Source: a virus. Taken from it: a stretch of 64,000 nucleotides of DNA. This document shows positions 1 through 64,000 of this stretch, piece after piece. The notes below the pieces were generated by a model. The model ran no database searches. It saw only the letters and a list, made by a program, of their open reading frames with translations, and was not told the origin of the DNA. The position numbers were made by a program, and so were the translations under genes. Every line of letters starts with the position of its first letter. The first letter of the stretch is position 1. The stretch lies in IMG/VR virus record IMGVR_UViG_3300017987_000063, positions 26,972-90,971 of that record, one strand, 5' to 3'.

Positions 1-112
1 CCTCTTTTTCAGTTTCACCCTCATTTTTAATGCTGGTGCTAACCGAAACTGTGGCAGGGCCTCCATCGCCGGGCTTCTTTACTTTTTCCTGTTTTTCTTT
101 CGCCACTTTCAT
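1..112 (-). CDS. N-terminal part of a hypothetical protein, truncated by the window edge
   Basis: ATG overlaps the stop of 109..588 and follows GGAGG. The frame (MKVAKEKQEK...) stays open to the window edge. Confidence 0.5.
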   Translation of the reverse strand, partial: MKVAKEKQEKVKKPGDGGPATVSVSTSIKNEGETEKE

Positions 113-588
113 CCTCCTCGTATGCCGTTTGGCATTTTATCAAATTCAGCTTTTACAAGCTGCGGGAACGCCGAACTTTTCCATTGGACGTTCCCCTGTT
201 GAGTAAGCGAGACCTTGCGAGCGGTAAGAATAACGTCCACTTGGTCTTCCGTCCACAGCCGGTTCTCGCCATCATCCCGGTAAGTCGCCTCCGGTATGAT
301 GCCGCGAGCCAGCCACACACGCAGTGTCCCTATTTTAATGCCAAGCATTTTCGCAAGGGTTCCATTGCTGTAAACCTTGACCTGCCGACCATTTATGGAA
401 ATATACTTTATCGGCATCGGGCCTCCAGCGCGTCCCCCGCTTGTTGCCGTTTTCGGCTTGGTACGCTCTCGCCACTTGCGTCCCGCCTCAAGCATGCGCT
501 CTCGGTAAGCCTTATCTTCCCGATAACGCCTGCGCCGCTCGGAATTAAGCCGCTCTTTATTCTCATCGTACCACTTTTTCCATCCCAC
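109..588 (-). CDS. MerR-like helix-turn-helix DNA-binding protein
   Basis: YSNGTLAKMLGIKIGTLRVWLARGIIP...NRLWTEDQV matches the MerR/excisionase winged-HTH pattern. It has a GGAGG RBS and its own promoter. Confidence 0.7.
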   Translation of the reverse strand: MGWKKWYDENKERLNSERRRRYREDKAYRERMLEAGRKWRERTKPKTATSGGRAGGPMPIKYISINGRQVKVYSNGTLAKMLGIKIGTLRVWLARGIIPEATYRDDGENRLWTEDQVDVILTARKVSLTQQGNVQWKSSAFPQLVKAEFDKMPNGIRGG

Positions 589-608
589 AGAATCACCTCC
601 TGACTATT

Positions 609-637
609 AGAATAGCATATATATTTAAAAATGTCAA
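609..637 (-). promoter_or_regulatory. sigma70-type promoter, conserved-spacer family
   Basis: TTGACA-17 bp (TTTTTAAATATATATGC)-TATTCT. Confidence 0.75.
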
Positions 638-3222
638 GTCCCTTGCCCTGTTTTTTGCAATTTGGCATAAATAAGTTTCCTGTTAAGCTGCCAGTCTTCG
701 CAAACCGGAAGTTCGGTATCCAGTATATCGGTAACCACAGGCTCCTTTTTCTCCGCATAATCCCTCAGAATCCTTCCCACTGGTTGCTCCACGTCCACCG
801 CCGGAGTCGCCATGAGCAGGGTATCCAGCCTCGGAATATCCAGCCCTTCTTTCGCCATCTGGTATGTCGCCAGCACAATGTGCGCCTCATTCTCGCTAAA
901 CTCCATCATGGTCGCGCTTTCCCCGCCGATGTATCGCCCGACCTTGAGCCAGTCATGCGCCGCCAGCATTTGCTCCAGAATTCCGACCTGCTCGCGCCGC
1001 TCCGTCAACACCAGCACGCTCCGGCCTGCCTTTGCCGCGTTTACAAGCTCTCCGGCGATCATGCGGTTCCTGCTTTCGCGCTTGGCTATGTCGGTAATCA
1101 AAGCAGACCTGCGCTTCTTGTTATACTCCCACAGGCCGGTATTTTTATTCTTGGAGCCATACTTTCGCAGGGTATAAGGGCCGTTAAACCGGATATAACG
1201 AATCTTCGGAGCCAGATACCGGACACCAGACTCGGCGAGAATCGGCCCAATGTGGGCATAAAGCAGGGGCATCATTCCATCCTTCCGGCGAGGGGTAGCC
1301 GTAACCCCCACCCTGTACGTTGAAGGAAACATGGTTATCACCTTCTGCCACTCCGCCGCGCCGTACCGGTGACAATTATGGGCAACTACGCCATTCCCTA
1401 CAAAGTTATGATTCCCCTCAACTGTCAAATCATAAACGTCCCTGCATCCTGCAGGGGTAATGGATTGAATCTGTTTTATACCGCATTTCGGGGATGATAA
1501 AAAGGGCGATTTTTCCGATGAAAATGGCGGACATTCCGGTTCGCATGCTAATATTCCAATGCCTTCCCGTCCAGCGGACTTCGGAAATAATGCCTTTTTC
1601 CTCCAGCCACGCCCTAATAAGCTGATTTTCTTGTTTTGAATACCCCTCAGTATGTAAAGTAACTTGCCCATTTTGAGCGGAGCCATCGTCCATAAACCAC
1701 CAAGCCATTCCTTCATCTGATATATTATTGAGCCATTGTTCAGTAACCCGCTTTTTCCCTGTTTTTCTGCAAATTTCCCAAATTTCTTCCAGAACTGGTT
1801 GCGTTGCAGATACCGCCCGTATAAGCGGCCCTCCCCACCCCCCATTTTCCACCTGTTTAACTTTGAAAGCAAGGCATGATAATTTCTTTGCCTTATAAAA
1901 TACCCAAGCCGCCTGTCGGATACTGTGCTGAAACAGTAATCGAGGCCCCCGCGCTGTCCTGTGGGGTCTATTAATACACCCATCTCCCAACAAGGTACCG
2001 AGAATAAGCCCTTTAATGCCCTTAATATCTTTGCACTCAATGACACCTCGCCGGTTATGCCCCAATTTATATTCAGGCCAGTCAATCTTTTTACACCGCT
2101 TCTTTTTATAATATTCCCAATCCAATTCAATACGCTCGCCGCACCCGCATTTACAATATGGGGCAGTTGCTTTCCATATTTCAATCCTTTCCACCCAGTC
2201 AACCCTTCTCCGTAAATCTCTCGTGTGTCCCTGTAACCGCCTTCGCTCCCTACCCCGCGCATCAAATTTGAACAGTGTTTTTCCACATCCGCAGGCGCAC
2301 TCAATAAGAACATTTTCGGCTTTAGCTCTCGCGCCTCTCGCCATCCATCTACTGTCAACACTCGATGCTCCGGCGTACATATCACGCTCGTCCCGTCCGT
2401 AAACTGGATTTTCAGGGTCTGCCGCTTTCCTCTCGGTAACCATGCCAATATTCTCCTATACTCAAAGGTAGATCGTGTTTCATTGAATGATAGCACTAAA
2501 GAGGCTTTTTCGCAACTAGCTATTGGCATACTCCCTTGTTCGGTTATAACCCTCGTATCCCCTGCCACGCACTCGTCAAAGATAACAGTCCCGAACTCCC
2601 TGAATAACTGCTCCGGATAGGCTTCCCTCCCCCGCTCGACCAGCGATTGAATCATGGCCACCGCGACCTTAACATCGCTTCCCCACTCGCACCTGTCCTG
2701 CTGGATAAGCCCTATTTCCTCCCGCGCAAGCCCGCAAAAGCTCTGAAAAGTTTCAACCCACTGGTTGTATAAAAATTCTTTATGCACCAGAACGACCGGT
2801 TTCCTGCCAAGTTTCGCCGCAATATCCGCTCCCACTACTGTTTTACCGAAGCCCGGCGGAGCGCAAAGGATGCCTCCATGACACCCGCTGCCTATTCCTT
2901 CATGAAGCTCCCGCAGGAAACTGTCCCGCACCTTGACCTGCGCCCCCCTGTGCTTCCACGCGCTTGCCTTTAGCTCGTCAAAGGTAAATCCAGCCGCCGC
3001 CCCAATAACCGTCTTATCCTGCACCCTATCCTTCGTGGTGTTCGCCAGTAAATCATATCCGAACACGCGGGGCAGACACAAATAGCCGTTCTCCTCCTGC
3101 CATCCGTAGACCTCGGTTTGCTCTTGGGTCATGTAATCGGTAATGGTGAACGTAAGACGGGGTTTGATTATGCTTTCGATAAACCAGCCTTTCGGTCGCC
3201 GCAAGCGCAGCCATTCGGCCAT
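634..3222 (-). CDS. SF2 (DExH, UvsW/ResIII-like) helicase containing an intein
   Basis: Motifs APPGFGKT, DE|CH, TATP and EGLDIPRLD...QPVGRILR. The likely start is MAEWLR after GGAAGGAG; the ORF track runs to 3429. Confidence 0.9.
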   Translation of the reverse strand: MAEWLRLRRPKGWFIESIIKPRLTFTITDYMTQEQTEVYGWQEENGYLCLPRVFGYDLLANTTKDRVQDKTVIGAAAGFTFDELKASAWKHRGAQVKVRDSFLRELHEGIGSGCHGGILCAPPGFGKTVVGADIAAKLGRKPVVLVHKEFLYNQWVETFQSFCGLAREEIGLIQQDRCEWGSDVKVAVAMIQSLVERGREAYPEQLFREFGTVIFDECVAGDTRVITEQGSMPIASCEKASLVLSFNETRSTFEYRRILAWLPRGKRQTLKIQFTDGTSVICTPEHRVLTVDGWREARELKPKMFLLSAPADVEKHCSNLMRGVGSEGGYRDTREIYGEGLTGWKGLKYGKQLPHIVNAGAASVLNWIGNIIKRSGVKRLTGLNINWGITGEVSLSAKILRALKGLFSVPCWEMGVLIDPTGQRGGLDYCFSTVSDRRLGYFIRQRNYHALLSKLNRWKMGGGEGRLYGRYLQRNQFWKKFGKFAEKQGKSGLLNNGSIIYQMKEWLGGLWTMAPLKMGKLLYILRGIQNKKISLLGRGWRKKALFPKSAGREGIGILACEPECPPFSSEKSPFLSSPKCGIKQIQSITPAGCRDVYDLTVEGNHNFVGNGVVAHNCHRYGAAEWQKVITMFPSTYRVGVTATPRRKDGMMPLLYAHIGPILAESGVRYLAPKIRYIRFNGPYTLRKYGSKNKNTGLWEYNKKRRSALITDIAKRESRNRMIAGELVNAAKAGRSVLVLTERREQVGILEQMLAAHDWLKVGRYIGGESATMMEFSENEAHIVLATYQMAKEGLDIPRLDTLLMATPAVDVEQPVGRILRDYAEKKEPVVTDILDTELPVCEDWQLNRKLIYAKLQKTGQGT
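1375..2571 (-). mobile_element. Intein (399 aa) in the helicase DECH motif
   Basis: Begins CVAGDT, has block B TPEHRVLT, and ends VYDLTVEGNHNFVGNGVVAHN followed by Cys +1. Splicing restores FDECHR. Confidence 0.92.
1430..2443 (-). CDS. LAGLIDADG homing endonuclease in an alternative frame nested within the helicase intein
   Basis: ILGTLLGDG and WWFMDDGS motifs, LHTEGYSKQE, and N-terminal CxCGCG repeats. AGGAG lies 9 nt upstream of the ATG at 2443. Confidence 0.85.
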   Translation of the reverse strand: MVTERKAADPENPVYGRDERDMYAGASSVDSRWMARGARAKAENVLIECACGCGKTLFKFDARGRERRRLQGHTRDLRRRVDWVERIEIWKATAPYCKCGCGERIELDWEYYKKKRCKKIDWPEYKLGHNRRGVIECKDIKGIKGLILGTLLGDGCINRPHRTARGPRLLFQHSIRQAAWVFYKAKKLSCLAFKVKQVENGGWGGPLIRAVSATQPVLEEIWEICRKTGKKRVTEQWLNNISDEGMAWWFMDDGSAQNGQVTLHTEGYSKQENQLIRAWLEEKGIISEVRWTGRHWNISMRTGMSAIFIGKIALFIIPEMRYKTDSIHYPCRMQGRL

Positions 3223-3299
3223 CTTGTTATCAGTCGCTCCTTCCAGCCCGCGCCGCGCAAGCTCTGCATCGCGCCCGACCAGTCCCCCGTAGCCTTTTC

Positions 3300-6206
3300 T
3301 TATGCTTTTGCCTCTTTCCATGTCACTCCATGCCCTACATCCGCAATCAGGGGCAATTTCAAGGTAACGCATGTCTCCATAATACCCTTTAATTCCCTTG
3401 CCACTATCTCCGCTTTGTCCTCCGGGCACTCCACCAGAATTTCATCATGCACCTGTAAAATCTGTCTCGCGCCCCATTTGGATTGTTTTTTAAAGAAATT
3501 GCGCTGTGCAATCTTGACCATATCCGCCGCGCTGTTATGCACTACCAGCCCATTTGCCATAAATCTGCTCGTAGGACTGTTTAAGGCATCATACATCCGT
3601 ATTTTCTCGCCTGTAAAAATCACCCTTTTAACCCTGTTACAATTTCCTTGTATATTTCCATATTTAGCTAGACCGGACTGCCCTTGTACTGCCATCCTAT
3701 TTTTCGAAGGGTTCAAAAATCCAATCCTTTTTATAAAATCAAGATTGAATTTTGTGGATACCTGCACCACTGTCCTGTCATCTGGATAGTGTCGGACGCG
3801 GGAGCGAATCCCGAAAAGTAACAACGCCTGCTGCACGTCCCTTGCCCACTTTTCTTTATATTTATGCTTTCCAAAAACCAGAGTAATAGCCTTTCCCGAT
3901 ACCCCCCCATCACCATCAAAAAGTCCTCTTAAATAGCCGGAAATAGCCTCATAAGATGTTAAAACATTCCACGGAATCCCCCTCTTAACCCCCAATAACA
4001 AAGCATCTCGCGCCAGCATAGCGGAATCTACATACAGCCAGTAAATATTCTGTTTTCCCTTCCTTTTATGTGTCCACTCTCTGACTTTTCCGAATGGTGT
4101 CAGGGCTTTTTTTAGCTTGTTTAAAAGTCCTCTCTCATGCTCCGCTACCAGCCAGCCGACCGCTTTTTCGGGGGAAATTGTACCATCCGAAGCCAACCTG
4201 CCCAAAAGCATCCCTAAAGTAACATCGTCTTTAATTAAAGAAAAAGAAAGCTGTTTATCGTTTGCTACCCCTTTAATCGCTTTCCAATGTGTTTTTCGCG
4301 GGTTTATAGGCCACCTTTTTTCAAATTTAAAACCAACCTCCACGCCATTGCCCGTTAAAAGCCTCTCTACCGCCTTAAACTCTTTTGGAGTTTTCCACAA
4401 TTTATGCCCCGCCTCATTTACAGTTAAAAAACAATGGTCTGGACTACAGATTATTTTATTCCCATCGTAAAAATCCACGATTACCTTATCCTTTAGGCCA
4501 GAATCTACTACCTCCACAGGCACATACTTGTTTCCATCCCACAATTCAATATTTTTTCCCGCCTGCCTTTCCATGCAAGTCATACCTATACCCCTTGCAA
4601 AAATACGAGTATCGCCCCCCAAACATCCCTGAATTATACTGTTAATGGCCTGCCGCTGCTCCGCCCATTTTCGCTTTCCTTTTAACTTGAGCCAGTCGGG
4701 GAACCTGCGCCTCCGGCCTGTAACCGTGGAAACATACTGCTGCTTATCGAGAATCATCGCCACCCGATCATGGAACCTTTTTACTCCTTTGTAAGCGGTA
4801 AAATAGCGGTTCCGCATCTCCACAGCCTTCTCATCCGTCACATCCGGCGGTTGGCGACTCTTGAGCCTGTAAGTGTTTAACTGGCGAGCCAGCGTCGGCC
4901 CGCTCATCCCGTAAATGAGCCCGAAGTTTACTGTTTTACCCTGCTGTCTGGTACACCCACAAAAGTCCCCTGTCCGCTGGTGTACGTCCTCACCCTTGAG
5001 ATAGGCTTCCATCAGCAGCGGGTCTTGCGACCAGTGCGCCATCAGTCGTAGCTCCAACTGGCTGAAATCCGCGCACACAAACTTATGCCCCTGCTTGGCC
5101 TTAAACAGTACCCGCAAAAGCTCGCGCTCAATATTCTGCATATTAGGGTCTTTACTCGCGAGCCGCCCGCTAACTGTCCCTGTGTGCAGGAAGGTAGAGC
5201 GTATCCGACCATCGTTTACCGCCGCCCACTCCTTCAACGGCAGCAGGAAACTGTTAATCATGTGGCTCTTACCGCGCCACTCAATAATCTCCCAAAATAA
5301 AGGGTCGTCAAACTGAAAAGCCAGCAGAACGTTCGCCGCCGTAGACCACTCGCCGGACGCGGTCTGCTTCATCCAATCCTTCGGCTTAAATTTAAGGTCG
5401 TCAAAAAGTATCTTGCTCAACTGCTGCGTCGAGCCTATATTAAACGCTTTCCCCGCCTTTTTATAAATCTCTGTCTCGTGTGCCTTGATTTGGGCCTGAA
5501 GGTCGTCAATCATGGCATCCGCCGCCGGAACGTCCAGCATAACACCCGCAAGCTCCATATCGGCAAGCACCCAAACATACTCCATTTCAAGGGTATTAAA
5601 AACTTTCCACAGCTTTTGCTCAACCAGCGCAGGGTAGTATTTATCCCATAACAGGAGAGGAGCCCGCACGTCCTCGCAGGCATATTCCAGCATTTTTTCG
5701 CTGCTGTCCTCAAAAAGATTCCCCGCGCTCGCCTTTTCATACCCCACCATATTAAGGTCAAGATGGTCTTTCGCGCAGGGCTTCAGGCCATGTCGCTTCC
5801 GGTTCTCGTCCAGCAGCCAGTCCGCTATCATGGTATCCCGCAACACCCACCCGATGTTAATCCCCTCAAACCCATGCTCCAGTTTTAACCGCTTGTTATG
5901 AATAACCAGACACTCAATATCAAACTTTAAATTATGCCCCACAACCGCCCTGTCGCAGGCGAATACCTCTTTAAGGGTAGTCATAGCCTCCAGCAGGGAA
6001 AAAGGCCCGTGTGCGGGTTTTAGGGCTACATAATACTGGTCTTCCTCTACCCCGAAGGCGAAGCTTGCAAGCTCGTTCCTGAAGGGGTCGAGTTTAGCCG
6101 CCTTATTAGGCCCCTCGCACTCCACGTCGAAGCTAAAAATATCGGCTTTAAGGAGCCGCTCCTTTAACTGGAGCAGCCCCTCTGCCGTTGTTACGTTATG
6201 TTTCAT
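3300..6206 (-). CDS. polA: Family A DNA polymerase (3'-5' exonuclease plus polymerase) containing an intein
   Basis: Exonuclease motifs FDVE and GHNLKFD, SGRLASKDPNMQN, motif A ADFSQLELR, motif B KTVNFGLIYG, motif C QVHDE. Confidence 0.95.
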   Translation of the reverse strand: MKHNVTTAEGLLQLKERLLKADIFSFDVECEGPNKAAKLDPFRNELASFAFGVEEDQYYVALKPAHGPFSLLEAMTTLKEVFACDRAVVGHNLKFDIECLVIHNKRLKLEHGFEGINIGWVLRDTMIADWLLDENRKRHGLKPCAKDHLDLNMVGYEKASAGNLFEDSSEKMLEYACEDVRAPLLLWDKYYPALVEQKLWKVFNTLEMEYVWVLADMELAGVMLDVPAADAMIDDLQAQIKAHETEIYKKAGKAFNIGSTQQLSKILFDDLKFKPKDWMKQTASGEWSTAANVLLAFQFDDPLFWEIIEWRGKSHMINSFLLPLKEWAAVNDGRIRSTFLHTGTVSGRLASKDPNMQNIERELLRVLFKAKQGHKFVCADFSQLELRLMAHWSQDPLLMEAYLKGEDVHQRTGDFCGCTRQQGKTVNFGLIYGMSGPTLARQLNTYRLKSRQPPDVTDEKAVEMRNRYFTAYKGVKRFHDRVAMILDKQQYVSTVTGRRRRFPDWLKLKGKRKWAEQRQAINSIIQGCLGGDTRIFARGIGMTCMERQAGKNIELWDGNKYVPVEVVDSGLKDKVIVDFYDGNKIICSPDHCFLTVNEAGHKLWKTPKEFKAVERLLTGNGVEVGFKFEKRWPINPRKTHWKAIKGVANDKQLSFSLIKDDVTLGMLLGRLASDGTISPEKAVGWLVAEHERGLLNKLKKALTPFGKVREWTHKRKGKQNIYWLYVDSAMLARDALLLGVKRGIPWNVLTSYEAISGYLRGLFDGDGGVSGKAITLVFGKHKYKEKWARDVQQALLLFGIRSRVRHYPDDRTVVQVSTKFNLDFIKRIGFLNPSKNRMAVQGQSGLAKYGNIQGNCNRVKRVIFTGEKIRMYDALNSPTSRFMANGLVVHNSAADMVKIAQRNFFKKQSKWGARQILQVHDEILVECPEDKAEIVARELKGIMETCVTLKLPLIADVGHGVTWKEAKA
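3534..4625 (-). mobile_element. Intein (364 aa) with in-frame LAGLIDADG endonuclease in PolA
   Basis: IIQG|CLGGDT...GLVVHN|SAAD, with LGRLASDG and LRGLFDGDG motifs. Confidence 0.92.
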
Positions 6207-6595
6207 GCGTTCAGTAGTTTTGCTACCTCAGAGAGCAGCGACTTGTCTATCGCAATGAACTGCATCGCCGGTTCGCTCTGTACGTTAATGGTAAGCACTT
6301 TATGCTTCGTTAGAGCCTCAACCACCGTTCGCATATCCTTGACGTTGATATAACCCTCACTCAACGCGCCACCAATTGATTTAACGGGAACTCGCGCTCC
6401 ACCAATTCCGGTCGGCGGAGTTATTTCTGTGCGACTGTAGTCTTTGGTTTTTCCATTTTCTTCCATTGGATACATCCTTTCAGTAATCCACTTGTCCGGA
6501 ATCGCCTGCCCCGGCATCGCCACTGCCTTTACCCTCTTTATCCCAAGGGTCTCCCTCGCCGACTCCGAGAGCCGCCATATCGCGCTCGACCTCAA
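6203..6595 (-). CDS. Hypothetical protein; true start probably internal (MEENGK)
   Basis: Fills the gap between SSB and polA, and its stop overlaps the polA start. Confidence 0.55.
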   Translation of the reverse strand: MRSSAIWRLSESARETLGIKRVKAVAMPGQAIPDKWITERMYPMEENGKTKDYSRTEITPPTGIGGARVPVKSIGGALSEGYINVKDMRTVVEALTKHKVLTINVQSEPAMQFIAIDKSLLSEVAKLLNA

Positions 6596-7142
6596 ACGCT
6601 TCCAGCGGCTTGAACATTTTCATAAAATCGAAGGGCTCCACATCCTTGAGCGTCGCTATATCGAATTTACCTTCGAAATCGAAGCTGCCGCCCACGCGAG
6701 CGGTCTTTTCGTCCGCCCTGTAAGCCTCATACTTGAGCCCCTTCAGACTGCCCCGCTTTTCCTGCTGGTCTCGCAACCACTTGAGCGTCCTGCTCTTGGC
6801 CGCGAATATCCGCTTGGAACCGGTGGCATGCTCGACCCCGTTTTTATCGGTATAAGGAGTCAAATCCTGAATGGTAATCATGCCGACATAATAGGGCTTG
6901 TTCCCTATTTTGCACAGCGGGCAACCCTGCCGAAGACAGGTAAAATAATTGCCCCAAGAGCCATTCGCGTAAAGATGATGCTCGTAGAAGCAGAGCGGTT
7001 CAGACTCAAGAAAAACTATCATCCTTTTTTCGCCTTCCTTGAGCCAGAAGCGAGGCTGGAATTTACCCTTTTCCTTATCCATCGCCTCATCCAAGCCGTT
7101 GTAACCGGTATCAAACCAGTCTTTTCCCTTGCCATTTCCCAT
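6480..7142 (-). CDS. Phage single-stranded DNA-binding protein (gp32-like, zinc-binding)
   Basis: PRFWLKEGE start, H..H/CxxxxCPLC motif, acidic C-terminal tail ending in DY, and position next to polA. Confidence 0.7.
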   Translation of the reverse strand: MGNGKGKDWFDTGYNGLDEAMDKEKGKFQPRFWLKEGEKRMIVFLESEPLCFYEHHLYANGSWGNYFTCLRQGCPLCKIGNKPYYVGMITIQDLTPYTDKNGVEHATGSKRIFAAKSRTLKWLRDQQEKRGSLKGLKYEAYRADEKTARVGGSFDFEGKFDIATLKDVEPFDFMKMFKPLEAFEVERDMAALGVGEGDPWDKEGKGSGDAGAGDSGQVDY

Positions 7143-7318
7143 CGTGTACCTCCTTGACCTTTCGGTCGTAAAATTTAGACCTTACGGTCTTTAATACTCG
7201 CCGGGTATCGGGAGCGCACCTGCGGGCCACCCCGTCCCTTAACACCCGGCGACCTACTCATTTGCACGACGAGGACTGGACAGGTACTTTCCGTGCAGGC
7301 CGGTGCCGCCTGTATAGA

Positions 7319-7347
7319 ATAATAACTCATATTTTCTTAAATGTCAA
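7319..7347 (-). promoter_or_regulatory. sigma70-type promoter for the SSB-polA operon
   Basis: TTGACA-17 bp-TATTAT followed by a ~170 nt structured leader. Confidence 0.65.
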
Positions 7348-7724
7348 GCCCCCTCCTGAAATAAATTCATCTGTTTATCAAGAAAATCGCCCTGCTTGAA
7401 TGCCTCATCATAAAACACCTTGCGGTCAACACTATTCCCGTTCGGATGCACAAATTCCTCCCCCCTGCAAGCCTCTTCATAATCATCGTGGCTGCTTCCA
7501 CAATCCATGCACTCCCAATGGTGGACGTGTTTACATTCCAGCTTAAAATATTCCCCGCCGTATGTCCATGCGGCCACCTCCATATCTGTCTCACCGCAAT
7601 CGGGACAGTCCACCATCCCTTCAAGCTCCGAAATAATGGCCTGTATGTCCTTCGGAATATCGCCATTATCCTGCGGTCTTTTTATGGTGCCCTTTTCAAT
7701 CAATCGCCATCTTTCCTTGTCCAT
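7344..7724 (-). CDS. Hypothetical Cys-rich (zinc-ribbon) protein
   Basis: CPDC and CMDC pairs, with a GGAGG RBS. Confidence 0.6.
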   Translation of the reverse strand: MDKERWRLIEKGTIKRPQDNGDIPKDIQAIISELEGMVDCPDCGETDMEVAAWTYGGEYFKLECKHVHHWECMDCGSSHDDYEEACRGEEFVHPNGNSVDRKVFYDEAFKQGDFLDKQMNLFQEGA

Positions 7725-9771
7725 GTCCTTCCTCCTTTGCTTTAAGCGTCCAGTAATTTACTCGATGCTTCGCCACTTCGAGATATTTTATGTATTTTTC
7801 CAGCCCGATATAATTCACGCCCTCCAGCACCGCCGCTATAAGCGTAGTGCCTGTCCCTGTAAAAGGGTCTATAACCAGTCCCCCCGGCGGGGTAATCATC
7901 CGCACCAGATACCGCATAAGCTCGATGGGCTTCACTGTGGGATGCGGGTTCCGCAGACACCGCTCCTCCCTACCGCCCACCATGTGGGTCTCGCTTTTAA
8001 GATTTTTACATACTGTGCAGGGAAGATTCCCAATCAGCCCTGCCTCGCGCTCGTCCCTGCGGGCTTTCGGGATATAAAAGTACCGGCTTCGCTCGCCGAT
8101 TAAACCGATGGGACAGTCAGGATGGCACACCCAGTCTTCAACCATCTCCATGCCATCCTCATCCGCAAATCCCTTCACCGGCACGTCGCCCAGCGGATTT
8201 TCCTTCCTATCCGAATCGCCGAGACTGAAAGATGTGCCCCCGCGCCCTGTAGGATAACCCTTATGCCCCGGTATTTTCTTGGTGCCCTGATATTTACATT
8301 CGGGATGGTGCGCCATTATCACGTTTGAAGGCCACCGGCCTAAATCTGCGGACTTGTCCAGCGTATAAATCAACCGACCTTCCGGCTTGTTTACATGCCT
8401 GTCTCCAAGCATCGCCCCGTGCGCCATTAACCCCTCCATCTCGCTGCGGGCATAGCTCGCCACCGTATGCTTGGCAATATCCCTATCTTCCTCATTCGCC
8501 CACGGAACCCTGCAGCCGTCCACGTTTATGCCCCCCGTGCCCCATACTATCACGTTCAGGAATAGCGGCCCCGACAAAGGCTTCCGCGCCAGCGTTATAG
8601 GAGTAACCTTAATGGGTCTTGCATCTCGAAGCGTGATAACATTCCGACCCGCAATAGATTCGCTTTGGATTGTTACTTCTAAATTCTGCCCCGCAAAATT
8701 TACAAGTGTGGTGAGTATGCTTCCCGCGATTTTTTCTATAACACTCGCGTCCGCAAAAAGTCTCTGGATGTTTGGAAACTTCAAGCCTTTTCCGTTGAAA
8801 TACTTTTCCGCATTCAACGCATTTGCACTCGACCCATTTGCTGGGGACTCTTCGGCAAGGATGATACCGCGATATATGGTCTCCCGGAGACAGTAGCTCA
8901 AGGTTCTCAACTCTGTTATCAGCCCTATCTCCGTTAATATGGTGGACTTCCTCAAATCGTGATAAAGAGCGGCCAAGATACCGTTCCATAACGAGACGAT
9001 GTTCAAGCCTATTGATGCCCCCTCCTGTAACCTGAATATATCCATCTTTTCGGACTTTATGGGTAACCCTTCCAAAAATTTTTCGACGGCACTCCATAGA
9101 GCAAAATCTGACCCTGCTTCTTCGCAATCTGTTTGGCTTGACTTTAAAATTTTGTCCACAAATTTCGCATGTAACAACAGGCATAATAGCGCCTCCATGA
9201 GATACGTTATATGTGCTATTATAGCATAAGGGGGAACAACTGTCAAGCCTTTAGTAGCCCATGTTATTGGCTCAACTGCGGGCTTCAACTGTGTGCCCCA
9301 ACCATCCCACCGCGCCGCTAAGTCCGTGCCGGCCGCCGTAACGTCAAGCTCGACCTGTGGCCTGTCCCCGCTGAACAATGTCCCTTTTTCGCTTTTTCCG
9401 AACGCAGTTCCAGCCACTTTGCGCTCCGCGCCCAGTCCCTTATCAATGGCCTTGCCTATATCTTCGCTCTTGGGATACCCCTCGCCGTAAACCCACACCA
9501 GCATATCCCGCACCTCAAATCCGGCCTCCCGTATCCGCCCCATAACTAAATCCGTCGTCCTCGCCCCGCTGAAGGCCATCAGGTGCGCTCCCGGCTTCAA
9601 CACCCGGTAAACCTCTCGCCAAATATCCACCGCCGGACAGTCGTCATCCCACACCTTGTTGGTTATGGAAAAGCCGTAAGGCGGGTCGCACACGCAGGCA
9701 TCCACCGAGTTCGATGGTATTTCCGCCAGTTTCAGCTTGCTATCGCCGAGAATTATCTTGTTCAAGTCCAT
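7696..9771 (-). CDS. N6-adenine/N4-cytosine DNA methyltransferase with a ~220 aa in-frame insertion
   Basis: DPPY catalytic motif, HPTVKP, and DPFTGTGTT SAM-binding motif (beta-class order). Confidence 0.9.
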   Translation of the reverse strand: MDLNKIILGDSKLKLAEIPSNSVDACVCDPPYGFSITNKVWDDDCPAVDIWREVYRVLKPGAHLMAFSGARTTDLVMGRIREAGFEVRDMLVWVYGEGYPKSEDIGKAIDKGLGAERKVAGTAFGKSEKGTLFSGDRPQVELDVTAAGTDLAARWDGWGTQLKPAVEPITWATKGLTVVPPYAIIAHITYLMEALLCLLLHAKFVDKILKSSQTDCEEAGSDFALWSAVEKFLEGLPIKSEKMDIFRLQEGASIGLNIVSLWNGILAALYHDLRKSTILTEIGLITELRTLSYCLRETIYRGIILAEESPANGSSANALNAEKYFNGKGLKFPNIQRLFADASVIEKIAGSILTTLVNFAGQNLEVTIQSESIAGRNVITLRDARPIKVTPITLARKPLSGPLFLNVIVWGTGGINVDGCRVPWANEEDRDIAKHTVASYARSEMEGLMAHGAMLGDRHVNKPEGRLIYTLDKSADLGRWPSNVIMAHHPECKYQGTKKIPGHKGYPTGRGGTSFSLGDSDRKENPLGDVPVKGFADEDGMEMVEDWVCHPDCPIGLIGERSRYFYIPKARRDEREAGLIGNLPCTVCKNLKSETHMVGGREERCLRNPHPTVKPIELMRYLVRMITPPGGLVIDPFTGTGTTLIAAVLEGVNYIGLEKYIKYLEVAKHRVNYWTLKAKEEGHGQGKMAID
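8609..9184 (-). CDS. HNH homing endonuclease with zinc-finger repeats, nested out of frame in the methylase
   Basis: EHRLVME...EVHHINGDRADNRVENLEL, three CxxC...FCSxEC-type repeats, and a GGAGG RBS. Confidence 0.88.
   Translation of the reverse strand: MPVVTCEICGQNFKVKPNRLRRSRVRFCSMECRRKIFGRVTHKVRKDGYIQVTGGGINRLEHRLVMERYLGRSLSRFEEVHHINGDRADNRVENLELLSPGDHISRYHPCRRVPSKWVECKCVECGKVFQRKRLEVSKHPETFCGRECYRKNRGKHTHHTCKFCGAEFRSNNPKRIYCGSECYHASRCKTH
9218..9246 (-). promoter_or_regulatory. Perfect-consensus sigma70 promoter inside the methylase insertion, upstream of the HNH
   Basis: TTGACA-GTTGTTCCCCCTTATGC (17 bp)-TATAAT with an extended -10 TG. Confidence 0.8.
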
Positions 9772-9961
9772 AAATACAATCCACCGTATCTGGCTCCAGA
9801 GACTCGCCACTTAACCATAAGGTTGCCACGCCGTGTTTGCAATTGTTACACCGCGTCCAACCAGTCACGCCGTATTGCGGACACTCGACCTTACCCCCTT
9901 TAATCTTTCGGGCTACACCAGCCGCCGGAGTTAAGTCTTGTTCAGTATCAGACATTGGCAC
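9740..9961 (-). CDS. Small Cys-rich hypothetical protein
   Basis: Tiles between neighbouring genes; GAGAGG RBS. Confidence 0.5.
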   Translation of the reverse strand: MPMSDTEQDLTPAAGVARKIKGGKVECPQYGVTGWTRCNNCKHGVATLWLSGESLEPDTVDCIYGLEQDNSRR

Positions 9962-10434
9962 CTCTCAAAGAAAATTAGCGGTATTCCGCCCCCGCACCGT
10001 AAATGCTTGACCAAGCTTCTGCCCCTGCAGTAAAGCCGGACAGGGCTTCTCAGCTTATTTGCCCTTCTTTTTGCCACATCCACGCAGCCCTGCGAGGGCA
10101 GTGTAGCCGTACACCGCACCGCCGGAGGCTGTGGAAACTGGCACCGCTTGATAAAATCAATCACAAACTCATCATCCGTCTTATGCTCACTCGGCATCCC
10201 GAAAAAGGCTTCCATCGTTTGCATCCAATGTTTGCTCCCAAGATAGGGCAATGCCTTGTCTGCCTTTATAATGCTTTTACAGTCCACTGTCAAAATAGCG
10301 GTATTATCAAGTTGGATTTTTACTGTATAGCCATTTCCCACATGGTTGATATTATAAATTCTGCCAAGCATCCCGGCGCACTTTCCCTCTGTTATCTTAA
10401 CCCTGTCCCCTATTTTCCAGACTTCACGCTCCAT
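9931..10434 (-). CDS. Hypothetical protein with an N-terminal KOW-like motif
   Basis: KIGDRVKITEGKCAGMLGRI. Confidence 0.6.
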   Translation of the reverse strand: MEREVWKIGDRVKITEGKCAGMLGRIYNINHVGNGYTVKIQLDNTAILTVDCKSIIKADKALPYLGSKHWMQTMEAFFGMPSEHKTDDEFVIDFIKRCQFPQPPAVRCTATLPSQGCVDVAKRRANKLRSPVRLYCRGRSLVKHLRCGGGIPLIFFERCQCLILNKT

Positions 10435-10720
10435 CTTGAACCTCGGCTACCACATTCTCCAATCTTCGCTTTAATTTCGCCCCCTCGCCGGACAGTTTAT
10501 CCAGCGGGATCGGCATAACCGAATCCCATGCAAGGGCAAAATATTCTGACATTGCCTTCCGCGCTTCCTGCGGGGTAGCTCCGCGTCCTAATATCGGCCA
10601 GTCCGCCATCTGGCACACCCATTGACCGGCCTCACGCTTAAACTCCAGCAGGATGGCCTGTTTAAATACCCATAAGCGGCTTTTATGCCGCAGGGCCACT
10701 ATTTTCTTATCCTGCTCCAC
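10424..10720 (-). CDS. Hypothetical protein with a possible HicB-like fold
   Basis: ILGRGATPQEARKAM resembles the HicB G.T.EEA pattern. Confidence 0.45.
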   Translation of the reverse strand: MEQDKKIVALRHKSRLWVFKQAILLEFKREAGQWVCQMADWPILGRGATPQEARKAMSEYFALAWDSVMPIPLDKLSGEGAKLKRRLENVVAEVQDGA

Positions 10721-10884
10721 CTTTGATTTATTTTACCGGGCGGCATGGTTACCTATTTCAGAAGGCTTTCACTCCAATCAATGTTACTTCATCCCGTATC
10801 ACCGGGGTAGCCTCGCATTGAAATTCAGTGAATCGGGCCGCGACCATACCTTGTTTATTCCTGTAGGAACCCGGTTTATACTCT

Positions 10885-10900
10885 GCGCAATCACTTGCGC
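10885..10900. repeat. 16-bp quasi-palindrome GCGCAATCACTTGCGC, copy 1
   Basis: Exact copy immediately after the stop of the 10902..11069 ORF. Confidence 0.85.
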
Positions 10901-10901
10901 T

Positions 10902-11069
10902 TTACAGTTCGGTCTCCACCAGCCCCTCAAGGCTCTTTAACACCGCCTCAATGGGGAGGTTAAGGCAGGCGAAGTCTTCGCCGCGCCGTAAGTTCACCGG
11001 CATCCGAGGCCCCTCATAGCTGAAGGTGCCGTCCATCTCAAGTTCCATATAGCTTATTGTCCACTCCAT
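10902..11069 (-). CDS. 55 aa hypothetical protein (not in the ORF track)
   Basis: MEWTISYMELEMDG...ETEL*, preceded by a promoter and GGAGGACAGG. Confidence 0.65.
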   Translation of the reverse strand: MEWTISYMELEMDGTFSYEGPRMPVNLRRGEDFACLNLPIEAVLKSLEGLVETEL

Positions 11070-11099
11070 TTTCCTGTCCTCCTTTATCCTTTTACTATT

Positions 11100-11127
11100 A
11101 TTATAGCATATATATTTAAAATGTCAA
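11100..11127 (-). promoter_or_regulatory. sigma70-type promoter, conserved-spacer family
   Basis: TTGACA-TTTTAAATATATATGC (16 bp)-TATAAT. Confidence 0.8.
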
Positions 11128-12060
11128 TACCTCTGGCCGGAAAAAGTGCGCTTTTTCCAATATTTCTCGCGCCTCTTCCATCGAACACTCGGCAGGGTCT
11201 TTACGGGGGTACAGATATGCCGCTTCTTCCACCGGAATGCGCCTGTAAAGGGCTTTTCCTATGCGCCCCGCTGCTTCCTTACCCGGCCCATCGTTATCAA
11301 GGAATAACACCACTGGGCAGCCCCATTCAACCAGTTTTTGCTCCTTCTGCACCGTAAGAGAGGAGCCCATGAGCCCTAAAATATCAAACTCAGGCAGTTT
11401 CCACTGCCACAGCTTTAAAACGTCCATAAGCCCCTCAACCAGCACAATCTTAGGCTTTCCTTCTAGTTTCCATTCCCCATAAAAATGAAGCCGCTTTTTC
11501 AGCCCAAGCAGTCCCTTATAGCGGGGTCGGGTCTTACTTGGTTTCAAGAGCCTGCCCTCCGCGCCCACGAGCTTGCCGCTTTCGTCCCGCACCGGAAATA
11601 CCACTCGTCCATCGGACTCGGCGATTCTGATACCCCATTCTTTAGCCGTATCAAAGTAAACCCCCCGGTTCAGGATATAATTCGGCACCGCCTTCCGATA
11701 ACCGGACAGAATCTCCTCCTCAAGTTCGGGGTCTGTGACTGATGGAGCGGCGACACTGCCCGGCCCCATGCGCTCGTTAAGCTCCACAAACTCCATAAGC
11801 TCCGGCAGTGACTTCTTACCGAACCACTCCAGCTTTCGCACCATCGTTCGCAGGTTCCGACCTTTATGCCCGCATGTAAAGCAGTTAAATGGGCTGGCAC
11901 CCCCTTCCACGGCCTTAATTCCCATCGAGGGATGCCTGTCCTCTCCATCTTCATGCGTCCACCGGGCAAGTGGGCACTCCATCGTGTACTCAGGCTCCGA
12001 TGCCCGTACCCGCTTCGCACCGATTAACTCTAGGAATGTTTCAATATCCGATGCTTTCAT
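11116..12060 (-). CDS. DNA primase (zinc finger plus TOPRIM)
   Basis: CP..H/CFTCG zinc-binding domain, VVFPVRD..G, VEGLMD, FLDND. Confidence 0.9.
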   Translation of the reverse strand: MKASDIETFLELIGAKRVRASEPEYTMECPLARWTHEDGEDRHPSMGIKAVEGGASPFNCFTCGHKGRNLRTMVRKLEWFGKKSLPELMEFVELNERMGPGSVAAPSVTDPELEEEILSGYRKAVPNYILNRGVYFDTAKEWGIRIAESDGRVVFPVRDESGKLVGAEGRLLKPSKTRPRYKGLLGLKKRLHFYGEWKLEGKPKIVLVEGLMDVLKLWQWKLPEFDILGLMGSSLTVQKEQKLVEWGCPVVLFLDNDGPGKEAAGRIGKALYRRIPVEEAAYLYPRKDPAECSMEEAREILEKAHFFRPEVLTF

Positions 12061-12109
12061 GTTTACCTCAATGTTTCACGTGAAACAATTGGAAAAAAGC
12101 CGTTTAAAA

Positions 12110-12445
12110 TCAAGACCTTCCGAGAATAAAACCCGCAATTGCGACAGGCTTTAAACCCACGCGCAGCATATTTTTAATCACCGCGATGGCATCCGTACTT
12201 AGACCCGTAGGATCTTCCCGCCAATCATGATTCCGGATCGCCGTACAGGTGTCTGCGCAGGCCCGCGCACCCCACTGGACGTTATGGTTGAGGAAGCCAT
12301 CTATCCACTCCTCAAGATGCCGGGCGACCCGCTCGGCTGCGACTTTAAGCTTATTTTGTCCCTTCGTGAGACCCACAGTTACATCCTCCTTCCTTCTCGA
12401 CAAATACGTCCGCCATGCCCAGCGACGCCACACCGTCACCCGCAT
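12110..12445 (-). CDS. Hypothetical protein; true start probably the internal GTG (VGLTKG)
   Basis: GGAGG lies before the internal GTG, and the ORF tiles upstream of the primase. Confidence 0.5.
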   Translation of the reverse strand: MRVTVWRRWAWRTYLSRRKEDVTVGLTKGQNKLKVAAERVARHLEEWIDGFLNHNVQWGARACADTCTAIRNHDWREDPTGLSTDAIAVIKNMLRVGLKPVAIAGFILGRS

Positions 12446-12752
12446 CCTCCTCCAGCAGGGTAAGGAAGATAAAGAGATAGTTTATCATGTCCACCACCCT
12501 GCCTTCCACCGGCTCGCTGCGTACCTCTCTATCGTTGAGCCATGTTAAAAGGGCATCGAAGTGTTTCAGGAAGTAAACCGCCCACACGTCAATCGGGTCA
12601 ATATTCCGGCCTTCCAGCCGCTTTGCGCCCTCCTTAAAGTTGTTATTCGCGTCCTTACCCTGCGTATAATCATGGCCTTTGGTCTCCAGCAGGGGAACGC
12701 ACTTCTGCATGAAAGTCTCCTTGATTTTTTCAAGCCGTGTCTTCGCGTCCAT
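12351..12752 (-). CDS. MazG-like / nucleotide-modification-associated (Nmad1/DUF1599-like) protein
   Basis: KGHDY...NF...KH...E..EGRVVDMINY pattern. Confidence 0.65.
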   Translation of the reverse strand: MDAKTRLEKIKETFMQKCVPLLETKGHDYTQGKDANNNFKEGAKRLEGRNIDPIDVWAVYFLKHFDALLTWLNDREVRSEPVEGRVVDMINYLFIFLTLLEEDAGDGVASLGMADVFVEKEGGCNCGSHEGTK

Positions 12753-12972
12753 GTCTACTCCTTTCCATTAAATTTTCCCGCATAGCCCCAATATGCGCCT
12801 TTTGCCCGCAATAGGGGCACCGAATATTCCACCTGTCCGCCCTATGTTCAAACTCAGTCCCGCACGTGCAGGCTATCTTGAGCATATTAACCTGCGGAGT
12901 CCAGCGGGCATCCAGTATCTTCATTTGACCCATAATCGGTAACCTCAAATTTGGTATTGGGGCAATAGGCAT
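12730..12972 (-). CDS. Small zinc-ribbon protein
   Basis: CTCG and CPYCG. Confidence 0.55.
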   Translation of the reverse strand: MPIAPIPNLRLPIMGQMKILDARWTPQVNMLKIACTCGTEFEHRADRWNIRCPYCGQKAHIGAMRENLMERSRHGREDTA

Positions 12973-13061
12973 GTAAAGCCACCGCCACGTTATCCTTGTT
13001 TAGCCAGAACTCCTCGTCTGGCCAATCCCATTTTATTTTTATCACTATTTTAGGCATGTTC

Positions 13062-13325
13062 TCACCTCCTTATGTTTTTCAAATAAGCCCTGCACCGCAA
13101 AAAAGGGCATCCATTCACGTCAAACTCTCCGGTAAACTCCAGCGCGGTCTCTATTGGCTTGGGACACTGGCCATTTTTATTGAAAATGCAATCCAGCATC
13201 GGGCAACGGGCAGTGGGCCGCCTACTCGTCTCGATTAAAATATCGCTGAAGCACTGTTCGCAATAAGCCGCCCCCTCTACCAGCTTATCCCCGCAGTTGT
13301 TACAGTTACCTTCTATTTCTCGCAT
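13062..13325 (-). CDS. Cys-rich hypothetical protein
   Basis: CNNC and CEQC, with a GGAGG RBS. Confidence 0.55.
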   Translation of the reverse strand: MREIEGNCNNCGDKLVEGAAYCEQCFSDILIETSRRPTARCPMLDCIFNKNGQCPKPIETALEFTGEFDVNGCPFLRCRAYLKNIRR

Positions 13326-13602
13326 CGTGTGCCTCCTGTATTCCTATGACATTCTTAACCCAATTTTTAAATCCATCCAGCCCTTTCACGAATATATCTT
13401 CCTGCTCAAATATAACCCCCTCAATATACTCCAGCTTTACGTCAAAATATCCGCGAGGATTCGGAGGATGTTTTACCCTCCAGTAAATCAAGCGGTCGCG
13501 TTCGTCCCAAAATTCCTCGCAGTCCAGATTCTCCAGCATGTAATCAATGGCTTCCCGTATCTCCGGCTCAATAATCAAGGGGCTCTTCCTCGCCGATTTC
13601 AA
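13306..13602 (-). CDS. Hypothetical protein
   Basis: Tiles downstream of dnaB. Confidence 0.5.
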   Translation of the reverse strand: MKSARKSPLIIEPEIREAIDYMLENLDCEEFWDERDRLIYWRVKHPPNPRGYFDVKLEYIEGVIFEQEDIFVKGLDGFKNWVKNVIGIQEAHDARNRR

Positions 13603-16138
13603 TATCGTCCGGCACCCCTTTTACAAGGCTGTCCCCCTCCCTGCCGACCAGCCCTGTCTCGGTAAAGTCATTATCCATAAAATTCCAGTTTAACAGGAAC
13701 TCCACAAGCTCGTCCTCCCTGTTTTTAAGCAGCCGAACCAGCATAGTCTTATCCGTCAAGTGGTCTTGATTGCGGAACAGGGCGAGGATAACATCCGCGT
13801 TCTGTGGCAGCCTGTCGCTCAACCCGACGTTCTCCATCCCCGCCCGCAGGCTTTTAAGGTTGACCTGCTTATTGAACTGGGCAGTAATCGCCACCGGAAC
13901 ATGCTGCCTGTGCGCCATCAGGGTAATATCATCCGCGATATTCGTAACCCGCTCCCACATTGAAGTGGCCTTTTTCCAATCCATAAACAGGTAAACACCA
14001 TCCACGAACACAATATCCGGCTTCGTAGCATTCACCACCCGCTCCACGTCCGGCACCGTGCTTACATCCTCTGCACCGATCATGTGTAGTCCGCCCTTAC
14101 CGGCCAGTAAATCCAGCGCATCCCATAATTTTTTCTCGTCAAAGGCTCCGAGCGTTCCCTTCCTTAGCCTGTGGTGTGGGACACCCGCTAAAATGGCATA
14201 AAACCGGCGAATCATGGCTATCTTGCTCATTTCCATCGTCACAATCAGCACTTTTTTACCCATCTGCCATGCCGCCCACGCCAGAAACAGCAGGAAAAAG
14301 GTGTTGTGGGCGACCAGACCATTGGCGACAAAATTATGAGTTTCCAACACCGTAAAATCGAACACTCTTCTTTCACCCACATTCTGTACCTTTTCCACCC
14401 GATCCCATATTATGTCAGGACTGCTCAACCATTCAAATTCGTGGAGTAGCCCCTTATTAGCTCTTATCAAGCCTTGAAACATTCTCCGGCTAACCCTTCC
14501 CGAATTGTGCTTATTCAAAAACTCGCGAGCCCCCCACCGCCGGGGGTTTGTTAGCCCCAAGCACTTTGCGGCCTTTGTAAATAGCCCCTCTCTGTCCGCT
14601 GGCCGAACCCCCTTATGTTTGCGGTTTACTTTAGCTATTGTAATGATTCTTTCCCTTATCTCTTTGCTTACTGGAACAGCATCAATATTTGGATTGCAAC
14701 TGGGATTTAGTTTCGCCAACGCCGTACTTTTCGGGCCGGGAATGTCGGTAAATACAGTTTTAAATGCCTCCCGCGACGTACTGTCAACGATAAACTCCCA
14801 TGACTTGAATTTCCGGCCATTACAGCGGCTTATTTTCACTCGTTTCCTGCCGCTGATCCCGAAACGCATTAACAGCTTTTGAATATCGTCAATCATTCCC
14901 TCCGATCCCAGTCCAATGCCTATGCAGCCGCGCTTATCGATATAACCATCTCCAGCCCATAACACCTCAATAAAGCGGATCAAAGTTTTATATGGAAGCC
15001 GGAACACCCCTACCGGCACTCTTTTTTCGGTCGCCTTCTCGTGCCCCAGTCCATATTTTTTCAATAATTTCGCCCTGATATTCCCTTTAATACCATAGTC
15101 ATATTTGCCATGCTTCCGCTTATGTATCTCACATCCGATTGCGGATGCCGCCTTTTTCACAACGCTTAAAAAAGCGGCACATCCGCTTGTAATGGTGACA
15201 CTGCTCCCTGTATAACCGCCTTCGGATAATAGGGCCGCTAATAATTCAACCTCGCCAATAGGCTGATTCACCGGCATCTCTGGCTCCGGCACCATCTTGG
15301 CTGCCGCTATATAATCTTCCTGCTGCAACTCCGATGCCTTGGCCCAGCCTCGCTGTGTCAAAAAGGGATGCTCCGGCGTTACTGTAATGCGCCGACCAGA
15401 ACGTGTTTCAACCTCGACACACGCCTTAATTCCGGTATCCAGATGGGCGAATGGTTTAACAGATTTAAACCGCCCTCCTGCTTTTTCAAAAGTTAGCAGC
15501 TTACGTTGCTCGTGAACAGCGTCCTTCGCGCTCGGCCACTCCCCCGTTAAAGGGTCATAGATAGGTGTATCTTCGGCAACGCATTTCCCCGTACCCGGTC
15601 GGGCAACTATCAGGATGGTTTCCCCCTCATGCCAGCCGTAAGTAGCCTCGTTTAAAGTCCCCCACGGAGTAATGATGCCGTCCGGCCCGCCGATTTTCTT
15701 GATAAGCTCGTACCTGTCCCGCTGGAGTTTTACCGTAGATTTTGCCATAACGTCCAGCACGATCTCCGAAGTCGCCCCGATCCTCGCCGCCGCCGTCCCG
15801 GTATCCGTCAGCCCGCGCCGTGCCGCCGCGAAGTCCCCCCTGCGGATTGCTGCCTCAACGCTTCCAATACCCTCCAGCATAACGCTTCGGGTCTCGCGCT
15901 CCAGCATTTTATCAACGTAGTACTCCAGAGGCTCAAGAGCTTCCTCAACCTCAAACGAGTAATCCGTCTTTAGCGCGGTCTCCGTGGGCATGGTGCCGTA
16001 TTTCTTCCGGTGTTCAAGGATGTGTTCAAGAGTTCTTCGATGGTCTTTGAAGAAGTCCGGCGATACCCCGCGCTCACTCAGGAGTTCAAGCCGGGGATCG
16101 GCCAGCAGTCTCGTTATTATCTGCCGTTCAAGCCCCAT
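13568..16138 (-). CDS. dnaB: Replicative DnaB-like helicase containing an intein
   Basis: Walker A ARPGTGK|T, TMEM, FVDG, AQFN, ADVILAL and KNRE. Confidence 0.92.
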   Translation of the reverse strand: MGLERQIITRLLADPRLELLSERGVSPDFFKDHRRTLEHILEHRKKYGTMPTETALKTDYSFEVEEALEPLEYYVDKMLERETRSVMLEGIGSVEAAIRRGDFAAARRGLTDTGTAAARIGATSEIVLDVMAKSTVKLQRDRYELIKKIGGPDGIITPWGTLNEATYGWHEGETILIVARPGTGKCVAEDTPIYDPLTGEWPSAKDAVHEQRKLLTFEKAGGRFKSVKPFAHLDTGIKACVEVETRSGRRITVTPEHPFLTQRGWAKASELQQEDYIAAAKMVPEPEMPVNQPIGEVELLAALLSEGGYTGSSVTITSGCAAFLSVVKKAASAIGCEIHKRKHGKYDYGIKGNIRAKLLKKYGLGHEKATEKRVPVGVFRLPYKTLIRFIEVLWAGDGYIDKRGCIGIGLGSEGMIDDIQKLLMRFGISGRKRVKISRCNGRKFKSWEFIVDSTSREAFKTVFTDIPGPKSTALAKLNPSCNPNIDAVPVSKEIRERIITIAKVNRKHKGVRPADREGLFTKAAKCLGLTNPRRWGAREFLNKHNSGRVSRRMFQGLIRANKGLLHEFEWLSSPDIIWDRVEKVQNVGERRVFDFTVLETHNFVANGLVAHNTFFLLFLAWAAWQMGKKVLIVTMEMSKIAMIRRFYAILAGVPHHRLRKGTLGAFDEKKLWDALDLLAGKGGLHMIGAEDVSTVPDVERVVNATKPDIVFVDGVYLFMDWKKATSMWERVTNIADDITLMAHRQHVPVAITAQFNKQVNLKSLRAGMENVGLSDRLPQNADVILALFRNQDHLTDKTMLVRLLKNREDELVEFLLNWNFMDNDFTETGLVGREGDSLVKGVPDDIEIGEEEPLDY
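14303..15583 (-). mobile_element. Intein (427 aa) with LAGLIDADG endonuclease in the DnaB P-loop
   Basis: GK|CVAEDT...TPEHPFLT...LAALLSEG...LWAGDG...GLVAHN|T. Confidence 0.92.
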
Positions 16139-16727
16139 TCTCCGCTCCTATCGTAGCCGTTTTGCGCCACTGAACGCCTTTAAGCTCCAGCATTACCGCG
16201 CTTTCCATTAAAAGCGCCATGAAAGACTGGCTGTAACCCGCTTTTAAAAGGCCGGAAGGCGCGACATTCGTGGTTATCAAGGTAATCTGTAGGTTCTGCG
16301 CCCGCGCCCTTATAATTTCCTCAACTGTGGCCTCTGTAAAGCCGGACGCGGCCTTGTATTCCTTGCCGAGGTCGTCTATTACCAGAACGTCCACATCTAA
16401 AGCCCTGTCGTACCACGTGCCGCCCTCATCAAACTCCCGCTTGGCGATAATCATATCCCGAAGCTCCCCCGCCCTGACAAATAAAGCCGTGTAGCCCCTG
16501 CGCCGGTACTCTTTGGCGATGGCTATAGCCGCCGAGGTCTTTCCGGTTCCATTATCCCCCCACAGCACAATTCCTAATCCATCCCCATAATTATCGCGCT
16601 CAAGATACTCGATCAAGGTCTTCTTGTGTGTGGCTGTATCGGGAATTTGGGAAATGGAAACACCGTAGAACCTGCGGCCTACATGCATCCGCTCATAATC
16701 AGCTTGCTGGAGCTTCCGCCTTTTCAT
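16128..16727 (-). CDS. DnaC/IstB-like AAA+ helicase loader
   Basis: GDNGTGKT, LVIDDLGKE and ITTN. Confidence 0.88.
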   Translation of the reverse strand: MKRRKLQQADYERMHVGRRFYGVSISQIPDTATHKKTLIEYLERDNYGDGLGIVLWGDNGTGKTSAAIAIAKEYRRRGYTALFVRAGELRDMIIAKREFDEGGTWYDRALDVDVLVIDDLGKEYKAASGFTEATVEEIIRARAQNLQITLITTNVAPSGLLKAGYSQSFMALLMESAVMLELKGVQWRKTATIGAENGA

Positions 16728-17718
16728 CCTGTCCTGCTCCTCGTTCCCATCCAAGTATCTTCATAAGGTCTTCCACTGTCTCTCCAGCCGTGGCGGGGTC
16801 ATATTCCCGCGCCGCTCGTGGGTCACGCTTTTCCGGTATATCCCCCTTCTCCCTGTAGTATTTTATAGTCTCCCGGAAGCCAAGTATAATCCCAGGAGTA
16901 GGGTATAAGGCGCTCACGCCGATGGCTTTATACAGTTTATGCCAGCACTCAAAGGTAAAAGTTATCAATAAAACCGCCTCAACCGGCCCCATAATGTCGT
17001 AAAACTTATTCAACTGCCCTGCCTCCTTGCCGGTAAGACCGCCGCTAACATCCGCAGTTAACTCTCTCTGCTTGGCATACAAGGCCCGAATATCCGCCTT
17101 TGTGTAGTCATGAATCTCTTTTATTACTGGTTCTCTAGGAGACTTAACCCTCTTTGCCTTTTTACCCTGTCTTTTAACTCTTGCCGCCGTTGCCCTATTT
17201 TTACCCCGCTGGAGAGCTTGCGCAAGTGATTGCGCCTTCCCATCGGCGTGCGCCCGTAAGGGCGTCTCGCTATGTTCTTCATCTTTGTTTGTTTTTATTA
17301 AAGATTTATCTTTAATATCTTGTATTATTATGTCACGCACCTGCGATGGAACGTATTCCTTATCCTGCGATGGAATACGTTCCATTATCTCTGATGGAAT
17401 AAAGGCGGGTAATTTATGGTCTATAAGCCCCGTTTCCTGTGTTAATCCCAGCCCTCTTCTGGTGGTTGAAATTATACCCATTTCCCTGAGTTTGCGGTAT
17501 GCTCTATCAATAGTAGGCACAGATAACCCTAACCTATCTGCCAGAGTTTTATGGCCAACAATGCACTTGGATTTTTTGCCATAGCAATAGGTCGTAAGAG
17601 CTACATAGACTTGGCAGGTAGTAGGGTCAAGCGAAAAAATAACGTCTGGATGGACTTTTGCAAATCGCTTTAGTGTTCGCTCGTTATCTTTTTTTGCATC
17701 CTTTTTTTGCTTTTTCAT
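16699..17718 (-). CDS. Phage replication initiator with an N-terminal winged HTH
   Basis: GHKTLADRLGLSVPTIDRAYRKLREMGII. Lies directly upstream of the loader and helicase and contains internal iteron-like repeats. Confidence 0.75.
   Translation of the reverse strand: MKKQKKDAKKDNERTLKRFAKVHPDVIFSLDPTTCQVYVALTTYCYGKKSKCIVGHKTLADRLGLSVPTIDRAYRKLREMGIISTTRRGLGLTQETGLIDHKLPAFIPSEIMERIPSQDKEYVPSQVRDIIIQDIKDKSLIKTNKDEEHSETPLRAHADGKAQSLAQALQRGKNRATAARVKRQGKKAKRVKSPREPVIKEIHDYTKADIRALYAKQRELTADVSGGLTGKEAGQLNKFYDIMGPVEAVLLITFTFECWHKLYKAIGVSALYPTPGIILGFRETIKYYREKGDIPEKRDPRAAREYDPATAGETVEDLMKILGWERGAGQDEKAEAPAS
17220..17235. repeat. 16-bp quasi-palindrome, copy 2 (inverted orientation)
   Basis: GCGCAAGTGATTGCGC on the plus strand, inside the initiator gene. 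Confidence 0.85.
17284..17400. other. Putative replication origin: iteron-like repeats next to an AT-rich tract
   Basis: CCTGCGATGGAA at 17340 and 17364 and CTCTGATGGAA at 17389, adjacent to AT-rich 17284-17330. Confidence 0.5.
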
Positions 17719-18155
17719 TTATTTTTCCCCCGCTTCCTCGCTGGAGGGGTCTCCTCTTCCTGCTCCTCTACGGCTTTTTGCAATACATAAGGAGGCGCCC
17801 CTTCACGAATTAAAAGGCGCAAATAATCCGCGTCGGTCTCTGCCTGCAAAATCAGACCTTCTTTTATAAGCGTCCGCTCAAATTCTGCAATAACATTGCC
17901 TGTAATGTAGCGGTAGCCATTTACCTCTTTAAAAAGTTTAGCCCATGCCCTTCCAAGTTCCAGCCGTATTCCTTCATCTTCACAACCTCGTGCAGCATCG
18001 TAAAGAGGGTCGAGCGCGAAGGCATCCGCAAATTCCCTAAAAACCGGATCGTCATTTCCTTTTTTGTGTAGTCTGAAGATTATCGAAAGCTCGTTCTTCC
18101 GCCATTCTAGCTCAACTTTAATTGGGATAATATCGGTAAGCGTATCTGTAGGCAT
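17715..18155 (-). CDS. Hypothetical protein
   Basis: AAGGAGG RBS; its stop overlaps the initiator start. Confidence 0.7.
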   Translation of the reverse strand: MPTDTLTDIIPIKVELEWRKNELSIIFRLHKKGNDDPVFREFADAFALDPLYDAARGCEDEGIRLELGRAWAKLFKEVNGYRYITGNVIAEFERTLIKEGLILQAETDADYLRLLIREGAPPYVLQKAVEEQEEETPPARKRGKNK

Positions 18156-18275
18156 ACAACCTCCTTCTCCTTAAATAATGAAGCCCGCCGAGGGCAGCAA
18201 AATGATGGGTAGAAAAGGTGCGCTACACTCCCGGCGGGCTTTTGATTTTCTTTATGTATCCACCCATCGTTCGGA

Positions 18276-18304
18276 AGCATAGCATCCCGTGCCGCGCATG
18301 TCAA
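18276..18304 (-). promoter_or_regulatory. sigma70-type promoter for the replication operon
   Basis: TTGACA-17 bp-TATGCT with an extended -10 TG. Confidence 0.6.
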
Positions 18305-18312
18305 GTAAAAAA

Positions 18313-18597
18313 TCAGCAATGGGGGCAATTTTCCTCATCAGTATCGAAAAGAAGCATATCCATAAGCATTTCTTCCTTAGCTTCCAGATAGGTCTTTCGC
18401 TGCATTTTATTGGGATACAGGCTATCAACCACCTTTTTTGCCGCCTGTTTTAAAGGGCACTTGTCGCTGTTTACGTCCGGACATTTATCACAACCTTCCG
18501 GCCCCGCGCACCCGCTGAAGTCAATTAGGTCTTTCATTAAGCCTCTCCTTCCACCAGTTTCATGGCTCTGGTAACCAGCGGCTTTCCAACCACCCAC
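18313..18597 (-). CDS. Small Cys-rich protein; likely start MKDLIDF
   Basis: GGAGAGG RBS before the internal ATG at the upstream gene's stop. Confidence 0.55.
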   Translation of the reverse strand: MGGWKAAGYQSHETGGRRGLMKDLIDFSGCAGPEGCDKCPDVNSDKCPLKQAAKKVVDSLYPNKMQRKTYLEAKEEMLMDMLLFDTDEENCPHC

Positions 18598-19208
18598 CCG
18601 CAGGGCATTGTATGCGCGAAGGCTTTGCCGCGCCTGTACGCCTTGTCTGCATGGGTAATGGCTTTCGCTATACGCTCGGCCTCGGCTATACAGTCTTCAC
18701 AGCCCACCAGCGGGTCGCCGCAGTTTGACCCTTTCGTGGCTCCGAGCTTCCAGCATTTACGCATCCCGAAGTTTTTAGCCCTCATTTCATCCTTGCCCTC
18801 CGGAACCCCGTTCGTCCCGAAGAATTTATCCAGCTTCTCAAGATTCGGTAATCCTATCATTGTCCTGTCCTCCTTTTTAGTTTCGGCCTCATAAAAGACC
18901 TTGTTATAAATCTCGTAAACCTTATCCTCCGCCGCTGTCTGCCCGTATCCTACTATATACCGGCCTATGGTTATGGCGAAGCCTATTATCCTTTCCCTTA
19001 CCGCCGTATCGTCCACCTCGCGGAACCCTTTGCCGGTGGCCATTCTGAACATGGTCATAAAGTATTTTTTTAACGCCCGTGCGAAGGTAACCCCTTCTTC
19101 ACAGTCCTTTTTCAGCAGGATGGCCATGTTACGCACCCGCCTGTTACCCTCTGGAGTAAACATGCTCCACTCGGTCGGTACGTTTATTTTCTTATGTATT
19201 GCTCTCAT
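18537..19208 (-). CDS. Hypothetical protein, apparently a fusion of two modules with an internal start at 18860
   Basis: GGGGGACAGG leader at the start and a second GGAGGACAGGACAATG in frame internally. Confidence 0.7.
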   Translation of the reverse strand: MRAIHKKINVPTEWSMFTPEGNRRVRNMAILLKKDCEEGVTFARALKKYFMTMFRMATGKGFREVDDTAVRERIIGFAITIGRYIVGYGQTAAEDKVYEIYNKVFYEAETKKEDRTMIGLPNLEKLDKFFGTNGVPEGKDEMRAKNFGMRKCWKLGATKGSNCGDPLVGCEDCIAEAERIAKAITHADKAYRRGKAFAHTMPCGWVVGKPLVTRAMKLVEGEA

Positions 19209-19230
19209 GTCCTGTCCCCCTTATACTATT

Positions 19231-19258
19231 ATTATAGCATATATTTTTATAATGTCAA
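19231..19258 (-). promoter_or_regulatory. sigma70-type promoter, conserved-spacer family
   Basis: TTGACA-TTATAAAAATATATGC (16 bp)-TATAAT. Confidence 0.8.
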
Positions 19259-19336
19259 GTCTTTTCATAGCACTTTCGCCAGAAAAATGCAAGACCAGCG
19301 AAAAAATTTTTCGTGGGTCGGTTTTTGCGGTATCCG

Positions 19337-19373
19337 AAAAAAGTAATGCCCCTCTTGGACATTGAGGGGCATT
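19337..19373 (-). terminator. Intrinsic terminator
   Basis: AATGCCCCTC/GAGGGGCATT stem followed by a T-run on the minus strand. Confidence 0.7.
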
Positions 19374-19400
19374 TTAAGGAGGGGGTATAAAAACGAGCCG

Positions 19401-19619
19401 TTATTTTATGGCTCTGAGAGAAGCCTGCTCACGCGGAATATCCGTCTGCAGCCGACCAAGTCGGTTACAGTGAATTACTTGGAAGCCATCCCGCTCGGCG
19501 CAAGAATACTGTGGGCCTTCCCAATGGCGCGGAATGGCCTTGTAACAACCAGCCGGAGCGATTTGAGCGCACGGCCCTGCACAAGTCTTCATACATCCTC
19601 GCATCATTTTAACCGGCAT
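19401..19619 (-). CDS. 72 aa Cys-rich protein in its own transcription unit
   Basis: AGGAGG RBS, promoter TTGACA-17-TATATT at 19638-19666, and a downstream terminator. Confidence 0.6.
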   Translation of the reverse strand: MPVKMMRGCMKTCAGPCAQIAPAGCYKAIPRHWEGPQYSCAERDGFQVIHCNRLGRLQTDIPREQASLRAIK

Positions 19620-19698
19620 TTCTGCCTCCTGATTAAAAATATAACATACATCCCGCCACTTGTCAACCCCCGATGCGCCTTGTGACGGGTCGCGGTGC

Positions 19699-20079
19699 CT
19701 AGTGGAGTCCATCTGCCTTCTCCTCCTTCATTTGCAGATAGGCCGCCGCAATCTCTGTCATGTGCGCCGCCGAAAAGCCTATTAGGTACATGGCAATCTC
19801 CCGCGAATTGCAGCCATGCTTCCACAAGGGCATCAGGTAGGGAATATTCGCCCGCGCCTCGTCCATTTCCATCATGCGCTCAATCAGCTTGGCATAAGTC
19901 ATCCACGGTTCCTCTCCCGTATGCTCAAACTGCTTTTTCAGTTGGGACATGGCTCCGAGAACACGTTTAGTCAGTTTTTCGCTCATTGGCATCATCCTTA
20001 AAGCTGTCGGGCAGGCACAAATTGCACTCTCCTTCGCCTCGCATGATTTTAATGGCCTCTTCCCCGTGCTTCTCGGCAA
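19699..20079 (-). CDS. Hypothetical protein; likely start at MPMSEK
   Basis: Tiles with neighbouring genes. Confidence 0.55.
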   Translation of the reverse strand: MPRSTGKRPLKSCEAKESAICACPTALRMMPMSEKLTKRVLGAMSQLKKQFEHTGEEPWMTYAKLIERMMEMDEARANIPYLMPLWKHGCNSREIAMYLIGFSAAHMTEIAAAYLQMKEEKADGLH

Positions 20080-20479
20080 TAATCCTGTCCACCTCTTTCA
20101 TATCGTTCCAGAACTTATCGCGCACCTCGTCCGTAACCCTGCCAACGAAGTCCTTCTTCTCCACAGACCATATCAATGGCCCGCATAAAACGTGTGCATC
20201 CGGATGAATTGCGTGGATAAGCTCCAGACGCTTTTCCTCCCAGTCCGCGTTGACCACCTTCATTTCCTTGCGGACATGCTCCAGCAGCACCGGTATTGCG
20301 CCTCGCTCAAACACATCCTGCGTGGCATCCATGATTTTTTTCCGCACATCGGTCAACTGTGCGTCACGCTCCGTCGTAAGCGTCCCAGCGAAGCTCCCAT
20401 TGCGCCTGTACTGTTCCAGCCCATCCAGCACCAGCCCAAACTCCTCCGCGTCAAGCTCCAGTATTACAAGATCGCTCAT
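19967..20479 (-). CDS. Hypothetical protein
   Basis: AAGGAGG RBS and a protein-like composition. Confidence 0.7.
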   Translation of the reverse strand: MSDLVILELDAEEFGLVLDGLEQYRRNGSFAGTLTTERDAQLTDVRKKIMDATQDVFERGAIPVLLEHVRKEMKVVNADWEEKRLELIHAIHPDAHVLCGPLIWSVEKKDFVGRVTDEVRDKFWNDMKEVDRIIAEKHGEEAIKIMRGEGECNLCLPDSFKDDANERKTD

Positions 20480-20497
20480 GTTGCCTCCTTTTTAGGG

Positions 20498-20563
20498 TGG
20501 GGGGCTTGCAGGGAATCTCACCCTGACACCGGGTAGCTATGCCGGTATTGGCCACAAGCCCCC
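20498..20563 (-). ncRNA. tRNA-like three-way-junction element lacking a D-arm
   Basis: GGGGGCUUG/CAAGCCCCC closing stem, AUACCGG/CCGGUGU arm, and CAGGG-UGAGAUU-CCCUG T-arm-like hairpin. Confidence 0.4.
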
Positions 20564-20658
20564 ATAAAATTTAAAGCGTCCGGTCTCTCACCGAATCGGT
20601 CATGGCCACTCCCGTTTTTACCGGCCTGTCCGGTATCTGCTCTCGCGCAGCCACTTCG

Positions 20659-20898
20659 TTATTTTTTATTCCACGTTGAAGCAATTTCCTCAAGCTGTCC
20701 CTCAACGCTCTGGATTGTAGCCCATTTGCCTTTGGGGAACCACGCATCTGCATCGGGCAGGGCTTTCATAAGCTGAAGAATCCATGACATTCTTTCAGGC
20801 TGCTCCTCCACCGCAAAAGGCTCCCCGAATGCAAGCTCCAGCCCTTTTGCGGCCTTCTCCGATAATGTTACTGTGGTCTTCATACTGCATCCTCTCAA
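20659..20898 (-). CDS. Hypothetical protein
   Basis: Tiles in the minus-strand operon. Confidence 0.55.
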   Translation of the reverse strand: MRGCSMKTTVTLSEKAAKGLELAFGEPFAVEEQPERMSWILQLMKALPDADAWFPKGKWATIQSVEGQLEEIASTWNKK

Positions 20899-21098
20899 TA
20901 AGGCGGAACATCCGTCAAGTCCGCCCGCTTCTCCACGTTCGGCTTCCGGTAAGGCTTGTAAACGGCCTCGTTGTCAGATACAGGGAACCGCAGGTCATAA
21001 TACCGCCCCTCAATCGGGGCATCCTCGCACATCTCCACATCGTGGTCGGTAAAGCGGATAATTACCGCCTGGCGCCGGGCTTGGTCTCTTGTCCGCAT
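20895..21098 (-). CDS. Hypothetical protein; start may be slightly upstream, near 21116
   Basis: Preceded by the variant leader ACAGGACAGGAGC. Confidence 0.55.
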   Translation of the reverse strand: MRTRDQARRQAVIIRFTDHDVEMCEDAPIEGRYYDLRFPVSDNEAVYKPYRKPNVEKRADLTDVPPY

Positions 21099-21133
21099 AT
21101 TTCACATTTATTCATGTTTAGCTCCTGTCCTGT

Positions 21134-21176
21134 AAAAAAGTCAGGCGAGGGTGGGAGGACAGGCCACACCCCCGCC
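21134..21176 (-). terminator. Intrinsic terminator whose loop is antisense to the GGAGGACAGG start motif
   Basis: GGCGGGGGUG/CACCCUCGCC stem, loop UGGCCUGUCCUCC, then a U6 tract. Confidence 0.7.
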
Positions 21177-21181
21177 CTCAA

Positions 21182-21490
21182 TTATGCGGTCATATCAGCC
21201 GCGATTCTCGCAAGCTGTCCCGCATACTTCTTAATCTTTTTCCGTATAAGCTCGCCCTGCTTCGGGGTAACAAACCCCTTGTCCATATACCACTGGGCGA
21301 TGCTGGTAAGCACCGGCGCGTCGTGGCCGGTAAAGCCGACACCATTATTGTGGCGCGTGTCGCCCGCTGCCTGCTCGTCTGCGGTCTGCCGGTGGTACAA
21401 GGCCACCAGAGCATTTGCGAGCCTTTTGTGCGGGGCTGTGGCTATCCAGCCAGCCATTTTTGCCTTCTGTGCCTTCTGTTCTTTAGTCAT
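21182..21490 (-). CDS. Phage hypothetical protein
   Basis: Starts MTKEQK after GGAGGACAGGACA; contains LYHRQTADEQ...NGVGFTGHDA. Confidence 0.7.
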   Translation of the reverse strand: MTKEQKAQKAKMAGWIATAPHKRLANALVALYHRQTADEQAAGDTRHNNGVGFTGHDAPVLTSIAQWYMDKGFVTPKQGELIRKKIKKYAGQLARIAADMTA

Positions 21491-21650
21491 TGTCCTGTCC
21501 TCCATGCCCATCGTCAAGGGCTTGCGCGGCCTGTTCAAGCTCGCGCTTTGCGGTTTCAACGTAACTCCATTCGCCTTCGGTCAAGGCATCGTTTAAATGG
21601 TCTAATGCCTCGTTGACCTTGTTGGCTATAAAATCGTAATCGCGTTTCAT
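21483..21650 (-). CDS. 55 aa hypothetical protein (not in the ORF track)
   Basis: MKRDYDFIANKVNEAL..., with a GGGAG RBS, downstream of a promoter. Confidence 0.55.
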   Translation of the reverse strand: MKRDYDFIANKVNEALDHLNDALTEGEWSYVETAKRELEQAAQALDDGHGGQDND

Positions 21651-21727
21651 TATATGGTCTCCCGTGGTGCTTCGGGGAGTCCGAAGGTATCGCTGTTCAC
21701 CCCCGGCCTGATGTCCACATGATTATT

Positions 21728-21755
21728 ATTATAGCATATATATTTAAAACGTCAA
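21728..21755 (-). promoter_or_regulatory. sigma70-type promoter, conserved-spacer family
   Basis: TTGACG-TTTTAAATATATATGC (16 bp)-TATAAT. Confidence 0.78.
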
Positions 21756-21769
21756 TACCTCTGGCCGGT

Positions 21770-22048
21770 TTATTTCGCCTTTTTCGGCTTTTTCTTCAGG
21801 CCAATCTCGATTATTGTCTGAATAATGATGGCCACCACCACCGGCCATATCAGGGTCAAGGCCATAATCATGCGTGGCCTGTCCGGTTCATCTTCCGGCA
21901 GATAAATTGCCAGTAAAAAACCGGTAATAATAGCCCCCCACAGGTATATGGTCATGGCCATCATTTTTCCACCTCGATTCTGATTTTGCGGATAGTAAAA
22001 CCTTCGCTTTGTAATAGCTTCCAGTGATTTTTGCCCGGCCCTTGCCAT
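21770..22048 (-). CDS. Small two-TM membrane protein; likely start MMAMTIY
   Basis: Two hydrophobic segments and a Lys-rich tail. Confidence 0.6.
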   Translation of the reverse strand: MARAGQKSLEAITKRRFYYPQNQNRGGKMMAMTIYLWGAIITGFLLAIYLPEDEPDRPRMIMALTLIWPVVVAIIIQTIIEIGLKKKPKKAK

Positions 22049-22161
22049 CCGCTAAACTCCTTATTGGTTTCTTCAATTGCGTCTTTTCTTTTTTGCCGAA
22101 TTGAGGCTATAATTATTCTGCCTTTGGGAGTAAATCCCGCCCATACGATGATTGGTTTCAT
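21961..22161 (-). CDS. Hypothetical protein
   Basis: ATGA-type overlaps on both sides. Confidence 0.55.
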   Translation of the reverse strand: MKPIIVWAGFTPKGRIIIASIRQKRKDAIEETNKEFSGWQGPGKNHWKLLQSEGFTIRKIRIEVEK

Positions 22162-22424
22162 TTTTTCGGCCCTTCCAGCTTGATAAGCCCCGCCTCGGTA
22201 GCCCTTCGGTAAAGCTCACCGGTATCGCACCATGCCTCCTGCGCCTTTACCTCGTCGGGGAAGACTGTCCTCAGCCGCTCCTTGTTAATCCTGTCCGCTG
22301 CGCCGATGGCGTTAAACAGGTGGGTCGAAAAGCTCCCCGCCTTGTTTTTCTGGTAATCCAGATAAAGCATCTCGGCTTCGGTAAACTTGATTCCTTTGAT
22401 TTCCGGCATTTTATCCTCCCGCAA
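22158..22424 (-). CDS. Hypothetical protein; likely start MPEIK
   Basis: GGAGG RBS; GSFSTHLFNAIGAADRINKERL. Confidence 0.65.
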   Translation of the reverse strand: MREDKMPEIKGIKFTEAEMLYLDYQKNKAGSFSTHLFNAIGAADRINKERLRTVFPDEVKAQEAWCDTGELYRRATEAGLIKLEGPKK

Positions 22425-22434
22425 TCACTTGCGC
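22419..22434. repeat. 16-bp quasi-palindrome, copy 3
   Basis: CCGCAATCACTTGCGC overlapping a stop codon and abutting the next RBS. Confidence 0.85.
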
Positions 22435-22862
22435 TTTGGTAACTCGGCCTCAATACCCTTTTCGGCCTGTTCTTCAAAGCCCTTGATAAGCTCGTCCATG
22501 CTGCCATCCGGAAGCTCGAATTCGTCCCCGAATATCTTGTCCAAGCCCATCTTTTTCATGGTCTTAAAGGTCTCGGCCAGTTCCGCACCCTGTGCCTTGA
22601 CCGCCTCATTAAACTGCTCCTTCGTTATATTCAGGTCTATCTTTTCCATCTCCTTTTTCTCCCTTCTGTTCATCTCCCGCTTTATTGCCCTGCCATTCGG
22701 ACAGATGCAGGGCCTCTGGTCGGTATAGACGCGCCCTGTCCGCGCATTAACCACCTTCAGGTCAACCATGCCGGAGTTATCGCATAGCCCGCATTTATTG
22801 AATTTCGGTAAAAAGCTATCATCCATTTCCACCATAAACTCCCACCATAATGCTTTTGCCAT
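22425..22862 (-). CDS. Hypothetical zinc-finger protein
   Basis: CGLCDNSG...CICPNG, with an AGGAGG RBS. Confidence 0.65.
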   Translation of the reverse strand: MAKALWWEFMVEMDDSFLPKFNKCGLCDNSGMVDLKVVNARTGRVYTDQRPCICPNGRAIKREMNRREKKEMEKIDLNITKEQFNEAVKAQGAELAETFKTMKKMGLDKIFGDEFELPDGSMDELIKGFEEQAEKGIEAELPKRK

Positions 22863-22871
22863 GTCAACCTC

Positions 22872-23300
22872 CTAACTGTAGTCAACCTCAATGGGCTCCC
22901 CGCGCAGGGTAAACTCACCGCGCTCCAGCGTAGCCGCACCGGATATTACACCGATGGCCACCGCGTCCCAGTCGCCCATAAAGGCTCCAGCCGCCGACAC
23001 GCCTCCATGCGTATCGTCAAACTCCCCGCTCTGGCCATAGGTTTCAATCATCCTGTCCGTGCAGTGTAGTGCCCTGCCTTCGGGGAAGATTATCTTGTTA
23101 TGGTAATGGCCTATCTCCCGCTCCTCTACGATGCAGTCGCGCCGGGAGATAACCCGCGTCCGTACCCATTTGCGTCCTTCTTCCATGTTATGCCGCCATC
23201 CCTTCCGCCCGCGCCAAGTCCTTCCGTATGGCTTCCGCGATAGCCAATTCAGCGGCAGCCGCCTCAGCGTAACCGCGCAGCCAGCACATGGCCATGTCAA
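22872..23300 (-). CDS. Hypothetical protein; likely start MEEGRK
   Basis: Tiles after 23188..23412. Confidence 0.55.
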   Translation of the reverse strand: MTWPCAGCAVTLRRLPLNWLSRKPYGRTWRGRKGWRHNMEEGRKWVRTRVISRRDCIVEEREIGHYHNKIIFPEGRALHCTDRMIETYGQSGEFDDTHGGVSAAGAFMGDWDAVAIGVISGAATLERGEFTLRGEPIEVDYS

Positions 23301-23412
23301 AATCTCTGCCTTTGAAGGGATTATCGGTTATAAAGTATTCGCGGTCGAAGGCTTCCTTACCCTCAAAGTAAGCCGCCCTGCCTTCCTCGGTAATAATAGC
23401 GGTATTTTCCAT
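23188..23412 (-). CDS. Small hypothetical protein
   Basis: GGAGGACAGG leader; G..A....NPF....W..GY pattern shared with 26664..26888. Confidence 0.65.
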   Translation of the reverse strand: MENTAIITEEGRAAYFEGKEAFDREYFITDNPFKGRDFDMAMCWLRGYAEAAAAELAIAEAIRKDLARAEGMAA

Positions 23413-23464
23413 TATCCTGTCCTCCTGTTATGTTTTTATGGAAGGGGCTTGCGCCCCCGCCTTG

Positions 23465-23737
23465 TTATTCGTTATGGGCATCCATCCAGTTGCTCACCGC
23501 AAGCTGGTGTTTGCAGGGTATTCCGAACCTTTTTGCATGGGTCTCATGGTCTTTGCAGGTGCAGCGGGTCGCACCCTCGTCGTCCATGTGGATGCTGTAA
23601 AATGTGTCTTCGGCGGAGCCTTTAGCGATAAACTCGCGCTCGCTGGCTCTCTCAATTTCAACCTCTGCCGCCCTGTCCATGCGGGCAAGGTACATCTCCA
23701 TCCTGCGTCCGTATTGTGTTAGTGCCATCTTTGTCAT
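23465..23737 (-). CDS. SWIM zinc-finger protein
   Basis: CTCKD...PCKH, with a GGAGGACAGG leader. Confidence 0.75.
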   Translation of the reverse strand: MTKMALTQYGRRMEMYLARMDRAAEVEIERASEREFIAKGSAEDTFYSIHMDDEGATRCTCKDHETHAKRFGIPCKHQLAVSNWMDAHNE

Positions 23738-23793
23738 TGTCCTGTCCTCCTGCTTTTTTATTTTCGGGCTTTATCTCGCCCCTTATGATTATT

Positions 23794-23821
23794 ATTATAG
23801 CATATATATTTATAATGTCAA
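23794..23821 (-). promoter_or_regulatory. sigma70-type promoter, conserved-spacer family
   Basis: TTGACA-TTATAAATATATATGC (16 bp)-TATAAT. Confidence 0.8.
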
Positions 23822-24210
23822 TAGGTTTCGGAAAGAATATTCGCTTTTTCAGCAGATTCTTCATCCCGTACCCATTTTCCACCCTTTTTCACCTCGATCT
23901 TCAGGTTCTCCGCCCTCATAGCCCGCTCCGTAGCCTTTTCCACCTCGGCCTCAACCTGAACGACCTGTCCGGTCTTGATTTTTAGCCACCTCTGAAACTC
24001 CTTGCTTTGCGCCATGCGCTTAAACGCCAGCTTCTTGTTCTGCCTTTGATACCGCTCATCCTGTGCCGTGCCCACCGCTCCGCTTGGAGGATGGGTACAC
24101 CGAACGGCAGTGTCTCGCTTATTCCTGTTCTGCCCACCCGCGCCGCTCCCCCTGAAATAATCCCACTTACAATCGGCAGCGGTCACCGAAAAGAGTAATT
24201 TACGGCTCAT
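23818..24210 (-). CDS. Class I release-factor-like (RF-1 domain, GGQ) peptidyl-tRNA hydrolase
   Basis: RGSGAGGQNRNKRDTAVRCTHPPSG...DERYQRQNKKLA; no codon-recognition domain. Confidence 0.88.
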   Translation of the reverse strand: MSRKLLFSVTAADCKWDYFRGSGAGGQNRNKRDTAVRCTHPPSGAVGTAQDERYQRQNKKLAFKRMAQSKEFQRWLKIKTGQVVQVEAEVEKATERAMRAENLKIEVKKGGKWVRDEESAEKANILSETY

Positions 24211-24316
24211 TATTCACCTCGCATTGATTTTCTCCGCTCCTCCAGCCTTTTTCCCCATCGCTCCAGCATATCCCCAAAGTTCCACAGCCATCTGGCTAAA
24301 ATCCGTCTTATCGTGT

Positions 24317-24991
24317 TCATCCCGTACTCCTTCCTCTGCTTAATAATGCCTTCGCCATAGGCAGTAACTCCTTCCATTCATCGCCATACATCTTGGCGGG
24401 GTCTGGCTCTTCCCCGAACCGTACCCTGTCCAGCCTGTCCGCATTTGCAAAGCATATATCCAGTGTTCCGGCCTGAATACCCTCCCCCGGCTGTAGAAAA
24501 TCGTGCTTATTTATCGCCTCAGCCACGTATTCTATCCAGCGGGGGTCATACCCCCTGCGGGACGCAAACGCCCGCCACGTGGCCGCTCCTGCCGCCCCGT
24601 GCCCCTTTTCGGAGCCCTCTCCTTCCCTCATACAGTCATGGAAGAAGGCAGCCGTGGTCACGCCATACCGGATTATCTCCACATCGCGGAATATTTCGCC
24701 CTGCGGATACCGGTGGTTCTCGCACCACAATCCAGCCATAGCCCGCCCCAATATGGCCACCCTTACCCAATGAGCATAACCATGTAGCGGGGAATCCCAT
24801 TGCTGAAAAGCCCCCTCAATGGTCTCTCGCTCATGAGCGGTCAAGTGGAGCCACCTGTTAAAGTGAAACTCCACTTTTTGCCGGTGGTCTTCAACCTCAA
24901 ATCCGCTTAACACGATCCCCACCCTCCTATCAGCCAGAAGCTCTCCTCTGGAGTATCGGCTATTATTGGGATGGCCACCGCATATTCCCAC
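24317..24991 (-). CDS. HD-domain phosphohydrolase (start probably ~24914)
   Basis: HGYAHWVRV...FFHDC...HG...HD...ADRLD. Confidence 0.8.
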   Translation of the reverse strand: MGICGGHPNNSRYSRGELLADRRVGIVLSGFEVEDHRQKVEFHFNRWLHLTAHERETIEGAFQQWDSPLHGYAHWVRVAILGRAMAGLWCENHRYPQGEIFRDVEIIRYGVTTAAFFHDCMREGEGSEKGHGAAGAATWRAFASRRGYDPRWIEYVAEAINKHDFLQPGEGIQAGTLDICFANADRLDRVRFGEEPDPAKMYGDEWKELLPMAKALLSRGRSTG

Positions 24992-25218
24992 TTTCGCGCA
25001 TTCCTCATGCAGAATTTTCGCGCATCTTTCAAGCCATCTTCGCGGTAAAACGCCAGCCCTCTAATAACGACATTGTCCATCGTATCGAAGCCGCCGCCGT
25101 AACCATCGGGGTCATATTTTTCAATGGCATCCCGCTGCTGCTGGAGTTTAAAGATTTTCTTGACCTGCTCTGGAGAGCAGTGCCCTGCCACCCTCATTTC
25201 AATAAAGATTGCGCCCAT
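24907..25218 (-). CDS. Hypothetical protein
   Basis: Starts MGAIFIE after GAGGAG. Confidence 0.6.
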   Translation of the reverse strand: MGAIFIEMRVAGHCSPEQVKKIFKLQQQRDAIEKYDPDGYGGGFDTMDNVVIRGLAFYREDGLKDARKFCMRNARKWEYAVAIPIIADTPEESFWLIGGWGSC

Positions 25219-25219
25219 C

Positions 25220-25387
25220 TTATAACTCCTCAAGCTGCCTGTCAATCCGCTCGATCTGGTCGTCCATGCACCGGCGGAAGATTTCCCTGCCCTGCTCGGA
25301 GCAGAGCGGTAAAATATGGTCGCGCTCTTCAATGTACTCCTCGCGGAGCCTTCGGAGCCTTTTCCTGATTAATTCTTTGCCTTCCAT
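25220..25387 (-). CDS. 55 aa hypothetical protein (not in the ORF track)
   Basis: MEGKELIRKRLRRLREEY..., with a GGAGGACAGG leader. Confidence 0.6.
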   Translation of the reverse strand: MEGKELIRKRLRRLREEYIEERDHILPLCSEQGREIFRRCMDDQIERIDRQLEEL

Positions 25388-25397
25388 CCTGTCCTCC

Positions 25398-25532
25398 TTA
25401 ATACCAGTATTTCTGTAAGTTTTTAATTTCCTCGTCGTCCTGATGCTCTTGAGCGTACCTCATACCCTCAATAAAAGCCTCAAGGTTAATTTCGCCATCC
25501 TCGTACTGTGTCATCTCCTGTTTTTCGTTCAT
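25398..25532 (-). CDS. 44 aa acidic hypothetical protein (not in the ORF track)
   Basis: MNEKQEMTQYEDGE..., with a promoter and GGGGGACAGGACA leader. Confidence 0.6.
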   Translation of the reverse strand: MNEKQEMTQYEDGEINLEAFIEGMRYAQEHQDDEEIKNLQKYWY

Positions 25533-25555
25533 TGTCCTGTCCCCCTTTAACTATA

Positions 25556-25583
25556 ATTATAGCATATATATTTAAAATGTCAA
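25556..25583 (-). promoter_or_regulatory. sigma70-type promoter, conserved-spacer family
   Basis: TTGACA-TTTTAAATATATATGC (16 bp)-TATAAT. Confidence 0.8.
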
Positions 25584-25624
25584 GCATTTTCCAAAGGAAT
25601 TTGTGGAAAAAGCGAAGATTCAGA

Positions 25625-25707
25625 TAGCGGGGCGCGAATATTGACGTATTTTCCGCCCGGCTGCTGTTGAGCACTCCGCAGTCCGCCAAGAACTGCTTTA
25701 CCCCGCT
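25625..25707 (-). ncRNA. Degenerate tRNA-like element
   Basis: Acceptor stem AGCGGGG/CCCCGCU-A identical to the tRNA at 27013-27084 and a GCAGU/ACUGC arm. The other arms are non-canonical. Confidence 0.4.
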
Positions 25708-25709
25708 TT

Positions 25710-26385
25710 AACTTATACACAGGCAGGGTTGCGGAAGCGGCCCCGCGCCATCTCTACGTCCTCTGGTTGAGGCCCTCAATGTTACGCTTGCGTCCAGCCC
25801 GTTCGCCGGTTACCACTCGGCATACTCAACTGGACTGATTTTTCAGTGGTGGGGTTTGGCTACCTCTCGGCGACCTTTTCAGGTGTCCACGTCAACACAT
25901 GTCCGGTGTGCGTTCTTACACCGCCCCCGCCGGGCTCCACGCCAAGCAGGGGAAGGATTTTCACCTTACCTCCAGACTCTATGGCTCTGCGACCGCCATC
26001 CTGTCCACGTCTATAAGGGCTTACTGCCTCCACCGCCGTTCCGCTCCCATTTTTCAGGCTGTTTGCCGCAACCCTGTCTGTGTATAAATCTTATACGCTC
26101 AAGCGGGGGAGCGACCTTTCGGTCGCGTCCTGTGCCCGCTGGCTTACTCCACTGGCGGGAATGTCAACACCCGCATTTTCAATATGTTCCGGTTACATCA
26201 CAGCGGATTCACCCGCTTCAGCCTATAAAGTAACCGGTAAAAGGTGGGCAGCTTCAGGTGAGGCCCCGGTCGTCTATAGGTGCCTCTCAGATTCCGTTTG
26301 ACTTGTAATGCGTAACTTATAGCCGGGTATCCGACCGCCCGGCCTCCTTATGCCTCTGTGGGCATCTGGCATACGCCTCCCCCTT
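25710..26385 (-). ncRNA. Large structured ncRNA candidate (GOLLD/ROOL-like); ends approximate
   Basis: No credible minus-strand ORF over ~800 bp. A 22-bp long-range inverted repeat spans 25713-25734/26066-26087, with many nested hairpins such as GCGACC-GAAA-GGUCGC. A tRNA lies nearby. Confidence 0.6.
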
Positions 26386-26414
26386 TTTACCGATATTATT
26401 CAGATATTCAATTT

Positions 26415-26651
26415 TCAATGATCGTATAATTTGCTCTCGTACTCGTCAATCCATTCGTTGTATTTTTTATACCCGCCGATGGCCTCCGCCAGTGCGTCTA
26501 GTGTGTGGTGGAGCCCTGCATCGCGGGTCGTGCTCAATTCGTACATCAGCCTCTTGGCCATCTCCGCGTCCAGCTTTATGGTAACATCCGCGAAGTCTCC
26601 GATTTGGCTGGTGGTAACCTCAATGCCTTTTTCCTTTAACAGTCTTTTCAT
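26415..26651 (-). CDS. Hypothetical protein
   Basis: GGAGGACAGG leader. Confidence 0.7.
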   Translation of the reverse strand: MKRLLKEKGIEVTTSQIGDFADVTIKLDAEMAKRLMYELSTTRDAGLHHTLDALAEAIGGYKKYNEWIDEYESKLYDH

Positions 26652-26663
26652 GTCCTGTCCTCC

Positions 26664-26888
26664 TTAATAATCTTCCGGCTGCATGCCTTCAAAATCTTCA
26701 AGTTCCTGTTGGGCTAAAATGCTGTCCATTCCAGCCTCGGCCTCATCCTTCAGGGCTTGCTCAAAGCCCGCATCCCATAATCCCGCCCGCGTTCCATCAT
26801 CGTAAGGGTTATCTTCGGCCTCAAGGCCCTCAAGAGCCGCGTCATAACCTTCACTGTAAATGTCCTCATGGTCTTGTCCGTATCTCAT
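26664..26888 (-). CDS. Acidic small hypothetical protein
   Basis: GGAGGACAGG leader; GYDAA...NPY....WDAGF. Confidence 0.7.
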   Translation of the reverse strand: MRYGQDHEDIYSEGYDAALEGLEAEDNPYDDGTRAGLWDAGFEQALKDEAEAGMDSILAQQELEDFEGMQPEDY

Positions 26889-26937
26889 TGTCCTGTCCTC
26901 CTTGTTTTATTGGGCTTTTCTCGCCATCTTATATATA

Positions 26938-26965
26938 ATAATAGCATATATTTTTAAATTGTCAA
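26938..26965 (-). promoter_or_regulatory. sigma70-type promoter, conserved-spacer family
   Basis: TTGACA-ATTTAAAAATATATGC (16 bp)-TATTAT. Confidence 0.75.
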
Positions 26966-27012
26966 TACCTTTCCAGAATTATTTGCCGAAAAATTGCAGA
27001 TTCTTGGGGAAA

Positions 27013-27084
27013 TAGCGGGGGCAGGAGTTGAACCCACGATAGCCGGAATATGAATCCGGTGCCTTACCACTTGGCTACCCCGCT
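27013..27084 (-). tRNA. tRNA with anticodon CAU (Met or Ile2); CCA not encoded
   Basis: Full cloverleaf: AGCGGGG/CCCCGCU, D-arm GCC-AAGUGGUAA-GGC, CCGGA-UUCAUAU-UCCGG, and T-loop UUCAACU. Confidence 0.9.
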
Positions 27085-27089
27085 AAATC

Positions 27090-27118
27090 AAACGCCCCCG
27101 GTGGCGACGAGGGCGTTT
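27090..27118 (-). terminator. Hairpin after the last lysis-region gene (possible terminator)
   Basis: AAACGCCC/GGGCGTTT stem. Confidence 0.5.
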
Positions 27119-27159
27119 GTGAAAGGAGGATTCTTCCGGCAGTAAGCCAAGAAAAACCA

Positions 27160-27696
27160 CTAGAATTTAAGTATATCAAATCCGATGGCGAAATGCAAGC
27201 CCCGTTCGATAGGCTCATCCGGTGTCCAGCCGCAGCCCATCGTAAGGGTTAAAATCTCCGGTATAAGCTCCGTGCCTGTACCGATGATAATAACAGTCGC
27301 CCCCGCGCTCAACTCCACAAAGTCAGGCGCAATCACTTGCGCCCATTTTATCCATGTCCTGTTCGCGGGATTCTGGATTTGGGGAAAAAGGCGATACCGC
27401 GCTCCAATTGTAGGGGTAATAAGCGAATCTTCCCCAATAACCACTACGAAACCTCCTGTAATCTGTGGAAAGTACGTTGCCAGTTTCGCGCCGGGGTCAT
27501 CGGTTATCAGGTTGCCTTCGTCGTCGTAACGGAGCGGCGGTGCGCCTGCTTCCTCCGCGATAACCTCCGCCTCACTGTCATCCTGTCCAAACGCGCCATA
27601 AGGCAGTAAGAAAAGAATTGAGGTCATTAGGGTCAGGAGGATGCTTAATCTTTTCCCATGCCCGAAGGTACTGGACAAGTCGGTAAACTTTCGCAA
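27160..27696 (-). CDS. Exported protein, possibly a small outer-membrane beta-barrel
   Basis: Signal-peptide-like N-terminus, amphipathic strands and a C-terminal Phe. Confidence 0.55.
   Translation of the reverse strand: MRKFTDLSSTFGHGKRLSILLTLMTSILFLLPYGAFGQDDSEAEVIAEEAGAPPLRYDDEGNLITDDPGAKLATYFPQITGGFVVVIGEDSLITPTIGARYRLFPQIQNPANRTWIKWAQVIAPDFVELSAGATVIIIGTGTELIPEILTLTMGCGWTPDEPIERGLHFAIGFDILKF
27327..27342. repeat. 16-bp quasi-palindrome, copy 4
   Basis: Exact copy within a CDS, encoding AQVIA. Confidence 0.85.
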
Positions 27697-27831
27697 AGGC
27701 TTTTCTCCTATCTCGCTTCTGGAACCACTGGACGGCGGCCTGATTTACCAGCAGGGTCGCCGTTTCCAGCTTGGTTCCTTTAAGCCCTCCGGCCTTGCCG
27801 AGCATGTAAGCATACTGGGTAAGGCCGATAA

Positions 27832-28392
27832 TTACTTTTTTGGCGGCACCGAAGGGGTTTTTGTGGCCTTATTTCGCTCCTTAGACAACTGGGCGGCATG
27901 CTCCACCGCGCCGGTAAGCATGGAATCCACGTCCTGAACGCCTGCCTGTCCGAGCGCGAGCAGGGATGCGGGGCCGAGCATCTTCTTCATCTGCGTCAAC
28001 GCAAGACCCTTCAACTGGGTAATTTCGTCCTTTGTGAGCTTGCCATCGGCCTTAGCCGCCTTCATATCCTTGACATAAGCCTCATAAAGGTTCTCGGCCA
28101 CCCACCAAGCCGCCGTGTTGACGTTATCCAGTATCGAGGCCACCGCCTCATTCTGGACTTTGGCCTTTATCATACCGGAAACCGCCACCTTGCCCTTGAT
28201 AAACAGGGCGGAGATGATGGAACCGAAGATACCAGCCACTGCGACCACGATGGTTACGATGGTATCCAGTGTCGGGTCAACCGGTACATCCGTCGCGGGC
28301 GGCAGGGGAACCTCTGCGGTCTGTCCCAGCGCAATGGCTACCAGTCCCAGCACGAGCAGGGCGGAAAGCCCCAGCAAAATGTTCCGCTTCAT
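27832..28392 (-). CDS. Putative holin-like membrane protein
   Basis: Signal and TM segments plus the KAAKADGKLTKDE...IE.AV-like pattern, in the lysis cassette. Confidence 0.55.
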   Translation of the reverse strand: MKRNILLGLSALLVLGLVAIALGQTAEVPLPPATDVPVDPTLDTIVTIVVAVAGIFGSIISALFIKGKVAVSGMIKAKVQNEAVASILDNVNTAAWWVAENLYEAYVKDMKAAKADGKLTKDEITQLKGLALTQMKKMLGPASLLALGQAGVQDVDSMLTGAVEHAAQLSKERNKATKTPSVPPKK

Positions 28393-28826
28393 TACTCACC
28401 TCCCGTATAGGGCAGCGCAAGTATCGCCGTGCGTATTTTCATCTGCTCTTTTACGGGCAGCTTGGCATAAATGTCCATAAATAGCTGGGCTGTTGGAAGC
28501 TCTCCCGGCGATTCCTCGTCACCTTTTTCAATAGATTGAATCCACCACTCGGCCAGTAATGGAAGGGCCTGTGTAGCAGCGGTTTTAATGCACTCAGCAT
28601 TTTCATCGTAGTATTTGCACTGCTCCTCTGTCCACTTGCCGGTCTTGCATTGATTCCTTGCGGCGGTATCAAGGTAAGGCCAGCCGGTCTGGATACCTAT
28701 AGTCGCCACCTGAAAGCCAATTTCAATGGCTTGCTTCTGGTCGCACTGGGTCGCGCCGATTGTGACACCGCCTATGCCGAGGCATATTGCCAAGACAACC
28801 ACGATTCGCATCATTTTCGCTCTCAT
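28392..28826 (-). CDS. Putative lipoprotein in the lysis cassette
   Basis: Hydrophobic signal ending GATQC. Confidence 0.55.
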   Translation of the reverse strand: MRAKMMRIVVVLAICLGIGGVTIGATQCDQKQAIEIGFQVATIGIQTGWPYLDTAARNQCKTGKWTEEQCKYYDENAECIKTAATQALPLLAEWWIQSIEKGDEESPGELPTAQLFMDIYAKLPVKEQMKIRTAILALPYTGGE

Positions 28827-28935
28827 CGGTTCCTCCTAAGTTTTTAGTGTCCACCCGCAATGCGGGCATATTATAAGCCCCCACGGATCGAAGATAAAAT
28901 ACCTTCCACACTGGGGACAGAGTCGCCACCATACA

Positions 28936-29976
28936 TCATGTGGTGCGTTCCTTATCACCGGATTCCTGTATGTCTCCGCTGGCCGTGCCATCGAAATCCG
29001 CATCCATAAGCAAGGCGGGGGCTATTATAAACCATTTTATCGAGCTTTGGGTAATGTTCCTACTCCGGCGGCCACCGGAATTGGAGATATTGCCCTCGCG
29101 GAGTTCCAGCTTAGATGGCAGACCATTTCGCTTGATTACCCGCGCCACGCTGCCGGTATGCCCCCGTGTGCCGCCGTAGTTCATTATCATCGCCGAGCCG
29201 ACGGGCAGCGCGACGTTGCCGTTGACCACGTCCTCCTTGTTGACCACCCAGCCGATCATCTTTTTCTTGGGGTCAATTTTATTGTGCAGCGGGCTGCGGG
29301 GCTGCTTTTTCGCCCATGTGTAGTTGGCATAGCACAGGCCAATGCGCCCGCCGGAGTTTATGTAAGACCCTTTTCCGGCGGTCAAGCCGCTGGCCTCCCA
29401 CTCTATGCCGCATCTGGAATAGCAGCACCACGCGGGGCCTTGTGCCTTTTTAGCGGGGTTGTACCGTATCCACCAGTCAATGCCCCCGTGATCCGCTCCC
29501 GGCCATAAGGGGGGCAGATAGGGGCCGCGATTGGAGCCGTTGGGTATCTCTTTAAGCCCCTGTATGATATAATGCTCCCACACGGCTATTATGGCCGCGC
29601 CGAGGGCTGTTTTTTCCCTCTGTACCGTAGCGGGCACGCCTTGATTCTGTTTTTCAGGCTCCGAGTTTTTCAAAGCCCACCAGACATCCAAGTCCACCAC
29701 GCCGGGCTTCGTTATCTCGTCCAGTGGTATTTTTCGCGGGCCTATAAGCTGGACTTGGGCGAGCTTAACTGCCTCCTCTGTCCACGTCCCGAAGTCGCCA
29801 TCTATCCAGAATTTCTTGGCCTTCGGGTCTTCGGGCGTGCGAATGTTATTCCTTTTCGCAACGCTGGACGACCAGAATGGGTTATCGGGGCCGACACAGC
29901 CAAGTCCCCACAGGAGTCCCTGTAGAGCCTCGACATCCGCGCCCTGATCCCCTTTCATCAGAATTTTTTCTGGCAT
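28936..29976 (-). CDS. Endolysin with a peptidoglycan-binding domain and a CHAP-like amidase
   Basis: GDQGADVEALQ...DGDFG.WTEEAVK, plus SNRGP...AWC...GHTG...EGN. Confidence 0.8.
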   Translation of the reverse strand: MPEKILMKGDQGADVEALQGLLWGLGCVGPDNPFWSSSVAKRNNIRTPEDPKAKKFWIDGDFGTWTEEAVKLAQVQLIGPRKIPLDEITKPGVVDLDVWWALKNSEPEKQNQGVPATVQREKTALGAAIIAVWEHYIIQGLKEIPNGSNRGPYLPPLWPGADHGGIDWWIRYNPAKKAQGPAWCCYSRCGIEWEASGLTAGKGSYINSGGRIGLCYANYTWAKKQPRSPLHNKIDPKKKMIGWVVNKEDVVNGNVALPVGSAMIMNYGGTRGHTGSVARVIKRNGLPSKLELREGNISNSGGRRSRNITQSSIKWFIIAPALLMDADFDGTASGDIQESGDKERTT

Positions 29977-29988
29977 AAAACCTCCTTT

Positions 29989-30198
29989 TTAAGCCAGCAA
30001 GTCGGTTATTTCCGAGTAGTCTGCCGGATTTATAGTGTTCACCCCATCCACTTCGATGGGCGTGCAGGGATCGTCCAAAATTTTATATAGATGAACCGCG
30101 CCCGTAACAGGGTCGGGGTCATCTTGGCCGTTCGGAGCCCCATAAACTTGCCAAGCCAGCAGCACCTGTCCTGCATCCGAATGCGCATAATTAATCAT
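29989..30198 (-). CDS. Hypothetical protein
   Basis: AGGAGG RBS. Confidence 0.6.
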   Translation of the reverse strand: MINYAHSDAGQVLLAWQVYGAPNGQDDPDPVTGAVHLYKILDDPCTPIEVDGVNTINPADYSEITDLLA

Positions 30199-30212
30199 TT
30201 TATCCTCCTTCT

Positions 30213-30824
30213 TTAAAGGGCCATCGCGGGCAATTTAAGGGCAGTTAATCTGTGTCCGCTCGCCCAAAACGACAACTCGAATGTTCTTGTGCCTGCAGCA
30301 CCTGCGGGCGTGAGGAATGCCTGAAGTCTGTCTCCCGGTAAAAGCATTATTCCTCCATACTTTAGATATTCGGTAGGAGTGGCTCCCACCCAATTCCAGC
30401 CGCTTGATTCATTCCAGTCGCCTGAAACATTATCAGCGGGGGTGCCTTTAGTGTGTTCGAACAAGTGAGTAGCGTATTTCCAATTTGCCGCAGGAATATA
30501 GACAGGCGATAAACCGGTCGTCCGGTAGACCTCTATTTTTGCCGTTCCCGCAGTAGCCCCTACCTGAAAGACCGTTTTTACATCGGTAACTATTACCACC
30601 TCGTTTGCCGGAACCACAGGACTTAAATTCCACAAAAGGCCATTATTTGTGATGGTCTGATAGGTATCGTGAAACTCCGAAATGCTTACTACCGGACTGT
30701 CCTGTCTATCTTTTATGTCCTGCAGCAAAGTTTCAAGAGCACCTGTGTTGGTCTCAATAGCGGTCAATAAGGCAAGAAACTCCTCGTCCCCGCCAATAAC
30801 CTTCGGTAAATAGTTTTTAACCAT
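30213..30824 (-). CDS. Putative virion / tail-fibre-associated protein
   Basis: Position at the end of the tail module; beta-rich. Confidence 0.55.
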   Translation of the reverse strand: MVKNYLPKVIGGDEEFLALLTAIETNTGALETLLQDIKDRQDSPVVSISEFHDTYQTITNNGLLWNLSPVVPANEVVIVTDVKTVFQVGATAGTAKIEVYRTTGLSPVYIPAANWKYATHLFEHTKGTPADNVSGDWNESSGWNWVGATPTEYLKYGGIMLLPGDRLQAFLTPAGAAGTRTFELSFWASGHRLTALKLPAMAL

Positions 30825-30836
30825 CTCTATTCTCCT

Positions 30837-31556
30837 TTAGGCCACCAGACTGTCAATGGCCTGCGTAAACTTGGAAATCTCGCGGGGATAGTCTCCAAAG
30901 TCCGCAAGGTTCCCCGCGCCGGACGTAAAGCCCAAGAGAGCGGATACATCGTTGCTGGCAGGGGTAATTATCTCCACGCTGCCGGGGCCTGTGGCGTTTT
31001 TAGAGCGTATTCCAAGCTGCCTGCTATCCCCCACCTGCGCCGCAAAAGCCTCGGCAAGCGTATTAAACGCGACCAGTGAATTCAGATAATCCACAATCCC
31101 CGGCCCCACAGCATCCTCCTGTACCAGTCTTCCAGCCGTAGGGGTAAGGTCAATATCAACCAACGGCAAACCATCAATCTGAAACTTCACGTTGGCCGGA
31201 GAGCTTGGGAAAGTCACCGGATAGCTTGTCCCCGCCGAAATAAGCTCTGCCATTGTATCGTAAGCATGAAGGCCGGGATTCCACGGAGAATCTGACCCCA
31301 GCGTCAATATCCGGCGCATACCCCGTACCATCCAAAGGCCATAATTCACCGCCGAAAGCATGTTTTTAAAAAAGTACGGAATATGGTTGATATTCGTCAA
31401 TGGAGAGGCCACCGGAAAGCCGAAAGACTGCCGAACAGACTCCTCAAAATTCGGTATTTGGCCTTGTGGCACAGCCCATACCGCCTTAATGTCATAAGGC
31501 GCGGCTGCTGCCCATTCTACCACCACAAGTTGGTCAAGTTTTGGTCTGATTATCAT
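30837..31556 (-). CDS. Putative virion protein
   Basis: C-terminal beta domain resembling the capsid insertion. Confidence 0.55.
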   Translation of the reverse strand: MIIRPKLDQLVVVEWAAAAPYDIKAVWAVPQGQIPNFEESVRQSFGFPVASPLTNINHIPYFFKNMLSAVNYGLWMVRGMRRILTLGSDSPWNPGLHAYDTMAELISAGTSYPVTFPSSPANVKFQIDGLPLVDIDLTPTAGRLVQEDAVGPGIVDYLNSLVAFNTLAEAFAAQVGDSRQLGIRSKNATGPGSVEIITPASNDVSALLGFTSGAGNLADFGDYPREISKFTQAIDSLVA

Positions 31557-32005
31557 AACTGCACCTCCACGCCGGAGACCCTTGCTCCTATGTAATTATC
31601 GAACGTAACGTCTGCCGAGGTAATCCATGCCCAAGTAAGGATAAGCTCTTCGCCCGGCTCCAGCACGAGAGACGATTTTTCTCCTCCGCTGAAGTTGGGG
31701 AAGTAAATACCATCCGGTTCATCCGTCCCCGTAGCCTCGCTCCTTACCAATCCCATGCCGTTTGATACCGATAAAATAAGGTCATTTTTAGTCACACTGG
31801 CAGGGGGACTTCCTTGCTGGACTTCCTCTGCACCGGGATAATTCGGCAGCCAGTTTACCCTGACATCCTTGATTATCGCTCTTTTATCGGCGGGAGCTTG
31901 ATACAGAACCACCTGCTGTTTTAAGCTCCGATGGTTTGCCGTACCATCATTCGCCAGCATAATAATATGCTGGGCTAAAACGCGCTCTTCAATTGCTCTT
32001 GCCAT
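31553..32005 (-). CDS. Putative tail-fibre-associated protein
   Basis: LVLEPGEEL...VSGVEV pattern and position. Confidence 0.55.
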   Translation of the reverse strand: MARAIEERVLAQHIIMLANDGTANHRSLKQQVVLYQAPADKRAIIKDVRVNWLPNYPGAEEVQQGSPPASVTKNDLILSVSNGMGLVRSEATGTDEPDGIYFPNFSGGEKSSLVLEPGEELILTWAWITSADVTFDNYIGARVSGVEVQL

Positions 32006-32017
32006 ATCTGCCTCCTG

Positions 32018-33286
32018 TTAATCGTTCATCCATATAAGGACGCGCAGCCCAAAGGCTTCCACCACACCCGCATTAAGGCGGGCAATAGCATCCCTATGGG
32101 ATTCGTCATCCTGTACTGCTGAAACCCCCGACACCACCTCGCTTGGCCCTGCGGAATAGGTTAAATTTCCATAGCGGGCATCGTGATCCGCCACCGCTGC
32201 CGATGGAGGGGTAATTGTATCCGGCATATTGGATAGCTTATCGTGCGGGATGGTCAACTCAACCGCATCAGGATTAAGCGTACCATCGGGCATGATAACT
32301 CCATCCGTCACCGGTAAGCCGGTATAAGGGTCATACGTCCGATAAATCCGCTCCTCCAGCGAGGACATAAGCCCACGAGCGATCTCAATTTCAGGGCTGG
32401 AGCCAAACCACGGGTCTCGCAGGTCGGTTACCATAGCCGCCGAAATGTTGGGGTCGCCATCATCCCTATCAATCTGCGCGAGCGGCACTATGTAATGGAG
32501 GTTGCCCTGCGTGTCCACATAATCGGCGGGAATAGAGCCATCTTCAATAACCCTCACCCACTGAATGACCTTTAACCGCCGAGCAGACTCTATACCGGTT
32601 CCCACAGGATGAAGCAGGTCGGGGTCTTCCGTGGCATTCCACTCCATAACGTGAACGTCCAAGTAGGCATAATCTGTCCTATCGCTGCCCACCGGGGTCG
32701 TAAGCCCTATCCTGTAGTAATCGCCCACCGCCGCGACTGTGGTATGGTCTCCTGCTGTGGTAATGCTGGTCGCCGTGTTGGAGATAATCGTAAACCCTGT
32801 TGCGCTGTCCACATTCGGGTAAAGTGTCCGGCCCACAAGCTCGTTGACCTGCCACTTGCCGTTAATATCCGTCAAGGTAAGCGCATCGAGGCCAGTAGAC
32901 TTGTGGAAAATCTCGTCCTTGAACTGCGCTGCTACCGGCGGGGTCGGAGCAAACTCCCTGTCGGCGGTAAGGATAACATGCAGACCATCCGCCCAACCAT
33001 GAGCATAAGTTTCAGGGTCACCGACCGATGCCGCCAGCCCATCTATGTTAAAATTATTGGGCAGCCCCGCGCCTATTATCTGGAAGGATGTGCTGAAAAA
33101 CTTTCGGCCTGTAGCCCTCTGAAGAGCACGTTGAAGCTGATGGAATAGCGTCTCAGCGGCATCGTTGGCATCGCGGTCAATGGCCTCCTTGCCTTGCTGC
33201 TGGAGCTTGCCTAGATACCGCTTTCGCTCGTCGAAAATGTTACCGCTGTAATAACCATTCCTGTCCGCGCCGTGTTGGTTGCTCAT
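32018..33286 (-). CDS. Tail fibre attachment protein (DUF6519-like N-terminus)
   Basis: FDERKRY....QQGK...D.D.N and RTDYAYLDV..E....DPDL motifs. Confidence 0.65.
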   Translation of the reverse strand: MSNQHGADRNGYYSGNIFDERKRYLGKLQQQGKEAIDRDANDAAETLFHQLQRALQRATGRKFFSTSFQIIGAGLPNNFNIDGLAASVGDPETYAHGWADGLHVILTADREFAPTPPVAAQFKDEIFHKSTGLDALTLTDINGKWQVNELVGRTLYPNVDSATGFTIISNTATSITTAGDHTTVAAVGDYYRIGLTTPVGSDRTDYAYLDVHVMEWNATEDPDLLHPVGTGIESARRLKVIQWVRVIEDGSIPADYVDTQGNLHYIVPLAQIDRDDGDPNISAAMVTDLRDPWFGSSPEIEIARGLMSSLEERIYRTYDPYTGLPVTDGVIMPDGTLNPDAVELTIPHDKLSNMPDTITPPSAAVADHDARYGNLTYSAGPSEVVSGVSAVQDDESHRDAIARLNAGVVEAFGLRVLIWMND

Positions 33287-33498
33287 TGAAACCTCCTATT
33301 ATCCGCGTCTGCCTTTTCCTCCACCGCGTCCACCGCCTCTTCCTCCGCCGGGGCCTCCACGGGAGCATCCGCCGGTATTACGACCACCCCTTCTGCCGCC
33401 AACCATACCAACGCCCCTGCCTCTGCCATCTCTTGGTCTTGCCTGTCCTCTCGGATTCCTTGTTGCAGTAGCCATTTTTTAACTCCTTCCGCAATCAC
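33283..33498 (-). CDS. Small acidic hypothetical protein
   Basis: Tiles in the tail operon. Confidence 0.5.
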   Translation of the reverse strand: MIAEGVKKWLLQQGIREDRQDQEMAEAGALVWLAAEGVVVIPADAPVEAPAEEEAVDAVEEKADADNRRFQ

Positions 33499-33504
33499 TT
33501 GCGT
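33489..33504. repeat. 16-bp quasi-palindrome, copy 5
   Basis: CCGCAATCACTTGCGT directly after the stop at 33505-33507. Confidence 0.8.
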
Positions 33505-35034
33505 TTAAGTAGGATATACCTGTCGCCATGCCGCGCCATCCTTTCCGAAAATGTACCAGAATACTGTCATCGGGACGAAATCCTTGAAATATTCTTCAAT
33601 TAACGCAAGCATATCCGCTGTTATATTAGTATAAGGTGTGTTGAACCAAAAACCAATCGTGCGCGGTGTCCACTGCGCCCAAAGGGTAAAATCCATATAT
33701 CTCTCATAAGGGTCTGTCGGGGTATTAAGGAACTTCCACGGAGGAACCTGCGCCAGCCCCGCTGTAATATCAATATAAGTGCTGTTGACCACGTTGTAGC
33801 GCAGTAAGTTTTTTCTAAACTCCGTCACGATAGGCACCAGTCCTACAATGGCGGTGGCAAAGTCAATGGAACCCTGCAAAGTCCCGCGAATCTGGTATAA
33901 GAATATCGCGTTACGAATTAAAAACCGCTGGCGGGCGATGCTTAGGCTTGGAATAAGCCGCAGGCCGACATACTGCGCCAGCAGCGGCAGATGGTTAACG
34001 CGGACATTGTCCACATCGTAAAACGTCCCGAAATACTCAATAAGCTCCCGAATAGAGCCGAATTCCAGCCCAAAGAGCTTTAAAAACCGGTAAAGCTGGC
34101 CATGCGCATCCGTATCCTCGTCCCAGTTATACTGCTCATCCAGCGGGCCGACCAAAGGCTCAAGCAGCTTTTGAAGCGTGCCCACGTCCTTATTCCGGTA
34201 AAGCTCTGCCAGCCGATGCCAGAGCCTTAAATGGTAATCGCCGCCGTCCAGCGCGGTCTCGAATATCTTGGAAAAATCATCAGAGTAATCATTACCTGCG
34301 GCCACCACGAAGGCATGATAATAGTAGGTCTGTCCACCATCCACCGCTAAATCAGAGAAGTAATACCCCGTGCCGCTGTAAACCTCAATTCCATCCGTTA
34401 TGAGTGCAGGGTAATCCAGAACGGCCCTCCGCACCTTTATTTCATAGTCAATAAGAATTTGAAAATAGCAATCCTTCGTATTATCCTCGTGCCAGACAAG
34501 AGCCCCATCCCTGTATAGTAAAACTCCAACATCTGCGCCCACATCCACCGAGGACACCGCACCCACGTAAGCGGGATTGGTAATTGTGCCAAGCCCCTCC
34601 ATGATAAAGGCATAGTCAGTGCCGGGGGTCAAGCTCACCGATGGCGAAAAGGTAAAGACAAACTCAGGAACATTTGCCCATGGAGTAATGGCGGGCAATA
34701 GACTTAACCAGTATGCTTCGTTCGTGGCATCGGCCAGCTTAACAGTAGGGACACCCGCTACCACTGTCCAGACCGAAAGATGCATTCTATTGTCCGGCAA
34801 AATCGTCCCATAACCAGCCTTTAATTTAACCGCCACAGCGTTAATATCTACGGAATCAAACACCTGAAACTTTTGCCCCAGCCGGTCTATTACCCCCGTT
34901 ATAGGAAATTGGTAATCCATATCCGCGATAAGCTGCTTCAAATAGGCATTATCATAGGAATCCCACTGGAGCAGTAATTGCGGGCCTTCATAACCTCGCT
35001 TAATCTGGAGGTTCTGTATGGCTTGGACAGTCAC
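33505..35034 (-). CDS. Baseplate wedge / P2 gpI-like tail protein
   Basis: LPLLAQYVGL...QRFLIRNAIFLYQIRGT; follows gpJ. Confidence 0.75.
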   Translation of the reverse strand: MTVQAIQNLQIKRGYEGPQLLLQWDSYDNAYLKQLIADMDYQFPITGVIDRLGQKFQVFDSVDINAVAVKLKAGYGTILPDNRMHLSVWTVVAGVPTVKLADATNEAYWLSLLPAITPWANVPEFVFTFSPSVSLTPGTDYAFIMEGLGTITNPAYVGAVSSVDVGADVGVLLYRDGALVWHEDNTKDCYFQILIDYEIKVRRAVLDYPALITDGIEVYSGTGYYFSDLAVDGGQTYYYHAFVVAAGNDYSDDFSKIFETALDGGDYHLRLWHRLAELYRNKDVGTLQKLLEPLVGPLDEQYNWDEDTDAHGQLYRFLKLFGLEFGSIRELIEYFGTFYDVDNVRVNHLPLLAQYVGLRLIPSLSIARQRFLIRNAIFLYQIRGTLQGSIDFATAIVGLVPIVTEFRKNLLRYNVVNSTYIDITAGLAQVPPWKFLNTPTDPYERYMDFTLWAQWTPRTIGFWFNTPYTNITADMLALIEEYFKDFVPMTVFWYIFGKDGAAWRQVYPT

Positions 35035-36722
35035 TACACGCCTCCAATATAAGTCAGGGTAACGGTTCCTCTTACCCCTACCTCAGTCGGCAGCACATCC
35101 ACGCTTCCCAGCAGATCGCTCACCCTGAACTGGGCTATATCGCCCAGCGACATGGGAGATGTTCCAGAATTAAGCGTAAAAGATACCTCCCCGCCATCCG
35201 AGGCATACGGGGTATCCAGCGTTCCGGTCGCCGCCTGCAGGCCCGAAACCGATCCACGCACATTAAAATCAGTCGGATTGATAAAGCGAACTTCCCATGT
35301 TTCCGCGATGGTCGTACTGGAAATCCCTATCGGGCCGAAATATGCATCCCCTGTCTTTACCCGCCAATCCACTCGCGGCACCATTGTGAGCTTGGAAAGC
35401 TCCACAAAATCCACGCCCCGCACATTCTCCATCATGGCAAAAACATCGCCAATCCTTATATCGCCACGCGGGTTATCCTCTTCCCCGAAAGGTCGCAGAG
35501 CGGGATCAAAGTAATTTTCCACCGCATCTTCCACAGCCACAACCACCGCCGATTGAAGATACTGCGATAAAACATGCACCTCAGCCGTCAAGTCAACGGT
35601 CACCTCATTGGCCGAGAACACTTCCACGCCATCGCTGGCCATGCGGAAGGTATCAAGCTGGCTCAAAACATAGGCAAGGAGCGCAGGAGAGGCCGTTCCG
35701 CCGCCTGTAGGCACGATATAGATGTGGATTAAGGCTATGCCCGCAAGTATCGCCTGTGCCTTTTCTACGCCCGCGATGGCCTCTGTTAAACCTTGATAAT
35801 CGTCCAGCGTAACCGCCCGCTTCAGGGACTTTAACTCCAACGGGCCTCTTGCCTTAGCCGTCCGAATATCCTCCCTGTCCTCGCCCCCTGTCGCCCGCAC
35901 GGGGTTGGTAACCTGTACCGGCGGGGAAATGGTGTCCAGCACCACGCGGATAGCCCCGATGCCCACGTTTCCTGAAACCCCGCCTCCCACGCGCCCATTA
36001 AAAGTCAGAGTCGCACCGGAAGCGGGTATTTTACCATTGATTCCATCCCCGAATTCTATGGTAATCAGGTCATCCTCGTCCCGCGTTACCGCAAAAACCT
36101 CATCGGAAGGCCCCGCAAGAGCCAGAGATTCCACCGCCGTCCATTCGGTAATATCTACCAGCACGCTCCAACTGTCGTCAATTACAGGGGTTAAAGCTAT
36201 CGGAAATTTCTGAAACTGTGTCCCATCGCTCGTTCCCATCGCCTCGGTCTTTGTCTCCCCTTGTGTAGCCGCAACTTCCGGCGACGTAAGCTGGCCGGTC
36301 GGAATATCAACATCCTCATCCGTCTCGAACACAATCTGTGCCCCTGCCCCTGCTGTGGCTATTCTAGTCCCTTCTGGAATGGTCAAATCGTACCCCAAAG
36401 GCGAAGAAATGGAGAATATCACGTTTACCCGCGCAGGTTGTGCGCTTTTTAGCCGAATTCCTATTAACTGGAGCAGCAGCCTAACCGCCCTGCGGCTTAA
36501 TGCCGTCTCCAAATAACACTCATTGGCCTGCCTGTCAATATACCAATGGAGTACGTCCGCCATGCCCGCAAAAAGCTCTATCAATACGATGCCGAAATCA
36601 TCGGGATTGTGGTCTGTCCACTCGTCAATATAAAACTGTATCCGGCTTATAATATCATCCCGAATGCTCTCATAATCGCGGGTATCATAAGCCAAGACTG
36701 GGGTTACAAAGTCTTCAGCCAT
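35034..36722 (-). CDS. Baseplate J-like wedge protein
   Basis: YDTRDYESI...WTDHNPDDFG...ATGGEDRE...RAVTLDDY. Confidence 0.9.
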   Translation of the reverse strand: MAEDFVTPVLAYDTRDYESIRDDIISRIQFYIDEWTDHNPDDFGIVLIELFAGMADVLHWYIDRQANECYLETALSRRAVRLLLQLIGIRLKSAQPARVNVIFSISSPLGYDLTIPEGTRIATAGAGAQIVFETDEDVDIPTGQLTSPEVAATQGETKTEAMGTSDGTQFQKFPIALTPVIDDSWSVLVDITEWTAVESLALAGPSDEVFAVTRDEDDLITIEFGDGINGKIPASGATLTFNGRVGGGVSGNVGIGAIRVVLDTISPPVQVTNPVRATGGEDREDIRTAKARGPLELKSLKRAVTLDDYQGLTEAIAGVEKAQAILAGIALIHIYIVPTGGGTASPALLAYVLSQLDTFRMASDGVEVFSANEVTVDLTAEVHVLSQYLQSAVVVAVEDAVENYFDPALRPFGEEDNPRGDIRIGDVFAMMENVRGVDFVELSKLTMVPRVDWRVKTGDAYFGPIGISSTTIAETWEVRFINPTDFNVRGSVSGLQAATGTLDTPYASDGGEVSFTLNSGTSPMSLGDIAQFRVSDLLGSVDVLPTEVGVRGTVTLTYIGGV

Positions 36723-37189
36723 TATTCGCCTCCTGTAACTGGAATCACGGCTACTCCTTCATTTACATAAAAAGGAAATACCTCGCTGCCCTGCTCATAA
36801 GTTGCCCGAATAAGGTAATCGGCAATAATCCTAACGACACCCTTATAAACATCCGCATTTATATCTACATTCAGCAACTCCACGCGAGGTTCCCAGTCCT
36901 CTATTCCCGCGCCCACATAATAACTTAAAAGGGCAAGCAGGGTATCGTCCAGCGGATCAAATATCAGATCATGCAGTCTGGTTCCAAACTCAGGCCGGAA
37001 AAACCGCTCGCCAAGTGCTGTAAGAACAAGCTGCTGAAGGGCTCCCGAAATATGCCGCCTTTGCCCCTCTTGAGAGGTCGTGCCATCCAACTGGTCGGAC
37101 GTATTGGCTACTCCACCGGTATTAGCGTTAATCTGGAAGGGAAACTTCCAGCCAACGCCCAAGTAATCCTTGTTATTCAGATTTGCCAT
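36722..37189 (-). CDS. gp25/GPW-like baseplate wedge protein
   Basis: LGVGWKFPF...T..GER..RPEFG...WEPRV. Confidence 0.9.
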   Translation of the reverse strand: MANLNNKDYLGVGWKFPFQINANTGGVANTSDQLDGTTSQEGQRRHISGALQQLVLTALGERFFRPEFGTRLHDLIFDPLDDTLLALLSYYVGAGIEDWEPRVELLNVDINADVYKGVVRIIADYLIRATYEQGSEVFPFYVNEGVAVIPVTGGE

Positions 37190-37550
37190 AAGCGTTTACC
37201 ATTAAATCGTTGGCCAGTTTACGGGTCGCCGTGATAGCCTCAAGCTCCCTGTCCAGTTCCTGCCGCTTCTGTTTCAGCTTCTCCAACCCAAGCTCGGTCA
37301 ATGCCGCCTCAAGTTCTACCTTGCGCTTCCGCATAAGTTCGCGGAGAAGTAATCCAGCAGGCTCTCCATTAAGGGATGCCATATATGTTACCACATCGGT
37401 CAATTTTTCCCTTATCCGTCGCTCATCGCCCTCACGTCTGGTCACCTGTTTATCCACGTCCGAAAGAGCTTGTAACACGCGCCGCTCCATCTCTGGACTG
37501 GCCTCCTCCAGCATATCCGCCAATATTTTCTGTAAAACATCTTCCATCAT
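37173..37550 (-). CDS. Coiled-coil hypothetical protein
   Basis: Tiles in the baseplate operon. Confidence 0.65.
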   Translation of the reverse strand: MMEDVLQKILADMLEEASPEMERRVLQALSDVDKQVTRREGDERRIREKLTDVVTYMASLNGEPAGLLLRELMRKRKVELEAALTELGLEKLKQKRQELDRELEAITATRKLANDLMVNAYGKSE

Positions 37551-38515
37551 GCTAAAACTCCAAATATTCGCTCGAATTCGCTTACCCCCGGGCCGCCCGC
37601 TAAAAACACCGCGCCTGCCACATAATAAGTATCATCGAAGCCGGGCCTGTTTATAGACTCGTTCAAAGCTGTTTTAAATCCATCTACACCGCCAACCACG
37701 CCACTGTAAAGGGTATACACGTCTGAAATATCGAACAGGCTGTCCAGCGCGGTCGCTATATCTTCCAGAGCATCGGCGGTATCCTGCAGGTCGTCCACCT
37801 TGTTATTAATGGCTTCAACCATCGCGTCAATAAAATCCGAAATCTGCTGGCCGGGAAATAGCTTGGTCACCATATTTTCCAGATTTTTAAGGGCATTGTC
37901 CAGCCCCGGAAATACGTTTCCAACAGTCTTTTTGCTCCAGTCCGGTTTCCGGCCATAACATGTTCGCGCCAGAACTGGTGGAGGCTCATCCTTCTCAGGA
38001 TCGGTCTGCCATTTCAACTTCTTGAACTCGGTAATATCCACCAACGCCCCGAATTTTTCAAGAAATGTCGTAAATAAGTCGGCCAGATTGGGGGCTCCTG
38101 CCACAATAACCACGCCCGCTACATTTGCCCCGCTACTAAAAACCGGCCTATCTGTGTCTACAATATCGTCAAAAGATAAAACTACCTTATCGAGAAACTG
38201 CTGTAACCCATTTGGCTCCCTGTAAGAAGGCACTACCGGAAGCAAGTATGCCCCCGCCGTCCGTAGATCACCAATAAAATCGGTCACCGCATCCACGAAG
38301 CTTTGAATAATTGCGATAACGGGATCGGAAAAAGCTATGATAAAAGCCGAAAGGGTATCAATTATGGTGGCAGCCGTGTCCAGTATTTCGGCCACCGCCG
38401 ATACCAATCCAGCGGCTTCGCTCGCTAAATCCTTAACCTCGCTTGGAACCAGCTTATCGAGGTTCTGTTTTTTCCAACTCACGGGCGACATTTTTCTTAA
38501 TTTCCTCGGCGGCAA
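37547..38515 (-). CDS. Helical baseplate-region protein with an internal duplication
   Basis: Two similar halves ending VAGVVIVAGAP and VAGAVFLAGGP. Confidence 0.65.
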   Translation of the reverse strand: MPPRKLRKMSPVSWKKQNLDKLVPSEVKDLASEAAGLVSAVAEILDTAATIIDTLSAFIIAFSDPVIAIIQSFVDAVTDFIGDLRTAGAYLLPVVPSYREPNGLQQFLDKVVLSFDDIVDTDRPVFSSGANVAGVVIVAGAPNLADLFTTFLEKFGALVDITEFKKLKWQTDPEKDEPPPVLARTCYGRKPDWSKKTVGNVFPGLDNALKNLENMVTKLFPGQQISDFIDAMVEAINNKVDDLQDTADALEDIATALDSLFDISDVYTLYSGVVGGVDGFKTALNESINRPGFDDTYYVAGAVFLAGGPGVSEFERIFGVLA

Positions 38516-38569
38516 ACTTTCGCTTTTCCGCCTCTTTTCTCAACTCTTTAGCTATCTCGCGAGCCATCT

Positions 38570-38585
38570 GCGCAATCACTTGCGC
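38570..38585. repeat. 16-bp quasi-palindrome, copy 6
   Basis: Exact copy inside a small unlisted ORF starting at 38630, encoding AQVIA. Confidence 0.85.
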
Positions 38586-38626
38586 TCTCTTGGCTAATGG
38601 GGTCTTATTTAAGGGCACCCAGTCGC

Positions 38627-39778
38627 TCATATCGCAAACACGCTCCTTGATGTATGAATACCGGGTATCATTGGAGCAAGCGGAGGCCCCGTAACTCCTG
38701 AAGCGGGGTCGCTGTGCACATGGGTATTATAAAGCAGCGAAAAGGCCAGCCCAAGAATAACAGGCTCAAAGGCCAATTTACTGCCTAACTGAACGATTAA
38801 ACCCTCCAACGTAACAGAGCCTGCCAAAGCCTTCAATAGGATATTTCCAAGCAGAACTGTTATCTCTTTCCCGTAACTGGCCAGCCCCGCATTTCCGATA
38901 AGCTCCTGCGACCGCTCCACTATCATAATATCCTGCCTGCTGGCCGCCACAAGCTGCCACGGGCCTACTATTTTCTGCGATAGGCCGCCCCGAACTTCCT
39001 GATTATACTCCCCGCCAATGCGCTCCTCTTTTGCCCCCGCATAATCGCTTATCACCACAGGCCCTTGATAATTTTCCTGCACCGTATCCTTCAAGGTAAT
39101 AAGGGTCTTACCTGTAACAGTCGCCTGCACATCCTTGCGCCATTCATATTCCGCAGAATCGTCCACGGACTGAACTTGCTTGCGGTGGACGTGCTTAATA
39201 TCATCCCCCTCAACCAGTACGGACTGATTCTGCGCCGAAATTCGTATGCTCCCATCGTCCACTATCTCGATAACAGTACCGGACTTGTGGTACACCATGA
39301 GCCGCTCATTGCCATCGGTATCGTCAATCTCCAAGCGGTGTCCGCTCGCAGATTCGTAAACCTTATTCTGGCCGTATGCCGCATTAAAGGCCGATGGTGG
39401 GTCTTGAATCACCCTGCCGGAAGGCAAACTCGCCGTATCCGTCCCCCTCGGCATCAGCACGGACTCATCGGTATCGTCTCCACGCGCCAGCTTGGACGCG
39501 GGCTTTAGCCCTGTAGCCGCGCTTGGCAGACATCCTACCCACACTGGCCTGTTTACCTCGCCATTTTCAAACTCAACCCATACCATCGCGCCGATTTCCG
39601 GTATGCGGGTCGATTTAGGATCAACAAAGCAGGGCAAAGCCCAGTTAGACTCAAGGTCTCCCAGCACTTCCGGAATTTTGACCTTCAGTCTGCCCTGCTG
39701 CAAGGGATCATCCCGCCGAGTAACCTCGCCACGCCATTTCCCTATGAAGCGGGTAGTATCTCCATCCACATATTTCAA
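38627..39778 (-). CDS. Baseplate spike (gp5/gpV/VgrG-like OB fold plus beta helix)
   Basis: DDPLQQGRLKVKIP...WALPC...PEIGAMVWVEFENG, SGH..EIDD, and a C-terminal HxH. Confidence 0.88.
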   Translation of the reverse strand: MKYVDGDTTRFIGKWRGEVTRRDDPLQQGRLKVKIPEVLGDLESNWALPCFVDPKSTRIPEIGAMVWVEFENGEVNRPVWVGCLPSAATGLKPASKLARGDDTDESVLMPRGTDTASLPSGRVIQDPPSAFNAAYGQNKVYESASGHRLEIDDTDGNERLMVYHKSGTVIEIVDDGSIRISAQNQSVLVEGDDIKHVHRKQVQSVDDSAEYEWRKDVQATVTGKTLITLKDTVQENYQGPVVISDYAGAKEERIGGEYNQEVRGGLSQKIVGPWQLVAASRQDIMIVERSQELIGNAGLASYGKEITVLLGNILLKALAGSVTLEGLIVQLGSKLAFEPVILGLAFSLLYNTHVHSDPASGVTGPPLAPMIPGIHTSRSVFAI

Positions 39779-41151
39779 TTAACCGTGCCCTCCCACTCTC
39801 CTGTGCGGGAGTTAAACTGATAAACATTATCCAAAGGCAAATTCTGTGGCACCTGTATATCCTTAATCTTAACCGGCTTTCCTGTATACCGAGCCTTCGC
39901 TGAAAAACTCGTAAAATACCCCTGTTCTGAAAATTCATGGGTTACTTCGTCCAGCAGATAAATCATACTGTAAAGGGAGCCGACCCCCCGAACCTCTATT
40001 GTCCTGCCCCGCCGTAAATATGGAATGCCATAGCACTTACCAGACACCTCAACCGTCTCCTTGCCAACACGCTCCATCGCGGTAAGGAGTTCCTGTGTCT
40101 CGGCGGGTATAGCTGTAAGCACCTTACCCACGAAAAGCTCCTCCGGTCTGGCATATTCTCCTGTTAAGGGGTTTACTGCCCACGGAAGCTCGCTTTGCTC
40201 TTGTGGCTCTCCTCCACGCTGTTGAATACTTTGTTCGGCTACGCGCTCTGGCGGGGTCTGGCTCTCTTCGGGGTCTTTTTTATACCCTTCGCCCTGATTG
40301 GTATCCACATTTTCCGCCTTTTTCTTGCGGCCTTTTTTCGTCTTTTCTGTGGCAGCCTGAAACTCCAATAGAGTGCCTTGCAAAGGGTCTTCCGGCCTGT
40401 ACTCCAGCACTATCGGGCCTCTGAAGTCTCGCGGAGGATGAAAGTGCAGGGTATTATTTTCGATATAAAAATCATATCCGTATAACTTAGCCAGCCGCTT
40501 TAGAAAATTTCCCTCCGATTCGCCTGCCCGAATCAACTCCGGATAAACGAAGGCGGTGTCCGCAACCTCTGCCTGCAAGCCGTAACGGGCTGCTATGAGG
40601 GTGGCTATATCGCTTGCCCGCGAACCATCATATCGCTCTGCTCCATCGCTTTGAGCAAAGGTAATCAGTTTGGTCTGCGCTTTTAAGGTCAACACGGAGC
40701 CTTCCGGCCTCCACTGGTGTTCAGCCTCCTTGATAAGATACTCCCCAAAATCCTGTACCGTAGAATTTGCATAGCCCAATACCGCTCTAACATAAGACCC
40801 CGGCTGTAAAAGCTCGCTGTCCACAAGCATATCATCAGGGTCAAAAAGGTTGATATCACATTCCGAGTCCTGTTTGGTCGCCTCGCTTATGTTTATGCTT
40901 GCCAAAACAGGCGATAAATCCAACTCGTCGAACGATGATACCGTACCGCTGCTTTGACCGGTTGTTGGCCTGCGTAAAAGAACTCCGCAAACCGGCGAAG
41001 CCAATATGCTTGGAGCAAATGTTAGCCCCTCTGGTGGATTTTCTTCCTGCGTATTCTGCCCACGCCTTCGTCCTCTGCCTTGTGGTTCATAACCAAAAAG
41101 CACCCAATTCATATCTTTTCTTATAGAATTCGATGTTTTTTTCGGAGCCAT
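39775..41151 (-). CDS. Baseplate hub (P2 gpD / gp27-like)
   Basis: ESEGNFLKRLAKLYGYDFYIENNTLHF and Y...EVTHEF...GY.T. Confidence 0.85.
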   Translation of the reverse strand: MAPKKTSNSIRKDMNWVLFGYEPQGRGRRRGQNTQEENPPEGLTFAPSILASPVCGVLLRRPTTGQSSGTVSSFDELDLSPVLASINISEATKQDSECDINLFDPDDMLVDSELLQPGSYVRAVLGYANSTVQDFGEYLIKEAEHQWRPEGSVLTLKAQTKLITFAQSDGAERYDGSRASDIATLIAARYGLQAEVADTAFVYPELIRAGESEGNFLKRLAKLYGYDFYIENNTLHFHPPRDFRGPIVLEYRPEDPLQGTLLEFQAATEKTKKGRKKKAENVDTNQGEGYKKDPEESQTPPERVAEQSIQQRGGEPQEQSELPWAVNPLTGEYARPEELFVGKVLTAIPAETQELLTAMERVGKETVEVSGKCYGIPYLRRGRTIEVRGVGSLYSMIYLLDEVTHEFSEQGYFTSFSAKARYTGKPVKIKDIQVPQNLPLDNVYQFNSRTGEWEGTVN

Positions 41152-41462
41152 TATCCTATCTCGTTAAAAACCTCAGTCAAGGGCATAATCAACTGCTGCC
41201 CCGGTATCAAATCATCAGGAAAATCCGTCAAGTCATTGACATCCGCAATCAACCACCATTTGCGGGCATTACCTCCAAACCTATTGGCCAACTCGTCCAG
41301 CCTGTCCCCTTCTTGAACGGTGTGAATATTAAAGCGGTCGTTCAAGTCCTCACGGGTAAACTTGCGCCGGGTATAGACAAAACGCCGTACCCGCCCATTC
41401 TCGTCCTCTAAACCAAGCATTCTGCCCTCTTGTGCATATCTCGAACCTATAAAAATAGCCAT
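41151..41462 (-). CDS. LysM / tail X-like baseplate protein
   Basis: HTVQEGDRLDELA.RF.G....WWLIADVN. Confidence 0.85.
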   Translation of the reverse strand: MAIFIGSRYAQEGRMLGLEDENGRVRRFVYTRRKFTREDLNDRFNIHTVQEGDRLDELANRFGGNARKWWLIADVNDLTDFPDDLIPGQQLIMPLTEVFNEIG

Positions 41463-42019
41463 TATGCTAATACTCCCGGCCTGAATTTTTTAAGTGTTAC
41501 CTCGGCAGTTGCCCTGATAGCCTCATGGGTTACCGGTTTAAAAAACATTCGCTCCACCTTGACGCTGCTGATAATACAAATCAAGCCCGGCTTCCGACCA
41601 TCGAACTTTATGTTTCCCCACAAAAAGAGCATGATTGGAGGCGCGGCCTTAAAAGAGAACTGGTTTACCCGTACCGGCACAGGCTCGCACGACCTCTGAA
41701 GGAACCGTATGGAATCCTCCACCGACATTGGGGGAATCCTATTACCGACCTTATATTCATCGAAGAAAAGCTCAAGCTCTATTTCCCGCACGCCGCCAGC
41801 CACAAACTGGTACACCGGATCGAGACCGCCAGGAATTGAAATTTCAGCCCATTCCACCTCCCGCGAATCATTCCACGAGCCGGGATTATAATGAAAAACA
41901 AGCTGTTCGCCTGCATTTGGCCCCGTTAATGCCACCAATCTAGCTCGCTGAGGGGTGTTTTTTACCGGCGGAATATAATTAGCTTTATCCGCCCCATCTC
42001 CACTATAGTTTTTCATCAT
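41462..42019 (-). CDS. Tail tube initiator (CIS tube-like)
   Basis: FHYNP...PG...P.YQFVAG...LFFD...PP...F.WG...RATAEVTL. Confidence 0.8.
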   Translation of the reverse strand: MMKNYSGDGADKANYIPPVKNTPQRARLVALTGPNAGEQLVFHYNPGSWNDSREVEWAEISIPGGLDPVYQFVAGGVREIELELFFDEYKVGNRIPPMSVEDSIRFLQRSCEPVPVRVNQFSFKAAPPIMLFLWGNIKFDGRKPGLICIISSVKVERMFFKPVTHEAIRATAEVTLKKFRPGVLA

Positions 42020-44937
42020 GACCCTTGATTAGATATAGCCCGCTCGACCATGTTCTGAACTTTCGTCTGAACTGCGCTCCATATCTGGTTACCATCGAGA
42101 TACAGTTTACTGGTAAGCTGCATGGTATTTTGAAGGTTAATATTGGACGTAACCTGTGTGGGGCCTCCTCCGCCCCTTTCCGATGCCACTGGCCCCGCCT
42201 GTCCCGGTGAAGCCGTTGCCGCCGCTGCGGGAGCCCTTCCGCCCCTGCCCGTAAACATACTTACAAACATGCCGCCCGCCAAATCCATTTGTTTTAAAGC
42301 CACTCCACCGGCAGTGGCAAGGGGAGCCATTTGATTGGCCAGTGCCGCCTTGCCTATATCGGCAAGATTTTTAATCGCCTCCTGTGCGTTTTTAGGTGTT
42401 TTTTCTATCTTTTTAGCGGGCTTCATCAGGGCTTCAAGGAAAGTATTCAGCCGCTTAAAAGGGTCTCTCTCATTCTTTTTTTCGACCGCTGTTAAGGCAT
42501 CCTGCCACCGCTGTGTTTCAACCACCATTTGGGTCAACGGCTTAATGGTTTGCTGCATCGCTGCGGCCTGTTGCTTGGCAGCATCTGCCTCCATATACAT
42601 GCCATCCGCCGCCTCTCGCGCAATCGGGCCTGTGCGTTTTAACTCTTTATTGGACTTTTTTTCAGACTTAAAAACATCATTCCAAATTCCTTTAATATCT
42701 CCACCCTTTTCGAGCAGCCAACTAAGCACCGGAATATCCGAAAAAGTGTCTGAGATAAGCGTTTTTAAATTACCCAGCAGGGTCGCCACCTGATTATATA
42801 AATACTGAAATGCGGCTATAATAGGCCCCACGACGCTCATAACAGGCTCTTTTATAGACTCCCATACTGACAATGCCTTTGCTTTAATAGCCTCTAAAAA
42901 TGGCGTAACTCGTTCTTTAAGGGTTGAAAAGGCACTGCTTCCCCACCCCGCTATTTTCGAGAACATATTTTTATAAACGCCGCCAATATAAACCGCAGTA
43001 GATTTAAACCATCCCCCGATTGAAACCGCCAGCGATTTTAGCCTGCCTCCAAGCGAAGCAAATGCTCCTTTTATCCTATCGGCAACGGCAGAGGCTATCC
43101 CACCCATCCACTTAAAAGCCGCCGCCACGCCTTTGATTGCGCCCATAAAAAGACCGCCCAAAAGGTAGTTTGCGACTCGTGCTATAACAATTCCAACTTT
43201 AATAATTGTCGAGGCTATTTTTGCCACAAATCCTATGACTTTGGCGATAGCAATAGCAGCCTTGAAAAAAGGTGTAAGTATGTACTGAAAAATAGCCGCC
43301 GCAATCTTTGCGCTGGTTCCAATTATACCTGTACCCATACCTCCTGCCGCTCCGACAAGGCTAGATAGGGCACCATATATTGTCCTAACAAGCTCTATCA
43401 CCGGAGAAAGAGCCTCTTTTATAGCGTTAAATTGGGCTATTATAAAGTCTCCAAGACCAGCCCTCCAGATAGCCCGCAATGCAAAAAACCCCGCCACAAG
43501 CAACCCGATTACCAACACCACCGGCCATAAGGCTGCCCATAATGCTGTTAAAACGGCAGTAAAAAACGCCCCTGCGCCACCTGCTACACCAAACGCAACG
43601 GCCATTGCCCCTATAGAAATTGCGGCTCCTATAGCTAAAGCACCCAAAATTAAAAGACCTCCCACCACGATAAGAAGCACGGAAGCGAATAACATCATAT
43701 ATGCAATAATCTTTTTCGTTGTTGGAGACAGATTTACGAGCCACTCTCCTACTTTTGCGCCGATATCTAGCAGTCTTTTAAACAAGGGCAGCAGTTTATC
43801 CCCAAGCTGTATGGCAAACGTCTTTATAGTGCCGGAGAAGGTAGCCCATCGGGAGCCTAACGTGCCCATCTGTTTTTCAAATCCGGATTGAACTGCCGTG
43901 CCTTCCTCCCATAACTGATTGCCCATATTAAGAACATCCGTCAACTTAGTGCCTGTCGCGGTGGTCTTTTTCATCTCGTCCCTGAAACCACTGGCCACCG
44001 CCTGCGCGAAAGTACCGGAAATTCCAAACGCCTGCATTGTCTGCGTCCACTGTTCGTTCGTCTGCTGGGCAGCCGACCCCATAAATTTCAGGAAAAGCTC
44101 CTGCGCCATTTGCGCTTTTTCCGCTCCCGCAGGCAGGTTCTGCATCGTGGTTATCTGCTGCTCGGTAACACCGGTCATGGCGGCCATAGCCTTTTTATTC
44201 TTTAACAAGGCCATAAACACCAGATTCATGTTGGTGCCCGCCCGCTCCGAGCTTATACCCGCATTCCGCATAACCGCCGCGAAAGCTGCTGTCTGCTGAA
44301 CATTAAACCCAAACTGCCGCGCACCCACTTGCGCCCGCAGGGTAATATCTGAAATCTCGGTTGCCGTGCCAACTGAAACCATATCAAGGCGGGATAATAC
44401 AGATGCCAGCCTGTTCGCGTCTTTCATATTAACTCCGAACACGTTAGACAGGGTCGCAAAAGACTGGGCCGCTCCCTCAACAGAGAAATCCGTCTGCTGC
44501 GCCATCATAACGGCAGCTTTGCCAATCTTTATCATGGCTTCTTCGCCTTCAATACCGAATTTGGCCGCTATAATAGACGCATCCGCAAGCTCTTGCGCTG
44601 AAATAGGAAGAGGGGCAGCCGCCTTAAATATGGCCTCCTTCAAATCCCCAAGCTGGTCGGTTGTCTTACCGGTAAGAATGGCCATTTGAGCCATAGAGCC
44701 TTCAAATGTTGCAGCCTGCTTAACACCATAGGCCAAAACGCCCCCTATAGCCACGCCTGCGCCCACAAAAGCCTTACCTGTAGTCATCATGGCCTGCTGC
44801 GCCATCATCGCCTTAGACTGCATCGTGGTGGCTCTTCCGGCCACCTCTTTTATGGCACCGCTTATACCCCGCAGTCCGGCGGAGGCCGCATCTTCCAAGA
44901 TAAACCGGAGACCAAATACTGCTGAACCTGCTGGCAT
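42016..44937 (-). CDS. Tail tape measure protein (TP901-like core)
   Basis: Ala/Gly-rich helical protein with GISSERAGT, a TM region and Trp-spaced repeats. Confidence 0.9.
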   Translation of the reverse strand: MPAGSAVFGLRFILEDAASAGLRGISGAIKEVAGRATTMQSKAMMAQQAMMTTGKAFVGAGVAIGGVLAYGVKQAATFEGSMAQMAILTGKTTDQLGDLKEAIFKAAAPLPISAQELADASIIAAKFGIEGEEAMIKIGKAAVMMAQQTDFSVEGAAQSFATLSNVFGVNMKDANRLASVLSRLDMVSVGTATEISDITLRAQVGARQFGFNVQQTAAFAAVMRNAGISSERAGTNMNLVFMALLKNKKAMAAMTGVTEQQITTMQNLPAGAEKAQMAQELFLKFMGSAAQQTNEQWTQTMQAFGISGTFAQAVASGFRDEMKKTTATGTKLTDVLNMGNQLWEEGTAVQSGFEKQMGTLGSRWATFSGTIKTFAIQLGDKLLPLFKRLLDIGAKVGEWLVNLSPTTKKIIAYMMLFASVLLIVVGGLLILGALAIGAAISIGAMAVAFGVAGGAGAFFTAVLTALWAALWPVVLVIGLLVAGFFALRAIWRAGLGDFIIAQFNAIKEALSPVIELVRTIYGALSSLVGAAGGMGTGIIGTSAKIAAAIFQYILTPFFKAAIAIAKVIGFVAKIASTIIKVGIVIARVANYLLGGLFMGAIKGVAAAFKWMGGIASAVADRIKGAFASLGGRLKSLAVSIGGWFKSTAVYIGGVYKNMFSKIAGWGSSAFSTLKERVTPFLEAIKAKALSVWESIKEPVMSVVGPIIAAFQYLYNQVATLLGNLKTLISDTFSDIPVLSWLLEKGGDIKGIWNDVFKSEKKSNKELKRTGPIAREAADGMYMEADAAKQQAAAMQQTIKPLTQMVVETQRWQDALTAVEKKNERDPFKRLNTFLEALMKPAKKIEKTPKNAQEAIKNLADIGKAALANQMAPLATAGGVALKQMDLAGGMFVSMFTGRGGRAPAAAATASPGQAGPVASERGGGGPTQVTSNINLQNTMQLTSKLYLDGNQIWSAVQTKVQNMVERAISNQGS

Positions 44938-44943
44938 TCGTTT

Positions 44944-45183
44944 TTACCTTTTACGCTTTGATCGAGAACGCGCTCTGGCGGCTGCCGCTTCGTCTCGTCT
45001 TCGCTGTTCTTCTAGCACGTCCCATGTCATCCAATAAAATTTTTCAAGCTCTACAAGGGGCATCCAGAGCATATCGTCCCATTGCCAACCCAGTTGATTG
45101 GCTAAAAGCCACATCATTCTGTCAACCGAGTCGTCTCCTCTCTCTCCCTTTTCCGCCGCTCCTGCGCCCCCCGGAAGAAAAAA
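44944..45183 (-). CDS. -1 frameshift extension of the tail assembly chaperone (G-T type)
   Basis: Slippery T TTT TTC at 45177-45183; the -1 frame encodes LANQLGWQWDDMLWMP. Confidence 0.65.
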   Translation of the reverse strand, partial: FFLPGGAGAAEKGERGDDSVDRMMWLLANQLGWQWDDMLWMPLVELEKFYWMTWDVLEEQRRRDEAAAARARSRSKRKR

Positions 45184-45995
45184 CTCAGTATGTCCAAAGA
45201 GACAACCGTCTCGCTTCCGCAAGCCTCGCAACTCATGGTGGGCATTAAATCCGGCCCGCGCCGATATTCTACTGTTGCATCGTCAAATGCCTCTAACACG
45301 GGCAGGGGCAGGTCTTCTACCTGATAAAACGTAAGGGGCGGCCCATTATTAAAACTCATCATCATCTGGCTTATTAAGAAGTTAAACCCCTCCGCTATGT
45401 TTCCCGATTTTCGGCGGGCAAGTTTTTCCTGCATTTCACCATCTGGCCACATAAGCGTACATTCCACAATCCGTAGCTCTGGCCTGCTGAACTTGAATAC
45501 TCGCCGTCCATCTCGAATACTTCGCTGCTCTTCTTCGGTCATTTCCTTAATCGGCAGCGAGTTAATATCCACCTCAATATCAAGCTCCACGCCGCAAGTT
45601 GGACACCGTGTTCGCGCCAATAGCTTATCGCCATGAGTAATCTGGCTCAATTTAAGGAGAATAAAATCCCTATCTCCGACCAGTAATTTCCGAATCTCGC
45701 CAGTCGCAATTGGCCGATAATCTGGGCCGATACCGATCAACCGCTGTTTTATAAGCTCGGTAGTCATGGCTGCCTGATTCTGCTGAAATTTAGGCTCAAA
45801 AAGCAGCTTCCTGTCGCGCCCTGTAAGCGGGGTCAACTTAATATCCTTTAACACCGTGCCATCTTCAAGCAAAAGGCCGCAAGGAAGCACAAAACTGTAC
45901 TCCAGTGCGGCCTTCTGTGAGGAGGGAGGTGCCTTATCAACACCAACTGCGGGGCTTTGTCTTTCCGTACCCTCTACTTTTTTATTTTCGTCCAC
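45114..45995 (-). CDS. Tail assembly chaperone / baseplate hub assembly protein
   Basis: LPCG...LTGRD...LLVGDRDFILL...CPTCG...CEACG; sits between the tube and tape measure genes. Confidence 0.75.
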   Translation of the reverse strand: MDENKKVEGTERQSPAVGVDKAPPSSQKAALEYSFVLPCGLLLEDGTVLKDIKLTPLTGRDRKLLFEPKFQQNQAAMTTELIKQRLIGIGPDYRPIATGEIRKLLVGDRDFILLKLSQITHGDKLLARTRCPTCGVELDIEVDINSLPIKEMTEEEQRSIRDGRRVFKFSRPELRIVECTLMWPDGEMQEKLARRKSGNIAEGFNFLISQMMMSFNNGPPLTFYQVEDLPLPVLEAFDDATVEYRRGPDLMPTMSCEACGSETVVSLDILSFFFRGAQERRKREREETTRLTE

Positions 45996-46061
45996 TTGAA
46001 CCTCCTCGCCCGTAGCCGCTTAATAGATCAAGCCTTTACGGGCAATTCAAAGGGTTATTTG

Positions 46062-46286
46062 TTACGACGTAACGCCGACCTCCTCGGTGGTGTCATCCGA
46101 CATCTCCGAGACCATATCCGGTATGGTTAAGCCGAGCGCGGCTGTGGTGTTTATAACGTCCACCGCCCCCTTCAGCGTCAATATATCCCGCGTCACCGCG
46201 TTCAATAGCTGCTTCAGATTCGGGTCTGAAGACGCAGGGGTAAGATGCGCTCCACCGCTACCCATATCCTTCGGAACTTTCGCCAT
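46062..46286 (-). CDS. Hypothetical protein
   Basis: AAGGAGG RBS. Confidence 0.6.
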   Translation of the reverse strand: MAKVPKDMGSGGAHLTPASSDPNLKQLLNAVTRDILTLKGAVDVINTTAALGLTIPDMVSEMSDDTTEEVGVTS

Positions 46287-46317
46287 TTTTGCCTCCTTAT
46301 AGATTTTTTACAGGCTC

Positions 46318-46860
46318 TTATCTGCCCGCTACTTGGTCAAGAACGTCTTTGAGAGAGCCAGAAGAACTGGAATTCCGCACCAGAACGTGACCTTCGTTTG
46401 CAAGCTCGACCCGCTCCAACACGACATCCGAAGAACTCGCATCGAAAGAGTCAATCTCATAAACCGCAGGCCAGCATTCGTAGATATGCCATGCCTTCAC
46501 CTCGTTCCCGCTGTAATCCTTCAGGACGACCTCCAGATCGGCGCGGAACTGGTCTTCCGGCAGCCCCTGTCCAGCATGAACGGGAACGGCCACCTGATCG
46601 CGCCATTTCTGCAAGGCATTGTCCACGGATAAACCGCGCTCAAGGACGATATTGTCATAGTTGCTTATGCCGGGCAGTTTTCGGACTTGACCTCCATCCA
46701 ATCCCTCGCGATATTCCACCACCTCGGTCTCCGACCGTATGCCGGAAACGGTGCGGAAGCCTGCAAGGGTCACTCCACCCAGCGTCCTCACCTCGAAGCG
46801 GAATCCCCTGTACGGGTCAACCCGCTTTCCTGTTACCGTGAAACTGGATTCGTTCGCCAT
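46318..46860 (-). CDS. Tail tube protein (T4 gp19-like)
   Basis: DPYRGFRFEV...AGF..VSG...EVVEYREG...KLPG...LERG. Confidence 0.92.
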   Translation of the reverse strand: MANESSFTVTGKRVDPYRGFRFEVRTLGGVTLAGFRTVSGIRSETEVVEYREGLDGGQVRKLPGISNYDNIVLERGLSVDNALQKWRDQVAVPVHAGQGLPEDQFRADLEVVLKDYSGNEVKAWHIYECWPAVYEIDSFDASSSDVVLERVELANEGHVLVRNSSSSGSLKDVLDQVAGR

Positions 46861-46872
46861 TGTTACCTCCTC

Positions 46873-48858
46873 TTATAGCTCCGCAGTGCTTCCGCCGCCG
46901 CTGAACAGGGCGAACTCGAAGATGATTTGCTCGGCAGGCGGAGCAGGCCGGACACCGACCACACCCTTTACCTTACCGGCATTTACCACACTGTCGGGGT
47001 TCGTTTCCCTGTCAACCTTGACATAAGCCGCCTGCTGGAAATTCGTAGATGGGAAAAGCTGACCGCCCAGCCATAACCGGCGCAGGAATTGATTTATGGC
47101 CCCCGCAATTTCGTTCCAGAGGCTTTCCGAAATAGGTTCAAACACGAACCTTTCGGCATACTCCTGCACGCTTTCCTTGACATAGTTAAGGAACCTGCGG
47201 GTAGACACGAACTGCCTGCCATCCCGCAGGCCGGTAAGTGTCCGCGCCCCATAAACCCGTATCTGCCTGCCGGGGAATATGCGAATAAGGTTAATTCCCA
47301 ACTCGTTGACCTGCTCTTGGTCAAGCCGTGAAAAGTTTGCAACGAGTCCGATAACCTCATCCCCCATAAGCTCATTGGCCGGGGCCTTGTTTACTCCGCG
47401 AGTATTCGATACATCCGCATAAATTCCCGCTATCCTGCCAGAGGGAGGTAGCTGTAGCGTTTGATCGGCTATTTCGGGGTCTTGTTCAATTTCCCACGGG
47501 GCATATAAGGCAGCATAGCTACTGTCAACGCCCAGTGTGTTCAATCGAAAGTCCTTTAACTCCTCGATACTGTCTGCCGCCTGTGGCGCATCCATTATCG
47601 CAATAGAATCTCCCCTGTCCACCACATACTCATTCAGTCCTTTAAGAACTGCCGCTGTGGTAACGCCGGGAATCGCTATCATGGATATGGCATCGACCAC
47701 GTCAAACATTTTTAACCCGTGAATATTTGGAACCAGCGTATTTGTGCCGAGATAATCGGCATCCGTGGGGGCCACACCATCCAATCCGCCAGATGGAACC
47801 AGAATGTCAGACGTTGGGTAAATCGATGCCCTAAAAGCTCCTGCCGCGTGACCGGCATCCGCCGCGTCAACGTAAATCGAGGGATTGGTCTCCCCTGTCA
47901 GGCGGTTATCCACATAATCCGCCTTGTTCTCTGTTTCAAGGGACAGATATTCATGAACTTCAACCACGTTTCCGCCTTCTACCACGGACAAGTTAAAGGC
48001 CAGAGTCGTGCAGAAGGCATCTACCGCAACGGTGGTAGCCGCGCCCGCAATATCCGTGTTTAGCTCGGTAATCTGCACGTTGTAGCCATTTACGGCGGTT
48101 ACCCGTGCCTCTACCAGAACATGCGAAGCCAGCGTTCCGCTGTAAAACACTATCAAATCCCCAATTTTCAGAGATGAAGTGTTATTCAACACCAGCATTC
48201 CGCTTCCTTGCGTATAGGCAGCGCGAAGAGTTGTCCGCGCCCTGTGTTTCGAAGTGGTCGTAACAACCGTTCCGGCGGCAAATCCGGCCACTACCACGAT
48301 GGCGGTATGCAGGCGAAGCTTCTTGGTGGCAACGTCCACCGCGACCACATAGAAATACTCCTGTACCGAGCCATCATCCACCTTGATATAATCTCCCGGC
48401 TGGAATCCGCCCACCGATGTTACGGTAAGCTCGTCCGTACCCGATGCTGCGCCTGCCGTAAGTGTGGTGCTCTGGCTGGGCACAAAAATCTCTATGTTGT
48501 TAGCCCATTCTCCTTTCCAGCGAGCGGTCACATTCAGGGTGGGATTGCTATCCTCAAATCCATCAATATCGCCGCTTGCCTTAGCCGCTCCTGCGCCGAC
48601 CACCCTGCCAACATAAAGGAATCTTCCGCCTCTCAAGAAGAAGTCTCTAGCCGCATAAGCCAGAAAATTCCCCTCAAAAAAGCTTCCATAGAGCCGCGTA
48701 AATTCAGGGAAACTGGTCGCCAAAAGAGACAGATCGTCCGGCCCTCTTTCGGCTATTCCCACAAAACCTGCAACCTCGGCGGAAACTCCTTCGATGGCAG
48801 GGGGAACTTGACGTTCAAACACGTCCACGCCCGGCGCATTTATTATCCTATTCGCCAT
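46873..48858 (-). CDS. Contractile tail sheath protein
   Basis: APGVDVFE...GFVGIAERGP, AALYAPW, PPSG, KAPANE and GARTL. Confidence 0.95.
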   Translation of the reverse strand: MANRIINAPGVDVFERQVPPAIEGVSAEVAGFVGIAERGPDDLSLLATSFPEFTRLYGSFFEGNFLAYAARDFFLRGGRFLYVGRVVGAGAAKASGDIDGFEDSNPTLNVTARWKGEWANNIEIFVPSQSTTLTAGAASGTDELTVTSVGGFQPGDYIKVDDGSVQEYFYVVAVDVATKKLRLHTAIVVVAGFAAGTVVTTTSKHRARTTLRAAYTQGSGMLVLNNTSSLKIGDLIVFYSGTLASHVLVEARVTAVNGYNVQITELNTDIAGAATTVAVDAFCTTLAFNLSVVEGGNVVEVHEYLSLETENKADYVDNRLTGETNPSIYVDAADAGHAAGAFRASIYPTSDILVPSGGLDGVAPTDADYLGTNTLVPNIHGLKMFDVVDAISMIAIPGVTTAAVLKGLNEYVVDRGDSIAIMDAPQAADSIEELKDFRLNTLGVDSSYAALYAPWEIEQDPEIADQTLQLPPSGRIAGIYADVSNTRGVNKAPANELMGDEVIGLVANFSRLDQEQVNELGINLIRIFPGRQIRVYGARTLTGLRDGRQFVSTRRFLNYVKESVQEYAERFVFEPISESLWNEIAGAINQFLRRLWLGGQLFPSTNFQQAAYVKVDRETNPDSVVNAGKVKGVVGVRPAPPAEQIIFEFALFSGGGSTAEL

Positions 48859-49156
48859 TCTTTACCTCCTTCTTTGTGCCCTTCTTGCTCGTGCTTTTTT
48901 TCTCATCCTCCATGATATCCGCTAGAGGAATCTCCGCAGGAGCGGGCGAAGGAGCACTCGCTTTACCTTTTACTTGAATTATCGCGATCCTTCCATCCCG
49001 TACCAGCTTAACAGGCTCCCCGCGAGTAGCCACGTCATCCGGATAAGTCTCTTCGGATTCTCCTTTTGCCTTTAGATATAAAGACTTAAACCGGCCATCC
49101 GCGAGCAGCAGGTTCAGCGATACAGGATATTTGGTCGTATTTTTAAACCGAATCAT
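48848..49156 (-). CDS. Hypothetical virion-associated protein
   Basis: Tiles upstream of the sheath gene. Confidence 0.6.
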   Translation of the reverse strand: MIRFKNTTKYPVSLNLLLADGRFKSLYLKAKGESEETYPDDVATRGEPVKLVRDGRIAIIQVKGKASAPSPAPAEIPLADIMEDEKKSTSKKGTKKEVKNGE

Positions 49157-49166
49157 CAGTTTCCTC

Positions 49167-50432
49167 CTATGTCATCATCGGCGGATTCTCTATTATATTA
49201 CCAGATATCACGCCGATTTCAATACTCGTAGCGATAGGCCGCTGAATATACGGGCTTCGCCACGCTTTACCCTGTACCTGAAATTCAACCAGAGCTTCAT
49301 GCCATCCCTCTCTCTCGTCTGAACTTAGCTCAAAATAATTATACTCGACGATGGGAAACTCCTGTGCCGTAGCCAGTGAGACGATAGGGTTACCCAAACT
49401 CCGGCCTTTCACTCGAAACAGGTCATGCACCGCATCCACCATAGCCCTCATTTGCTGCTCGTACTTAGCCACCGAGTAAATCCGCACCGTCATTAACTCG
49501 GTCTGCGGCCATTCCCTGATTCTCGCTATTCCAAGTGCCTCATTTATCAGAACTTCCTTTGAGCCTATCTGACTTTCAGGAAGGTCATCCTCGCTGGTGT
49601 CAATGCGTACCGTATACAGGGGCATATTGGCTTTAACATATTCTTCGTCCGCGTGCATTGATACCTTTTCAATTCGCCCGCGCCATTCAATGTCCAGCAC
49701 ATCGCCCACTGTAAGGCCGCCCGTGTTAATCATTATATAAGCATCCCCGAAAGGCCCGGTGGCCAGATTTGTCTGCCTGCCGGGATCGGTGGTAATATTC
49801 CAAACGCCAATCACTTCGCTCACGGGAAAGGAGTGTAAAACCGGAAGCTGGCCTCCTACCGGTATAGCCTTGAGTGTCTGCTCGTACTGTACGAGAGGCC
49901 GAGCCTGTTTTAACAGGCGGATCAACGTTTGGGCAATATCAGTGGCAGGGTTATACCGGTATTCCAGTCCAAGCTCCACCATTCCAATCCACGGAGTGCC
50001 AAGTCTGTCCGGTGTCGCCTGTAGTTTTAACCGGAATCGTACCTGCGGGGTCGCACTTGCGCCTCCTCCCCTGAAGAAAAACGGCAAGCCGGAATTTAGC
50101 TGGCCAATACTATTCCAGTTTCCATCGTTGACCCAGTTAGCCCCATCCCACCGATACCATGTAGTGCCTCCATCATTTGATAGTTGGACAAGAACCGCCG
50201 AACCTGTTGGGGCATATCCTACCCCGCGCAGCGAAAATAATTCCTGTAGGCCCGTTATAACCTTATTCGGAAAAATAACCTCACCCTCCGGCTCCACCAA
50301 GTCGGTGTTTAAAGGCGAAGGCTCCCCATTGGCATCCCTTCGGATAAGCTTCAACACGTTATTCACGACCACAATCTTGGTCGGGTCAAACACGAGATCG
50401 GCCTCGCGGGGTATGTACCACAAACTCGGCAT
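49167..50432 (-). CDS. Putative tail terminator / neck protein
   Basis: Position between the head-closure genes and the sheath. Confidence 0.55.
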   Translation of the reverse strand: MPSLWYIPREADLVFDPTKIVVVNNVLKLIRRDANGEPSPLNTDLVEPEGEVIFPNKVITGLQELFSLRGVGYAPTGSAVLVQLSNDGGTTWYRWDGANWVNDGNWNSIGQLNSGLPFFFRGGGASATPQVRFRLKLQATPDRLGTPWIGMVELGLEYRYNPATDIAQTLIRLLKQARPLVQYEQTLKAIPVGGQLPVLHSFPVSEVIGVWNITTDPGRQTNLATGPFGDAYIMINTGGLTVGDVLDIEWRGRIEKVSMHADEEYVKANMPLYTVRIDTSEDDLPESQIGSKEVLINEALGIARIREWPQTELMTVRIYSVAKYEQQMRAMVDAVHDLFRVKGRSLGNPIVSLATAQEFPIVEYNYFELSSDEREGWHEALVEFQVQGKAWRSPYIQRPIATSIEIGVISGNIIENPPMMT

Positions 50433-50905
50433 TATCCTCCAAGCTCCCACCAAATTAACACGCCAATTTTGCTATCCGTCCCGATGCGTTGTAACTCCGG
50501 CTCGGTTTCCCTCACAGTCGGGGCAACCACTGGCCTCGGCGGTATGGTAGACGTGCCTTTTTCCTGATAGGCCATAAGGGTCGCCACATTGAGCTTGCGG
50601 TGTCCCCTGTCGGGATGAAGTCCAGCCGTGTAATCACATGAGCCGTGCCTGCGAACCTCAACGAGCGATGCCAGCAGGCCGGTCTCCACCAACTTCGTTC
50701 CGGAACCTTTACGGGCTACCGTGCCGGCGGCCAATGCGGGGCCTTCTGCCGCGCCAGATAAAATTGCATCCTCTAAATTTCGCGCCATAACATCGGCCAT
50801 ATCCGATAACACGCCATCGCCGACCTTTTTCAAAGCCCGCGCCATGTTACCGGGGTTGGTTACCCGCATAGCCTTAGCCCAGTCTCCTATCTTTTTAACA
50901 ATCAT
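50432..50905 (-). CDS. Tail completion / virion morphogenesis protein
   Basis: LAAGTVARKGS...LVETG...YQEKGTSTIPPRP. Confidence 0.75.
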   Translation of the reverse strand: MIVKKIGDWAKAMRVTNPGNMARALKKVGDGVLSDMADVMARNLEDAILSGAAEGPALAAGTVARKGSGTKLVETGLLASLVEVRRHGSCDYTAGLHPDRGHRKLNVATLMAYQEKGTSTIPPRPVVAPTVRETEPELQRIGTDSKIGVLIWWELGG

Positions 50906-51105
50906 TTCTCGCTCGTGCTTCCCTTATCGTCATACTTTTTCATAAAACTTGGCAGTTCTACTTCAACACCTGATTCCTCGGCTACACTCTGGAGATATTC
51001 GAAGAATTTACGGTGTGCTTCCCTGTTTGTCTCAAGAGCCTGCTTTAGCAGGTCTCCATTATCTTTAGGGCTTCTTTTTTTCTTCCGTTTTTCCAGCATT
51101 TTCAT
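50902..51105 (-). CDS. Hypothetical protein
   Basis: Overlaps neighbouring genes in tiling fashion. Confidence 0.5.
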   Translation of the reverse strand: MKMLEKRKKKRSPKDNGDLLKQALETNREAHRKFFEYLQSVAEESGVEVELPSFMKKYDDKGSTSEK

Positions 51106-51355
51106 TGCGTAGATAGCCCATTATGGTCTGGTTCATAAGTTGCACGACTCCCACCAGTTGACTTTGGGTTACCTGTAAGCCGGTTAAAGCCACCGAGTTA
51201 TTCTGTAACGCCTCAATCAAGGCCATCCGCTCTTGATCCCTGCTCTTTAGCAGGTCTTTAAGCACCGACCTTATAAATGCCGTACCAATTAAAATACTCA
51301 AGCCGAGCAGCCCCAGTGCGCCAAATTGCAGCCATTCTGTGGGAGATATGCCCAT
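51065..51355 (-). CDS. Single-TM coiled-coil protein (holin-like)
   Basis: WLQFGALGLLGLSILIG followed by a coiled coil. Confidence 0.55.
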   Translation of the reverse strand: MGISPTEWLQFGALGLLGLSILIGTAFIRSVLKDLLKSRDQERMALIEALQNNSVALTGLQVTQSQLVGVVQLMNQTIMGYLRNENAGKTEEKKKP

Positions 51356-51369
51356 AGTTTAGCCTCCGG

Positions 51370-51612
51370 TTACACCTTCTCCGTTCTCAATTGCCCATTA
51401 TTTTCGATATACACCATCCATTTCGAGCCATCCGGCGAAGTCATAATAACATTCTGCGGATACTCGTCCAGCCGCTCCACCTTACGAATAGGGTGCGCGG
51501 GATTATTCGGGCATTGTGTTGGTTTCAGTTTACTTTCCACCTGTCCGCCTGCACAGACAGTGCAGAACACATACCAGACCTTTACTTTATCTTTTTTATC
51601 GGGTTTGGCCAT
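51370..51612 (-). CDS. Small zinc-binding hypothetical protein
   Basis: CTVC...CPNNPAH and SPDGSKW. Confidence 0.6.
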   Translation of the reverse strand: MAKPDKKDKVKVWYVFCTVCAGGQVESKLKPTQCPNNPAHPIRKVERLDEYPQNVIMTSPDGSKWMVYIENNGQLRTEKV

Positions 51613-51622
51613 TTTTTACCTC

Positions 51623-51838
51623 TTATGGGTCAAGCGGAGGAAGCGCGGCTATTATGCCATCCAGAATTGTCTTGTTCCCCGCATCCAAATCGGTCTCAAA
51701 ATAAACGTGGAGAAGCTCCAAAGCCTCTTCCCATGTTGCGCCCTGTTGCGATTTATTGGTCATCGCACTGCCGTCAATATCGCTCCACAGGTCATCGAGA
51801 TAGGGCTGCACCATCTTGGTGTAGTCATAAACTGCCAT
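51623..51838 (-). CDS. Hypothetical protein
   Basis: Tiles in the operon. Confidence 0.55.
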   Translation of the reverse strand: MAVYDYTKMVQPYLDDLWSDIDGSAMTNKSQQGATWEEALELLHVYFETDLDAGNKTILDGIIAALPPLDP

Positions 51839-51839
51839 T

Positions 51840-53537
51840 TTATCCTACCCTCATTATTTCTGCGCGGGCTCGCCGCATACTTACGCTCTGGCCCGGTACA
51901 GATGTGCCAAACTCCAATATAATGACATCAGTGCCCGCTCCAAGTCCATCGGGTACTATAAATTCTTTGAACACCGTGACTCGTCGGTAATCCGCGCCAT
52001 TATATTGGGAATTGAAGTAAAATTCCCCGTAAATATCTCCCGTGCGGCTATTACGTATTCTGGCCAAGCAAGCGCGAGGCGGACTTGTTGCATCCCCACG
52101 CCCTTCCGTGGTAACGCTACACATATAACGACCGGGATAAGCATGGTCAACACTTGTGGTAAGCATCGTTGCACCATAAGCTGCTAAGGTTGTGGCAACA
52201 ACTGGCTCCTGCTCCTGATAATCCTGCTGGTAAGGCACCGTGCGCTGAGTTAAATACAAGGTCTGCCCGCTGATATTGGTTACCTTCTGCTCGTTATAAG
52301 TCGTATTATGGAAGAAGATTTCTACTGTGCCCAATCCAGCCACAAAATAGACATCAACGTTCGAATATGCCTGTGGATATTCTTCTCCCAGCACCGTGTT
52401 ATACAGGTTCAACCAGTTATTTTGGGCAGATGTAAACTGCTCGTCCAATATCAACGAGTTTTTGGCAATCAACCGGCAACTTTCTATGCTGAGTGCGCCA
52501 CCGGGATACCGAAGAGCGCTTGCCGATGTAGTACCCTGTAAATTCCTTATCTGAAGGTTGTTTATATGCGGGTCTGGCCAAGCAGTATCGTCTATCCAAA
52601 CGCCGCATGTTGGAACATCGGCAACATTCGGAGCGCCCAGCAGCATATAAACATCGTTTGCGTAACGCAAAAGCTCCTGTAATGTGCTGGGATCTATTCC
52701 AGATTTTCCTGCCGCTGGGATGCCAAGCAGGGTATTTGCCGTTCCGGAACCCGTGACGATAACCTCGTTATTGCTATCATTGCAGCCAATCTGGACATAG
52801 CCTGTTCCACCAATATTTGTTCCCACTTCAACGGCCTTAATATTCCCTGTGGCCGCCGCATTTATCCTCGCCGCAACCAATGCCGCCGTAGTATCTCCTG
52901 CTTGGAAAGTTACGGTAAAAGGCGTTCCGGCAGGGCCTTGCTGGATTATCAAAGTCTCTCCGCCCACAATGGCAAAAGGCTCTGGAATACCGGAGTAAAC
53001 GCTCACGCTGTCCCGTACCCACCAGCCTAGTTTTACAGTACCCGCCCCAATTCCGTAAAGTCCCAGTCCATCTAAACCTCCGATCCCGCTTTGAATGAGA
53101 AAATCCGTATTTCCCGCTCCTGTATACCCCAATCCGGTCGAACGAATACCATCGCCCTTGAGCCACACCCAGTCGGGAATAACAAGTTTATCAACGGCAA
53201 AATCCTCTTGCGCGAGCCATAGAACATAGCGTTTAGTGGGAGAAGGGGCTTCAGGATCGCCAATAGCAATCAAGTTATTCAGATAAGTGATGGCAGCCTG
53301 TATAGTGTTAAACTGGTCTTTAAATCCGCGATACCCGCTGCCGACCCATAAAATCCTGTTAAAATATGGAGTATCGCCCCAAATAACGCCGCCCACACCA
53401 TCTGGCTGGAGGCGTTTATCGGGGTTTGACTCTACCGTGGTCAAGCCTTCAACCGTACCCCCGCCGCCACCCCCTGTCCCCAAGAGAACGCCATCGAGGA
53501 TAACTTTAAAGGCATCATAATCTATGGCATTGCTCAT
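51840..53537 (-). CDS. Virion structural protein (possible head/neck fibre with a beta-helix-like region)
   Basis: FNTIQAAI...IPDWVWLKGDG beta-helix start and an inserted domain resembling the capsid insertion. Confidence 0.6.
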   Translation of the reverse strand: MSNAIDYDAFKVILDGVLLGTGGGGGGTVEGLTTVESNPDKRLQPDGVGGVIWGDTPYFNRILWVGSGYRGFKDQFNTIQAAITYLNNLIAIGDPEAPSPTKRYVLWLAQEDFAVDKLVIPDWVWLKGDGIRSTGLGYTGAGNTDFLIQSGIGGLDGLGLYGIGAGTVKLGWWVRDSVSVYSGIPEPFAIVGGETLIIQQGPAGTPFTVTFQAGDTTAALVAARINAAATGNIKAVEVGTNIGGTGYVQIGCNDSNNEVIVTGSGTANTLLGIPAAGKSGIDPSTLQELLRYANDVYMLLGAPNVADVPTCGVWIDDTAWPDPHINNLQIRNLQGTTSASALRYPGGALSIESCRLIAKNSLILDEQFTSAQNNWLNLYNTVLGEEYPQAYSNVDVYFVAGLGTVEIFFHNTTYNEQKVTNISGQTLYLTQRTVPYQQDYQEQEPVVATTLAAYGATMLTTSVDHAYPGRYMCSVTTEGRGDATSPPRACLARIRNSRTGDIYGEFYFNSQYNGADYRRVTVFKEFIVPDGLGAGTDVIILEFGTSVPGQSVSMRRARAEIMRVG

Positions 53538-53875
53538 CCTTTCAAGTCCTCCTCAACCACTTCCGCCCGCATTGCGGACGTTGCGCCAGTGGTTATGATT
53601 TCCAGATGCTCGGTAACGTCCAGCGGTATGGTTCCCAATACCAGAATGGACAGGTTTGTGTTGCCGGTGAGCCGTAAAACGTCAAGCCGCATATTATCTT
53701 CGCTCACTATTTGAATAGCCACGTTCTTGGCTTCCGCCCCGACGTACATGCCTATTCGGACGATTTTCGTTCCCGTGCGGTCATCTGTTGGGTTATCGAA
53801 AAAACGGCCTTTCCCCGCTGAACCGTCAAACTGCTGTCCTGCCGCTATTGTCTGAATATGCTGTTCAAATGCCAT
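53534..53875 (-). CDS. Hypothetical virion protein
   Basis: GAGAGG RBS. Confidence 0.6.
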   Translation of the reverse strand: MAFEQHIQTIAAGQQFDGSAGKGRFFDNPTDDRTGTKIVRIGMYVGAEAKNVAIQIVSEDNMRLDVLRLTGNTNLSILVLGTIPLDVTEHLEIITTGATSAMRAEVVEEDLKG

Positions 53876-53888
53876 AATTACCTCTCAC

Positions 53889-53904
53889 GCGCAATCACTT
53901 GCGC
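53889..53904. repeat. 16-bp quasi-palindrome, copy 7
   Basis: Exact copy filling the gap between a stop codon and the next RBS. Confidence 0.85.
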
Positions 53905-53905
53905 C

Positions 53906-54340
53906 TTATGTAGCCTCCGCATACTTATCAGAATCCCGCTTAAACACCACAAAAACTATGTGTGGCTCGCCTCTCAGGTGTCCCTGCGGTCTTACCTCCT
54001 CAACGCGAAAATCAGCGGCCACGCCGCCAATAGAGGCTATTCTGTCCCCTATTTTAAAGCTGGTAAGGGTCAACCCTTGCGATTCCAGATATTCCTTCGT
54101 AAAAACCAGCCTTCCATCGGCATCGGGCACGTCGCCCGCCCAGTTTGGATTTGCCTCGTCCTTTTTCTTGTATGCGACCTGCGCTTCCAGTGCAAGCTCC
54201 GTAAACGTCTTTTCCAGCCCCCCGATAGGCTCCTCAAAGTCGGGGTCAACGTCCGGCTCTGTTAAATCCAGTATCCGCATAATTACCGGCACAGGATTGT
54301 ACCGGCGCGGGTATGGAGGAGGTAAAAACGAGAGAGCCAT
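53906..54340 (-). CDS. Head closure (stopper) protein
   Basis: Size and position after the adaptor; KIGDRI...FRVEEVRP. Confidence 0.6.
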   Translation of the reverse strand: MALSFLPPPYPRRYNPVPVIMRILDLTEPDVDPDFEEPIGGLEKTFTELALEAQVAYKKKDEANPNWAGDVPDADGRLVFTKEYLESQGLTLTSFKIGDRIASIGGVAADFRVEEVRPQGHLRGEPHIVFVVFKRDSDKYAEAT

Positions 54341-55338
54341 TATACAAACCCCACATAAGGCGGCTGGGAATAGCGGGCTAGAATTAAATCAAGCTGGACA
54401 TCCCCTGTTATTACTCCCAGCCCCCCGCCTGCCGCCTGTGCGCGGGAAGCAGAACTCTCAAGCTGGTAAGAATATCCATCCGTCCGCTCCATGATAATCC
54501 GGTTCGGATCTATCCCGCCCCCGCCGCCGCTTCCGCTGGCATACTGGAGAACCAATGCCTCTACCAGCCGCCGAATATCCACCGGAATCTGCCCGTAAAC
54601 CTTAACGTCCGCGCCCGCCGCTATAGGCAGGCCGCCTCTGTAGGTTACGGCATCCACTGTTACCTTGTTATTAAGAGCATCCACTGCCTGAACAATAAGT
54701 TGTAAAATATCCGCAGGAGCAGACACACTGGCGGGGGACACAATAACGTCCAAGACATCGTCCACGCCAATCCAGCCAGTGGCGTTTGATAACTCGGTAA
54801 GCTCTATCTCGGTATCCCCTTCACTTATATCCGCCGCTGTGGTAGTCTCGAAGTGCTTATCTCCGAACCCCTCCAGCCATCCGAAGGCTCCATTAACCAC
54901 CACATTACCCCTGCCACGCGGGAACCATCCTCCGACAAGCTGTAAAACCCTGTTATCATGGGTCAACTGGTAGTCTGAATCGGCAATCATACTGCTTCCG
55001 CTTGTCCCAAATGGAAATCGGCGCGGGGCTGCCCTGAATGAGCCTGAAGGCCCCAATACCCTCTCCATGCCGGTAAGCTCTCCGGTTGTTTTATCGTAAT
55101 CAATCTCTACTGAATCAAGCTGTAAAATAGGAACGAGGTCGGGACGGTGCGTGAGGGGGTCTCCCTTACCATTCCACCGCCCGACCTCATATCTTGGAGC
55201 AAAAAACTGCCCTGTCTGCGCCTCCACGAAGGAGCTTGCCGCAGCTATCAGTCGCAAAAGGTCGGCATCAGGAACCGCAACTGCTGTGATTCCCAATGCC
55301 CTCATTCTTGCGATGGTAGTATACAGGGCACGGGGCAC
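54340..55338 (-). CDS. Head-tail adaptor protein
   Basis: YTT...LIAAASSFVEAQTGQFF...IPVDIR...ERTDGYSY...ILARY. Confidence 0.7.
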   Translation of the reverse strand: MPRALYTTIARMRALGITAVAVPDADLLRLIAAASSFVEAQTGQFFAPRYEVGRWNGKGDPLTHRPDLVPILQLDSVEIDYDKTTGELTGMERVLGPSGSFRAAPRRFPFGTSGSSMIADSDYQLTHDNRVLQLVGGWFPRGRGNVVVNGAFGWLEGFGDKHFETTTAADISEGDTEIELTELSNATGWIGVDDVLDVIVSPASVSAPADILQLIVQAVDALNNKVTVDAVTYRGGLPIAAGADVKVYGQIPVDIRRLVEALVLQYASGSGGGGGIDPNRIIMERTDGYSYQLESSASRAQAAGGGLGVITGDVQLDLILARYSQPPYVGFV

Positions 55339-55347
55339 TGTTTACTC

Positions 55348-55818
55348 CTATTCGGCAACGCAGGCTTTCGAGCCGACGTGCCTTTTTATTCCCGCCTCCG
55401 TACCAAGTTCCTTTCCGCAAAGGATACACTTGTACGGTGGCCCGCCAGCCGCAAGCGTGCGCTCCACGGCCTGCTCTTGTGTAAGCTCTACCACAGCCTC
55501 TTTTGCGGGAGGCTGGGGGGTTGTGCTTGCAATAACGGCCCTGTCTGCCTGCCGAGCCGCAAGAGCGCGTTTGGCCTCATCGATTGCCGAAAGAGTGCGG
55601 CTGGAAAGGGGCTTTGTACCGGTGAAAACTTCCACCAGCGGCTTGCCTTTATCGTCGCACTCCACCAAATCTCTGGGGCGGGATCGGAATTGACCTGCGT
55701 CCCTTTCATCTTTCACAGGCGTGGGCCGGCCCTTTACGAACAAGTAATGCCTGCCCGACAATCCTATTACTCGCAAGGAACGGGAATTGACCAGATCGAA
55801 ATACGCTATCGCGCTCAT
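55348..55818 (-). CDS. Capsid-adjacent protein with a C2H2-like zinc finger
   Basis: YKCILCGKELGTEAGIKRH. Confidence 0.65.
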   Translation of the reverse strand: MSAIAYFDLVNSRSLRVIGLSGRHYLFVKGRPTPVKDERDAGQFRSRPRDLVECDDKGKPLVEVFTGTKPLSSRTLSAIDEAKRALAARQADRAVIASTTPQPPAKEAVVELTQEQAVERTLAAGGPPYKCILCGKELGTEAGIKRHVGSKACVAE

Positions 55819-55863
55819 GACATCCTCCTTAGATTAAGAATTTTTGGGCAGAAGCCCGCTCAA

Positions 55864-57171
55864 CTAGAGCGGGCGACGCCTTATGTTCTTACCCTTGACG
55901 ATGCCATCGAGATTTTCAATCGCGGCAGCGACCTCGTTGTAAATCACGACCTCAATGCGGTCATAATCCTTCTCGAATTCGCTGTAAACGCGGGTGGCAT
56001 CCAGCATACCCCAAATCCAGTTCATGGGATTGCCGAGCCATATAAAGGTTCCCTCGTTCACGGTGCCGGAGCCGGCCGCCGAACCGGTATAAACCGCAGC
56101 GGTAAAGCCGATGGTGGTATTGGCGTTTCCAGCGTTAATCGTGAAGGTTGCGCCCGCGCCAGTATCCGTTGTAATCAACTGAACCTGTCCGAGGCCATTA
56201 TCCGATGCGACCACGTTGGTGATCGGGCCGGGAGCAGCCGCAGCCAGAGCCAGATTGATTTCACGCGCCACACGTACAGGCTCAAGCACGCCCTGCGGCA
56301 GCGTAACCGTAGCGGTATTCGCGCCCACAGTAATGCTCAAGGTGTCATTAGTGCCGGTGATTATCTCGAAGGGGCCGAATTCCACGCCAACGTGCCGCGC
56401 CGGTGTAGCAGTAGCTACCGAAACCGGCAGGTTGGAGGGTATCAGCGGAACGACCAGAGCGGGGATGCCAAGCGGCATGTTGCTGTTACCGCGCAGAGCT
56501 TCATCGCCCATCGCCGTTTCCCTGTCGCCGATATAATCCAGCCAGTCAATGTTGGCCACACGGCTCATCATCCAGCGCAGGTCGGGGTCTTGGAGATACT
56601 GCTCCGGCATGGTGCGTATCATTTCCGCAAAAAGGCCCTTGTTTACCGTGTTCGCGCCCGCGTCCAGTACGTGTGCGCCTTCGGTCAAGAGTCCCCAGCC
56701 ATCGAGTACCTTTAAGAGTTCCTGCAGCGGAGTCGTGCCTACAATACTGGTGTCGCCCTGAATGGCCAGAAGTTCCATATCGGTGGCTATCCGTTTAGTA
56801 ACCATCTCCAGCACGGTGCTCTCTATATCCTCGAACTCGATGTTCACCTGCATCGCCTCGGTGGTAATGTAGTAGAACGTCTTTACCTTGCTGGTGATTA
56901 GCTCCACCTGATTGAACTTAGGCCCAATCGGGTTGGACGAAGCATCGGTGTTCTCGCCAATACCCCGCGTAATGGGTTCGCCGAGATGGATTTTATCGAT
57001 TTGATACCGCTTTGTCGGCATATCAATAAAACGAACGGCGGCCAACATGACCGCAAATTCCTTTACCAGCCTGACAAATTCAGCCTGCTGGGTGGGGTTA
57101 ATCTGCCCACCGGCGAAAAAGTCGCTGGATTCTAGCGCCTTCTGAAGAAGGACTTCGTTGGGGTTACCCAT
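55864..57171 (-). CDS. Major capsid protein (HK97 fold) with an inserted ~125 aa domain
   Basis: GGQINPTQQAEF...EDIE...IATDMELLAIQGD...DGW; follows the protease gene. Confidence 0.88.
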   Translation of the reverse strand: MGNPNEVLLQKALESSDFFAGGQINPTQQAEFVRLVKEFAVMLAAVRFIDMPTKRYQIDKIHLGEPITRGIGENTDASSNPIGPKFNQVELITSKVKTFYYITTEAMQVNIEFEDIESTVLEMVTKRIATDMELLAIQGDTSIVGTTPLQELLKVLDGWGLLTEGAHVLDAGANTVNKGLFAEMIRTMPEQYLQDPDLRWMMSRVANIDWLDYIGDRETAMGDEALRGNSNMPLGIPALVVPLIPSNLPVSVATATPARHVGVEFGPFEIITGTNDTLSITVGANTATVTLPQGVLEPVRVAREINLALAAAAPGPITNVVASDNGLGQVQLITTDTGAGATFTINAGNANTTIGFTAAVYTGSAAGSGTVNEGTFIWLGNPMNWIWGMLDATRVYSEFEKDYDRIEVVIYNEVAAAIENLDGIVKGKNIRRRPL

Positions 57172-57204
57172 CTTTCAAACCTCCTGATTTTACTTTTTTA
57201 CCCC

Positions 57205-60200
57205 TTACTCTGAAGGGGGTGGTTCCGTTTTTGCTGTGGTTTCGATTTCCGCCTGTCGCTTCATCCGCGCAACGCCGACCGAGGGAATGACACCTGTCCA
57301 GATGCCGCGCCGCTTGGTCTCCGAGCCGGGGCCTTCCTGCCCATCCTTGCTCTTTTTAATGCCGGATACGTTTTCCACCGCCTCAAGGCGAGTGCCGATG
57401 CCTTTTACCAGTCCGACAAGCTCTTCGAGGCTTTTCTTGACCTCTCCATCTTGCTCATCGGCAGGCGGGGCATCCTCCTCATCATCCGTTTTTTTACCTT
57501 CATCGGTCTCAGGCGGGGTCTCCGGAGCTTCCTCTTCCTTTTTGGCCTCGTCCTTGCCCTTCGGCTCTTCGGCTTCCTCTTTTTTCAGGAGCGGGGCAAG
57601 TTGTTCGAGCACCAGCTTGGCGGCCTTTTCCGCGATTTTATCGCCGTCCACCGCAGGCTGGGAAGGCTCTTCTGGAGCTTCCTCTTCGATTTTCAGACCG
57701 ACTTTGGCGGCCAGTTTGACCACCGATTCCTTCAGCATGGAAATGTCCGCGCCTTCCTCCATCTGCTCCAGAACATCGGAAGCCGTCTGGAGTAGTGTGG
57801 CTCCGCGCTCAACCTTTTCCATTTTCGGATCGGGGGCTTTAAAGCCGAGTGCGTGGGCTATCTTGGCCATTATGCCGACCGTAGCCTTTTCCTCGGCGGT
57901 TTTTTCGGGTGTTTCCTCCTTATGCTCCTCAGTCTTGGCGGCAGGCTCTTCCGCCGGGGGAGTCTCAGGAGCAGGAGAGGCCTTCGGCTCTTCCGTAGCC
58001 GCATCCGCGCCCTTTAATTGCTCTTTTTCCAATTTGATTTCCTCCTTGAGATATTCGTCGAGCCATGCCATGTCCTCTCCCTGCTGTTTAAAGAATTCCT
58101 TAAACCATGCAAGGTATTCGGTGTCAAGCTCGCCAACTTTCAACTCTTTTGCGGCCTCTTTCCGCAGCGGGGGCGGAGTCATCTCAAACTGCTCGCGGGC
58201 ATGTCGCGCCAGATGGTTGTAAACCCCCTGCCGCTCGCCTGCGGGAAGCTGGGTTCCTCCCCGCGCTCCGTTAACTGCCGCAATAGCCGCAATCACGCCC
58301 CTTCGGAACGTCCTCATCTGGCCATTTTCCAGTTTGTGGTGCGGCAACTTATACGCAGCCCTTACACGCGGTGGGCCTGCTTCGCCCTCACGCGCCATCG
58401 CGGGGTCGAAATAAGCATGCGCCTCTCGGTACATGCCCCATGCCTGCGCAGAGTCCTCGCCACCATTCGCGTTAATAATGGCGGTGCCTTCCGCTGGAGT
58501 AAAGCTCCACGTTGTAGACTGGGACACTGGATAAGCCCTGTAACCAACCACGGTCTTGTCCAGATCGTCCAGCAAGTCGGGGTTAATGTCGCTTTTTTCG
58601 GCGGGGTTGTACTCGGCCAAGGCAGTATAAAGCAGGCGGTTGCCGATTTTACCGTACCCCCTGCCAACTACTACCCTTTTGACGCCTCCTCCCGCTACAA
58701 TCCCTTGTGCGGTAGTCATAGCAGTAAGCCGGTTCACCGGCCCCAACTGTTTTAGCCGAGACGTCCCATCCTTGCTCTCCAGAAGCAGGCCATAGGTCTG
58801 TTTTACGTCGCCAAGTTTGGCCTCTTCGGGATTTTTCTGGAAGGTCTCCACGCTACCATCGGGAAGGGATGCGAAGAGGAGTGCGCCGGGGTCTTTCCTT
58901 GTAACTTCATTCGGCATAATCAGTATCTCCTCGTTCAGTTTTGCGAGTTCGCCTTCAAGATCGAAGGTATGATAATGCGCCCCTGCCACAGACTCTTCCC
59001 GGTTGCCACGATTCCATCGTGGGTATGGCCACTCCGTAGTGCGCCGCTCACCCGGTTCAACCCTGTGAGAATGGTTCATATCCTCGCTGGTTTTTCCCCG
59101 TATCACATCTCCTTGATTATCTATTTCAAGGTGCAGTTCGTGGCTGTGATCCTCAGCCGAAGCGGTGCGGAACTTCAGCTTGCGGATACCCAGCACCACG
59201 AGATTCGGGTCTCCCGGATACCACACCTCATCAACAGCCTGCTTTTCAACGTCAAGTGCCTTTTCCACGGACATCCTGCGTTCCAACTCGGACACGGCCT
59301 TCGGCTGAAGTATCTGTAACTCCATAACCGATGGCACCGGCCAAATATTGGAATAGGCTGAACTGCCGGGGAGCGGGCGACCTTTGGCCACAAAGGGGAA
59401 GGGACCTCCGATAAGTTTCCCATTATCGTCAAACTCCCTGTCTCCTTTGCCCGCCATCTGCGAAGGTAGAGCAGTCACATAAACAGCAGCATATTTCCCT
59501 GTAGGGTCAAGCCCAACGTTGGGCAGGCTGGTATCCTCTGCGCCAATAAAAGTCCCGAACACAGGCAACTTACCATTTTGCCCCAACTTCTCGGTATTCG
59601 GGACACCGGCTTCCTTCATGTAGTCTCGTAACCGCTCAATCTCATCCGCGTCCGTAACCGCCGGAAGCTCTATTTTCTCGCCCGGCAGCTTGTCGGCCAA
59701 GCCTTCCACAGTGACGTTCATGAGATAAGCGTTATATCCTTTGCGCCGCATTTCCACAAAGGTCGGCAATTCCTTGAGAGTGCGCTGGCGGAGGGGGGCA
59801 GCATCCTCGTCATCCGTCTCCTCACGCGGGCCTCCGCCCATCATAATAAGGCCGGGAAGGAATTTTTCGACCTCTCCTTCCGGTAGCTCCAGTTCCTTCC
59901 ATACCTCGTCCGGTATGTCCAGCGATTTCATTATCGCCGACCTGAAGCCGCCGGTGCGGTCGTTCATTGCCCGGTGCGCACGGGTCGTGGTAACGTGTTC
60001 AAGGTCTAAATCGTCAAGGTAACGCTTGTCCCCGACCTTAAACAAAGCTCGCGGGTTACTGCGGTTCGGCTTGCCGCCGATGGAAAGCTGCTTGTCGCAT
60101 GTGCCCCCCGTTGTAAGCTCCCATAAATCCTGCGCCTGCGGGTACTTTTTATCCAGCATGAAGTCCAGTTCAAGCGCAACTGATTGCGGGCCATTATGCC

Positions 60201-60450
60201 CCTTCAGTATGCGCCCATCCACGGCTTTGCCGAATTCAAAGCTATCTTTATGGGAATTTAGGAGAGGAACACCGGTAGTCTTGACCTTGCGAAGCATGCG
60301 CTCCATGCACCGCTCGGTCACAACGTCATTGATAACATCCGCCCCATTATCGGTGGCTATGGCGGAGACTATCCACTTTCCATCGTCTGTCTCGCGGGCC
60401 TTCACCACGTCCATTTCAAATTCGAACCGGTGATCTGCGAAACGTTCCAT
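57205..60450 (-). CDS. Prohead protease fused to extra domains and a C-terminal scaffold
   Basis: N-terminal IAT...D...DVV, H, LSIGG and LEHVTTT protease motifs; acidic coiled-coil C-terminus. Confidence 0.8.
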   Translation of the reverse strand: MERFADHRFEFEMDVVKARETDDGKWIVSAIATDNGADVINDVVTERCMERMLRKVKTTGVPLLNSHKDSFEFGKAVDGRILKGHNGPQSVALELDFMLDKKYPQAQDLWELTTGGTCDKQLSIGGKPNRSNPRALFKVGDKRYLDDLDLEHVTTTRAHRAMNDRTGGFRSAIMKSLDIPDEVWKELELPEGEVEKFLPGLIMMGGGPREETDDEDAAPLRQRTLKELPTFVEMRRKGYNAYLMNVTVEGLADKLPGEKIELPAVTDADEIERLRDYMKEAGVPNTEKLGQNGKLPVFGTFIGAEDTSLPNVGLDPTGKYAAVYVTALPSQMAGKGDREFDDNGKLIGGPFPFVAKGRPLPGSSAYSNIWPVPSVMELQILQPKAVSELERRMSVEKALDVEKQAVDEVWYPGDPNLVVLGIRKLKFRTASAEDHSHELHLEIDNQGDVIRGKTSEDMNHSHRVEPGERRTTEWPYPRWNRGNREESVAGAHYHTFDLEGELAKLNEEILIMPNEVTRKDPGALLFASLPDGSVETFQKNPEEAKLGDVKQTYGLLLESKDGTSRLKQLGPVNRLTAMTTAQGIVAGGGVKRVVVGRGYGKIGNRLLYTALAEYNPAEKSDINPDLLDDLDKTVVGYRAYPVSQSTTWSFTPAEGTAIINANGGEDSAQAWGMYREAHAYFDPAMAREGEAGPPRVRAAYKLPHHKLENGQMRTFRRGVIAAIAAVNGARGGTQLPAGERQGVYNHLARHAREQFEMTPPPLRKEAAKELKVGELDTEYLAWFKEFFKQQGEDMAWLDEYLKEEIKLEKEQLKGADAATEEPKASPAPETPPAEEPAAKTEEHKEETPEKTAEEKATVGIMAKIAHALGFKAPDPKMEKVERGATLLQTASDVLEQMEEGADISMLKESVVKLAAKVGLKIEEEAPEEPSQPAVDGDKIAEKAAKLVLEQLAPLLKKEEAEEPKGKDEAKKEEEAPETPPETDEGKKTDDEEDAPPADEQDGEVKKSLEELVGLVKGIGTRLEAVENVSGIKKSKDGQEGPGSETKRRGIWTGVIPSVGVARMKRQAEIETTAKTEPPPSE

Positions 60451-60469
60451 AATTTTCTCCCAAATTAAA

Positions 60470-60503
60470 AGCCGCGCATAGGCTTTTTATGCCTTGCGCG
60501 GCT
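60470..60503. promoter_or_regulatory. Hairpin upstream of the protease gene
   Basis: AGCCGCGCA/TGCGCGGCT inverted repeat. Confidence 0.4.
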
Positions 60504-60782
60504 CTCAGTGATACCATTTTGGCCATTTCTGGCCTTTAGCTCAACGAGATACCGCTGCTTATTTTCGGTTCTTTCGGAAGAACCGCACCGCCCCATTTTC
60601 TATGGGACGCGGGCTCGCGGGCACGGCTATCACATCGCCGTGCTGGATAACTCCATCCTGAATTTTGAAACGAATAACCGCGTCCCCGTGGAAACCTTTG
60701 CCGCATTCGCGGCTCATGGTGCCCACTGCTTTTTCTACGAGGCGGTCATTAGGGTTCCTGCTCAGGGCTTATCCTCTCGCTG

Positions 60783-60977
60783 TTATTTCTTGGACTTTGC
60801 ACGCCCGCCGCTGCGGGTCTGGTTCCATGCGCCGAGGTTCGGCATCTTTTCGCTGGAGCGGGTAGCGGGGCTCCTCATCGGGTCGTTCTGCTGTGATCCG
60901 GTCGGAACTACGTCTGTGCGCCTTCCGGCTACAGGGGTCGCTCTCGGTGCCATCGGTGCAGCTTGGTTTTTCGCCAT
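60783..60977 (-). CDS. Small basic hypothetical protein
   Basis: AGGAGG RBS. Confidence 0.55.
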   Translation of the reverse strand: MAKNQAAPMAPRATPVAGRRTDVVPTGSQQNDPMRSPATRSSEKMPNLGAWNQTRSGGRAKSKK

Positions 60978-61061
60978 TTTTACTTTCCTCCTTGTTAAAA
61001 GTCCGGACTTATTAGATTTTTTCGATCTATGTTATAATTTTAGACTATGGTTTTTGGGTTG

Positions 61062-63764
61062 TCAAGCCCCTGCCTTATTTTCAGCCTCTAAAAGCAAATT
61101 TTCAAGACGATTTATAGCCGAAAAAAGTCCTTGAATGTCCTTTTTCGTCAAATTTATGTGCTGCGCTGGAGGCTGGCCGCCATTTCCGCCGCCTGCATTC
61201 TGTCCTTCTTCCTCCTCCAGCGTTATCATCTGTCCATCCGCGCCTTCCATAAAGCCCGCGTTAATAATGGATATTGGAGTATTACCAAACACGCCTCGGA
61301 ATCTATCCTTGTTTAACAGGTCGCGAATATCGTTCGGGGTAACCCCTCCAGCCGCTGCCAGAACCGAATAGGCCGCCGCATCCTGATTTAAGTCGGTGGT
61401 CTTTGGTCTCTTAAACCTGAATTTGGTATACTTCGAGTTCATTGCCTTCATGATGGTGGCGTTGATTCGGTACTCGTAACGGAGCGTTTCAGGCTCGAAG
61501 ACCTGCTCCAGCGTGACCTGCTTCATTGTCAAGGCCACTGCCCTGTTGACATCATCGCTGGTGCCGAGAAAAATCTTGCCAATGCCGAATGCTTCCCGCA
61601 CCTCCTCGTTATTTGCCGCCGTGTACCGGCTAAAACTCGCGTCATCCCCTACTCCTACCGTGAGGGGCATAAGCTGAATGCTCGTTTTATTCTCTTTTTC
61701 AATCGCGCCCTGCTTAGGCACCGCCTGAAGAACCATGACGCGCCCGTAGTTGGTCGGGCCTTTGCCTTTAGCGTTGACGAAATTCTCAATCATCTCCACC
61801 GATTGTGCGGAAAGCTGGCCGCCATTTACGATAATGGCCAGCCGGGGGGTATTATGCGTCAAAATGTAGTTATTGGTAATATAGAGATTATCGGACGAAT
61901 CTACTCGAATACACATGGTTTCCGCCCCTTGTTTTACTAGTTCTGCTCCCACCATTGTCCGCATCCGTGGTGTTTCCTTCGGGCGATAAACAAGGGCTTT
62001 TCTGGTAATTCTGGCAGGGGCAATCCACTCAGGAAGTTGCCTTATGTTTATATCGATAGTATTCCTACCTGTGACATGATGGATATGTGTTATTCCCCCT
62101 AGTGAACCAACCAAATCTGCCACCCCCGCAATTAACCGCTCGGAAACAGAAGTAAACCGCACGAAAGTATCCCCGATAAAGCCATCGGTATCCACCAAGC
62201 CTTGTAATAAGGCTATACGGTCATTTACCGATGCTTTGAGATATTCTTCAGGTACGAATTTCGTTTGTGCCTTACATCCTGCCAAACCCAACATTCGCAA
62301 AGCAGCAATAAGTAAATTATTTTTACCCTTGCCTTGCATAGCGGTTAATCGGAACTCAGAACATTGCGAAGGTGTCCTGTCTCGCCTTTTTACCTGTATT
62401 GATTCTGGCAGAATACCGGAATTTAGCAGTTGCTCAAATTCATCCGCATCCTGTTTATTGCAGGAAAATCCTATACCGTTCTTTAATTCGCCCCCACCAC
62501 AAATATCTCCATTCCCAAGGAGAAGACCTAATAAATAAGGGTTAATAGGCGGAGGGGGAGCGGGGTCAAATTCAACGGGGTCTGTGAGAGGAATAGACCA
62601 TTTTGCGGTTCCGCATTCATAATGGAAGCCATCTGCAATAATGGCCTCCAAACTCATGATTCTATCTCTACCCTGCAGTCTATCATAACTGTTTGCCACT
62701 CTCCACACATGGTCTAGAGTGCATTCCATTGTCGCTCCATCCTTAAATCGCACTCGGTATATATCCTTTTTCTCTGCCTGTGGATAGATACCAATAACTT
62801 TGTGCGCTTTTCCATCCGAACCTATCACTTCCGCTCCTATTGCCAAATCCCCCATAGTCTGCCATCCGGTGGGGGTCAAAATTCTTGCACTTTTTTCTTG
62901 GCATGCATCGTTCTCGAAAAACGACACATTCCGGATGTGGGCGAGGCGTGTGCCCGCTATCGCAGGGGCCGCCGCCGCATGCCGGGGCACTCCGTAAAAG
63001 GAACTTCGCGGGGTGTAGAGCTTAAACTGGATTATTTCATTCGCCCTGTCCTCTGGAGCCACCGCGCCTCCCGGCAAACGGCCATCCCGCGTCCAGACTT
63101 TTTCATCCCCAAACTGCTTGAAAAACACCGCCCCATCTGGAAGACTTTGGTTCCCCGCCTTATCCGTCACTAAAAATTGCGCCTGCTGTCTGCCCTTGCT
63201 GTCCCGTGTCATGCTCAATGGGAAGGCGGCTGGATTCCGTATCTGAACAAAGCCGGAACCATCGGCCATTACCCTGATAGTGTGTGCGGGCACATGGTAA
63301 AGCCCATCCGGAACGCCTGCATTATTACGGGAGACTTCCAAGTATCCCACGCCGCTGGATTCCTCGTCCACCTTTATCTTCTTCATAAGCTCCGAAAGCG
63401 GGTCTTCCTCATTTGGGGTCTCAAATAAAGGCCGGATGCGCTCGCGCTCCGCGTCAATGGCATCCTGATACTCCTGAATATACCGCTCCTCGTCCACAAC
63501 CGGGGTAAGCAGGTATCCCAGCCCTACAGTATTCAAGGCCATAGATTCAATAGTGCGTTTGAGGCGGGTGTTCTGCTCCAGCAATAATGCCCATATTAGC
63601 GGGTCATATAAGGGTTTAACTATTACCCCCTCAATGGCCGCCGTGTCAAAGGCATCCGGCGGTAACTGTGCGCTTTCCTTTTCCAGCCCATAAGTGCCGA
63701 CTTTAAGGATAAGCTCTTCGTCCTCGCTCAATATCTTCCGACTTCTGTTTTTACGTCTTGTCAT
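61062..63764 (-). CDS. Portal protein (PBSX/HK97-like) containing an intein
   Basis: GVGYLEVSRN...LYHVPAHTIR, YTP.SSFYGVP, FFEN.A|TP and TPNDIR. Confidence 0.9.
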   Translation of the reverse strand: MTRRKNRSRKILSEDEELILKVGTYGLEKESAQLPPDAFDTAAIEGVIVKPLYDPLIWALLLEQNTRLKRTIESMALNTVGLGYLLTPVVDEERYIQEYQDAIDAERERIRPLFETPNEEDPLSELMKKIKVDEESSGVGYLEVSRNNAGVPDGLYHVPAHTIRVMADGSGFVQIRNPAAFPLSMTRDSKGRQQAQFLVTDKAGNQSLPDGAVFFKQFGDEKVWTRDGRLPGGAVAPEDRANEIIQFKLYTPRSSFYGVPRHAAAAPAIAGTRLAHIRNVSFFENDACQEKSARILTPTGWQTMGDLAIGAEVIGSDGKAHKVIGIYPQAEKKDIYRVRFKDGATMECTLDHVWRVANSYDRLQGRDRIMSLEAIIADGFHYECGTAKWSIPLTDPVEFDPAPPPPINPYLLGLLLGNGDICGGGELKNGIGFSCNKQDADEFEQLLNSGILPESIQVKRRDRTPSQCSEFRLTAMQGKGKNNLLIAALRMLGLAGCKAQTKFVPEEYLKASVNDRIALLQGLVDTDGFIGDTFVRFTSVSERLIAGVADLVGSLGGITHIHHVTGRNTIDINIRQLPEWIAPARITRKALVYRPKETPRMRTMVGAELVKQGAETMCIRVDSSDNLYITNNYILTHNTPRLAIIVNGGQLSAQSVEMIENFVNAKGKGPTNYGRVMVLQAVPKQGAIEKENKTSIQLMPLTVGVGDDASFSRYTAANNEEVREAFGIGKIFLGTSDDVNRAVALTMKQVTLEQVFEPETLRYEYRINATIMKAMNSKYTKFRFKRPKTTDLNQDAAAYSVLAAAGGVTPNDIRDLLNKDRFRGVFGNTPISIINAGFMEGADGQMITLEEEEGQNAGGGNGGQPPAQHINLTKKDIQGLFSAINRLENLLLEAENKAGA
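61851..62903 (-). mobile_element. Intein (351 aa) with LAGLIDADG endonuclease in the portal
   Basis: NDA|CQEKSA...TLDHVW...LGLLLGNG...LQGLVDTDG...YILTHN|TP. Confidence 0.92.
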
Positions 63765-63997
63765 CGCAATCTCCCTAAAATAGAGTCGCCTTTCGGATTC
63801 TCGCATTTGTTGCACCGATTCCGCGCCTCTGGTTTGGTCGTTTTAAACGGCTTTCCGCACGACTTACACACCTTTATAAATACACCTTTTAACGCCTTAC
63901 CGCAAGACCAGCAGTAATTGTGGTGCGGTTCAACTTCCACTTTACAGAATGGACACTCATGCAGCCCCTCATCTTTAGGTTCATCCGGCCTCCGCAT
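63761..63997 (-). CDS. Zinc-ribbon protein
   Basis: Four CxxC pairs; its stop overlaps the portal start. Confidence 0.6.
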   Translation of the reverse strand: MRRPDEPKDEGLHECPFCKVEVEPHHNYCWSCGKALKGVFIKVCKSCGKPFKTTKPEARNRCNKCENPKGDSILGRLR

Positions 63998-64000
63998 TCC

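Follow-up and report, generated by a model that had tools for sequence, protein, structure and literature searches.

A probable ShiLan-type homing cassette carrying a hidden HNH endonuclease inside the DNA methylase gene of an uncultured marine/sediment phage

The methylase gene and its in-frame insert

The window, which is the whole stretch of 64,000 nucleotides that was analysed, belongs to an uncultured marine/sediment phage of about 91 kb, and matching DNA is carried by seven sequencing runs, all of them DNA runs of sediment and seawater metagenomes. An open frame on the minus strand (7696-9810) encodes a beta-class DNA methylase, and the ATG at 9771 is probably its real start, judging by alignment A1. 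The protein matches Pfam N6_N4_Mtase (E 2.3e-26), with DPPY in its N-terminal and FxGxG in its C-terminal region. Regarding its family, tblastn gives 30-36% identity with the gp65-type methylases of ShiLan, Pollywog and DLane, and alignment A1 agrees. Replication genes lie downstream of the methylase in the same direction.

The methylase is divided by a stop-free insert (Table 1). The initial annotation had placed this insert at 8602-9270, with about 223 codons, and had suggested alignment to insertion-free methylases as a check; that alignment confirms the place and fixes the boundaries at 8602-9273, or 224 codons. The insertion junction (alignments A1 and A3) lies between GWGTxLKP(A/S)x and EPxxxARKPL, and empty alleles read LKP-A-L-E-PITVARKPL at this point. 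The insert has a G+C content of 43-46% and the methylase on either side one of 54-59%, so that the insert lies about 10 points below the exons. A Pfam search with its methylase-frame translation found no domain. For two plus-strand ORFs in the region (8471-8896 and 8999-9229) no credible family was found, and they were taken as chance.

Table 1. Coordinates of the methylase gene, the insert and the elements within it
Feature	Coordinates	Strand	Remarks
Beta-class N6_N4 DNA methylase CDS	7696..9771	minus	691 aa + stop, reading through the insert
Methylase part 5' of insert	9274..9771	minus	residues 1-166, last residues GWGTQLKPAV
Methylase part 3' of insert	7699..8601	minus	residues 391-691
Stop-free in-frame insert (putative mobile cassette)	8602..9273	minus	224 codons, methylase residues 167-390, by comparison with insertion-free homologues
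Left target-motif copy, degenerate (EPITWATKGL)	9244..9273	minus	final codons provide the TTG of the -35 box
Right target-motif copy, authentic (PITLARKPL)	8575..8601	minus	alignment to empty alleles
-35 hexamer TTGACA	9241..9246	minus	17-nt spacer to the -10 hexamer
-10 hexamer TATAAT	9218..9223	minus	TGn extended -10 upstream; ends 33 nt before the ATG, a distance as in most lineages
Shine-Dalgarno GGAGG	9192..9196	minus	7 nt before the HNH ATG
Hidden HNH_3 endonuclease ORF	8609..9184	minus	191 aa, frame +2 relative to the methylase

A motif duplicated at the ends of the insert had also been reported in the initial annotation, and it is present: PITWATKGL and PITLARKPL have 6/9 residues in common. 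Over the 16-codon target the two copies are identical at 7/16 amino acids but at only 19/48 nucleotides, and a likeness between the insert start and the C-terminal flank, 7/16 in the window, is found in all lineages of the family (5-10/16 amino acids). Structure modelling, another check suggested in the initial annotation, was done with AF2. The in-frame insert has a pLDDT of 37-50 and the methylase core around it one of 85-98; the right motif copy forms a core beta-strand (residues 392-396, pLDDT about 90). The insert is therefore predicted to be a poorly structured loop directly before that strand. Every family-invariant residue of the methylase (DPPY, the ARKPL block, the FxGxG region) is kept in both halves, with invaded and empty alleles alike.

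The hidden reading frame and its leader

The insert holds, in the +2 frame, an ORF that matches Pfam HNH_3 (PF13392; E 1.1e-10, with 41.4 bits where the curated cutoff is 24.8) and likewise PHROG HNH families, in keeping with the initial description of a 191 aa HNH/zinc-finger ORF in another frame. The predicted protein consists of a first zinc finger, the HNH core, a second zinc finger and a third, C-terminal zinc finger, the last in common with three relatives (L008, L009 and L123). The catalytic H/N/H residues and the zinc-finger cysteines are invariant across the family (H62, H81, H82, N84, N90, N94, H103 and eight Cys). The ORF ends with TAA at 8611-8609; 7 nt separate this stop from the methylase exon that follows, where most relatives have 1-2 nt, and the ORF with its stop codon takes up all but 96 of the 672 nucleotides of the insert. 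The AF2 model has a pLDDT of 86. Foldseek gave one meaningful row, the homing endonuclease I-HmuI, with a probability of 0.92 and a weak E of 0.03, and nothing at E<=0.001; the sequence search against PDB chains gave chance zinc-finger matches only. By analogy, we infer that the ORF encodes an HNH_3 homing endonuclease that nicks or cuts insert-free alleles.

The leader of this ORF contains TTGACA-17-TATAAT at 9218-9246 and a GGAGG at 9196-9192, both noted initially. The promoter motif is the only exact match in the 64 kb (0.01 expected). Its use as an E. coli-type sigma-70 promoter is inferred. Perfect promoters are also found in L123 and L126, and a promoter score of at least 9/12 occurs in 17 of 33 lineages, against 0.3% of the background. 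In 29/33 lineages there is a conserved ATG or GTG with a Shine-Dalgarno 7-8 nt upstream, and the -10 box lies 33 nt upstream of it. Information content per position is 1.36 bits in the -10 box and 1.28 in the Shine-Dalgarno, and about 0.4 in the remainder of the leader. That both elements are conserved across lineages favours the earlier suggestion that the ORF has its own promoter, and expression of the HNH protein from an internal promoter and Shine-Dalgarno at a conserved start codon is supported on comparative grounds.

Relatives of the cassette and the open host frame

Embedded copies were collected from viral contigs, MAGs and metagenomes, 52 in total and in 33 lineages; the DNA of the nearest protein-database relatives (P0002, P0023, P0025, P0028, P0036 and P0110) lies outside this collection. 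A search of viral contigs with the HNH protein alone recovered one weak locus (L007), and an alignment-based search was needed. The cassette occurs at the same site and in the same frame in the marine/sediment phage, in a cyanophage, in three MAG contigs and in many metagenomic phages, and the offset is +2 in every embedded locus. Some cassettes are 99-100% identical in nucleotides within methylase exons that are just 63-80% identical, which indicates horizontal spread. The best relatives of the window copy are about 55% identical in the HNH protein and 34-40% in the methylase. Close relatives of the C-terminal part of its methylase are absent among viral contigs, and in contigs of four runs, compared with positions 6800-10800, neither a joint nor a variant nor an insert-free allele was seen; two of these runs share one contig of 91,130 nt and are a possible source of the DNA. 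Spread is indicated at the level of the family; for the window copy, neither a close relative nor an empty allele was found.

The initial annotation had raised a possible relationship with the ShiLan domain, a hidden out-of-frame HNH in the gp65-type methylase of the mycobacteriophages ShiLan, Pollywog, Bipolar and others (Gosselin et al. 2023, PMC9957025; Arsenault, Gosselin & Gogarten 2025, PMC11855218). By tblastn, the window HNH is 42-44% identical to the HNHs within the annotated methylases of ShiLan, Pollywog, Bipolar and further phages (E about 1e-28) and 52% identical to the copy within the methylase of cyanophage Cr-LKS3. The insertion site is identical, between LKP(A/S)x and EPxxxARKPL. 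In both, the HNH lies in the third (+2) frame of a stop-free methylase frame, the insert begins with about 11 residues that resemble the start of the C-terminal flank and the HNH stop stands at the extreme end of the insert; both also have a zinc finger-HNH-zinc finger layout, I-HmuI as best structural match and no intron or intein signal. With a homologous HNH, the same methylase family, site and offset, and a target-like duplication, the relationship holds: by sequence comparison the window cassette is a true, divergent relative of the ShiLan element, so that the kind is already known but far more widespread than published. The published kind comprises mycobacteriophages only, and an in-frame BLASTP there gave nine matches, all phages. 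In contrast, the host of the window cassette is an uncultured marine/sediment phage and not an actinophage, its HNH is about 43% identical and has the extra third C-terminal zinc finger, and the insert has 224 codons instead of 202.

A further difference lies in the leader, which in the window has a perfect sigma-70 promoter and GGAGG, whereas the ShiLan authors report no RBS; in their model, translation is leaderless and starts at a GTG 18 bp inside the insert (PMC11855218). In our comparison, a TGA breaks this upstream HNH extension in Pollywog, Bipolar and OwlsT2W; the family-conserved start in mycobacteriophage copies is a GTG with GGAGGA before it, and we propose this GTG as the corrected start of their HNH. 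Family-wide support for an internal promoter and Shine-Dalgarno, together with this candidate start, is what the present comparison adds.

When the HNH protein is back-translated with the codon usage of the window, a mean of 6.9 stops is expected in the methylase frame (P(0) = 5e-5), and none is observed, in line with the initial statement that the insert keeps this frame open; the third frame over the HNH ORF has 17 stops in the window. The same holds in homologues, the methylase frame being stop-free over the HNH ORF in 33/33 lineages, with a third-frame mean of 10.5 stops; the lineages are defined by <80% amino acid identity and have a common ancestry, so that these counts are partly non-independent. 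The whole insert is open in the methylase frame in 51 of the 52 complete loci. The methylase frame is broken in two relatives, L016 (a TAG in the leader) and L145 (three stops), and read-through is therefore not universal. Of the NTN codons that stand before a purine, 80% end in a pyrimidine; in the other genes of the window the share is 49%. Differences at HNH codon positions 1, 2 and 3 are 0.052, 0.019 and 0.122, so the second position of the methylase frame is the most variable. This pattern shows selection at the amino acid level, as judged by codon position, on the HNH frame only. Selection keeps the host frame stop-free while ignoring the residues it encodes.

Alternative explanations, proposed mechanism and related elements

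Several other explanations of the locus were weighed. The insert could be a self-splicing intron that went unrecognised, either similar to group I or belonging to a new class, with an HNH ORF; it would then be removed from the RNA and the duplicated motif would represent guide pairing. Phage HNH genes are often intron-borne. The insert is also similar at its 5' end to the 3' exon, and a resemblance of this kind was weighed by the ShiLan authors too (PMC11855218). However, the few nucleotides outside the HNH ORF leave little for an intron, the duplication is stronger in amino acids than in nucleotides, and the avoidance of stops seen in every lineage would be needless if the insert were efficiently spliced. 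A covariance scan of 7500-10200 with Rfam 15 (E<=1) found no family and no group I or group II core, and the RNA fold of the insert is not unusual in structure (z-score -1.05). We regard an intron as very improbable. Little more can be said for excision or cleavage of the translated insert, whether through a non-canonical intein or through loop proteolysis, which would leave a mature methylase without the insert or in two associated fragments. Pfam Intein_splicing has no match in the methylase, while the same model detects inteins in the neighbouring helicase, PolA and DnaB genes. Nearly every allele has Pro directly after the insert, a residue that the known chemistry of inteins does not permit at that place (PMC11855218). 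The insert residues in the methylase frame are also unconserved, as the variable second codon position indicates. The absence of intein termini asserted initially agrees with the Pfam result and with this Pro. Such a mechanism is quite improbable, even though it would need an open frame, as observed, the phage carries three inteins, and proteases could reach a loop with the disorder predicted here.

Inactivation of the methylase by the insert is unlikely. The gene could be dispensable, as the ShiLan authors report for the methylase in relatives, or the open frame could be kept for other reasons, such as avoiding polarity on the downstream replication genes; the broken frames of two relatives fit this explanation, and the AF2 model is silent on activity. 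Against it stand the retention of all family-invariant residues in both invaded halves and the confidently modelled core around the insert. Finally, the overlap of both frames on the same strand, and an HNH frame that stays open over about 22 codons ahead of the ATG (open frame 213 aa), would allow the HNH to be a frameshift fusion to the N-terminal part of the methylase. This is extremely improbable: the start with its Shine-Dalgarno is conserved in nearly all lineages with the -10 box at its fixed distance, HNH-frame stops occur within the leader in Pollywog and Bipolar, and no slippery site was seen. On this evidence, the intein and frameshift-fusion readings were rejected.

The insert is, in our judgement, likely to be a ShiLan-type "hidden HNH" homing cassette that is read through without RNA or protein splicing. 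The reading given in the initial annotation, a self-contained homing element tolerated without splicing, is supported in this respect, the no-splicing part indirectly, through the avoidance of stops in 33/33 lineages and the negative Rfam and intein results. The cassette consists, in order, of a degenerate target copy, a sigma-70-type promoter and Shine-Dalgarno, and a +2-frame HNH_3 with zinc fingers whose stop lies a few bases before the methylase resumes, all between the conserved blocks GWGTxLKP and EPIxxARKPL. Its promoter would give an HNH transcript, translated from its own ATG, and the product would nick or cut the insert-free methylase alleles of co-infecting relatives, with repair of the cut allele copying the cassette in. 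HNH codon choice would keep the methylase frame stop-free, so that the ribosome could read through and produce a methylase with a loop of about 220 poorly structured residues directly before a core beta-strand.

A broader proposal, to which we give an even chance, is that ShiLan-type cassettes are, next to introns and inteins, a third and widespread means of housing a homing endonuclease within an essential-looking gene, with a leader on triple duty, ends that help folding and activity beyond actinophages. If true, the leader would be at once a degenerate target copy, a translatable linker of the host protein and the promoter and RBS of the nuclease, and the target-like ends, conserved as protein and not as DNA, would help the methylase to fold round a junk loop of about 220 residues. 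The published leaderless-translation model for the mycobacteriophage copies would be wrong, and the element would be active in cyanophages, marine/sediment phages and proteobacterial MAG contigs. The family comparison addresses a question left open by the ShiLan authors, how the hidden nuclease is expressed, through the conserved -10 box, Shine-Dalgarno and start codon, and it provides quantitative evidence that selection maintains a stop-free host frame regardless of its encoded content. Regarding annotation, gene callers will go on overlooking such nucleases and will report oversized methylases.

Other known systems resemble the cassette in part. Pacc40 gp60 (PMC11855218, section 3.6) is likewise a phage methylase with an in-frame insert that lacks stops and contains an out-of-frame nuclease-like ORF, and there are free-standing relatives adjoining methylase genes, with which locus L132 of the present analysis may be compared; judging by its description, it is set apart by another methylase family, another site and an unrelated ORF. 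I-HmuI (PDB 1U3E) and T4 Mob-type enzymes join additional DNA-binding modules to a catalytic core of the HNH_3 type, and cutting or nicking of the empty allele followed by repair copying would be common to both, if the mechanism proposed here is correct; unlike them, the window HNH has no intron and is not intergenic, but lies within a CDS that is translatable in another frame. A preprint reports an out-of-frame endonuclease in a cyanobacterial dnaX intein (bioRxiv 10.64898/2026.09.14.751524), and inteins of this type are similar, as selfish elements within a conserved replication or modification gene whose host frame is open; the window insert differs in having no splicing domain and unconserved host-frame residues. 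The helicase intein of the same phage carries an out-of-frame LAGLIDADG ORF.

Anatomy and affiliation of the methylase cassette

The N6_N4 DNA methylase gene of the window contains a stop-free insert that hides an HNH ORF in another frame, preceded by a promoter and a GGAGG motif. The initial annotation had described this arrangement from the sequence alone; alignment against insertion-free homologues fixes the insert at 224 codons, and the promoter, the GGAGG and the 191-aa ORF were all found as claimed. The same type of alignment places the methylase start at ATG 9771, and the methylase-family profile matches solved beta-class enzymes (M1.HpyAVI/DpnA-like, CcrM and M.RsrI). The hidden HNH is also matched by several PHROG HNH families. 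The exact TTGACA-17-TATAAT occurs once in 64 kb, against 0.01 expected, and the G+C content of the insert is 43-46%, versus 54-59% in the flanking exons. Structure modelling with AlphaFold2 gives the insert, when translated in frame, a pLDDT of 37-50, beside a confident methylase core (85-98). A separate long low-confidence region (pLDDT 30-48), methylase residues 443-566 (within 7699-8601, minus), carries extra Cys-containing segments missing from most homologues and is probably a variable target-recognition region.

Coordinates of the features in the window
Feature	Position	Strand	Basis or remarks
Replication module (helicase, family-A polymerase, methylase, primase, DnaB)	600-16,200	minus	
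Helicase (ResIII/Helicase_C) with intein, residues 321-685	634-3429	minus	Pfam Intein_splicing
337-aa LAGLIDADG_2 ORF inside helicase intein	1430-2443	minus	different frame of same strand; E 4.7e-25
Family-A DNA polymerase with intein	3300-6206	minus	in-frame LAGLIDADG_3 domain
Methylase ORF	9810..7696	minus	Pfam N6_N4_Mtase
Insert, 224 extra codons between GWGTQLKPAV and PITLARKPL	9273..8602	minus	versus insertion-free homologues
Promoter TTGACA-17-TATAAT, with TGn	9246..9218	minus	upstream of HNH ATG
GGAGG	9196..9192	minus	upstream of HNH ATG
Hidden HNH ORF, 191 aa, frame +2	9184..8609	minus	Pfam HNH_3, 41.4 bits (cutoff 24.8)
DnaB helicase with intein	13568-16138	minus	in-frame LAGLIDADG_3 domain

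Hidden HNH genes of this kind are already known. The ShiLan element of mycobacteriophages is a stop-free insert of 202 aa in a gp65-type methylase, with an HNH gene in the third frame whose stop codon lies within the last bases of the insert; the start of the insert mimics the downstream flank, and there is no intron or intein signature (PMC9957025, PMC11855218). Using tblastn, the HNH of the window matches sequences inside annotated methylase genes of ShiLan, Pollywog, Bipolar, Filuzino, OwlsT2W, Mantra and others (42-44% identity for this group, E about 1e-28), and inside the methylase gene of Cylindrospermopsis phage Cr-LKS3 (52%). The window's methylase is itself 30-36% identical to the methylases of these phages. 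When aligned, the inserts of the window, Cr-LKS3 and Pollywog fill the same columns, which are empty in the methylases of DLane and of one archaeal virus. A ShiLan relationship, raised only as a possibility in the initial annotation, is therefore borne out by HNH, methylase and insertion site; although its insert is longer than that of ShiLan, the window's copy shows all the sequence-level defining features of the element and so belongs to the ShiLan family itself, as a new and divergent member and not just an analogue.

The nuclease is well conserved: zinc finger 1 (C6, C9, C28, C32), the HNH core (H62, H81, H82, N84, N90, N94, H103) and zinc finger 2 (C122, C125, C144, C148) are invariant in 16 of 16 sequences, and an extra third C-terminal finger is present in the window and in three related loci (L008, L009 and L123). 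The AlphaFold2 model of the hidden HNH (pLDDT 86) has I-HmuI as its only meaningful fold match (probability 0.92, E 0.03), the same match that the ShiLan authors report for their HNH protein (PMC9957025, PMC11855218).

Reading frames and expression of the hidden nuclease

An insert removed by RNA splicing could gather stops in the methylase frame, and the lack of such stops is evidence against splicing. The open frame is kept in homologues, with no stop across the HNH ORF in any of the 33 lineages, while the remaining frame averages 10.5 stops. In the window there are 0 stops in the methylase frame versus 17 in the third frame, and back-translation of the HNH protein with the window's codon usage predicts 6.9 (P(0) = 5e-5). 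Synonymous-codon shuffling within each ORF, which retains the already adapted usage of that ORF, puts the joint probability for the first 14 lineages at about 1e-15. The stops are avoided by codon choice: a pyrimidine is the last base in 80% of the NTN codons that precede a purine, versus 49% in the window's other genes. Two exceptions, a TAG in the leader of locus L016 (L016:2972) and three stops within the HNH overlap of L145 (L145:1-400), may be decayed hosts or sequencing errors. Regarding an intron, the Rfam scan returned no match and the insert RNA is not unusually structured. An intein is also disfavoured, and the reported lack of intein termini holds: the Pfam model for inteins gives no hit in the methylase but recovers those of the helicase, the polymerase and DnaB elsewhere in the window, and the residue directly after the insert is Pro. 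Together with the ShiLan homology, these results support the initial interpretation of a self-contained homing element tolerated without splicing.

Protein-level constraint is limited to the HNH frame. HNH codon positions 1, 2 and 3 differ by 0.052, 0.019 and 0.122 in close pairs; the third position differs most, which makes the methylase frame's second position the most variable one. A Pfam search with the insert translated in the methylase frame gave no match.

Because the leader does not code for the HNH and is under no protein constraint in the methylase frame, its conserved islands, the -10 box and the SD, are best read as expression signals for the nuclease. In 17 lineages the distance from the LKP codons to the HNH start is exactly 104 nt, and in most lineages that from the end of the -10 hexamer is 33 nt. 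Of the 33 lineages, 17 have a promoter score of at least 9/12 (versus 0.3% of control positions) and 10 reach at least 10/12, with a full 12/12 match in the window, L123 and L126; a -10 box of at least 5/6 is found in 18 lineages (background 1.6%) and an SD in 29 of 33 (background 11%). Across the 17 lineages sharing this geometry, TATAAT (1.36 bits per position) and TGGAGG (1.28) have the highest information content, compared with 0.71 for the -35 box, whose TTG encodes the Leu in the degenerate KPL of the left target copy, and about 0.4 for the spacer and other leader positions. In ShiLan, no RBS was found, translation was suggested to be leaderless and to begin at a GTG 18 bp into the insert, and the HNH ORF was given as 195 aa from this upstream GTG (PMC11855218). 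The homologous start in mycobacteriophages is a GTG preceded by GGAGGA and conserved in all lineages (L002:1500-1610, L122:280-420). The published upstream extension is open in ShiLan, but Pollywog, Bipolar and OwlsT2W have a TGA in it, which, judged from sequence, points to the downstream GTG as the start. The strict stop avoidance across the family, the selection on the HNH frame only, the conserved -10 box and SD and the corrected start codon add to published knowledge.

Distribution, target motif and mobility

Alignment-based HNH scans covered viral contigs, GTDB genomes and metagenomes. Apart from L132, every HNH found with about 42% or more identity to that of the window lies inside a methylase of the same family, in each case at offset +2; weaker matches are free-standing or located elsewhere. 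Embedded loci with a complete HNH ORF number 52 (46 distinct sequences), in 33 lineages (cut-off < 80% aa identity), and MAG contigs account for three of the embedded copies (Pseudolabrys, a Betaproteobacteria bacterium and an uncultured bacterium). Of the 55 top protein-database matches that were aligned, 27 have an insert of 185-261 residues at the ShiLan site, and the empty methylases among them all read LKP-(A/S)xE-PIxxARKPL. This spread of the ShiLan family beyond actinophages adds to the published account. The window's methylase shares only 34-40% identity with its nearest relative, which makes this copy an isolated branch; neither a close relative of this copy (viral contigs, protein database) nor an empty allele of its methylase (contigs of four metagenome runs) was found. 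Related HNH ORFs, 32-48% identical to that of the window, are embedded in seven loci (L030, L032, L033, L137, L142, L148 and L183), likewise stop-free and at +2, at a second insertion site in this methylase family, just after GSGFPKS and upstream of GWGTALKP. L132 carries a free-standing three-zinc-finger homologue (L132:170-724, 43% identity) directly after the methylase stop codon, and may be transitional between an intergenic and an intragenic location.

Two imperfect copies of a target of about 16 codons, LKPAxEPIxxARKPL, flank the cassette in every lineage. The left half is retained in the left copy, whose right half is degenerate, and the right copy is the reverse. The copies share 5-10/16 aa and 19-32/48 nt across lineages, and 7/16 aa and 19/48 nt in the window, in agreement with the duplicated motif noted initially. 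The left copy moves with the cassette, being nearly identical among loci with differing exons, and AlphaFold2 places the right copy in the methylase core, with residues 392-396 (ITLAR) as a confident strand. The two copies could protect the invaded allele from cleavage, be left over from a target duplication or aid protein folding. Cassettes are 99-100% identical in nucleotides within L023/L024/L025 and within Pollywog/Bipolar/OwlsT2W, with exons only 63-80% identical, and 91-96% versus 65-78% in the Cr-LKS3 group. Judged from these comparisons, the contrast is a signature of recent horizontal spread, which agrees with the authors' description of the element as "actively homing" (PMC9957025, PMC11855218) and would extend it to non-actinophage lineages.

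The phage and its other selfish elements

The IMG/VR record containing the window has 90,971 bases. Contigs of 91,130 nt in sediment and seawater metagenomes from different studies show 0 differences from the window across 6800-10800 (4 kb), and therefore the phage genome may be essentially complete at about 91 kb. With three inteins and the HNH cassette, the selfish elements total four in the 16-kb replication module. The LAGLIDADG_2 ORF of the helicase intein is a second out-of-frame homing endonuclease of the same phage; a preprint describes a comparable case, the out-of-frame homing endonuclease in the cyanobacterial dnaX intein (bioRxiv 10.64898/2026.09.14.751524, 2026). A second promoter close to consensus, TTGACA-17-TATTAT (11/12), is located at 7319-7347 (minus), upstream of the 6480-7142 gene. 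Outside the window, near the start of the virus record (G000:C1:444-659), there is a weak second HNH-like match (E 7.9e-5) in an open frame of 897 aa.

Follow-up and report, generated by a model that had tools for sequence, protein, structure and literature searches.

The large phage genome under study (G000) raises the question of what role, if any, is played by a near-palindrome of 14-16 bp that recurs approximately every 6 kb along it. The available contig spans 90,971 bp, or 63% of the genome, and the window referred to below is the whole stretch of 64,000 nucleotides that was analysed. Sites with perfect arms (CGCAA-N4-TTGCG) occur 14 times in the contig against approximately 0.1 expected, and there are 11 exact copies of the 14-mer core CGCAATCACTTGCG, 7 of them in the window, against an expectation of 0. 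With up to three mismatches allowed to the 16-mer GCGCAATCACTTGCGC, the window holds 11 matches compared with 0.57 in shuffled sequences, and no exact match to the 16-mer was found in the shuffled window sequences. The repeat is real and far above chance. Its arms form a true palindrome, and the centre variant used by this genome is TCAC/GTGA.

A preliminary description of this DNA listed seven copies of the 16-mer. All seven positions carry the repeat, but the copies at 22419 and 33489 differ from the 16-mer at their outermost bases only, and therefore it is the 14-mer core that is exact in all seven. Gene junctions hold five of these copies, rather than the four originally counted. The exact 16-mers at 10885..10900 and 53889..53904 (both on the plus strand) are intergenic; the ORFs upstream of them, of 55 and 144 aa respectively, stop 2 nt before the core, and the latter copy is followed by a Shine-Dalgarno (SD) sequence and an ATG at +28. 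A third exact 16-mer (38570..38585, plus strand) lies at the junction past the baseplate hub gene, whose stop is 42 nt upstream. At 22419..22434 (plus strand) the central TGA of the core itself terminates the 145-aa ORF upstream, with an SD sequence and ATG directly after, while at 33489..33504 (plus strand) a 509-aa tail protein ORF stops 1 nt before the core and the SD sequence and ATG of the next ORF follow it.

In-gene copies, which the preliminary description had also recognised, are represented by the inverted exact 16-mer at 17220..17235 (minus strand), located within an O-like replication initiator gene; an AT-rich dip and two 24-nt iterons lie 40-170 nt away, and the site encodes the peptide AQSLA. 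The exact 16-mer at 27327..27342 (plus strand) falls in the AQVIA frame of an unannotated 178-aa ORF with a tRNA gene 240 nt downstream, and its status, coding or intergenic, is ambiguous. Two further sites have perfect arms and a variant centre: one at 44583..44598 (centre GCTC/GAGC, no strand assigned) in the tape measure gene, encoding AQELA, and an inverted one at 60174..60189 (minus strand, centre CTGA) in a 1081-aa ORF, encoding PQSVA. Degenerate copies at 44319..44334 (plus strand, tape measure gene, one arm broken, 2 mismatches) and 6771..6786 (plus strand, 220-aa ORF, 3 mismatches to the 16-mer) are possibly chance matches or decayed sites. The variants at 44319 and 44583 had been described correctly, whereas those at 60174 and 6771 had been missed.

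The gaps of 6.3, 5.2, 4.9, 6.2 and 5.1 kb between successive copies, as first reported, are correct, and the spacing of the sites is more even than random (CV of 0.38 compared with approximately 0.93, P=0.0002). All genes lie on the minus strand, with one-directional transcription over more than 90 kb. In the whole contig, 8 of the 14 perfect-arm sites are non-coding: they lie at junctions, with a stop codon immediately ahead of them and the next start 10-14 nt further on. At the five junction sites of the window, the upstream ORF stops at a TGA within the motif or has a stop codon that ends 1-2 nt ahead of the motif, or else the junction is a short one; the start codon that follows is 24-28 nt from the start of the motif. 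No co-placement of the sites with sigma-70-like early promoters was seen in this genome.

Such an arrangement would fit an element acting on the transcript, in which a hairpin of 5-6 bp, located at gene junctions and capped by a GUGA loop, would serve as a boxB-like antiterminator or translational-regulator site, or as a signal for processing or stability. The hairpin is present in the minimum-energy fold of all seven contexts tested, and at 11 of the 13 orientable sites the loop on the mRNA is GUGA, GCGA or similar. The junction positions, the uniform direction of transcription, the strict asymmetric centre and the bias in orientation all agree with this reading. The count of six in seven copies facing the same way in the window, reported earlier, holds, and the corresponding figures for the whole contig are 9 of 11 exact copies and 11 of 13 orientable perfect-arm sites. 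This bias is nevertheless not significant, because the GC skew of -0.2 by itself predicts, by calculation, approximately 69% GTGA over TCAC on the coding strand. In addition, the stem is not extended by the flanking sequence, there is no U-tract, and no Rfam match was obtained.

Comparison with other phages bears on this reading more directly. The site family is dispersed in the genomes of four relatives (G007, G008, G020 and G021), which share with G000 the RecA, ParB-like, MerR-like, DnaB, DnaC-like, primase and sheath genes at a protein identity of only 25-40%. Across phages the consensus is the palindrome RYGCAA-TCGA-TTGCRY, whose length is in the range of 13-16 bp expected of the cognate site of a ParB/KorB/Noc protein. 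There are 20 sites in 54 kb of G007 and 19 in 42 kb of G008, where approximately one would be expected; even spacing was not seen in these two genomes with strict sites. In G020 and G021 the sites are perfect 14-bp palindromes, CGCAATCGATTGCG, separated by gaps of approximately 6 kb as in G000. Most sites in G007 and G008 lie within genes and in both orientations, the ratio relative to transcription being 4:4 in G007. The preliminary description had staked a functional interpretation on conservation in related phages, and the conservation found favours function. In the nearest relative by sheath protein, G001, only 3-4 weak variants were found.

The centres present in these relatives are CCGA, TCGG, CTGA, TCAA and TCGA, none of which gives a GNRA loop in RNA, and at homologous sites the centre is altered or flipped while the arms stay constant. 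Among the genomes compared, both the GNRA loop and the bias in orientation are particular to G000. Although the hairpin of the preliminary description does fold, its boxB-like RNA reading is not supported, given the non-GNRA centres of the relatives, the balanced orientation in G007 and the location of most copies in the relatives in coding sequence, and we regard any function of the repeat at the level of the transcript as unlikely.

What is conserved in the relatives is the site in the DNA. In an alignment of G007, G008, G009 and G010, the longest invariant run is a 17-nt block containing the site. In a separate lineage (G002, G003 and L228) all 30 arm positions are invariant, the flanks are 61-83% invariant, and the centre of one site has changed at three of four positions. 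Approximate site positions have been kept between G000 and G007 despite sequence turnover: the positions in common lie within the initiator gene, past the primase gene and in the region separating recA from the MerR-like gene; individual sites have also been gained and lost among relatives. These patterns show that selection acts on the site as DNA, regardless of its orientation and coding context.

The same data bear on the notion that the repeat has no function of its own, having arisen from coding bias towards peptides such as AQxIA or as a short selfish element. In-gene copies do favour one frame, usually encoding the harmless residues [A/T]-Q-x-[I/V/L]-A, and the pattern has a modest in-gene background in bacterial genomes. 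Its density in the phages is, however, approximately 90 times that background, 8 of the 14 copies of G000 are non-coding, and one homologous site encodes AIGC in one phage and ATDC in another with its arms unchanged. Together with conservation across phages at 25-40% protein identity, this leaves the explanation, already disfavoured, with hardly any likelihood.

The strictness of the sites, with 11 identical 14-mers, is reminiscent of an enzyme target, such as a strand-specific nick of the T5 type, a homing or HNH nuclease site, or a module boundary that promotes recombination. Inteins and genes of the LAGLIDADG and HNH types are abundant in the genome, and nearly all of its sites face the same strand; recombination between dispersed repeats has been described for Cluster O phages (PMC4351075). 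Against this, with the perfect palindromes of G020 and G021 and the mixed orientation in G007, strand-specific nicking would become double-strand cutting. Moreover, the recA copy lies in the variable loop of a conserved Cys-rich insert that is common to homologues, and it is therefore not the mark of an insertion event. We consider an enzyme target to be very unlikely.

On balance, it is somewhat probable that a symmetric (dimeric) sequence-specific protein recognises the repeats as double-stranded DNA, and that the site family is dispersed within a group of large myoviruses. This agrees with the first of the readings in the preliminary description, genome-wide sites for a dimeric DNA-binding protein, to which the palindromic arms, the perfect palindromes of G020 and G021 and the conservation at DNA level lend support. 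A dimeric protein would recognise the palindromic arms on DNA at the 14 sites of G000, approximately 6 kb apart and mostly in short gaps between genes.

Such a protein might be supplied by the host, for example a conserved transcription factor or nucleoid protein for which the sites would be operators or docking points; several phages that are unrelated but have similar hosts would then exploit this protein or titrate it. An identical site family is indeed found in the lineage of G002, an unrelated small phage with 62% GC, in which no protein in common with G000 or G007 was detected, and site specificity is constant even though the candidate binders of the phages are only 25-35% identical. LacI/PurR-type operators are palindromes of 14-16 bp with a central CG, bound by a dimer of the LacI family. 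The CGCAA/TTGCG arms presumably match the PurR box of E. coli, with the site resembling ACGCAAACGTTTGCGT; no LacI-family protein was found among the ORFs scanned in G000. However, a search for the 16-mer in 185,579 species genomes returned, among the matches listed, scattered single matches in unrelated taxa. In five ascertained bacterial genomes the site occurs approximately once per 0.4-1.7 Mb, mostly in genes and without the R..Y flanks, and a host regulon would not explain 14-20 evenly spaced sites per phage genome. A host protein is accordingly an alternative to which we assign a low, though not negligible, probability.

Returning to a binder encoded by the phage, the primary candidate is P0241, a ParB-fold protein of 249 aa encoded on the minus strand at contig positions 12984-13733, upstream of the window. 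It matches the Pfam domain ParB_N (E=7.8e-13) and, over its full length, phrog_26387, and it carries a GGEHRWKAA box which appears compatible with nucleotide binding, yet also resembles nuclease-type ParB-like motifs. The AlphaFold model (pLDDT of 88.6) has as its top Foldseek matches Noc, CTP-bound ParB and KorB over 190-230 columns, with TM-scores of only 0.35-0.5 because the orientation of the domains differs. A protein of this fold, with a DNA-binding region similar to that of Noc and KorB, is conserved together with the sites. A secondary candidate is the MerR-like HTH protein encoded at 109..588 (minus strand) of the window, which is conserved in G007 and G008 and is a possible binder. 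The O-like initiator has its own iterons beside the AT-rich dip. We infer that the ParB/KorB-like P0241 is a better candidate than either of the HTH proteins proposed in the preliminary description.

The gene neighborhoods of ParB-like homologues bear on the same question. In 10 of 11 loci of motif-bearing relatives, a site precedes the start of the ParB-like match by 36-48 nt, in the order site, SD sequence, ATG; no site precedes the ParB-like gene of G000 itself. There are 38 sites in 288 kb around full-length ParB-like homologues and 3 in 754 kb around partial ones, a comparison that is confounded because many of the full-length loci belong to relatives of G007. The putative link between protein and site fails in some genomes: G017, G018 and G019 have ParB-like homologues 30-32% identical but no such site, and the G002 lineage has sites but no ParB domain in the available 77% of the genome. 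A ParA or KorA partner was not found among the approximately 50 scanned ORFs of the G000 contig. We therefore name the phage's own ParB/Noc/KorB-fold protein P0241 as the most likely binder with some reserve, as a candidate that would fall short of an even chance.

By analogy to KorB on plasmid RK2 and to Noc, P0241 would load at the sites and act along the whole genome, with global control of transcription, or the organising or marking of phage DNA, as the outcome. More tentatively still, it may be an orphan ParB/KorB/Noc-like nucleotide-dependent clamp, used by a lineage of large tailed phages with one-directional transcription, that loads at palindromes approximately 6 kb apart over the entire genome and either times transcription or marks, protects or organises the DNA. 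If this were true, it would provide the first cognate DNA site and the first function for the widespread orphan ParB-CTPase proteins of phages.

Among known systems, the closest precedents are the OB sites of KorB on RK2, the 17-bp palindromes of Cluster O mycobacteriophages, and stoperators. The genomes of lambda and P22 each have two boxB hairpins for antitermination by N, both in leader RNAs. The G000 transcript could likewise form a stem of 5 bp capped by a GNRA-like loop, but the present family numbers 14-20 sites, many of them within coding sequence; they occur in both orientations and, in relatives, have non-GNRA centres. The plasmid-prophage N15 has only four centromere sites and a SopA (ParA) partner. 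G000 has more sites, and no ParA was found among its scanned ORFs. In N15, which is linear, the dispersed sites IR1-4 are bound by SopB (PMC7205306). The likeness is that palindromic sites for a ParB-family protein, here a candidate one, are scattered over a phage genome rather than clustered.

Cluster A mycobacteriophages have stoperators, asymmetric sites of 13-14 bp with many copies in short intergenic regions, which act in an orientation-dependent manner and are the targets of the immunity repressor in these temperate phages. G000 is similar in having many copies genome-wide in short intergenic regions, mostly facing one way relative to transcription. It differs in its palindromic consensus, and the orientation bias of its sites gives way to parity in G007 and to symmetry in G020 and G021; the parts of G000 that were scanned revealed neither a repressor nor an integrase module.

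The Cluster O repeat, TGTTCGG-N3-CCGAACA, is present in tens of copies whose arms are invariant and whose centre varies; they lie in short intergenic gaps, near the 5' ends of genes and within genes, mostly away from promoters; the repeat is kept among relatives with occasional gain and loss, and binding of a dimeric regulator has been proposed for it, its function being unknown (PMC4351075). The many dispersed copies, invariant inverted arms, variable centre and conservation with gain and loss are all shared with the present family. The sequence and the phage group are unrelated, Cluster O consisting of siphoviruses of Mycobacterium, and the even spacing of G000 sites sets them apart. The Cluster O repeat is also confined to one close cluster, whereas the present family spans lineages at 25-40% identity and an unrelated small phage.

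Plasmid RK2 carries 12 OB sites. Their sequence is unlike that of the present sites (TTTAGCGGCTAAA here versus RYGCAATCGATTGCRY), which are largely away from promoters, at junctions or in genes, and for which binding and CTP dependence are putative. G000 also differs from RK2 in being a large tailed phage with one-directional transcription and in lacking KorA or ParA among the ORFs scanned. KorB is a CTP-dependent sliding clamp of the ParB family and a global repressor (PMC11790492). As with KorB and OB, short palindromes are here dispersed on a mobile genome of tens of kb that also codes for a ParB-fold protein with a predicted N-terminal nucleotide-binding domain and a helical DNA-binding domain; in 10 of 11 motif-bearing relatives, though not in G000 itself, a site is placed immediately ahead of the gene for this protein.

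A near-palindrome of 14-16 bp, with the perfect-arm form CGCAA-N4-TTGCG, is dispersed over the phage contig under study (G000). The preliminary description had reported a 16-mer repeated every 5-6 kb, an observation that is confirmed and extended here. Exact copies of this 16-mer are present at 10885, 17220 (inverted), 27327, 38570 and 53889 of the window, and the copies reported at 22419 and 33489 are present as well but are not exact 16-mers, as their outermost bases alone differ. In the whole contig we found 14 sites with perfect arms, compared with ~0.08 expected, and 11 exact copies of the 14-mer core CGCAATCACTTGCG, versus 0 in shuffles. The relaxed pattern GCAA-N4-TTGC recovered no further sites in G000, and the flanks outside the 16 bp show no relatedness among the copies. 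The gaps between the 14 sites are considerably more even than under random placement (CV 0.38 versus ~0.93, P=0.0002). The majority form on the coding strand is CGCAAGTGATTGCG; this orientation bias should not be interpreted as evidence on its own, since a GC skew of 0.2 predicts ~69% GTGA over TCAC, matching the bias observed.

The contig comes from IMG/VR and is 90,971 bp long, of which the window covers positions 26972-90971. Its completeness is ~63% (CheckV), and it represents an intein-rich myovirus in which sheath, tape measure and baseplate genes were found. Inteins or LAGLIDADG inserts are present in the helicase (window 634-3429), family A DNA polymerase (3300-6206), DnaB (13568-16138) and portal (61062-63815) genes, and the DNA methylase gene (7696-9810) has a large internal insert. 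Every gene is on the minus strand, and along its whole length the contig has a GC skew of ~-0.2. No close relative was found among cultured phages, the closest sheath homologues are ~40% identical, and metagenome contigs scanned by sheath yielded distant homologues only.

We scanned IMG/VR with the core and one variant of the 16-mer, which returned mostly chance singletons and several multi-copy contigs falling into two groups. Contigs of the first group (G007, G008, G009 and G010; 56% GC, estimated genomes of ~170 kb) are deep relatives of G000, with which they share, in synteny and at 25-40% identity, RecA, ParB-like and MerR-like proteins, helicase, DnaB, a DnaC-like loader, primase, methylase and sheath. 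The second group (G002, G003 and L228) has 62% GC and a genome of ~29 kb, and no protein common to the G002 lineage and G000 or G007 was found using blastp, phmmer, Pfam and PHROGs. Using the ParB-like protein as query, we recovered G020, G021 and some ten more contigs of the first group. Across all these phages the site family is RYGCAA-N4-TTGCRY, with particular centres favoured in each lineage: GTGA/TCAC in G000, CCGA/TCGG, TCAA and CTGA in G007 and G008, GTGA and CCGA in G002, and TCGA, which makes a perfect palindrome, in G020 and G021. There are 20 sites in 54 kb of G007 and 19 in 42 kb of G008, versus ~1 expected. The site is conserved in related phages (G007-G010, G020 and G021) at 25-40% protein identity. 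In G017 (IMGVR_UViG_3300035660_000001), a 160-kb relative, a ParB-like homologue is present and the main motif is absent. This contig has 14 copies of CCGGA-N3-TCCGG, which are grouped in two regions (73-74 kb and 96-99 kb) and are probably a coding repeat; TCCGGA-N3-TCCGGA was rejected as an alternative dispersed palindrome of G017, being enriched yet clustered.

Alignments of homologous regions indicate which part of the site is maintained. Where G007-G010 could be compared, the longest invariant run is a 17-nt block containing the site, in a region where the encoded protein is ~48% identical between G007 and G008. At three homologous sites of the G002 lineage the arms are invariant at 30 of 30 positions and the flanks at 61-83%; one of the three has a centre altered at three of four positions and is directly adjoined by an indel. 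Between the MerR-like gene and recA, G007 and G008 have a homologous site with opposite centres (TCGG versus CCGA on the coding strand) and different encoded residues (AIGC versus ATDC), with the arms kept. Most sites in G007 and G008 lie within genes, where the usual frame encodes [A/T]-Q-x-[I/V/L]-A, a preference best read as the choice of the least harmful frame. Three sites of G000 and G007 share an approximate neighbourhood (one in the initiator gene, one directly following the primase gene and one in the MerR-like/recA interval), not an exact residue position, and residue-level homology of the two initiator-gene sites is unsupported (E=0.35; the peptides do not align).

Taken as a whole, these comparisons show clear purifying selection on the palindrome arms, whatever their strand, frame or precise position, a pattern characteristic of DNA sites that are bound by a protein. 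This pattern argues against the sites being a by-product of coding and against strand-specific nicking at them. The preliminary description had offered two readings, DNA sites for a dimeric protein or a boxB-like RNA signal, and our results support the former and leave the latter unsupported: a hairpin with a GNRA loop does appear in the minimum-energy RNA fold of every tested context in G000, but an RNA element is difficult to reconcile with arms selected independently of strand, frame and place. The only Rfam match in G000 is a tRNA gene (RF00005, 64.7 bits; window 27013-27084, minus strand), located 240 nt downstream of the 27327 copy.

Gene junctions hold 8 of the 14 sites in G000, an excess with a calculated binomial P of ~0.002 if the non-coding share of the contig is taken as at most ~20%. 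At three junctions the upstream ORF (...RK*) terminates on the central TGA of the site, and at four others the stop codon of the preceding ORF ends 1-5 nt ahead of the motif. The following gene typically starts at +24 to +28, so that there is space for a Shine-Dalgarno sequence and barely more, and none for a promoter downstream of the motif. A promoter role was rejected, as the sigma-70-like early promoters form a separate and very regular repeat family (TTGACA-16-TGCTATAAT) that does not co-locate with the sites, and an intrinsic terminator was rejected because a U-tract is absent. The promoter family comprises some nine promoters of the extended -10 type, all of them perfect and near-identical, on the minus strand between 9218 and 26965 of the window (TTGACA, 16 nt including AAATATATA, then TGCTATAAT; for example at 11100-11127, 19231-19258, 23794-23821 and 25556-25583), which are limited to the early/replication half of the contig, with none in the structural gene region. 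A translation start motif, GGAGGACAGGAC(A)ATG, is likewise repeated at about 12 gene starts (for example at 11073, 18864, 21494, 23741, 25388, 26654 and 26892), with one inverted copy on the other strand at 21154.

Copies of the site within genes of G000 are found in recA, the O-like initiator gene, the tape measure gene and an ORF of 1081 aa. The recA copy is located inside an 18-aa segment that E. coli RecA is without; since the CxxC...CxC insert is common to all of the closest phage RecA homologues, the motif merely sits in the variable loop of this insert, and origin of the site as a mobile element or insertion was rejected. The phage RecA (contig 25607-26755, ending at window position -216) has this Cys-rich insert after the Walker A helix, and the insert, which is shared with the closest metagenomic phage RecA homologues (P0122-P0133), may be a zinc-binding element.

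Among candidate binders we considered P0241, a 249-aa protein of G000 encoded ~13 kb upstream of the window (contig 12984-13733, minus strand), which contains a ParB_N domain and a GGEHRWKAA box and has full-length homologues with 34% identity in G007 and G008. Its structure model, built on a 70-sequence alignment (pLDDT 88.6), best matches Noc, CTP-bound ParB and KorB in the PDB, over 190-230 columns spanning the nucleotide-binding domain and the helical DNA-binding region; TM-scores are low (0.35-0.5) because domain orientation differs. Of 11 motif-bearing loci, 10 have a site 36-48 nt ahead of the start of the ParB-like match, in the order site, Shine-Dalgarno sequence and ATG, as is typical of ParB or KorB genes under autoregulation. 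Loci with full-length homologues have 38 sites in 288 kb and loci with partial homologues 3 in 754 kb, a contrast confounded by relatedness. The G000 gene itself has no site ahead of it, ParB-like homologues 30-32% identical are encoded by G017-G019, which have no sites, and in the G002 lineage, which has sites, no ParB-like homologue is visible in the available sequence. Therefore, we put P0241 forward only tentatively, as a binder that is possible and rather less than probable. Also upstream of the window, at contig 17883-21255, is a gene pair encoding CobT-like (VWA domain) and CobS/MoxR-like (AAA_5 domain) proteins, and a DUF4417-like gene is found in this region, near the ParB-like gene; a survey of ParB-CTPase proteins reports that in phages DUF4417 is often fused to the ParB fold (PMC12704722).

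The MerR-like protein (window 109-588, minus strand) is an alternative candidate binder. The O-like initiator (16699-17718, minus strand) is a less likely candidate, because its gene contains iterons and an AT-rich dip of its own. Within the gene, at 17260-17387, GC content dips to 28-30%, and this stretch includes an inverted repeat of 10 nt and two 24-nt iterons in tandem, each containing the 14-nt palindrome ATGGAACGTATTCC; these features lie 40-170 nt from the site at 17220 and look like a lambda-type origin inside the gene. A host factor that binds the sites is given low weight. When 185,579 species genomes were scanned with the 16-mer, at least 120 single matches in unrelated taxa were obtained, and no support for a host-genome-abundant motif is seen among the matches listed. 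Five bacterial genomes with a second nearby site were followed up; they show a background of ~1 site per 0.4-1.7 Mb, mostly in genes, without any relation to the phages.

Many phages encode orphan proteins of the ParB-CTPase fold, which are uncharacterised, their DNA targets and roles being largely unknown (PMC12704722). For one group of large uncultured phages our analysis pairs a candidate protein of this kind with a candidate family of sites, which makes the question of their targets accessible to a simple binding experiment. Even with another binder the site family matters, as it spans phages at 25-40% identity, occurs in an unrelated small phage and is evenly spaced in one genome. This conservation, sharing and spacing point to a genome-wide function unseen by standard annotation, and the family is a useful metagenome marker for recognising this phage group.

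We found no published description of RYGCAA-N4-TTGCRY in a literature search. The family resembles a set of unexplained palindromes, 17 bp long, in Cluster O mycobacteriophages (PMC4351075). Unlike stoperators, the sites are symmetric and of mixed orientation; unlike boxB, which is RNA, they are read as acting on DNA; and unlike N15, with its four SopB sites (PMC7205306), these phages have many sites, and no ParA was found among the roughly 50 ORFs scanned. By analogy, the closest parallels would be Noc with its binding sites and KorB with the OB sites of RK2 (PMC11790492), in which a ParB-fold protein loads at palindromes scattered over the replicon; the dispersed palindromes described here, as candidate loading sites, and the phage ParB-fold protein would correspond to these.

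Follow-up and report, generated by a model that had tools for sequence, protein, structure and literature searches.

The terminator hairpin H14 of RNAIII in S. aureus, like hairpins H7 and H13 of the same RNA, carries a C-rich loop that binds the Shine-Dalgarno (SD) sequence of several mRNAs and blocks initiation, and sRNAs with C-rich loops, such as RsaE, share this anti-SD mode (PMC3053349). In phages P1 and P7, loop sequences of the c4 antisense RNA are directed against the region around a ribosome-binding site (RBS) (Citron and Schuster, 1990, summarized in PMC12197685). The tac/fbi interaction of hok mRNA base-pairs the 3' end of the molecule with its 5' end, hides the SD sequence, and leaves the full-length RNA closed and untranslatable. 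Such 5'-3' long-distance interactions are also found in other type I toxin mRNAs (PMC9841398). Cluster K mycobacteriophages carry start-associated sequences (SAS), copies of an asymmetric 10-13-nt motif with an SD core placed a few nucleotides before the ATG (Pope et al., 2011, PMC3203893); the 11-19 copies lie only in the non-structural half of the genome and all point the same way except for one reversed copy away from gene starts (PMC3203893). A first-pass annotation of the locus described here had proposed that a phage terminator loop mirrors a private start motif and had named no described equivalent, but RNAIII H14, the c4 RNA of P1/P7, and the Cluster K SAS all precede it.

The locus belongs to a 90,971-bp IMG/VR record from an uncultured virus. 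The window analyzed is the 64,000-nt stretch corresponding to bases 26972-90971 of that record, and all positions below are window positions unless stated otherwise. Every gene is on the minus strand, which is G- and purine-rich. Sheath, tape measure, and baseplate genes mark this as a contractile-tailed phage, and it also encodes a family A DNA polymerase, a DnaB-type helicase/primase, and a methyltransferase. Reading 5' to 3' along the minus strand, the virion block (~64000-28000) comes first, small genes fill the next block (28000-17700), and after these come the replication genes. A 91,130-bp contig with this stretch is present in each of two independent public assemblies, and the ~4.9-kb offset between their coordinates points to a circular or circularly permuted genome of ~91 kb that is probably complete, though the record is rated 63% complete. 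The source metagenomes of contigs with this stretch were from sediment and seawater. In an Rfam covariance-model search, the only match was a tRNA gene at 27013-27084 (minus strand; 64.7 bits), just upstream of the first early promoter; a Mu-gpT-DE candidate at 21113-21146 was dropped at 20.7 bits, against a gathering cutoff of 49, with an E value of 0.95.

The small-gene block contains eight or nine near-identical 28-nt promoters, each with a consensus -35 element, a 16-nt A/T spacer, and a TG-extended consensus -10 element. On the minus strand, the -35 elements of this family start at 26965, 25583, 23821, 21755, 19258, and 11127, and two more copies lie upstream of the window. Downstream of several of these promoters come a short G+C leader hairpin and, after it, the start motif. 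This motif, GGAGGACAGG, is found in eight copies on the minus strand of the window, the number of gene starts given in the first-pass annotation, and in 11 copies in the full record, all of them 0-8 nt before an ATG. The two starts said to be pairable with its complement through a G-U were also found; both carry GGGGGACAGG, and one further start reads GCAGGACAGG-ATG. The consensus extends over 16 nt up to the ATG. All 11 exact copies and the three variants are in the early/replication block, and none is in the virion block.

26892-26901, minus strand: exact start motif at a gene start
26654, 25388, 23741, 23416, 18864, and 11073, minus strand: further exact copies, with three more upstream of the window
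21494-21503, minus strand: exact start motif of gene P0001 (partner B), pairing with the hairpin loop over 9-10 bp
25536 and 19211 (G-U variants) and 16728 (GCAGGACAGG-ATG), minus strand: variant motifs at gene starts

A single exact copy in the opposite orientation exists in the 90,971-bp record, as had been claimed for the stretch available at the time, and the genome-wide orientation count that had been suggested as a check gave 11 sense copies to one antisense copy. Markov models of order 0-4 predict only 0.013-0.029 antisense copies. The sense strand holds no other 8-mer of the antisense sequence, and a short-word BLAST search of the genome with the hairpin as query revealed no repeat family besides the motif itself. 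The antisense copy is contained in the loop of a hairpin that begins 4 nt past the TAA stop codon of gene P0001 and is followed by a U tract.

21143-21177, minus strand: hairpin, with 5' arm 21177-21167, loop 21166-21154 (UGGCCUGUCCUCC), and 3' arm 21153-21143
21154-21163, minus strand: antisense motif copy CCUGUCCUCC (RNA), unique in the record
21134-21139, minus strand: U6 tract, 3 nt (GAC) beyond the stem

A G+C-rich stem-loop just downstream of a stop codon is a feature of intrinsic terminators, and in isolation this hairpin has a predicted energy of -23.5 kcal/mol, ranking second in strength genome-wide among hairpin-plus-U-tract sites; a terminator consensus scan did not list it. The element had been described as a 10-bp GC stem plus U6. 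The GC-rich stem and the U6 tract stand, but the stem has 11 pairs, two of them G-U, and the U6 tract is set 3 nt off the stem, where an intrinsic terminator would have 0-2 nt; the gap fits a leaky terminator. The loop was also said to display the antisense decamer. The perfect complement does lie within the 13-nt loop, but the minimum-energy fold adds two pairs (GG/CC) that reduce the loop to 8 nt and leave only eight of the ten antisense bases free. These eight have an unpaired probability of ~1.0, the last two Cs are paired (unpaired probability 0.05), and freeing all ten costs 3.6 kcal/mol. The plus-strand copy at 21154-21163 was rejected as a genuine RBS: the first ATG comes 20 nt after the motif, in agreement with the earlier statement that no plus-strand start codon follows it (none within 20 nt). 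A search of sequencing runs for the stretch returned none from RNA, and the DNA contigs carrying it are near-identical and show no variant of the hairpin. The feature is real and non-random. Terminator-like hairpins are very scarce in the small-gene block. In the early block, two tandem hairpins with U tracts at 19334-19400 (minus strand), just upstream of the promoter at 19258, are the only others that are convincing as terminators, and they lack long-range complementarity to the transcript they belong to.

The hairpin lies at the end of a short transcription unit, which runs in the order promoter (21755-21728), 70-nt leader, P0003, P0001, hairpin.

21728-21755, minus strand: promoter, with -35 TTGACG, a 16-nt spacer, and a TG-extended TATAAT; a member of the 28-nt family
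21483-21650, minus strand: first gene, P0003, an ORF of 55 aa whose stop codon overlaps the P0001 start (ATGACTAA)
21182-21490, minus strand: P0001, 102 aa, the last gene before the hairpin; phrog_21015
21113-21131, minus strand: leader of the next ORF, with AGGACAGG at 21131-21124, an AGGAG SD sequence, and an ATG at 21115-21113

Judging from the consensus promoter, transcription would start near 21721 and yield a 589-nt RNA. P0003 is acidic and had no match in a family search. P0001 is a soluble phage protein for which there was no Pfam or PDB annotation, a PHROG entry of unknown function, and an Atlas label of "hypothetical". For the SD site of P0003 (GGGAG), a gene that lacks the shared start motif, the fold predicts pairing with a CUCCC located 12 nt upstream, giving a small leader hairpin at 21659-21679 (minus strand; transcript nt 44-64). 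In unrelated phages, a strong hairpin often comes next after a phrog_21015 gene, which suggests that the gene for this small protein tends to be placed last in a transcription unit.

On the minus strand from the hairpin down to ~19670, the promoter scan found no promoter scoring at least 9/12; the next five or six genes therefore need read-through. The first ORF after the hairpin (21062-21115, minus strand) has a good SD sequence and, beginning MNKCEIC, is only 17 codons long. In another reading frame, it is overlapped by an ORF of 67 codons at 20895-21098 (minus strand) that has no SD sequence. This arrangement may reflect a leader peptide, translational coupling, or a frameshift; sequencing error is unlikely because the region is identical in independent assemblies at ~40x.

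Searches for relatives returned little. There was no blastn match to phage records. In IMG/VR, the 16-nt start motif gave 79 single hits, attributable to chance; the 28-nt promoter was found in one unrelated 175-kb phage that had neither the motif nor a sheath match; the replication protein had no match; the sheath matched at 28% identity; and P0001 matched seven loci at 42%-49%. A metagenome scan with P0001 gave 40 loci, all at 54% identity or less and with unrelated loops, and a protein search returned its own cluster plus one match at 52%. The DNA polymerase reached at most 34% identity in a genome scan. Measured by the flanking protein P0001, the collections searched held no relative closer than 54%.

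When the 589-nt transcript was folded as a whole, the hairpin was predicted to open and its three contiguous parts to pair with three upstream sites: a segment in the leader, the start motif of P0001 (partner B, listed above), and a segment within the P0001 coding sequence.

21698-21711, minus strand: leader segment A, transcript nt 12-25, a near-copy of the 5' arm; pairs with the 3' arm plus UGA
21430-21442, minus strand: partner C, P0001 codons 17-21; pairs with the 5' arm plus UGUGGC

Helix A joins 21153-21141 to 21698-21711 (13 bp, one bulge), helix B joins loop bases 21162-21154 to 21495-21503 (9 bp), and helix C joins 21175-21163 to 21430-21442 (12 bp, interrupted by one G.G mismatch). 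Nested one inside the other, the three helices abut on the hairpin side with no unpaired base between them; they total 34 bp and exclude the hairpin. Their predicted probabilities were 0.91-1.0 across all tested 5' and 3' ends and in read-through RNAs.

Opening the hairpin in favor of the three helices gains 20.7 kcal/mol, which is equally the cost of forcing the hairpin to form. When the same 52-nt tail was placed on 126 other 537-nt sense windows, the gain averaged 1.1 kcal/mol (SD 2.0, maximum 12.8), and in 13 other start-motif contexts at the same distance it was 0-6.7, so the motif alone is insufficient to produce the value of the native transcript. Conversely, 110 altered hairpins (permuted pairs, shuffled loop) on the real upstream RNA gave a mean of 1.6 and a maximum of 12.0, and six other hairpins of this phage together with ten that follow P0001 homologues elsewhere gave 0-3.9. 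The native gain exceeds each of the ~265 controls (range 0-12.8). Knocking out any one partner in silico reduced it to 8.6-11.5 kcal/mol, and knocking out the leader and coding partners together reduced it to 0.1. Taken singly, the duplex with partner C (-27.7 kcal/mol) was better than in all 591 genomic windows compared, and that with partner A (-23.5) was equaled in 0.7% of the 591; for the loop segment, 23% of windows offer pairing as good as that in its own transcript. Among synonymous recodings of partner C, 0.46% were as good as the native codons. Given the gain above all controls and these partner and codon statistics, the complementarity between hairpin and mRNA is specific to this hairpin with this transcript and not a product of chance.

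Stepwise folding of the naked RNA formed helix C at nt 552-560, helix B at 568-572, and helix A at 576-584; at equilibrium, each part was captured as it emerged and the terminator was never the best fold. The first-pass annotation had listed, as an alternative to its regulon, cis pairing of the loop with the motif copy at 21494 on the same RNA. This has become the best-supported of its proposals; both arms also have partners in that transcript, which a trans-acting RNA would not predict. The nested three-helix fold would make the match between loop and start motif one helix of a self-regulating mRNA.

We tentatively propose, with a probability of roughly 45%, that the hairpin is a cis-acting RNA switch that combines a conditional intrinsic terminator with an RBS lock on the two-gene mRNA. 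Ribosomes on both ORFs would cover partners B and C; the adjacent arms would then form the hairpin, transcription would stop at U6, and the loop would be exposed. If P0001 were untranslated, partner C would take the 5' arm before the 3' arm had been made and, with the 5' arm pre-empted, RNA polymerase would read on into the next five or six genes. The closed fold would mask the P0001 RBS and clamp the 5' and 3' ends of the mRNA together. The basis of this proposal is thermodynamic prediction on one genome, and we infer its ribosome-coverage step, in which translation would lead to termination. With both ORFs held unpaired, the equilibrium fold did not restore the terminator (0.03) and still favored the helix between leader and 3' arm (0.92), so that the link from translation to termination would have to rest on kinetics. 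The partners also lie 255-535 nt upstream, a distance over which the local hairpin should win kinetically unless they are free and close, and the collections and contigs searched yielded neither a close relative for covariation nor a natural variant of the hairpin.

An alternative explanation is that the element is an ordinary intrinsic terminator, or a 3' stabilizing hairpin, that ends a moron-like cassette, with the motif and the upstream matches being functionless. Its position 4 nt past a stop codon is typical of such an element, it has a G+C stem and a U tract, and a hairpin also tends to follow P0001-family genes in unrelated phages. A scan that spans very many windows will also bring rare coincidences to the surface, and C-rich segments find partners easily on a G-rich sense strand, as the 23% of windows for the loop segment illustrate. 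What this explanation would have to accept as coincidence are three improbable matches, nested and contiguous, on one 44-nt element: an antisense 10-mer expected only 0.01-0.03 times, a partner C better than all 591 windows, and a partner A at the 0.7% level, with a combined gain above all ~265 controls. We regard it as rather unlikely.

We consider it unlikely, too, that the loop acts in trans, the reading put forward in the first-pass annotation. Either the terminated mRNA or a fragment cleaved from its 3' end would form a kissing interaction between its loop and the start motifs of ~13 early and replication genes, block ribosome binding, and act as a timer. The antisense copy is unique and unexpected by chance, the isolated hairpin leaves eight of its ten bases unpaired, and all of the targets are in the hairpin's own early/replication block. 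Rough, accessibility-corrected net energies of the loop against the 13 starts were -15 to -17 kcal/mol (compared with -8.8 for the adjacent leader), and most target sites open cheaply (0.9-2.6 kcal/mol), which makes trans pairing feasible, although a 10-bp helix inside a 13-nt loop would be strained. The match of both arms to their own transcript is left unexplained by such an RNA, and no other motif context offers the flanking partners. In the untranslated full-length RNA, moreover, cis pairing is predicted to occupy the whole loop, which would cost 15.4 kcal/mol to open. Trans action could coexist with the cis switch.

RNAIII H14 and c4 RNA are precedents for trans action, and a third is the reversed SAS copy of Cluster K1, which we found to be placed in a predicted apical loop. 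In Mycobacterium phage Anaya, the reversed SAS lies between gp96 and gp97, and on the transcribed strand it is predicted to lie in the 10-nt apical loop of a two-tier hairpin. The anti-SAS loop is invariant in eight K1-type phages (Anaya and seven others; region identity 77%-100%), and the stems stay paired. The Anaya hairpin region is shared by 150 Cluster K phage records. Other subclusters that retain the SAS have lost or altered the loop: in Amohnition, Amgine, and Shandong1, the SAS is unchanged but the loop differs. The anti-SAS loop is missing from Pixie, Keshu, Marshawn, and Yuna. Covariation between loop and target was tested across Cluster K and was absent, and stem covariation there was not significant, which counts against a trans-acting function. 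The hairpin is part of a conserved intergenic region of ~180 nt (Anaya 59779-59959 and homologues) that contains several stems. Some Cluster K records annotate a hypothetical gene over this region, but its indels are not multiples of three, which argues for a non-coding RNA. The Cluster K hairpin is an architectural precedent and not proof of function. A general scheme could be drawn from it, in which phages with a private start motif on their early genes would carry one antisense copy in a hairpin loop, the resulting RNA would time or shut off the whole set of genes through RNA-RNA pairing, the cis fold would mask the silencer until the mRNA is translated or processed, and Cluster K1 would be an independent example; we hold this scheme to be doubtful.

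It is quite improbable that the relevant structure is a local pseudoknot, in which the loop of the intact hairpin would pair with AGGACAGG 21 nt downstream over 8 bp, connected by U6, and would mask part of the next ORF's SD sequence on read-through RNAs. Pairing in cis with this adjacent leader had been raised in the first-pass annotation, and the perfect 8-nt complement, which overlaps AGGAG, was indeed found. By estimates from general pseudoknot geometry, connecting loops of 3 nt and 11 nt would be long enough on paper. The pairing is weaker than that with the canonical motif, however (a duplex of -12.9 to -14.8 kcal/mol and, with no pseudoknot penalty yet applied, about -8.8 net), and the complement to AGGACAGG follows automatically because the adjacent leader is a variant of the start motif.

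Phage T4 has RegA and RegB, which act on early mRNAs as translational repressor or nuclease. That the start motif is likewise the site of a phage protein acting on early mRNAs, with the reversed copy irrelevant or a DNA-level decoy, is very improbable. In its favor, the motif (GGAGG followed by ACAGGACA) is longer than expected for pairing with the 16S rRNA tail, it is confined to early genes, and the SAS authors left protein and RNA partners both open (PMC3203893), but no candidate RNA-binding protein was identified and such a site would explain neither the hairpin context nor the arm complementarities.

We return to the cis switch as the preferred reading. If it is correct, the locus would hold an unusually long-range three-helix terminator/antiterminator and RBS lock, and the translation of one early gene would be linked to read-through into the next gene block. 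We know of no partner reported for phage start-associated motifs since 2011, and an RNA that mirrors such a motif is a concrete candidate. The current value of the element lies in this hypothesis and in the pointer it gives to the anti-SAS hairpin of the culturable Cluster K phages.

Compared with the systems described above, the phage hairpin resembles RNAIII H14 and RsaE in having an accessible C-rich loop complementary to several RBSs (eight of ten bases free, 13 predicted targets). Unlike the phage hairpin, which ends an mRNA and whose predicted targets share a private motif of 10-16 nt, RNAIII is a bacterial RNA dedicated to regulation, and its targets are proven. Like c4, it is a phage RNA from the same operon as a target, with a loop complementary to a sequence near the RBS; by contrast, c4 is a separate small RNA, produced by processing, that lies upstream of a single target, and the phage element has no match to the Rfam c4 model. 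The likeness to hok is in the fold-back of the 3' end on the 5' region, with the SD sequence sequestered, that is predicted for helices A and B (probability 0.91-1.0). In contrast to hok, the phage unit encodes no small hydrophobic toxin (P0003 is acidic and P0001 soluble) and has no antisense gene (the promoter scan found no strong plus-strand promoter nearby), and its 3' element is also a candidate terminator hairpin that pairs with the RBS directly.

In trp-leader-type attenuators, a terminator forms or fails to form according to which of the mutually exclusive pairings prevails, and the position of the ribosome settles that choice. Exclusive pairings and ribosome position are shared by the proposed switch, but its "leader" would be a whole 102-codon gene, its three competing segments lie at distances of 255-535 nt, and it lacks a run of regulatory codons. 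The Cluster K SAS and the motif of this phage are both asymmetric, SD-containing sequences placed before the ATG of non-structural genes only, in one orientation, with one reversed copy. The motif sequences, the host phyla, and the phages themselves are unrelated, with no nucleotide match of this phage to any phage record, and the Cluster K hairpin differs in having no U tract and in its location, a long intergenic stretch close to the right end of the genome. Set beside these systems, the element is a variant of known principles of RNA control.
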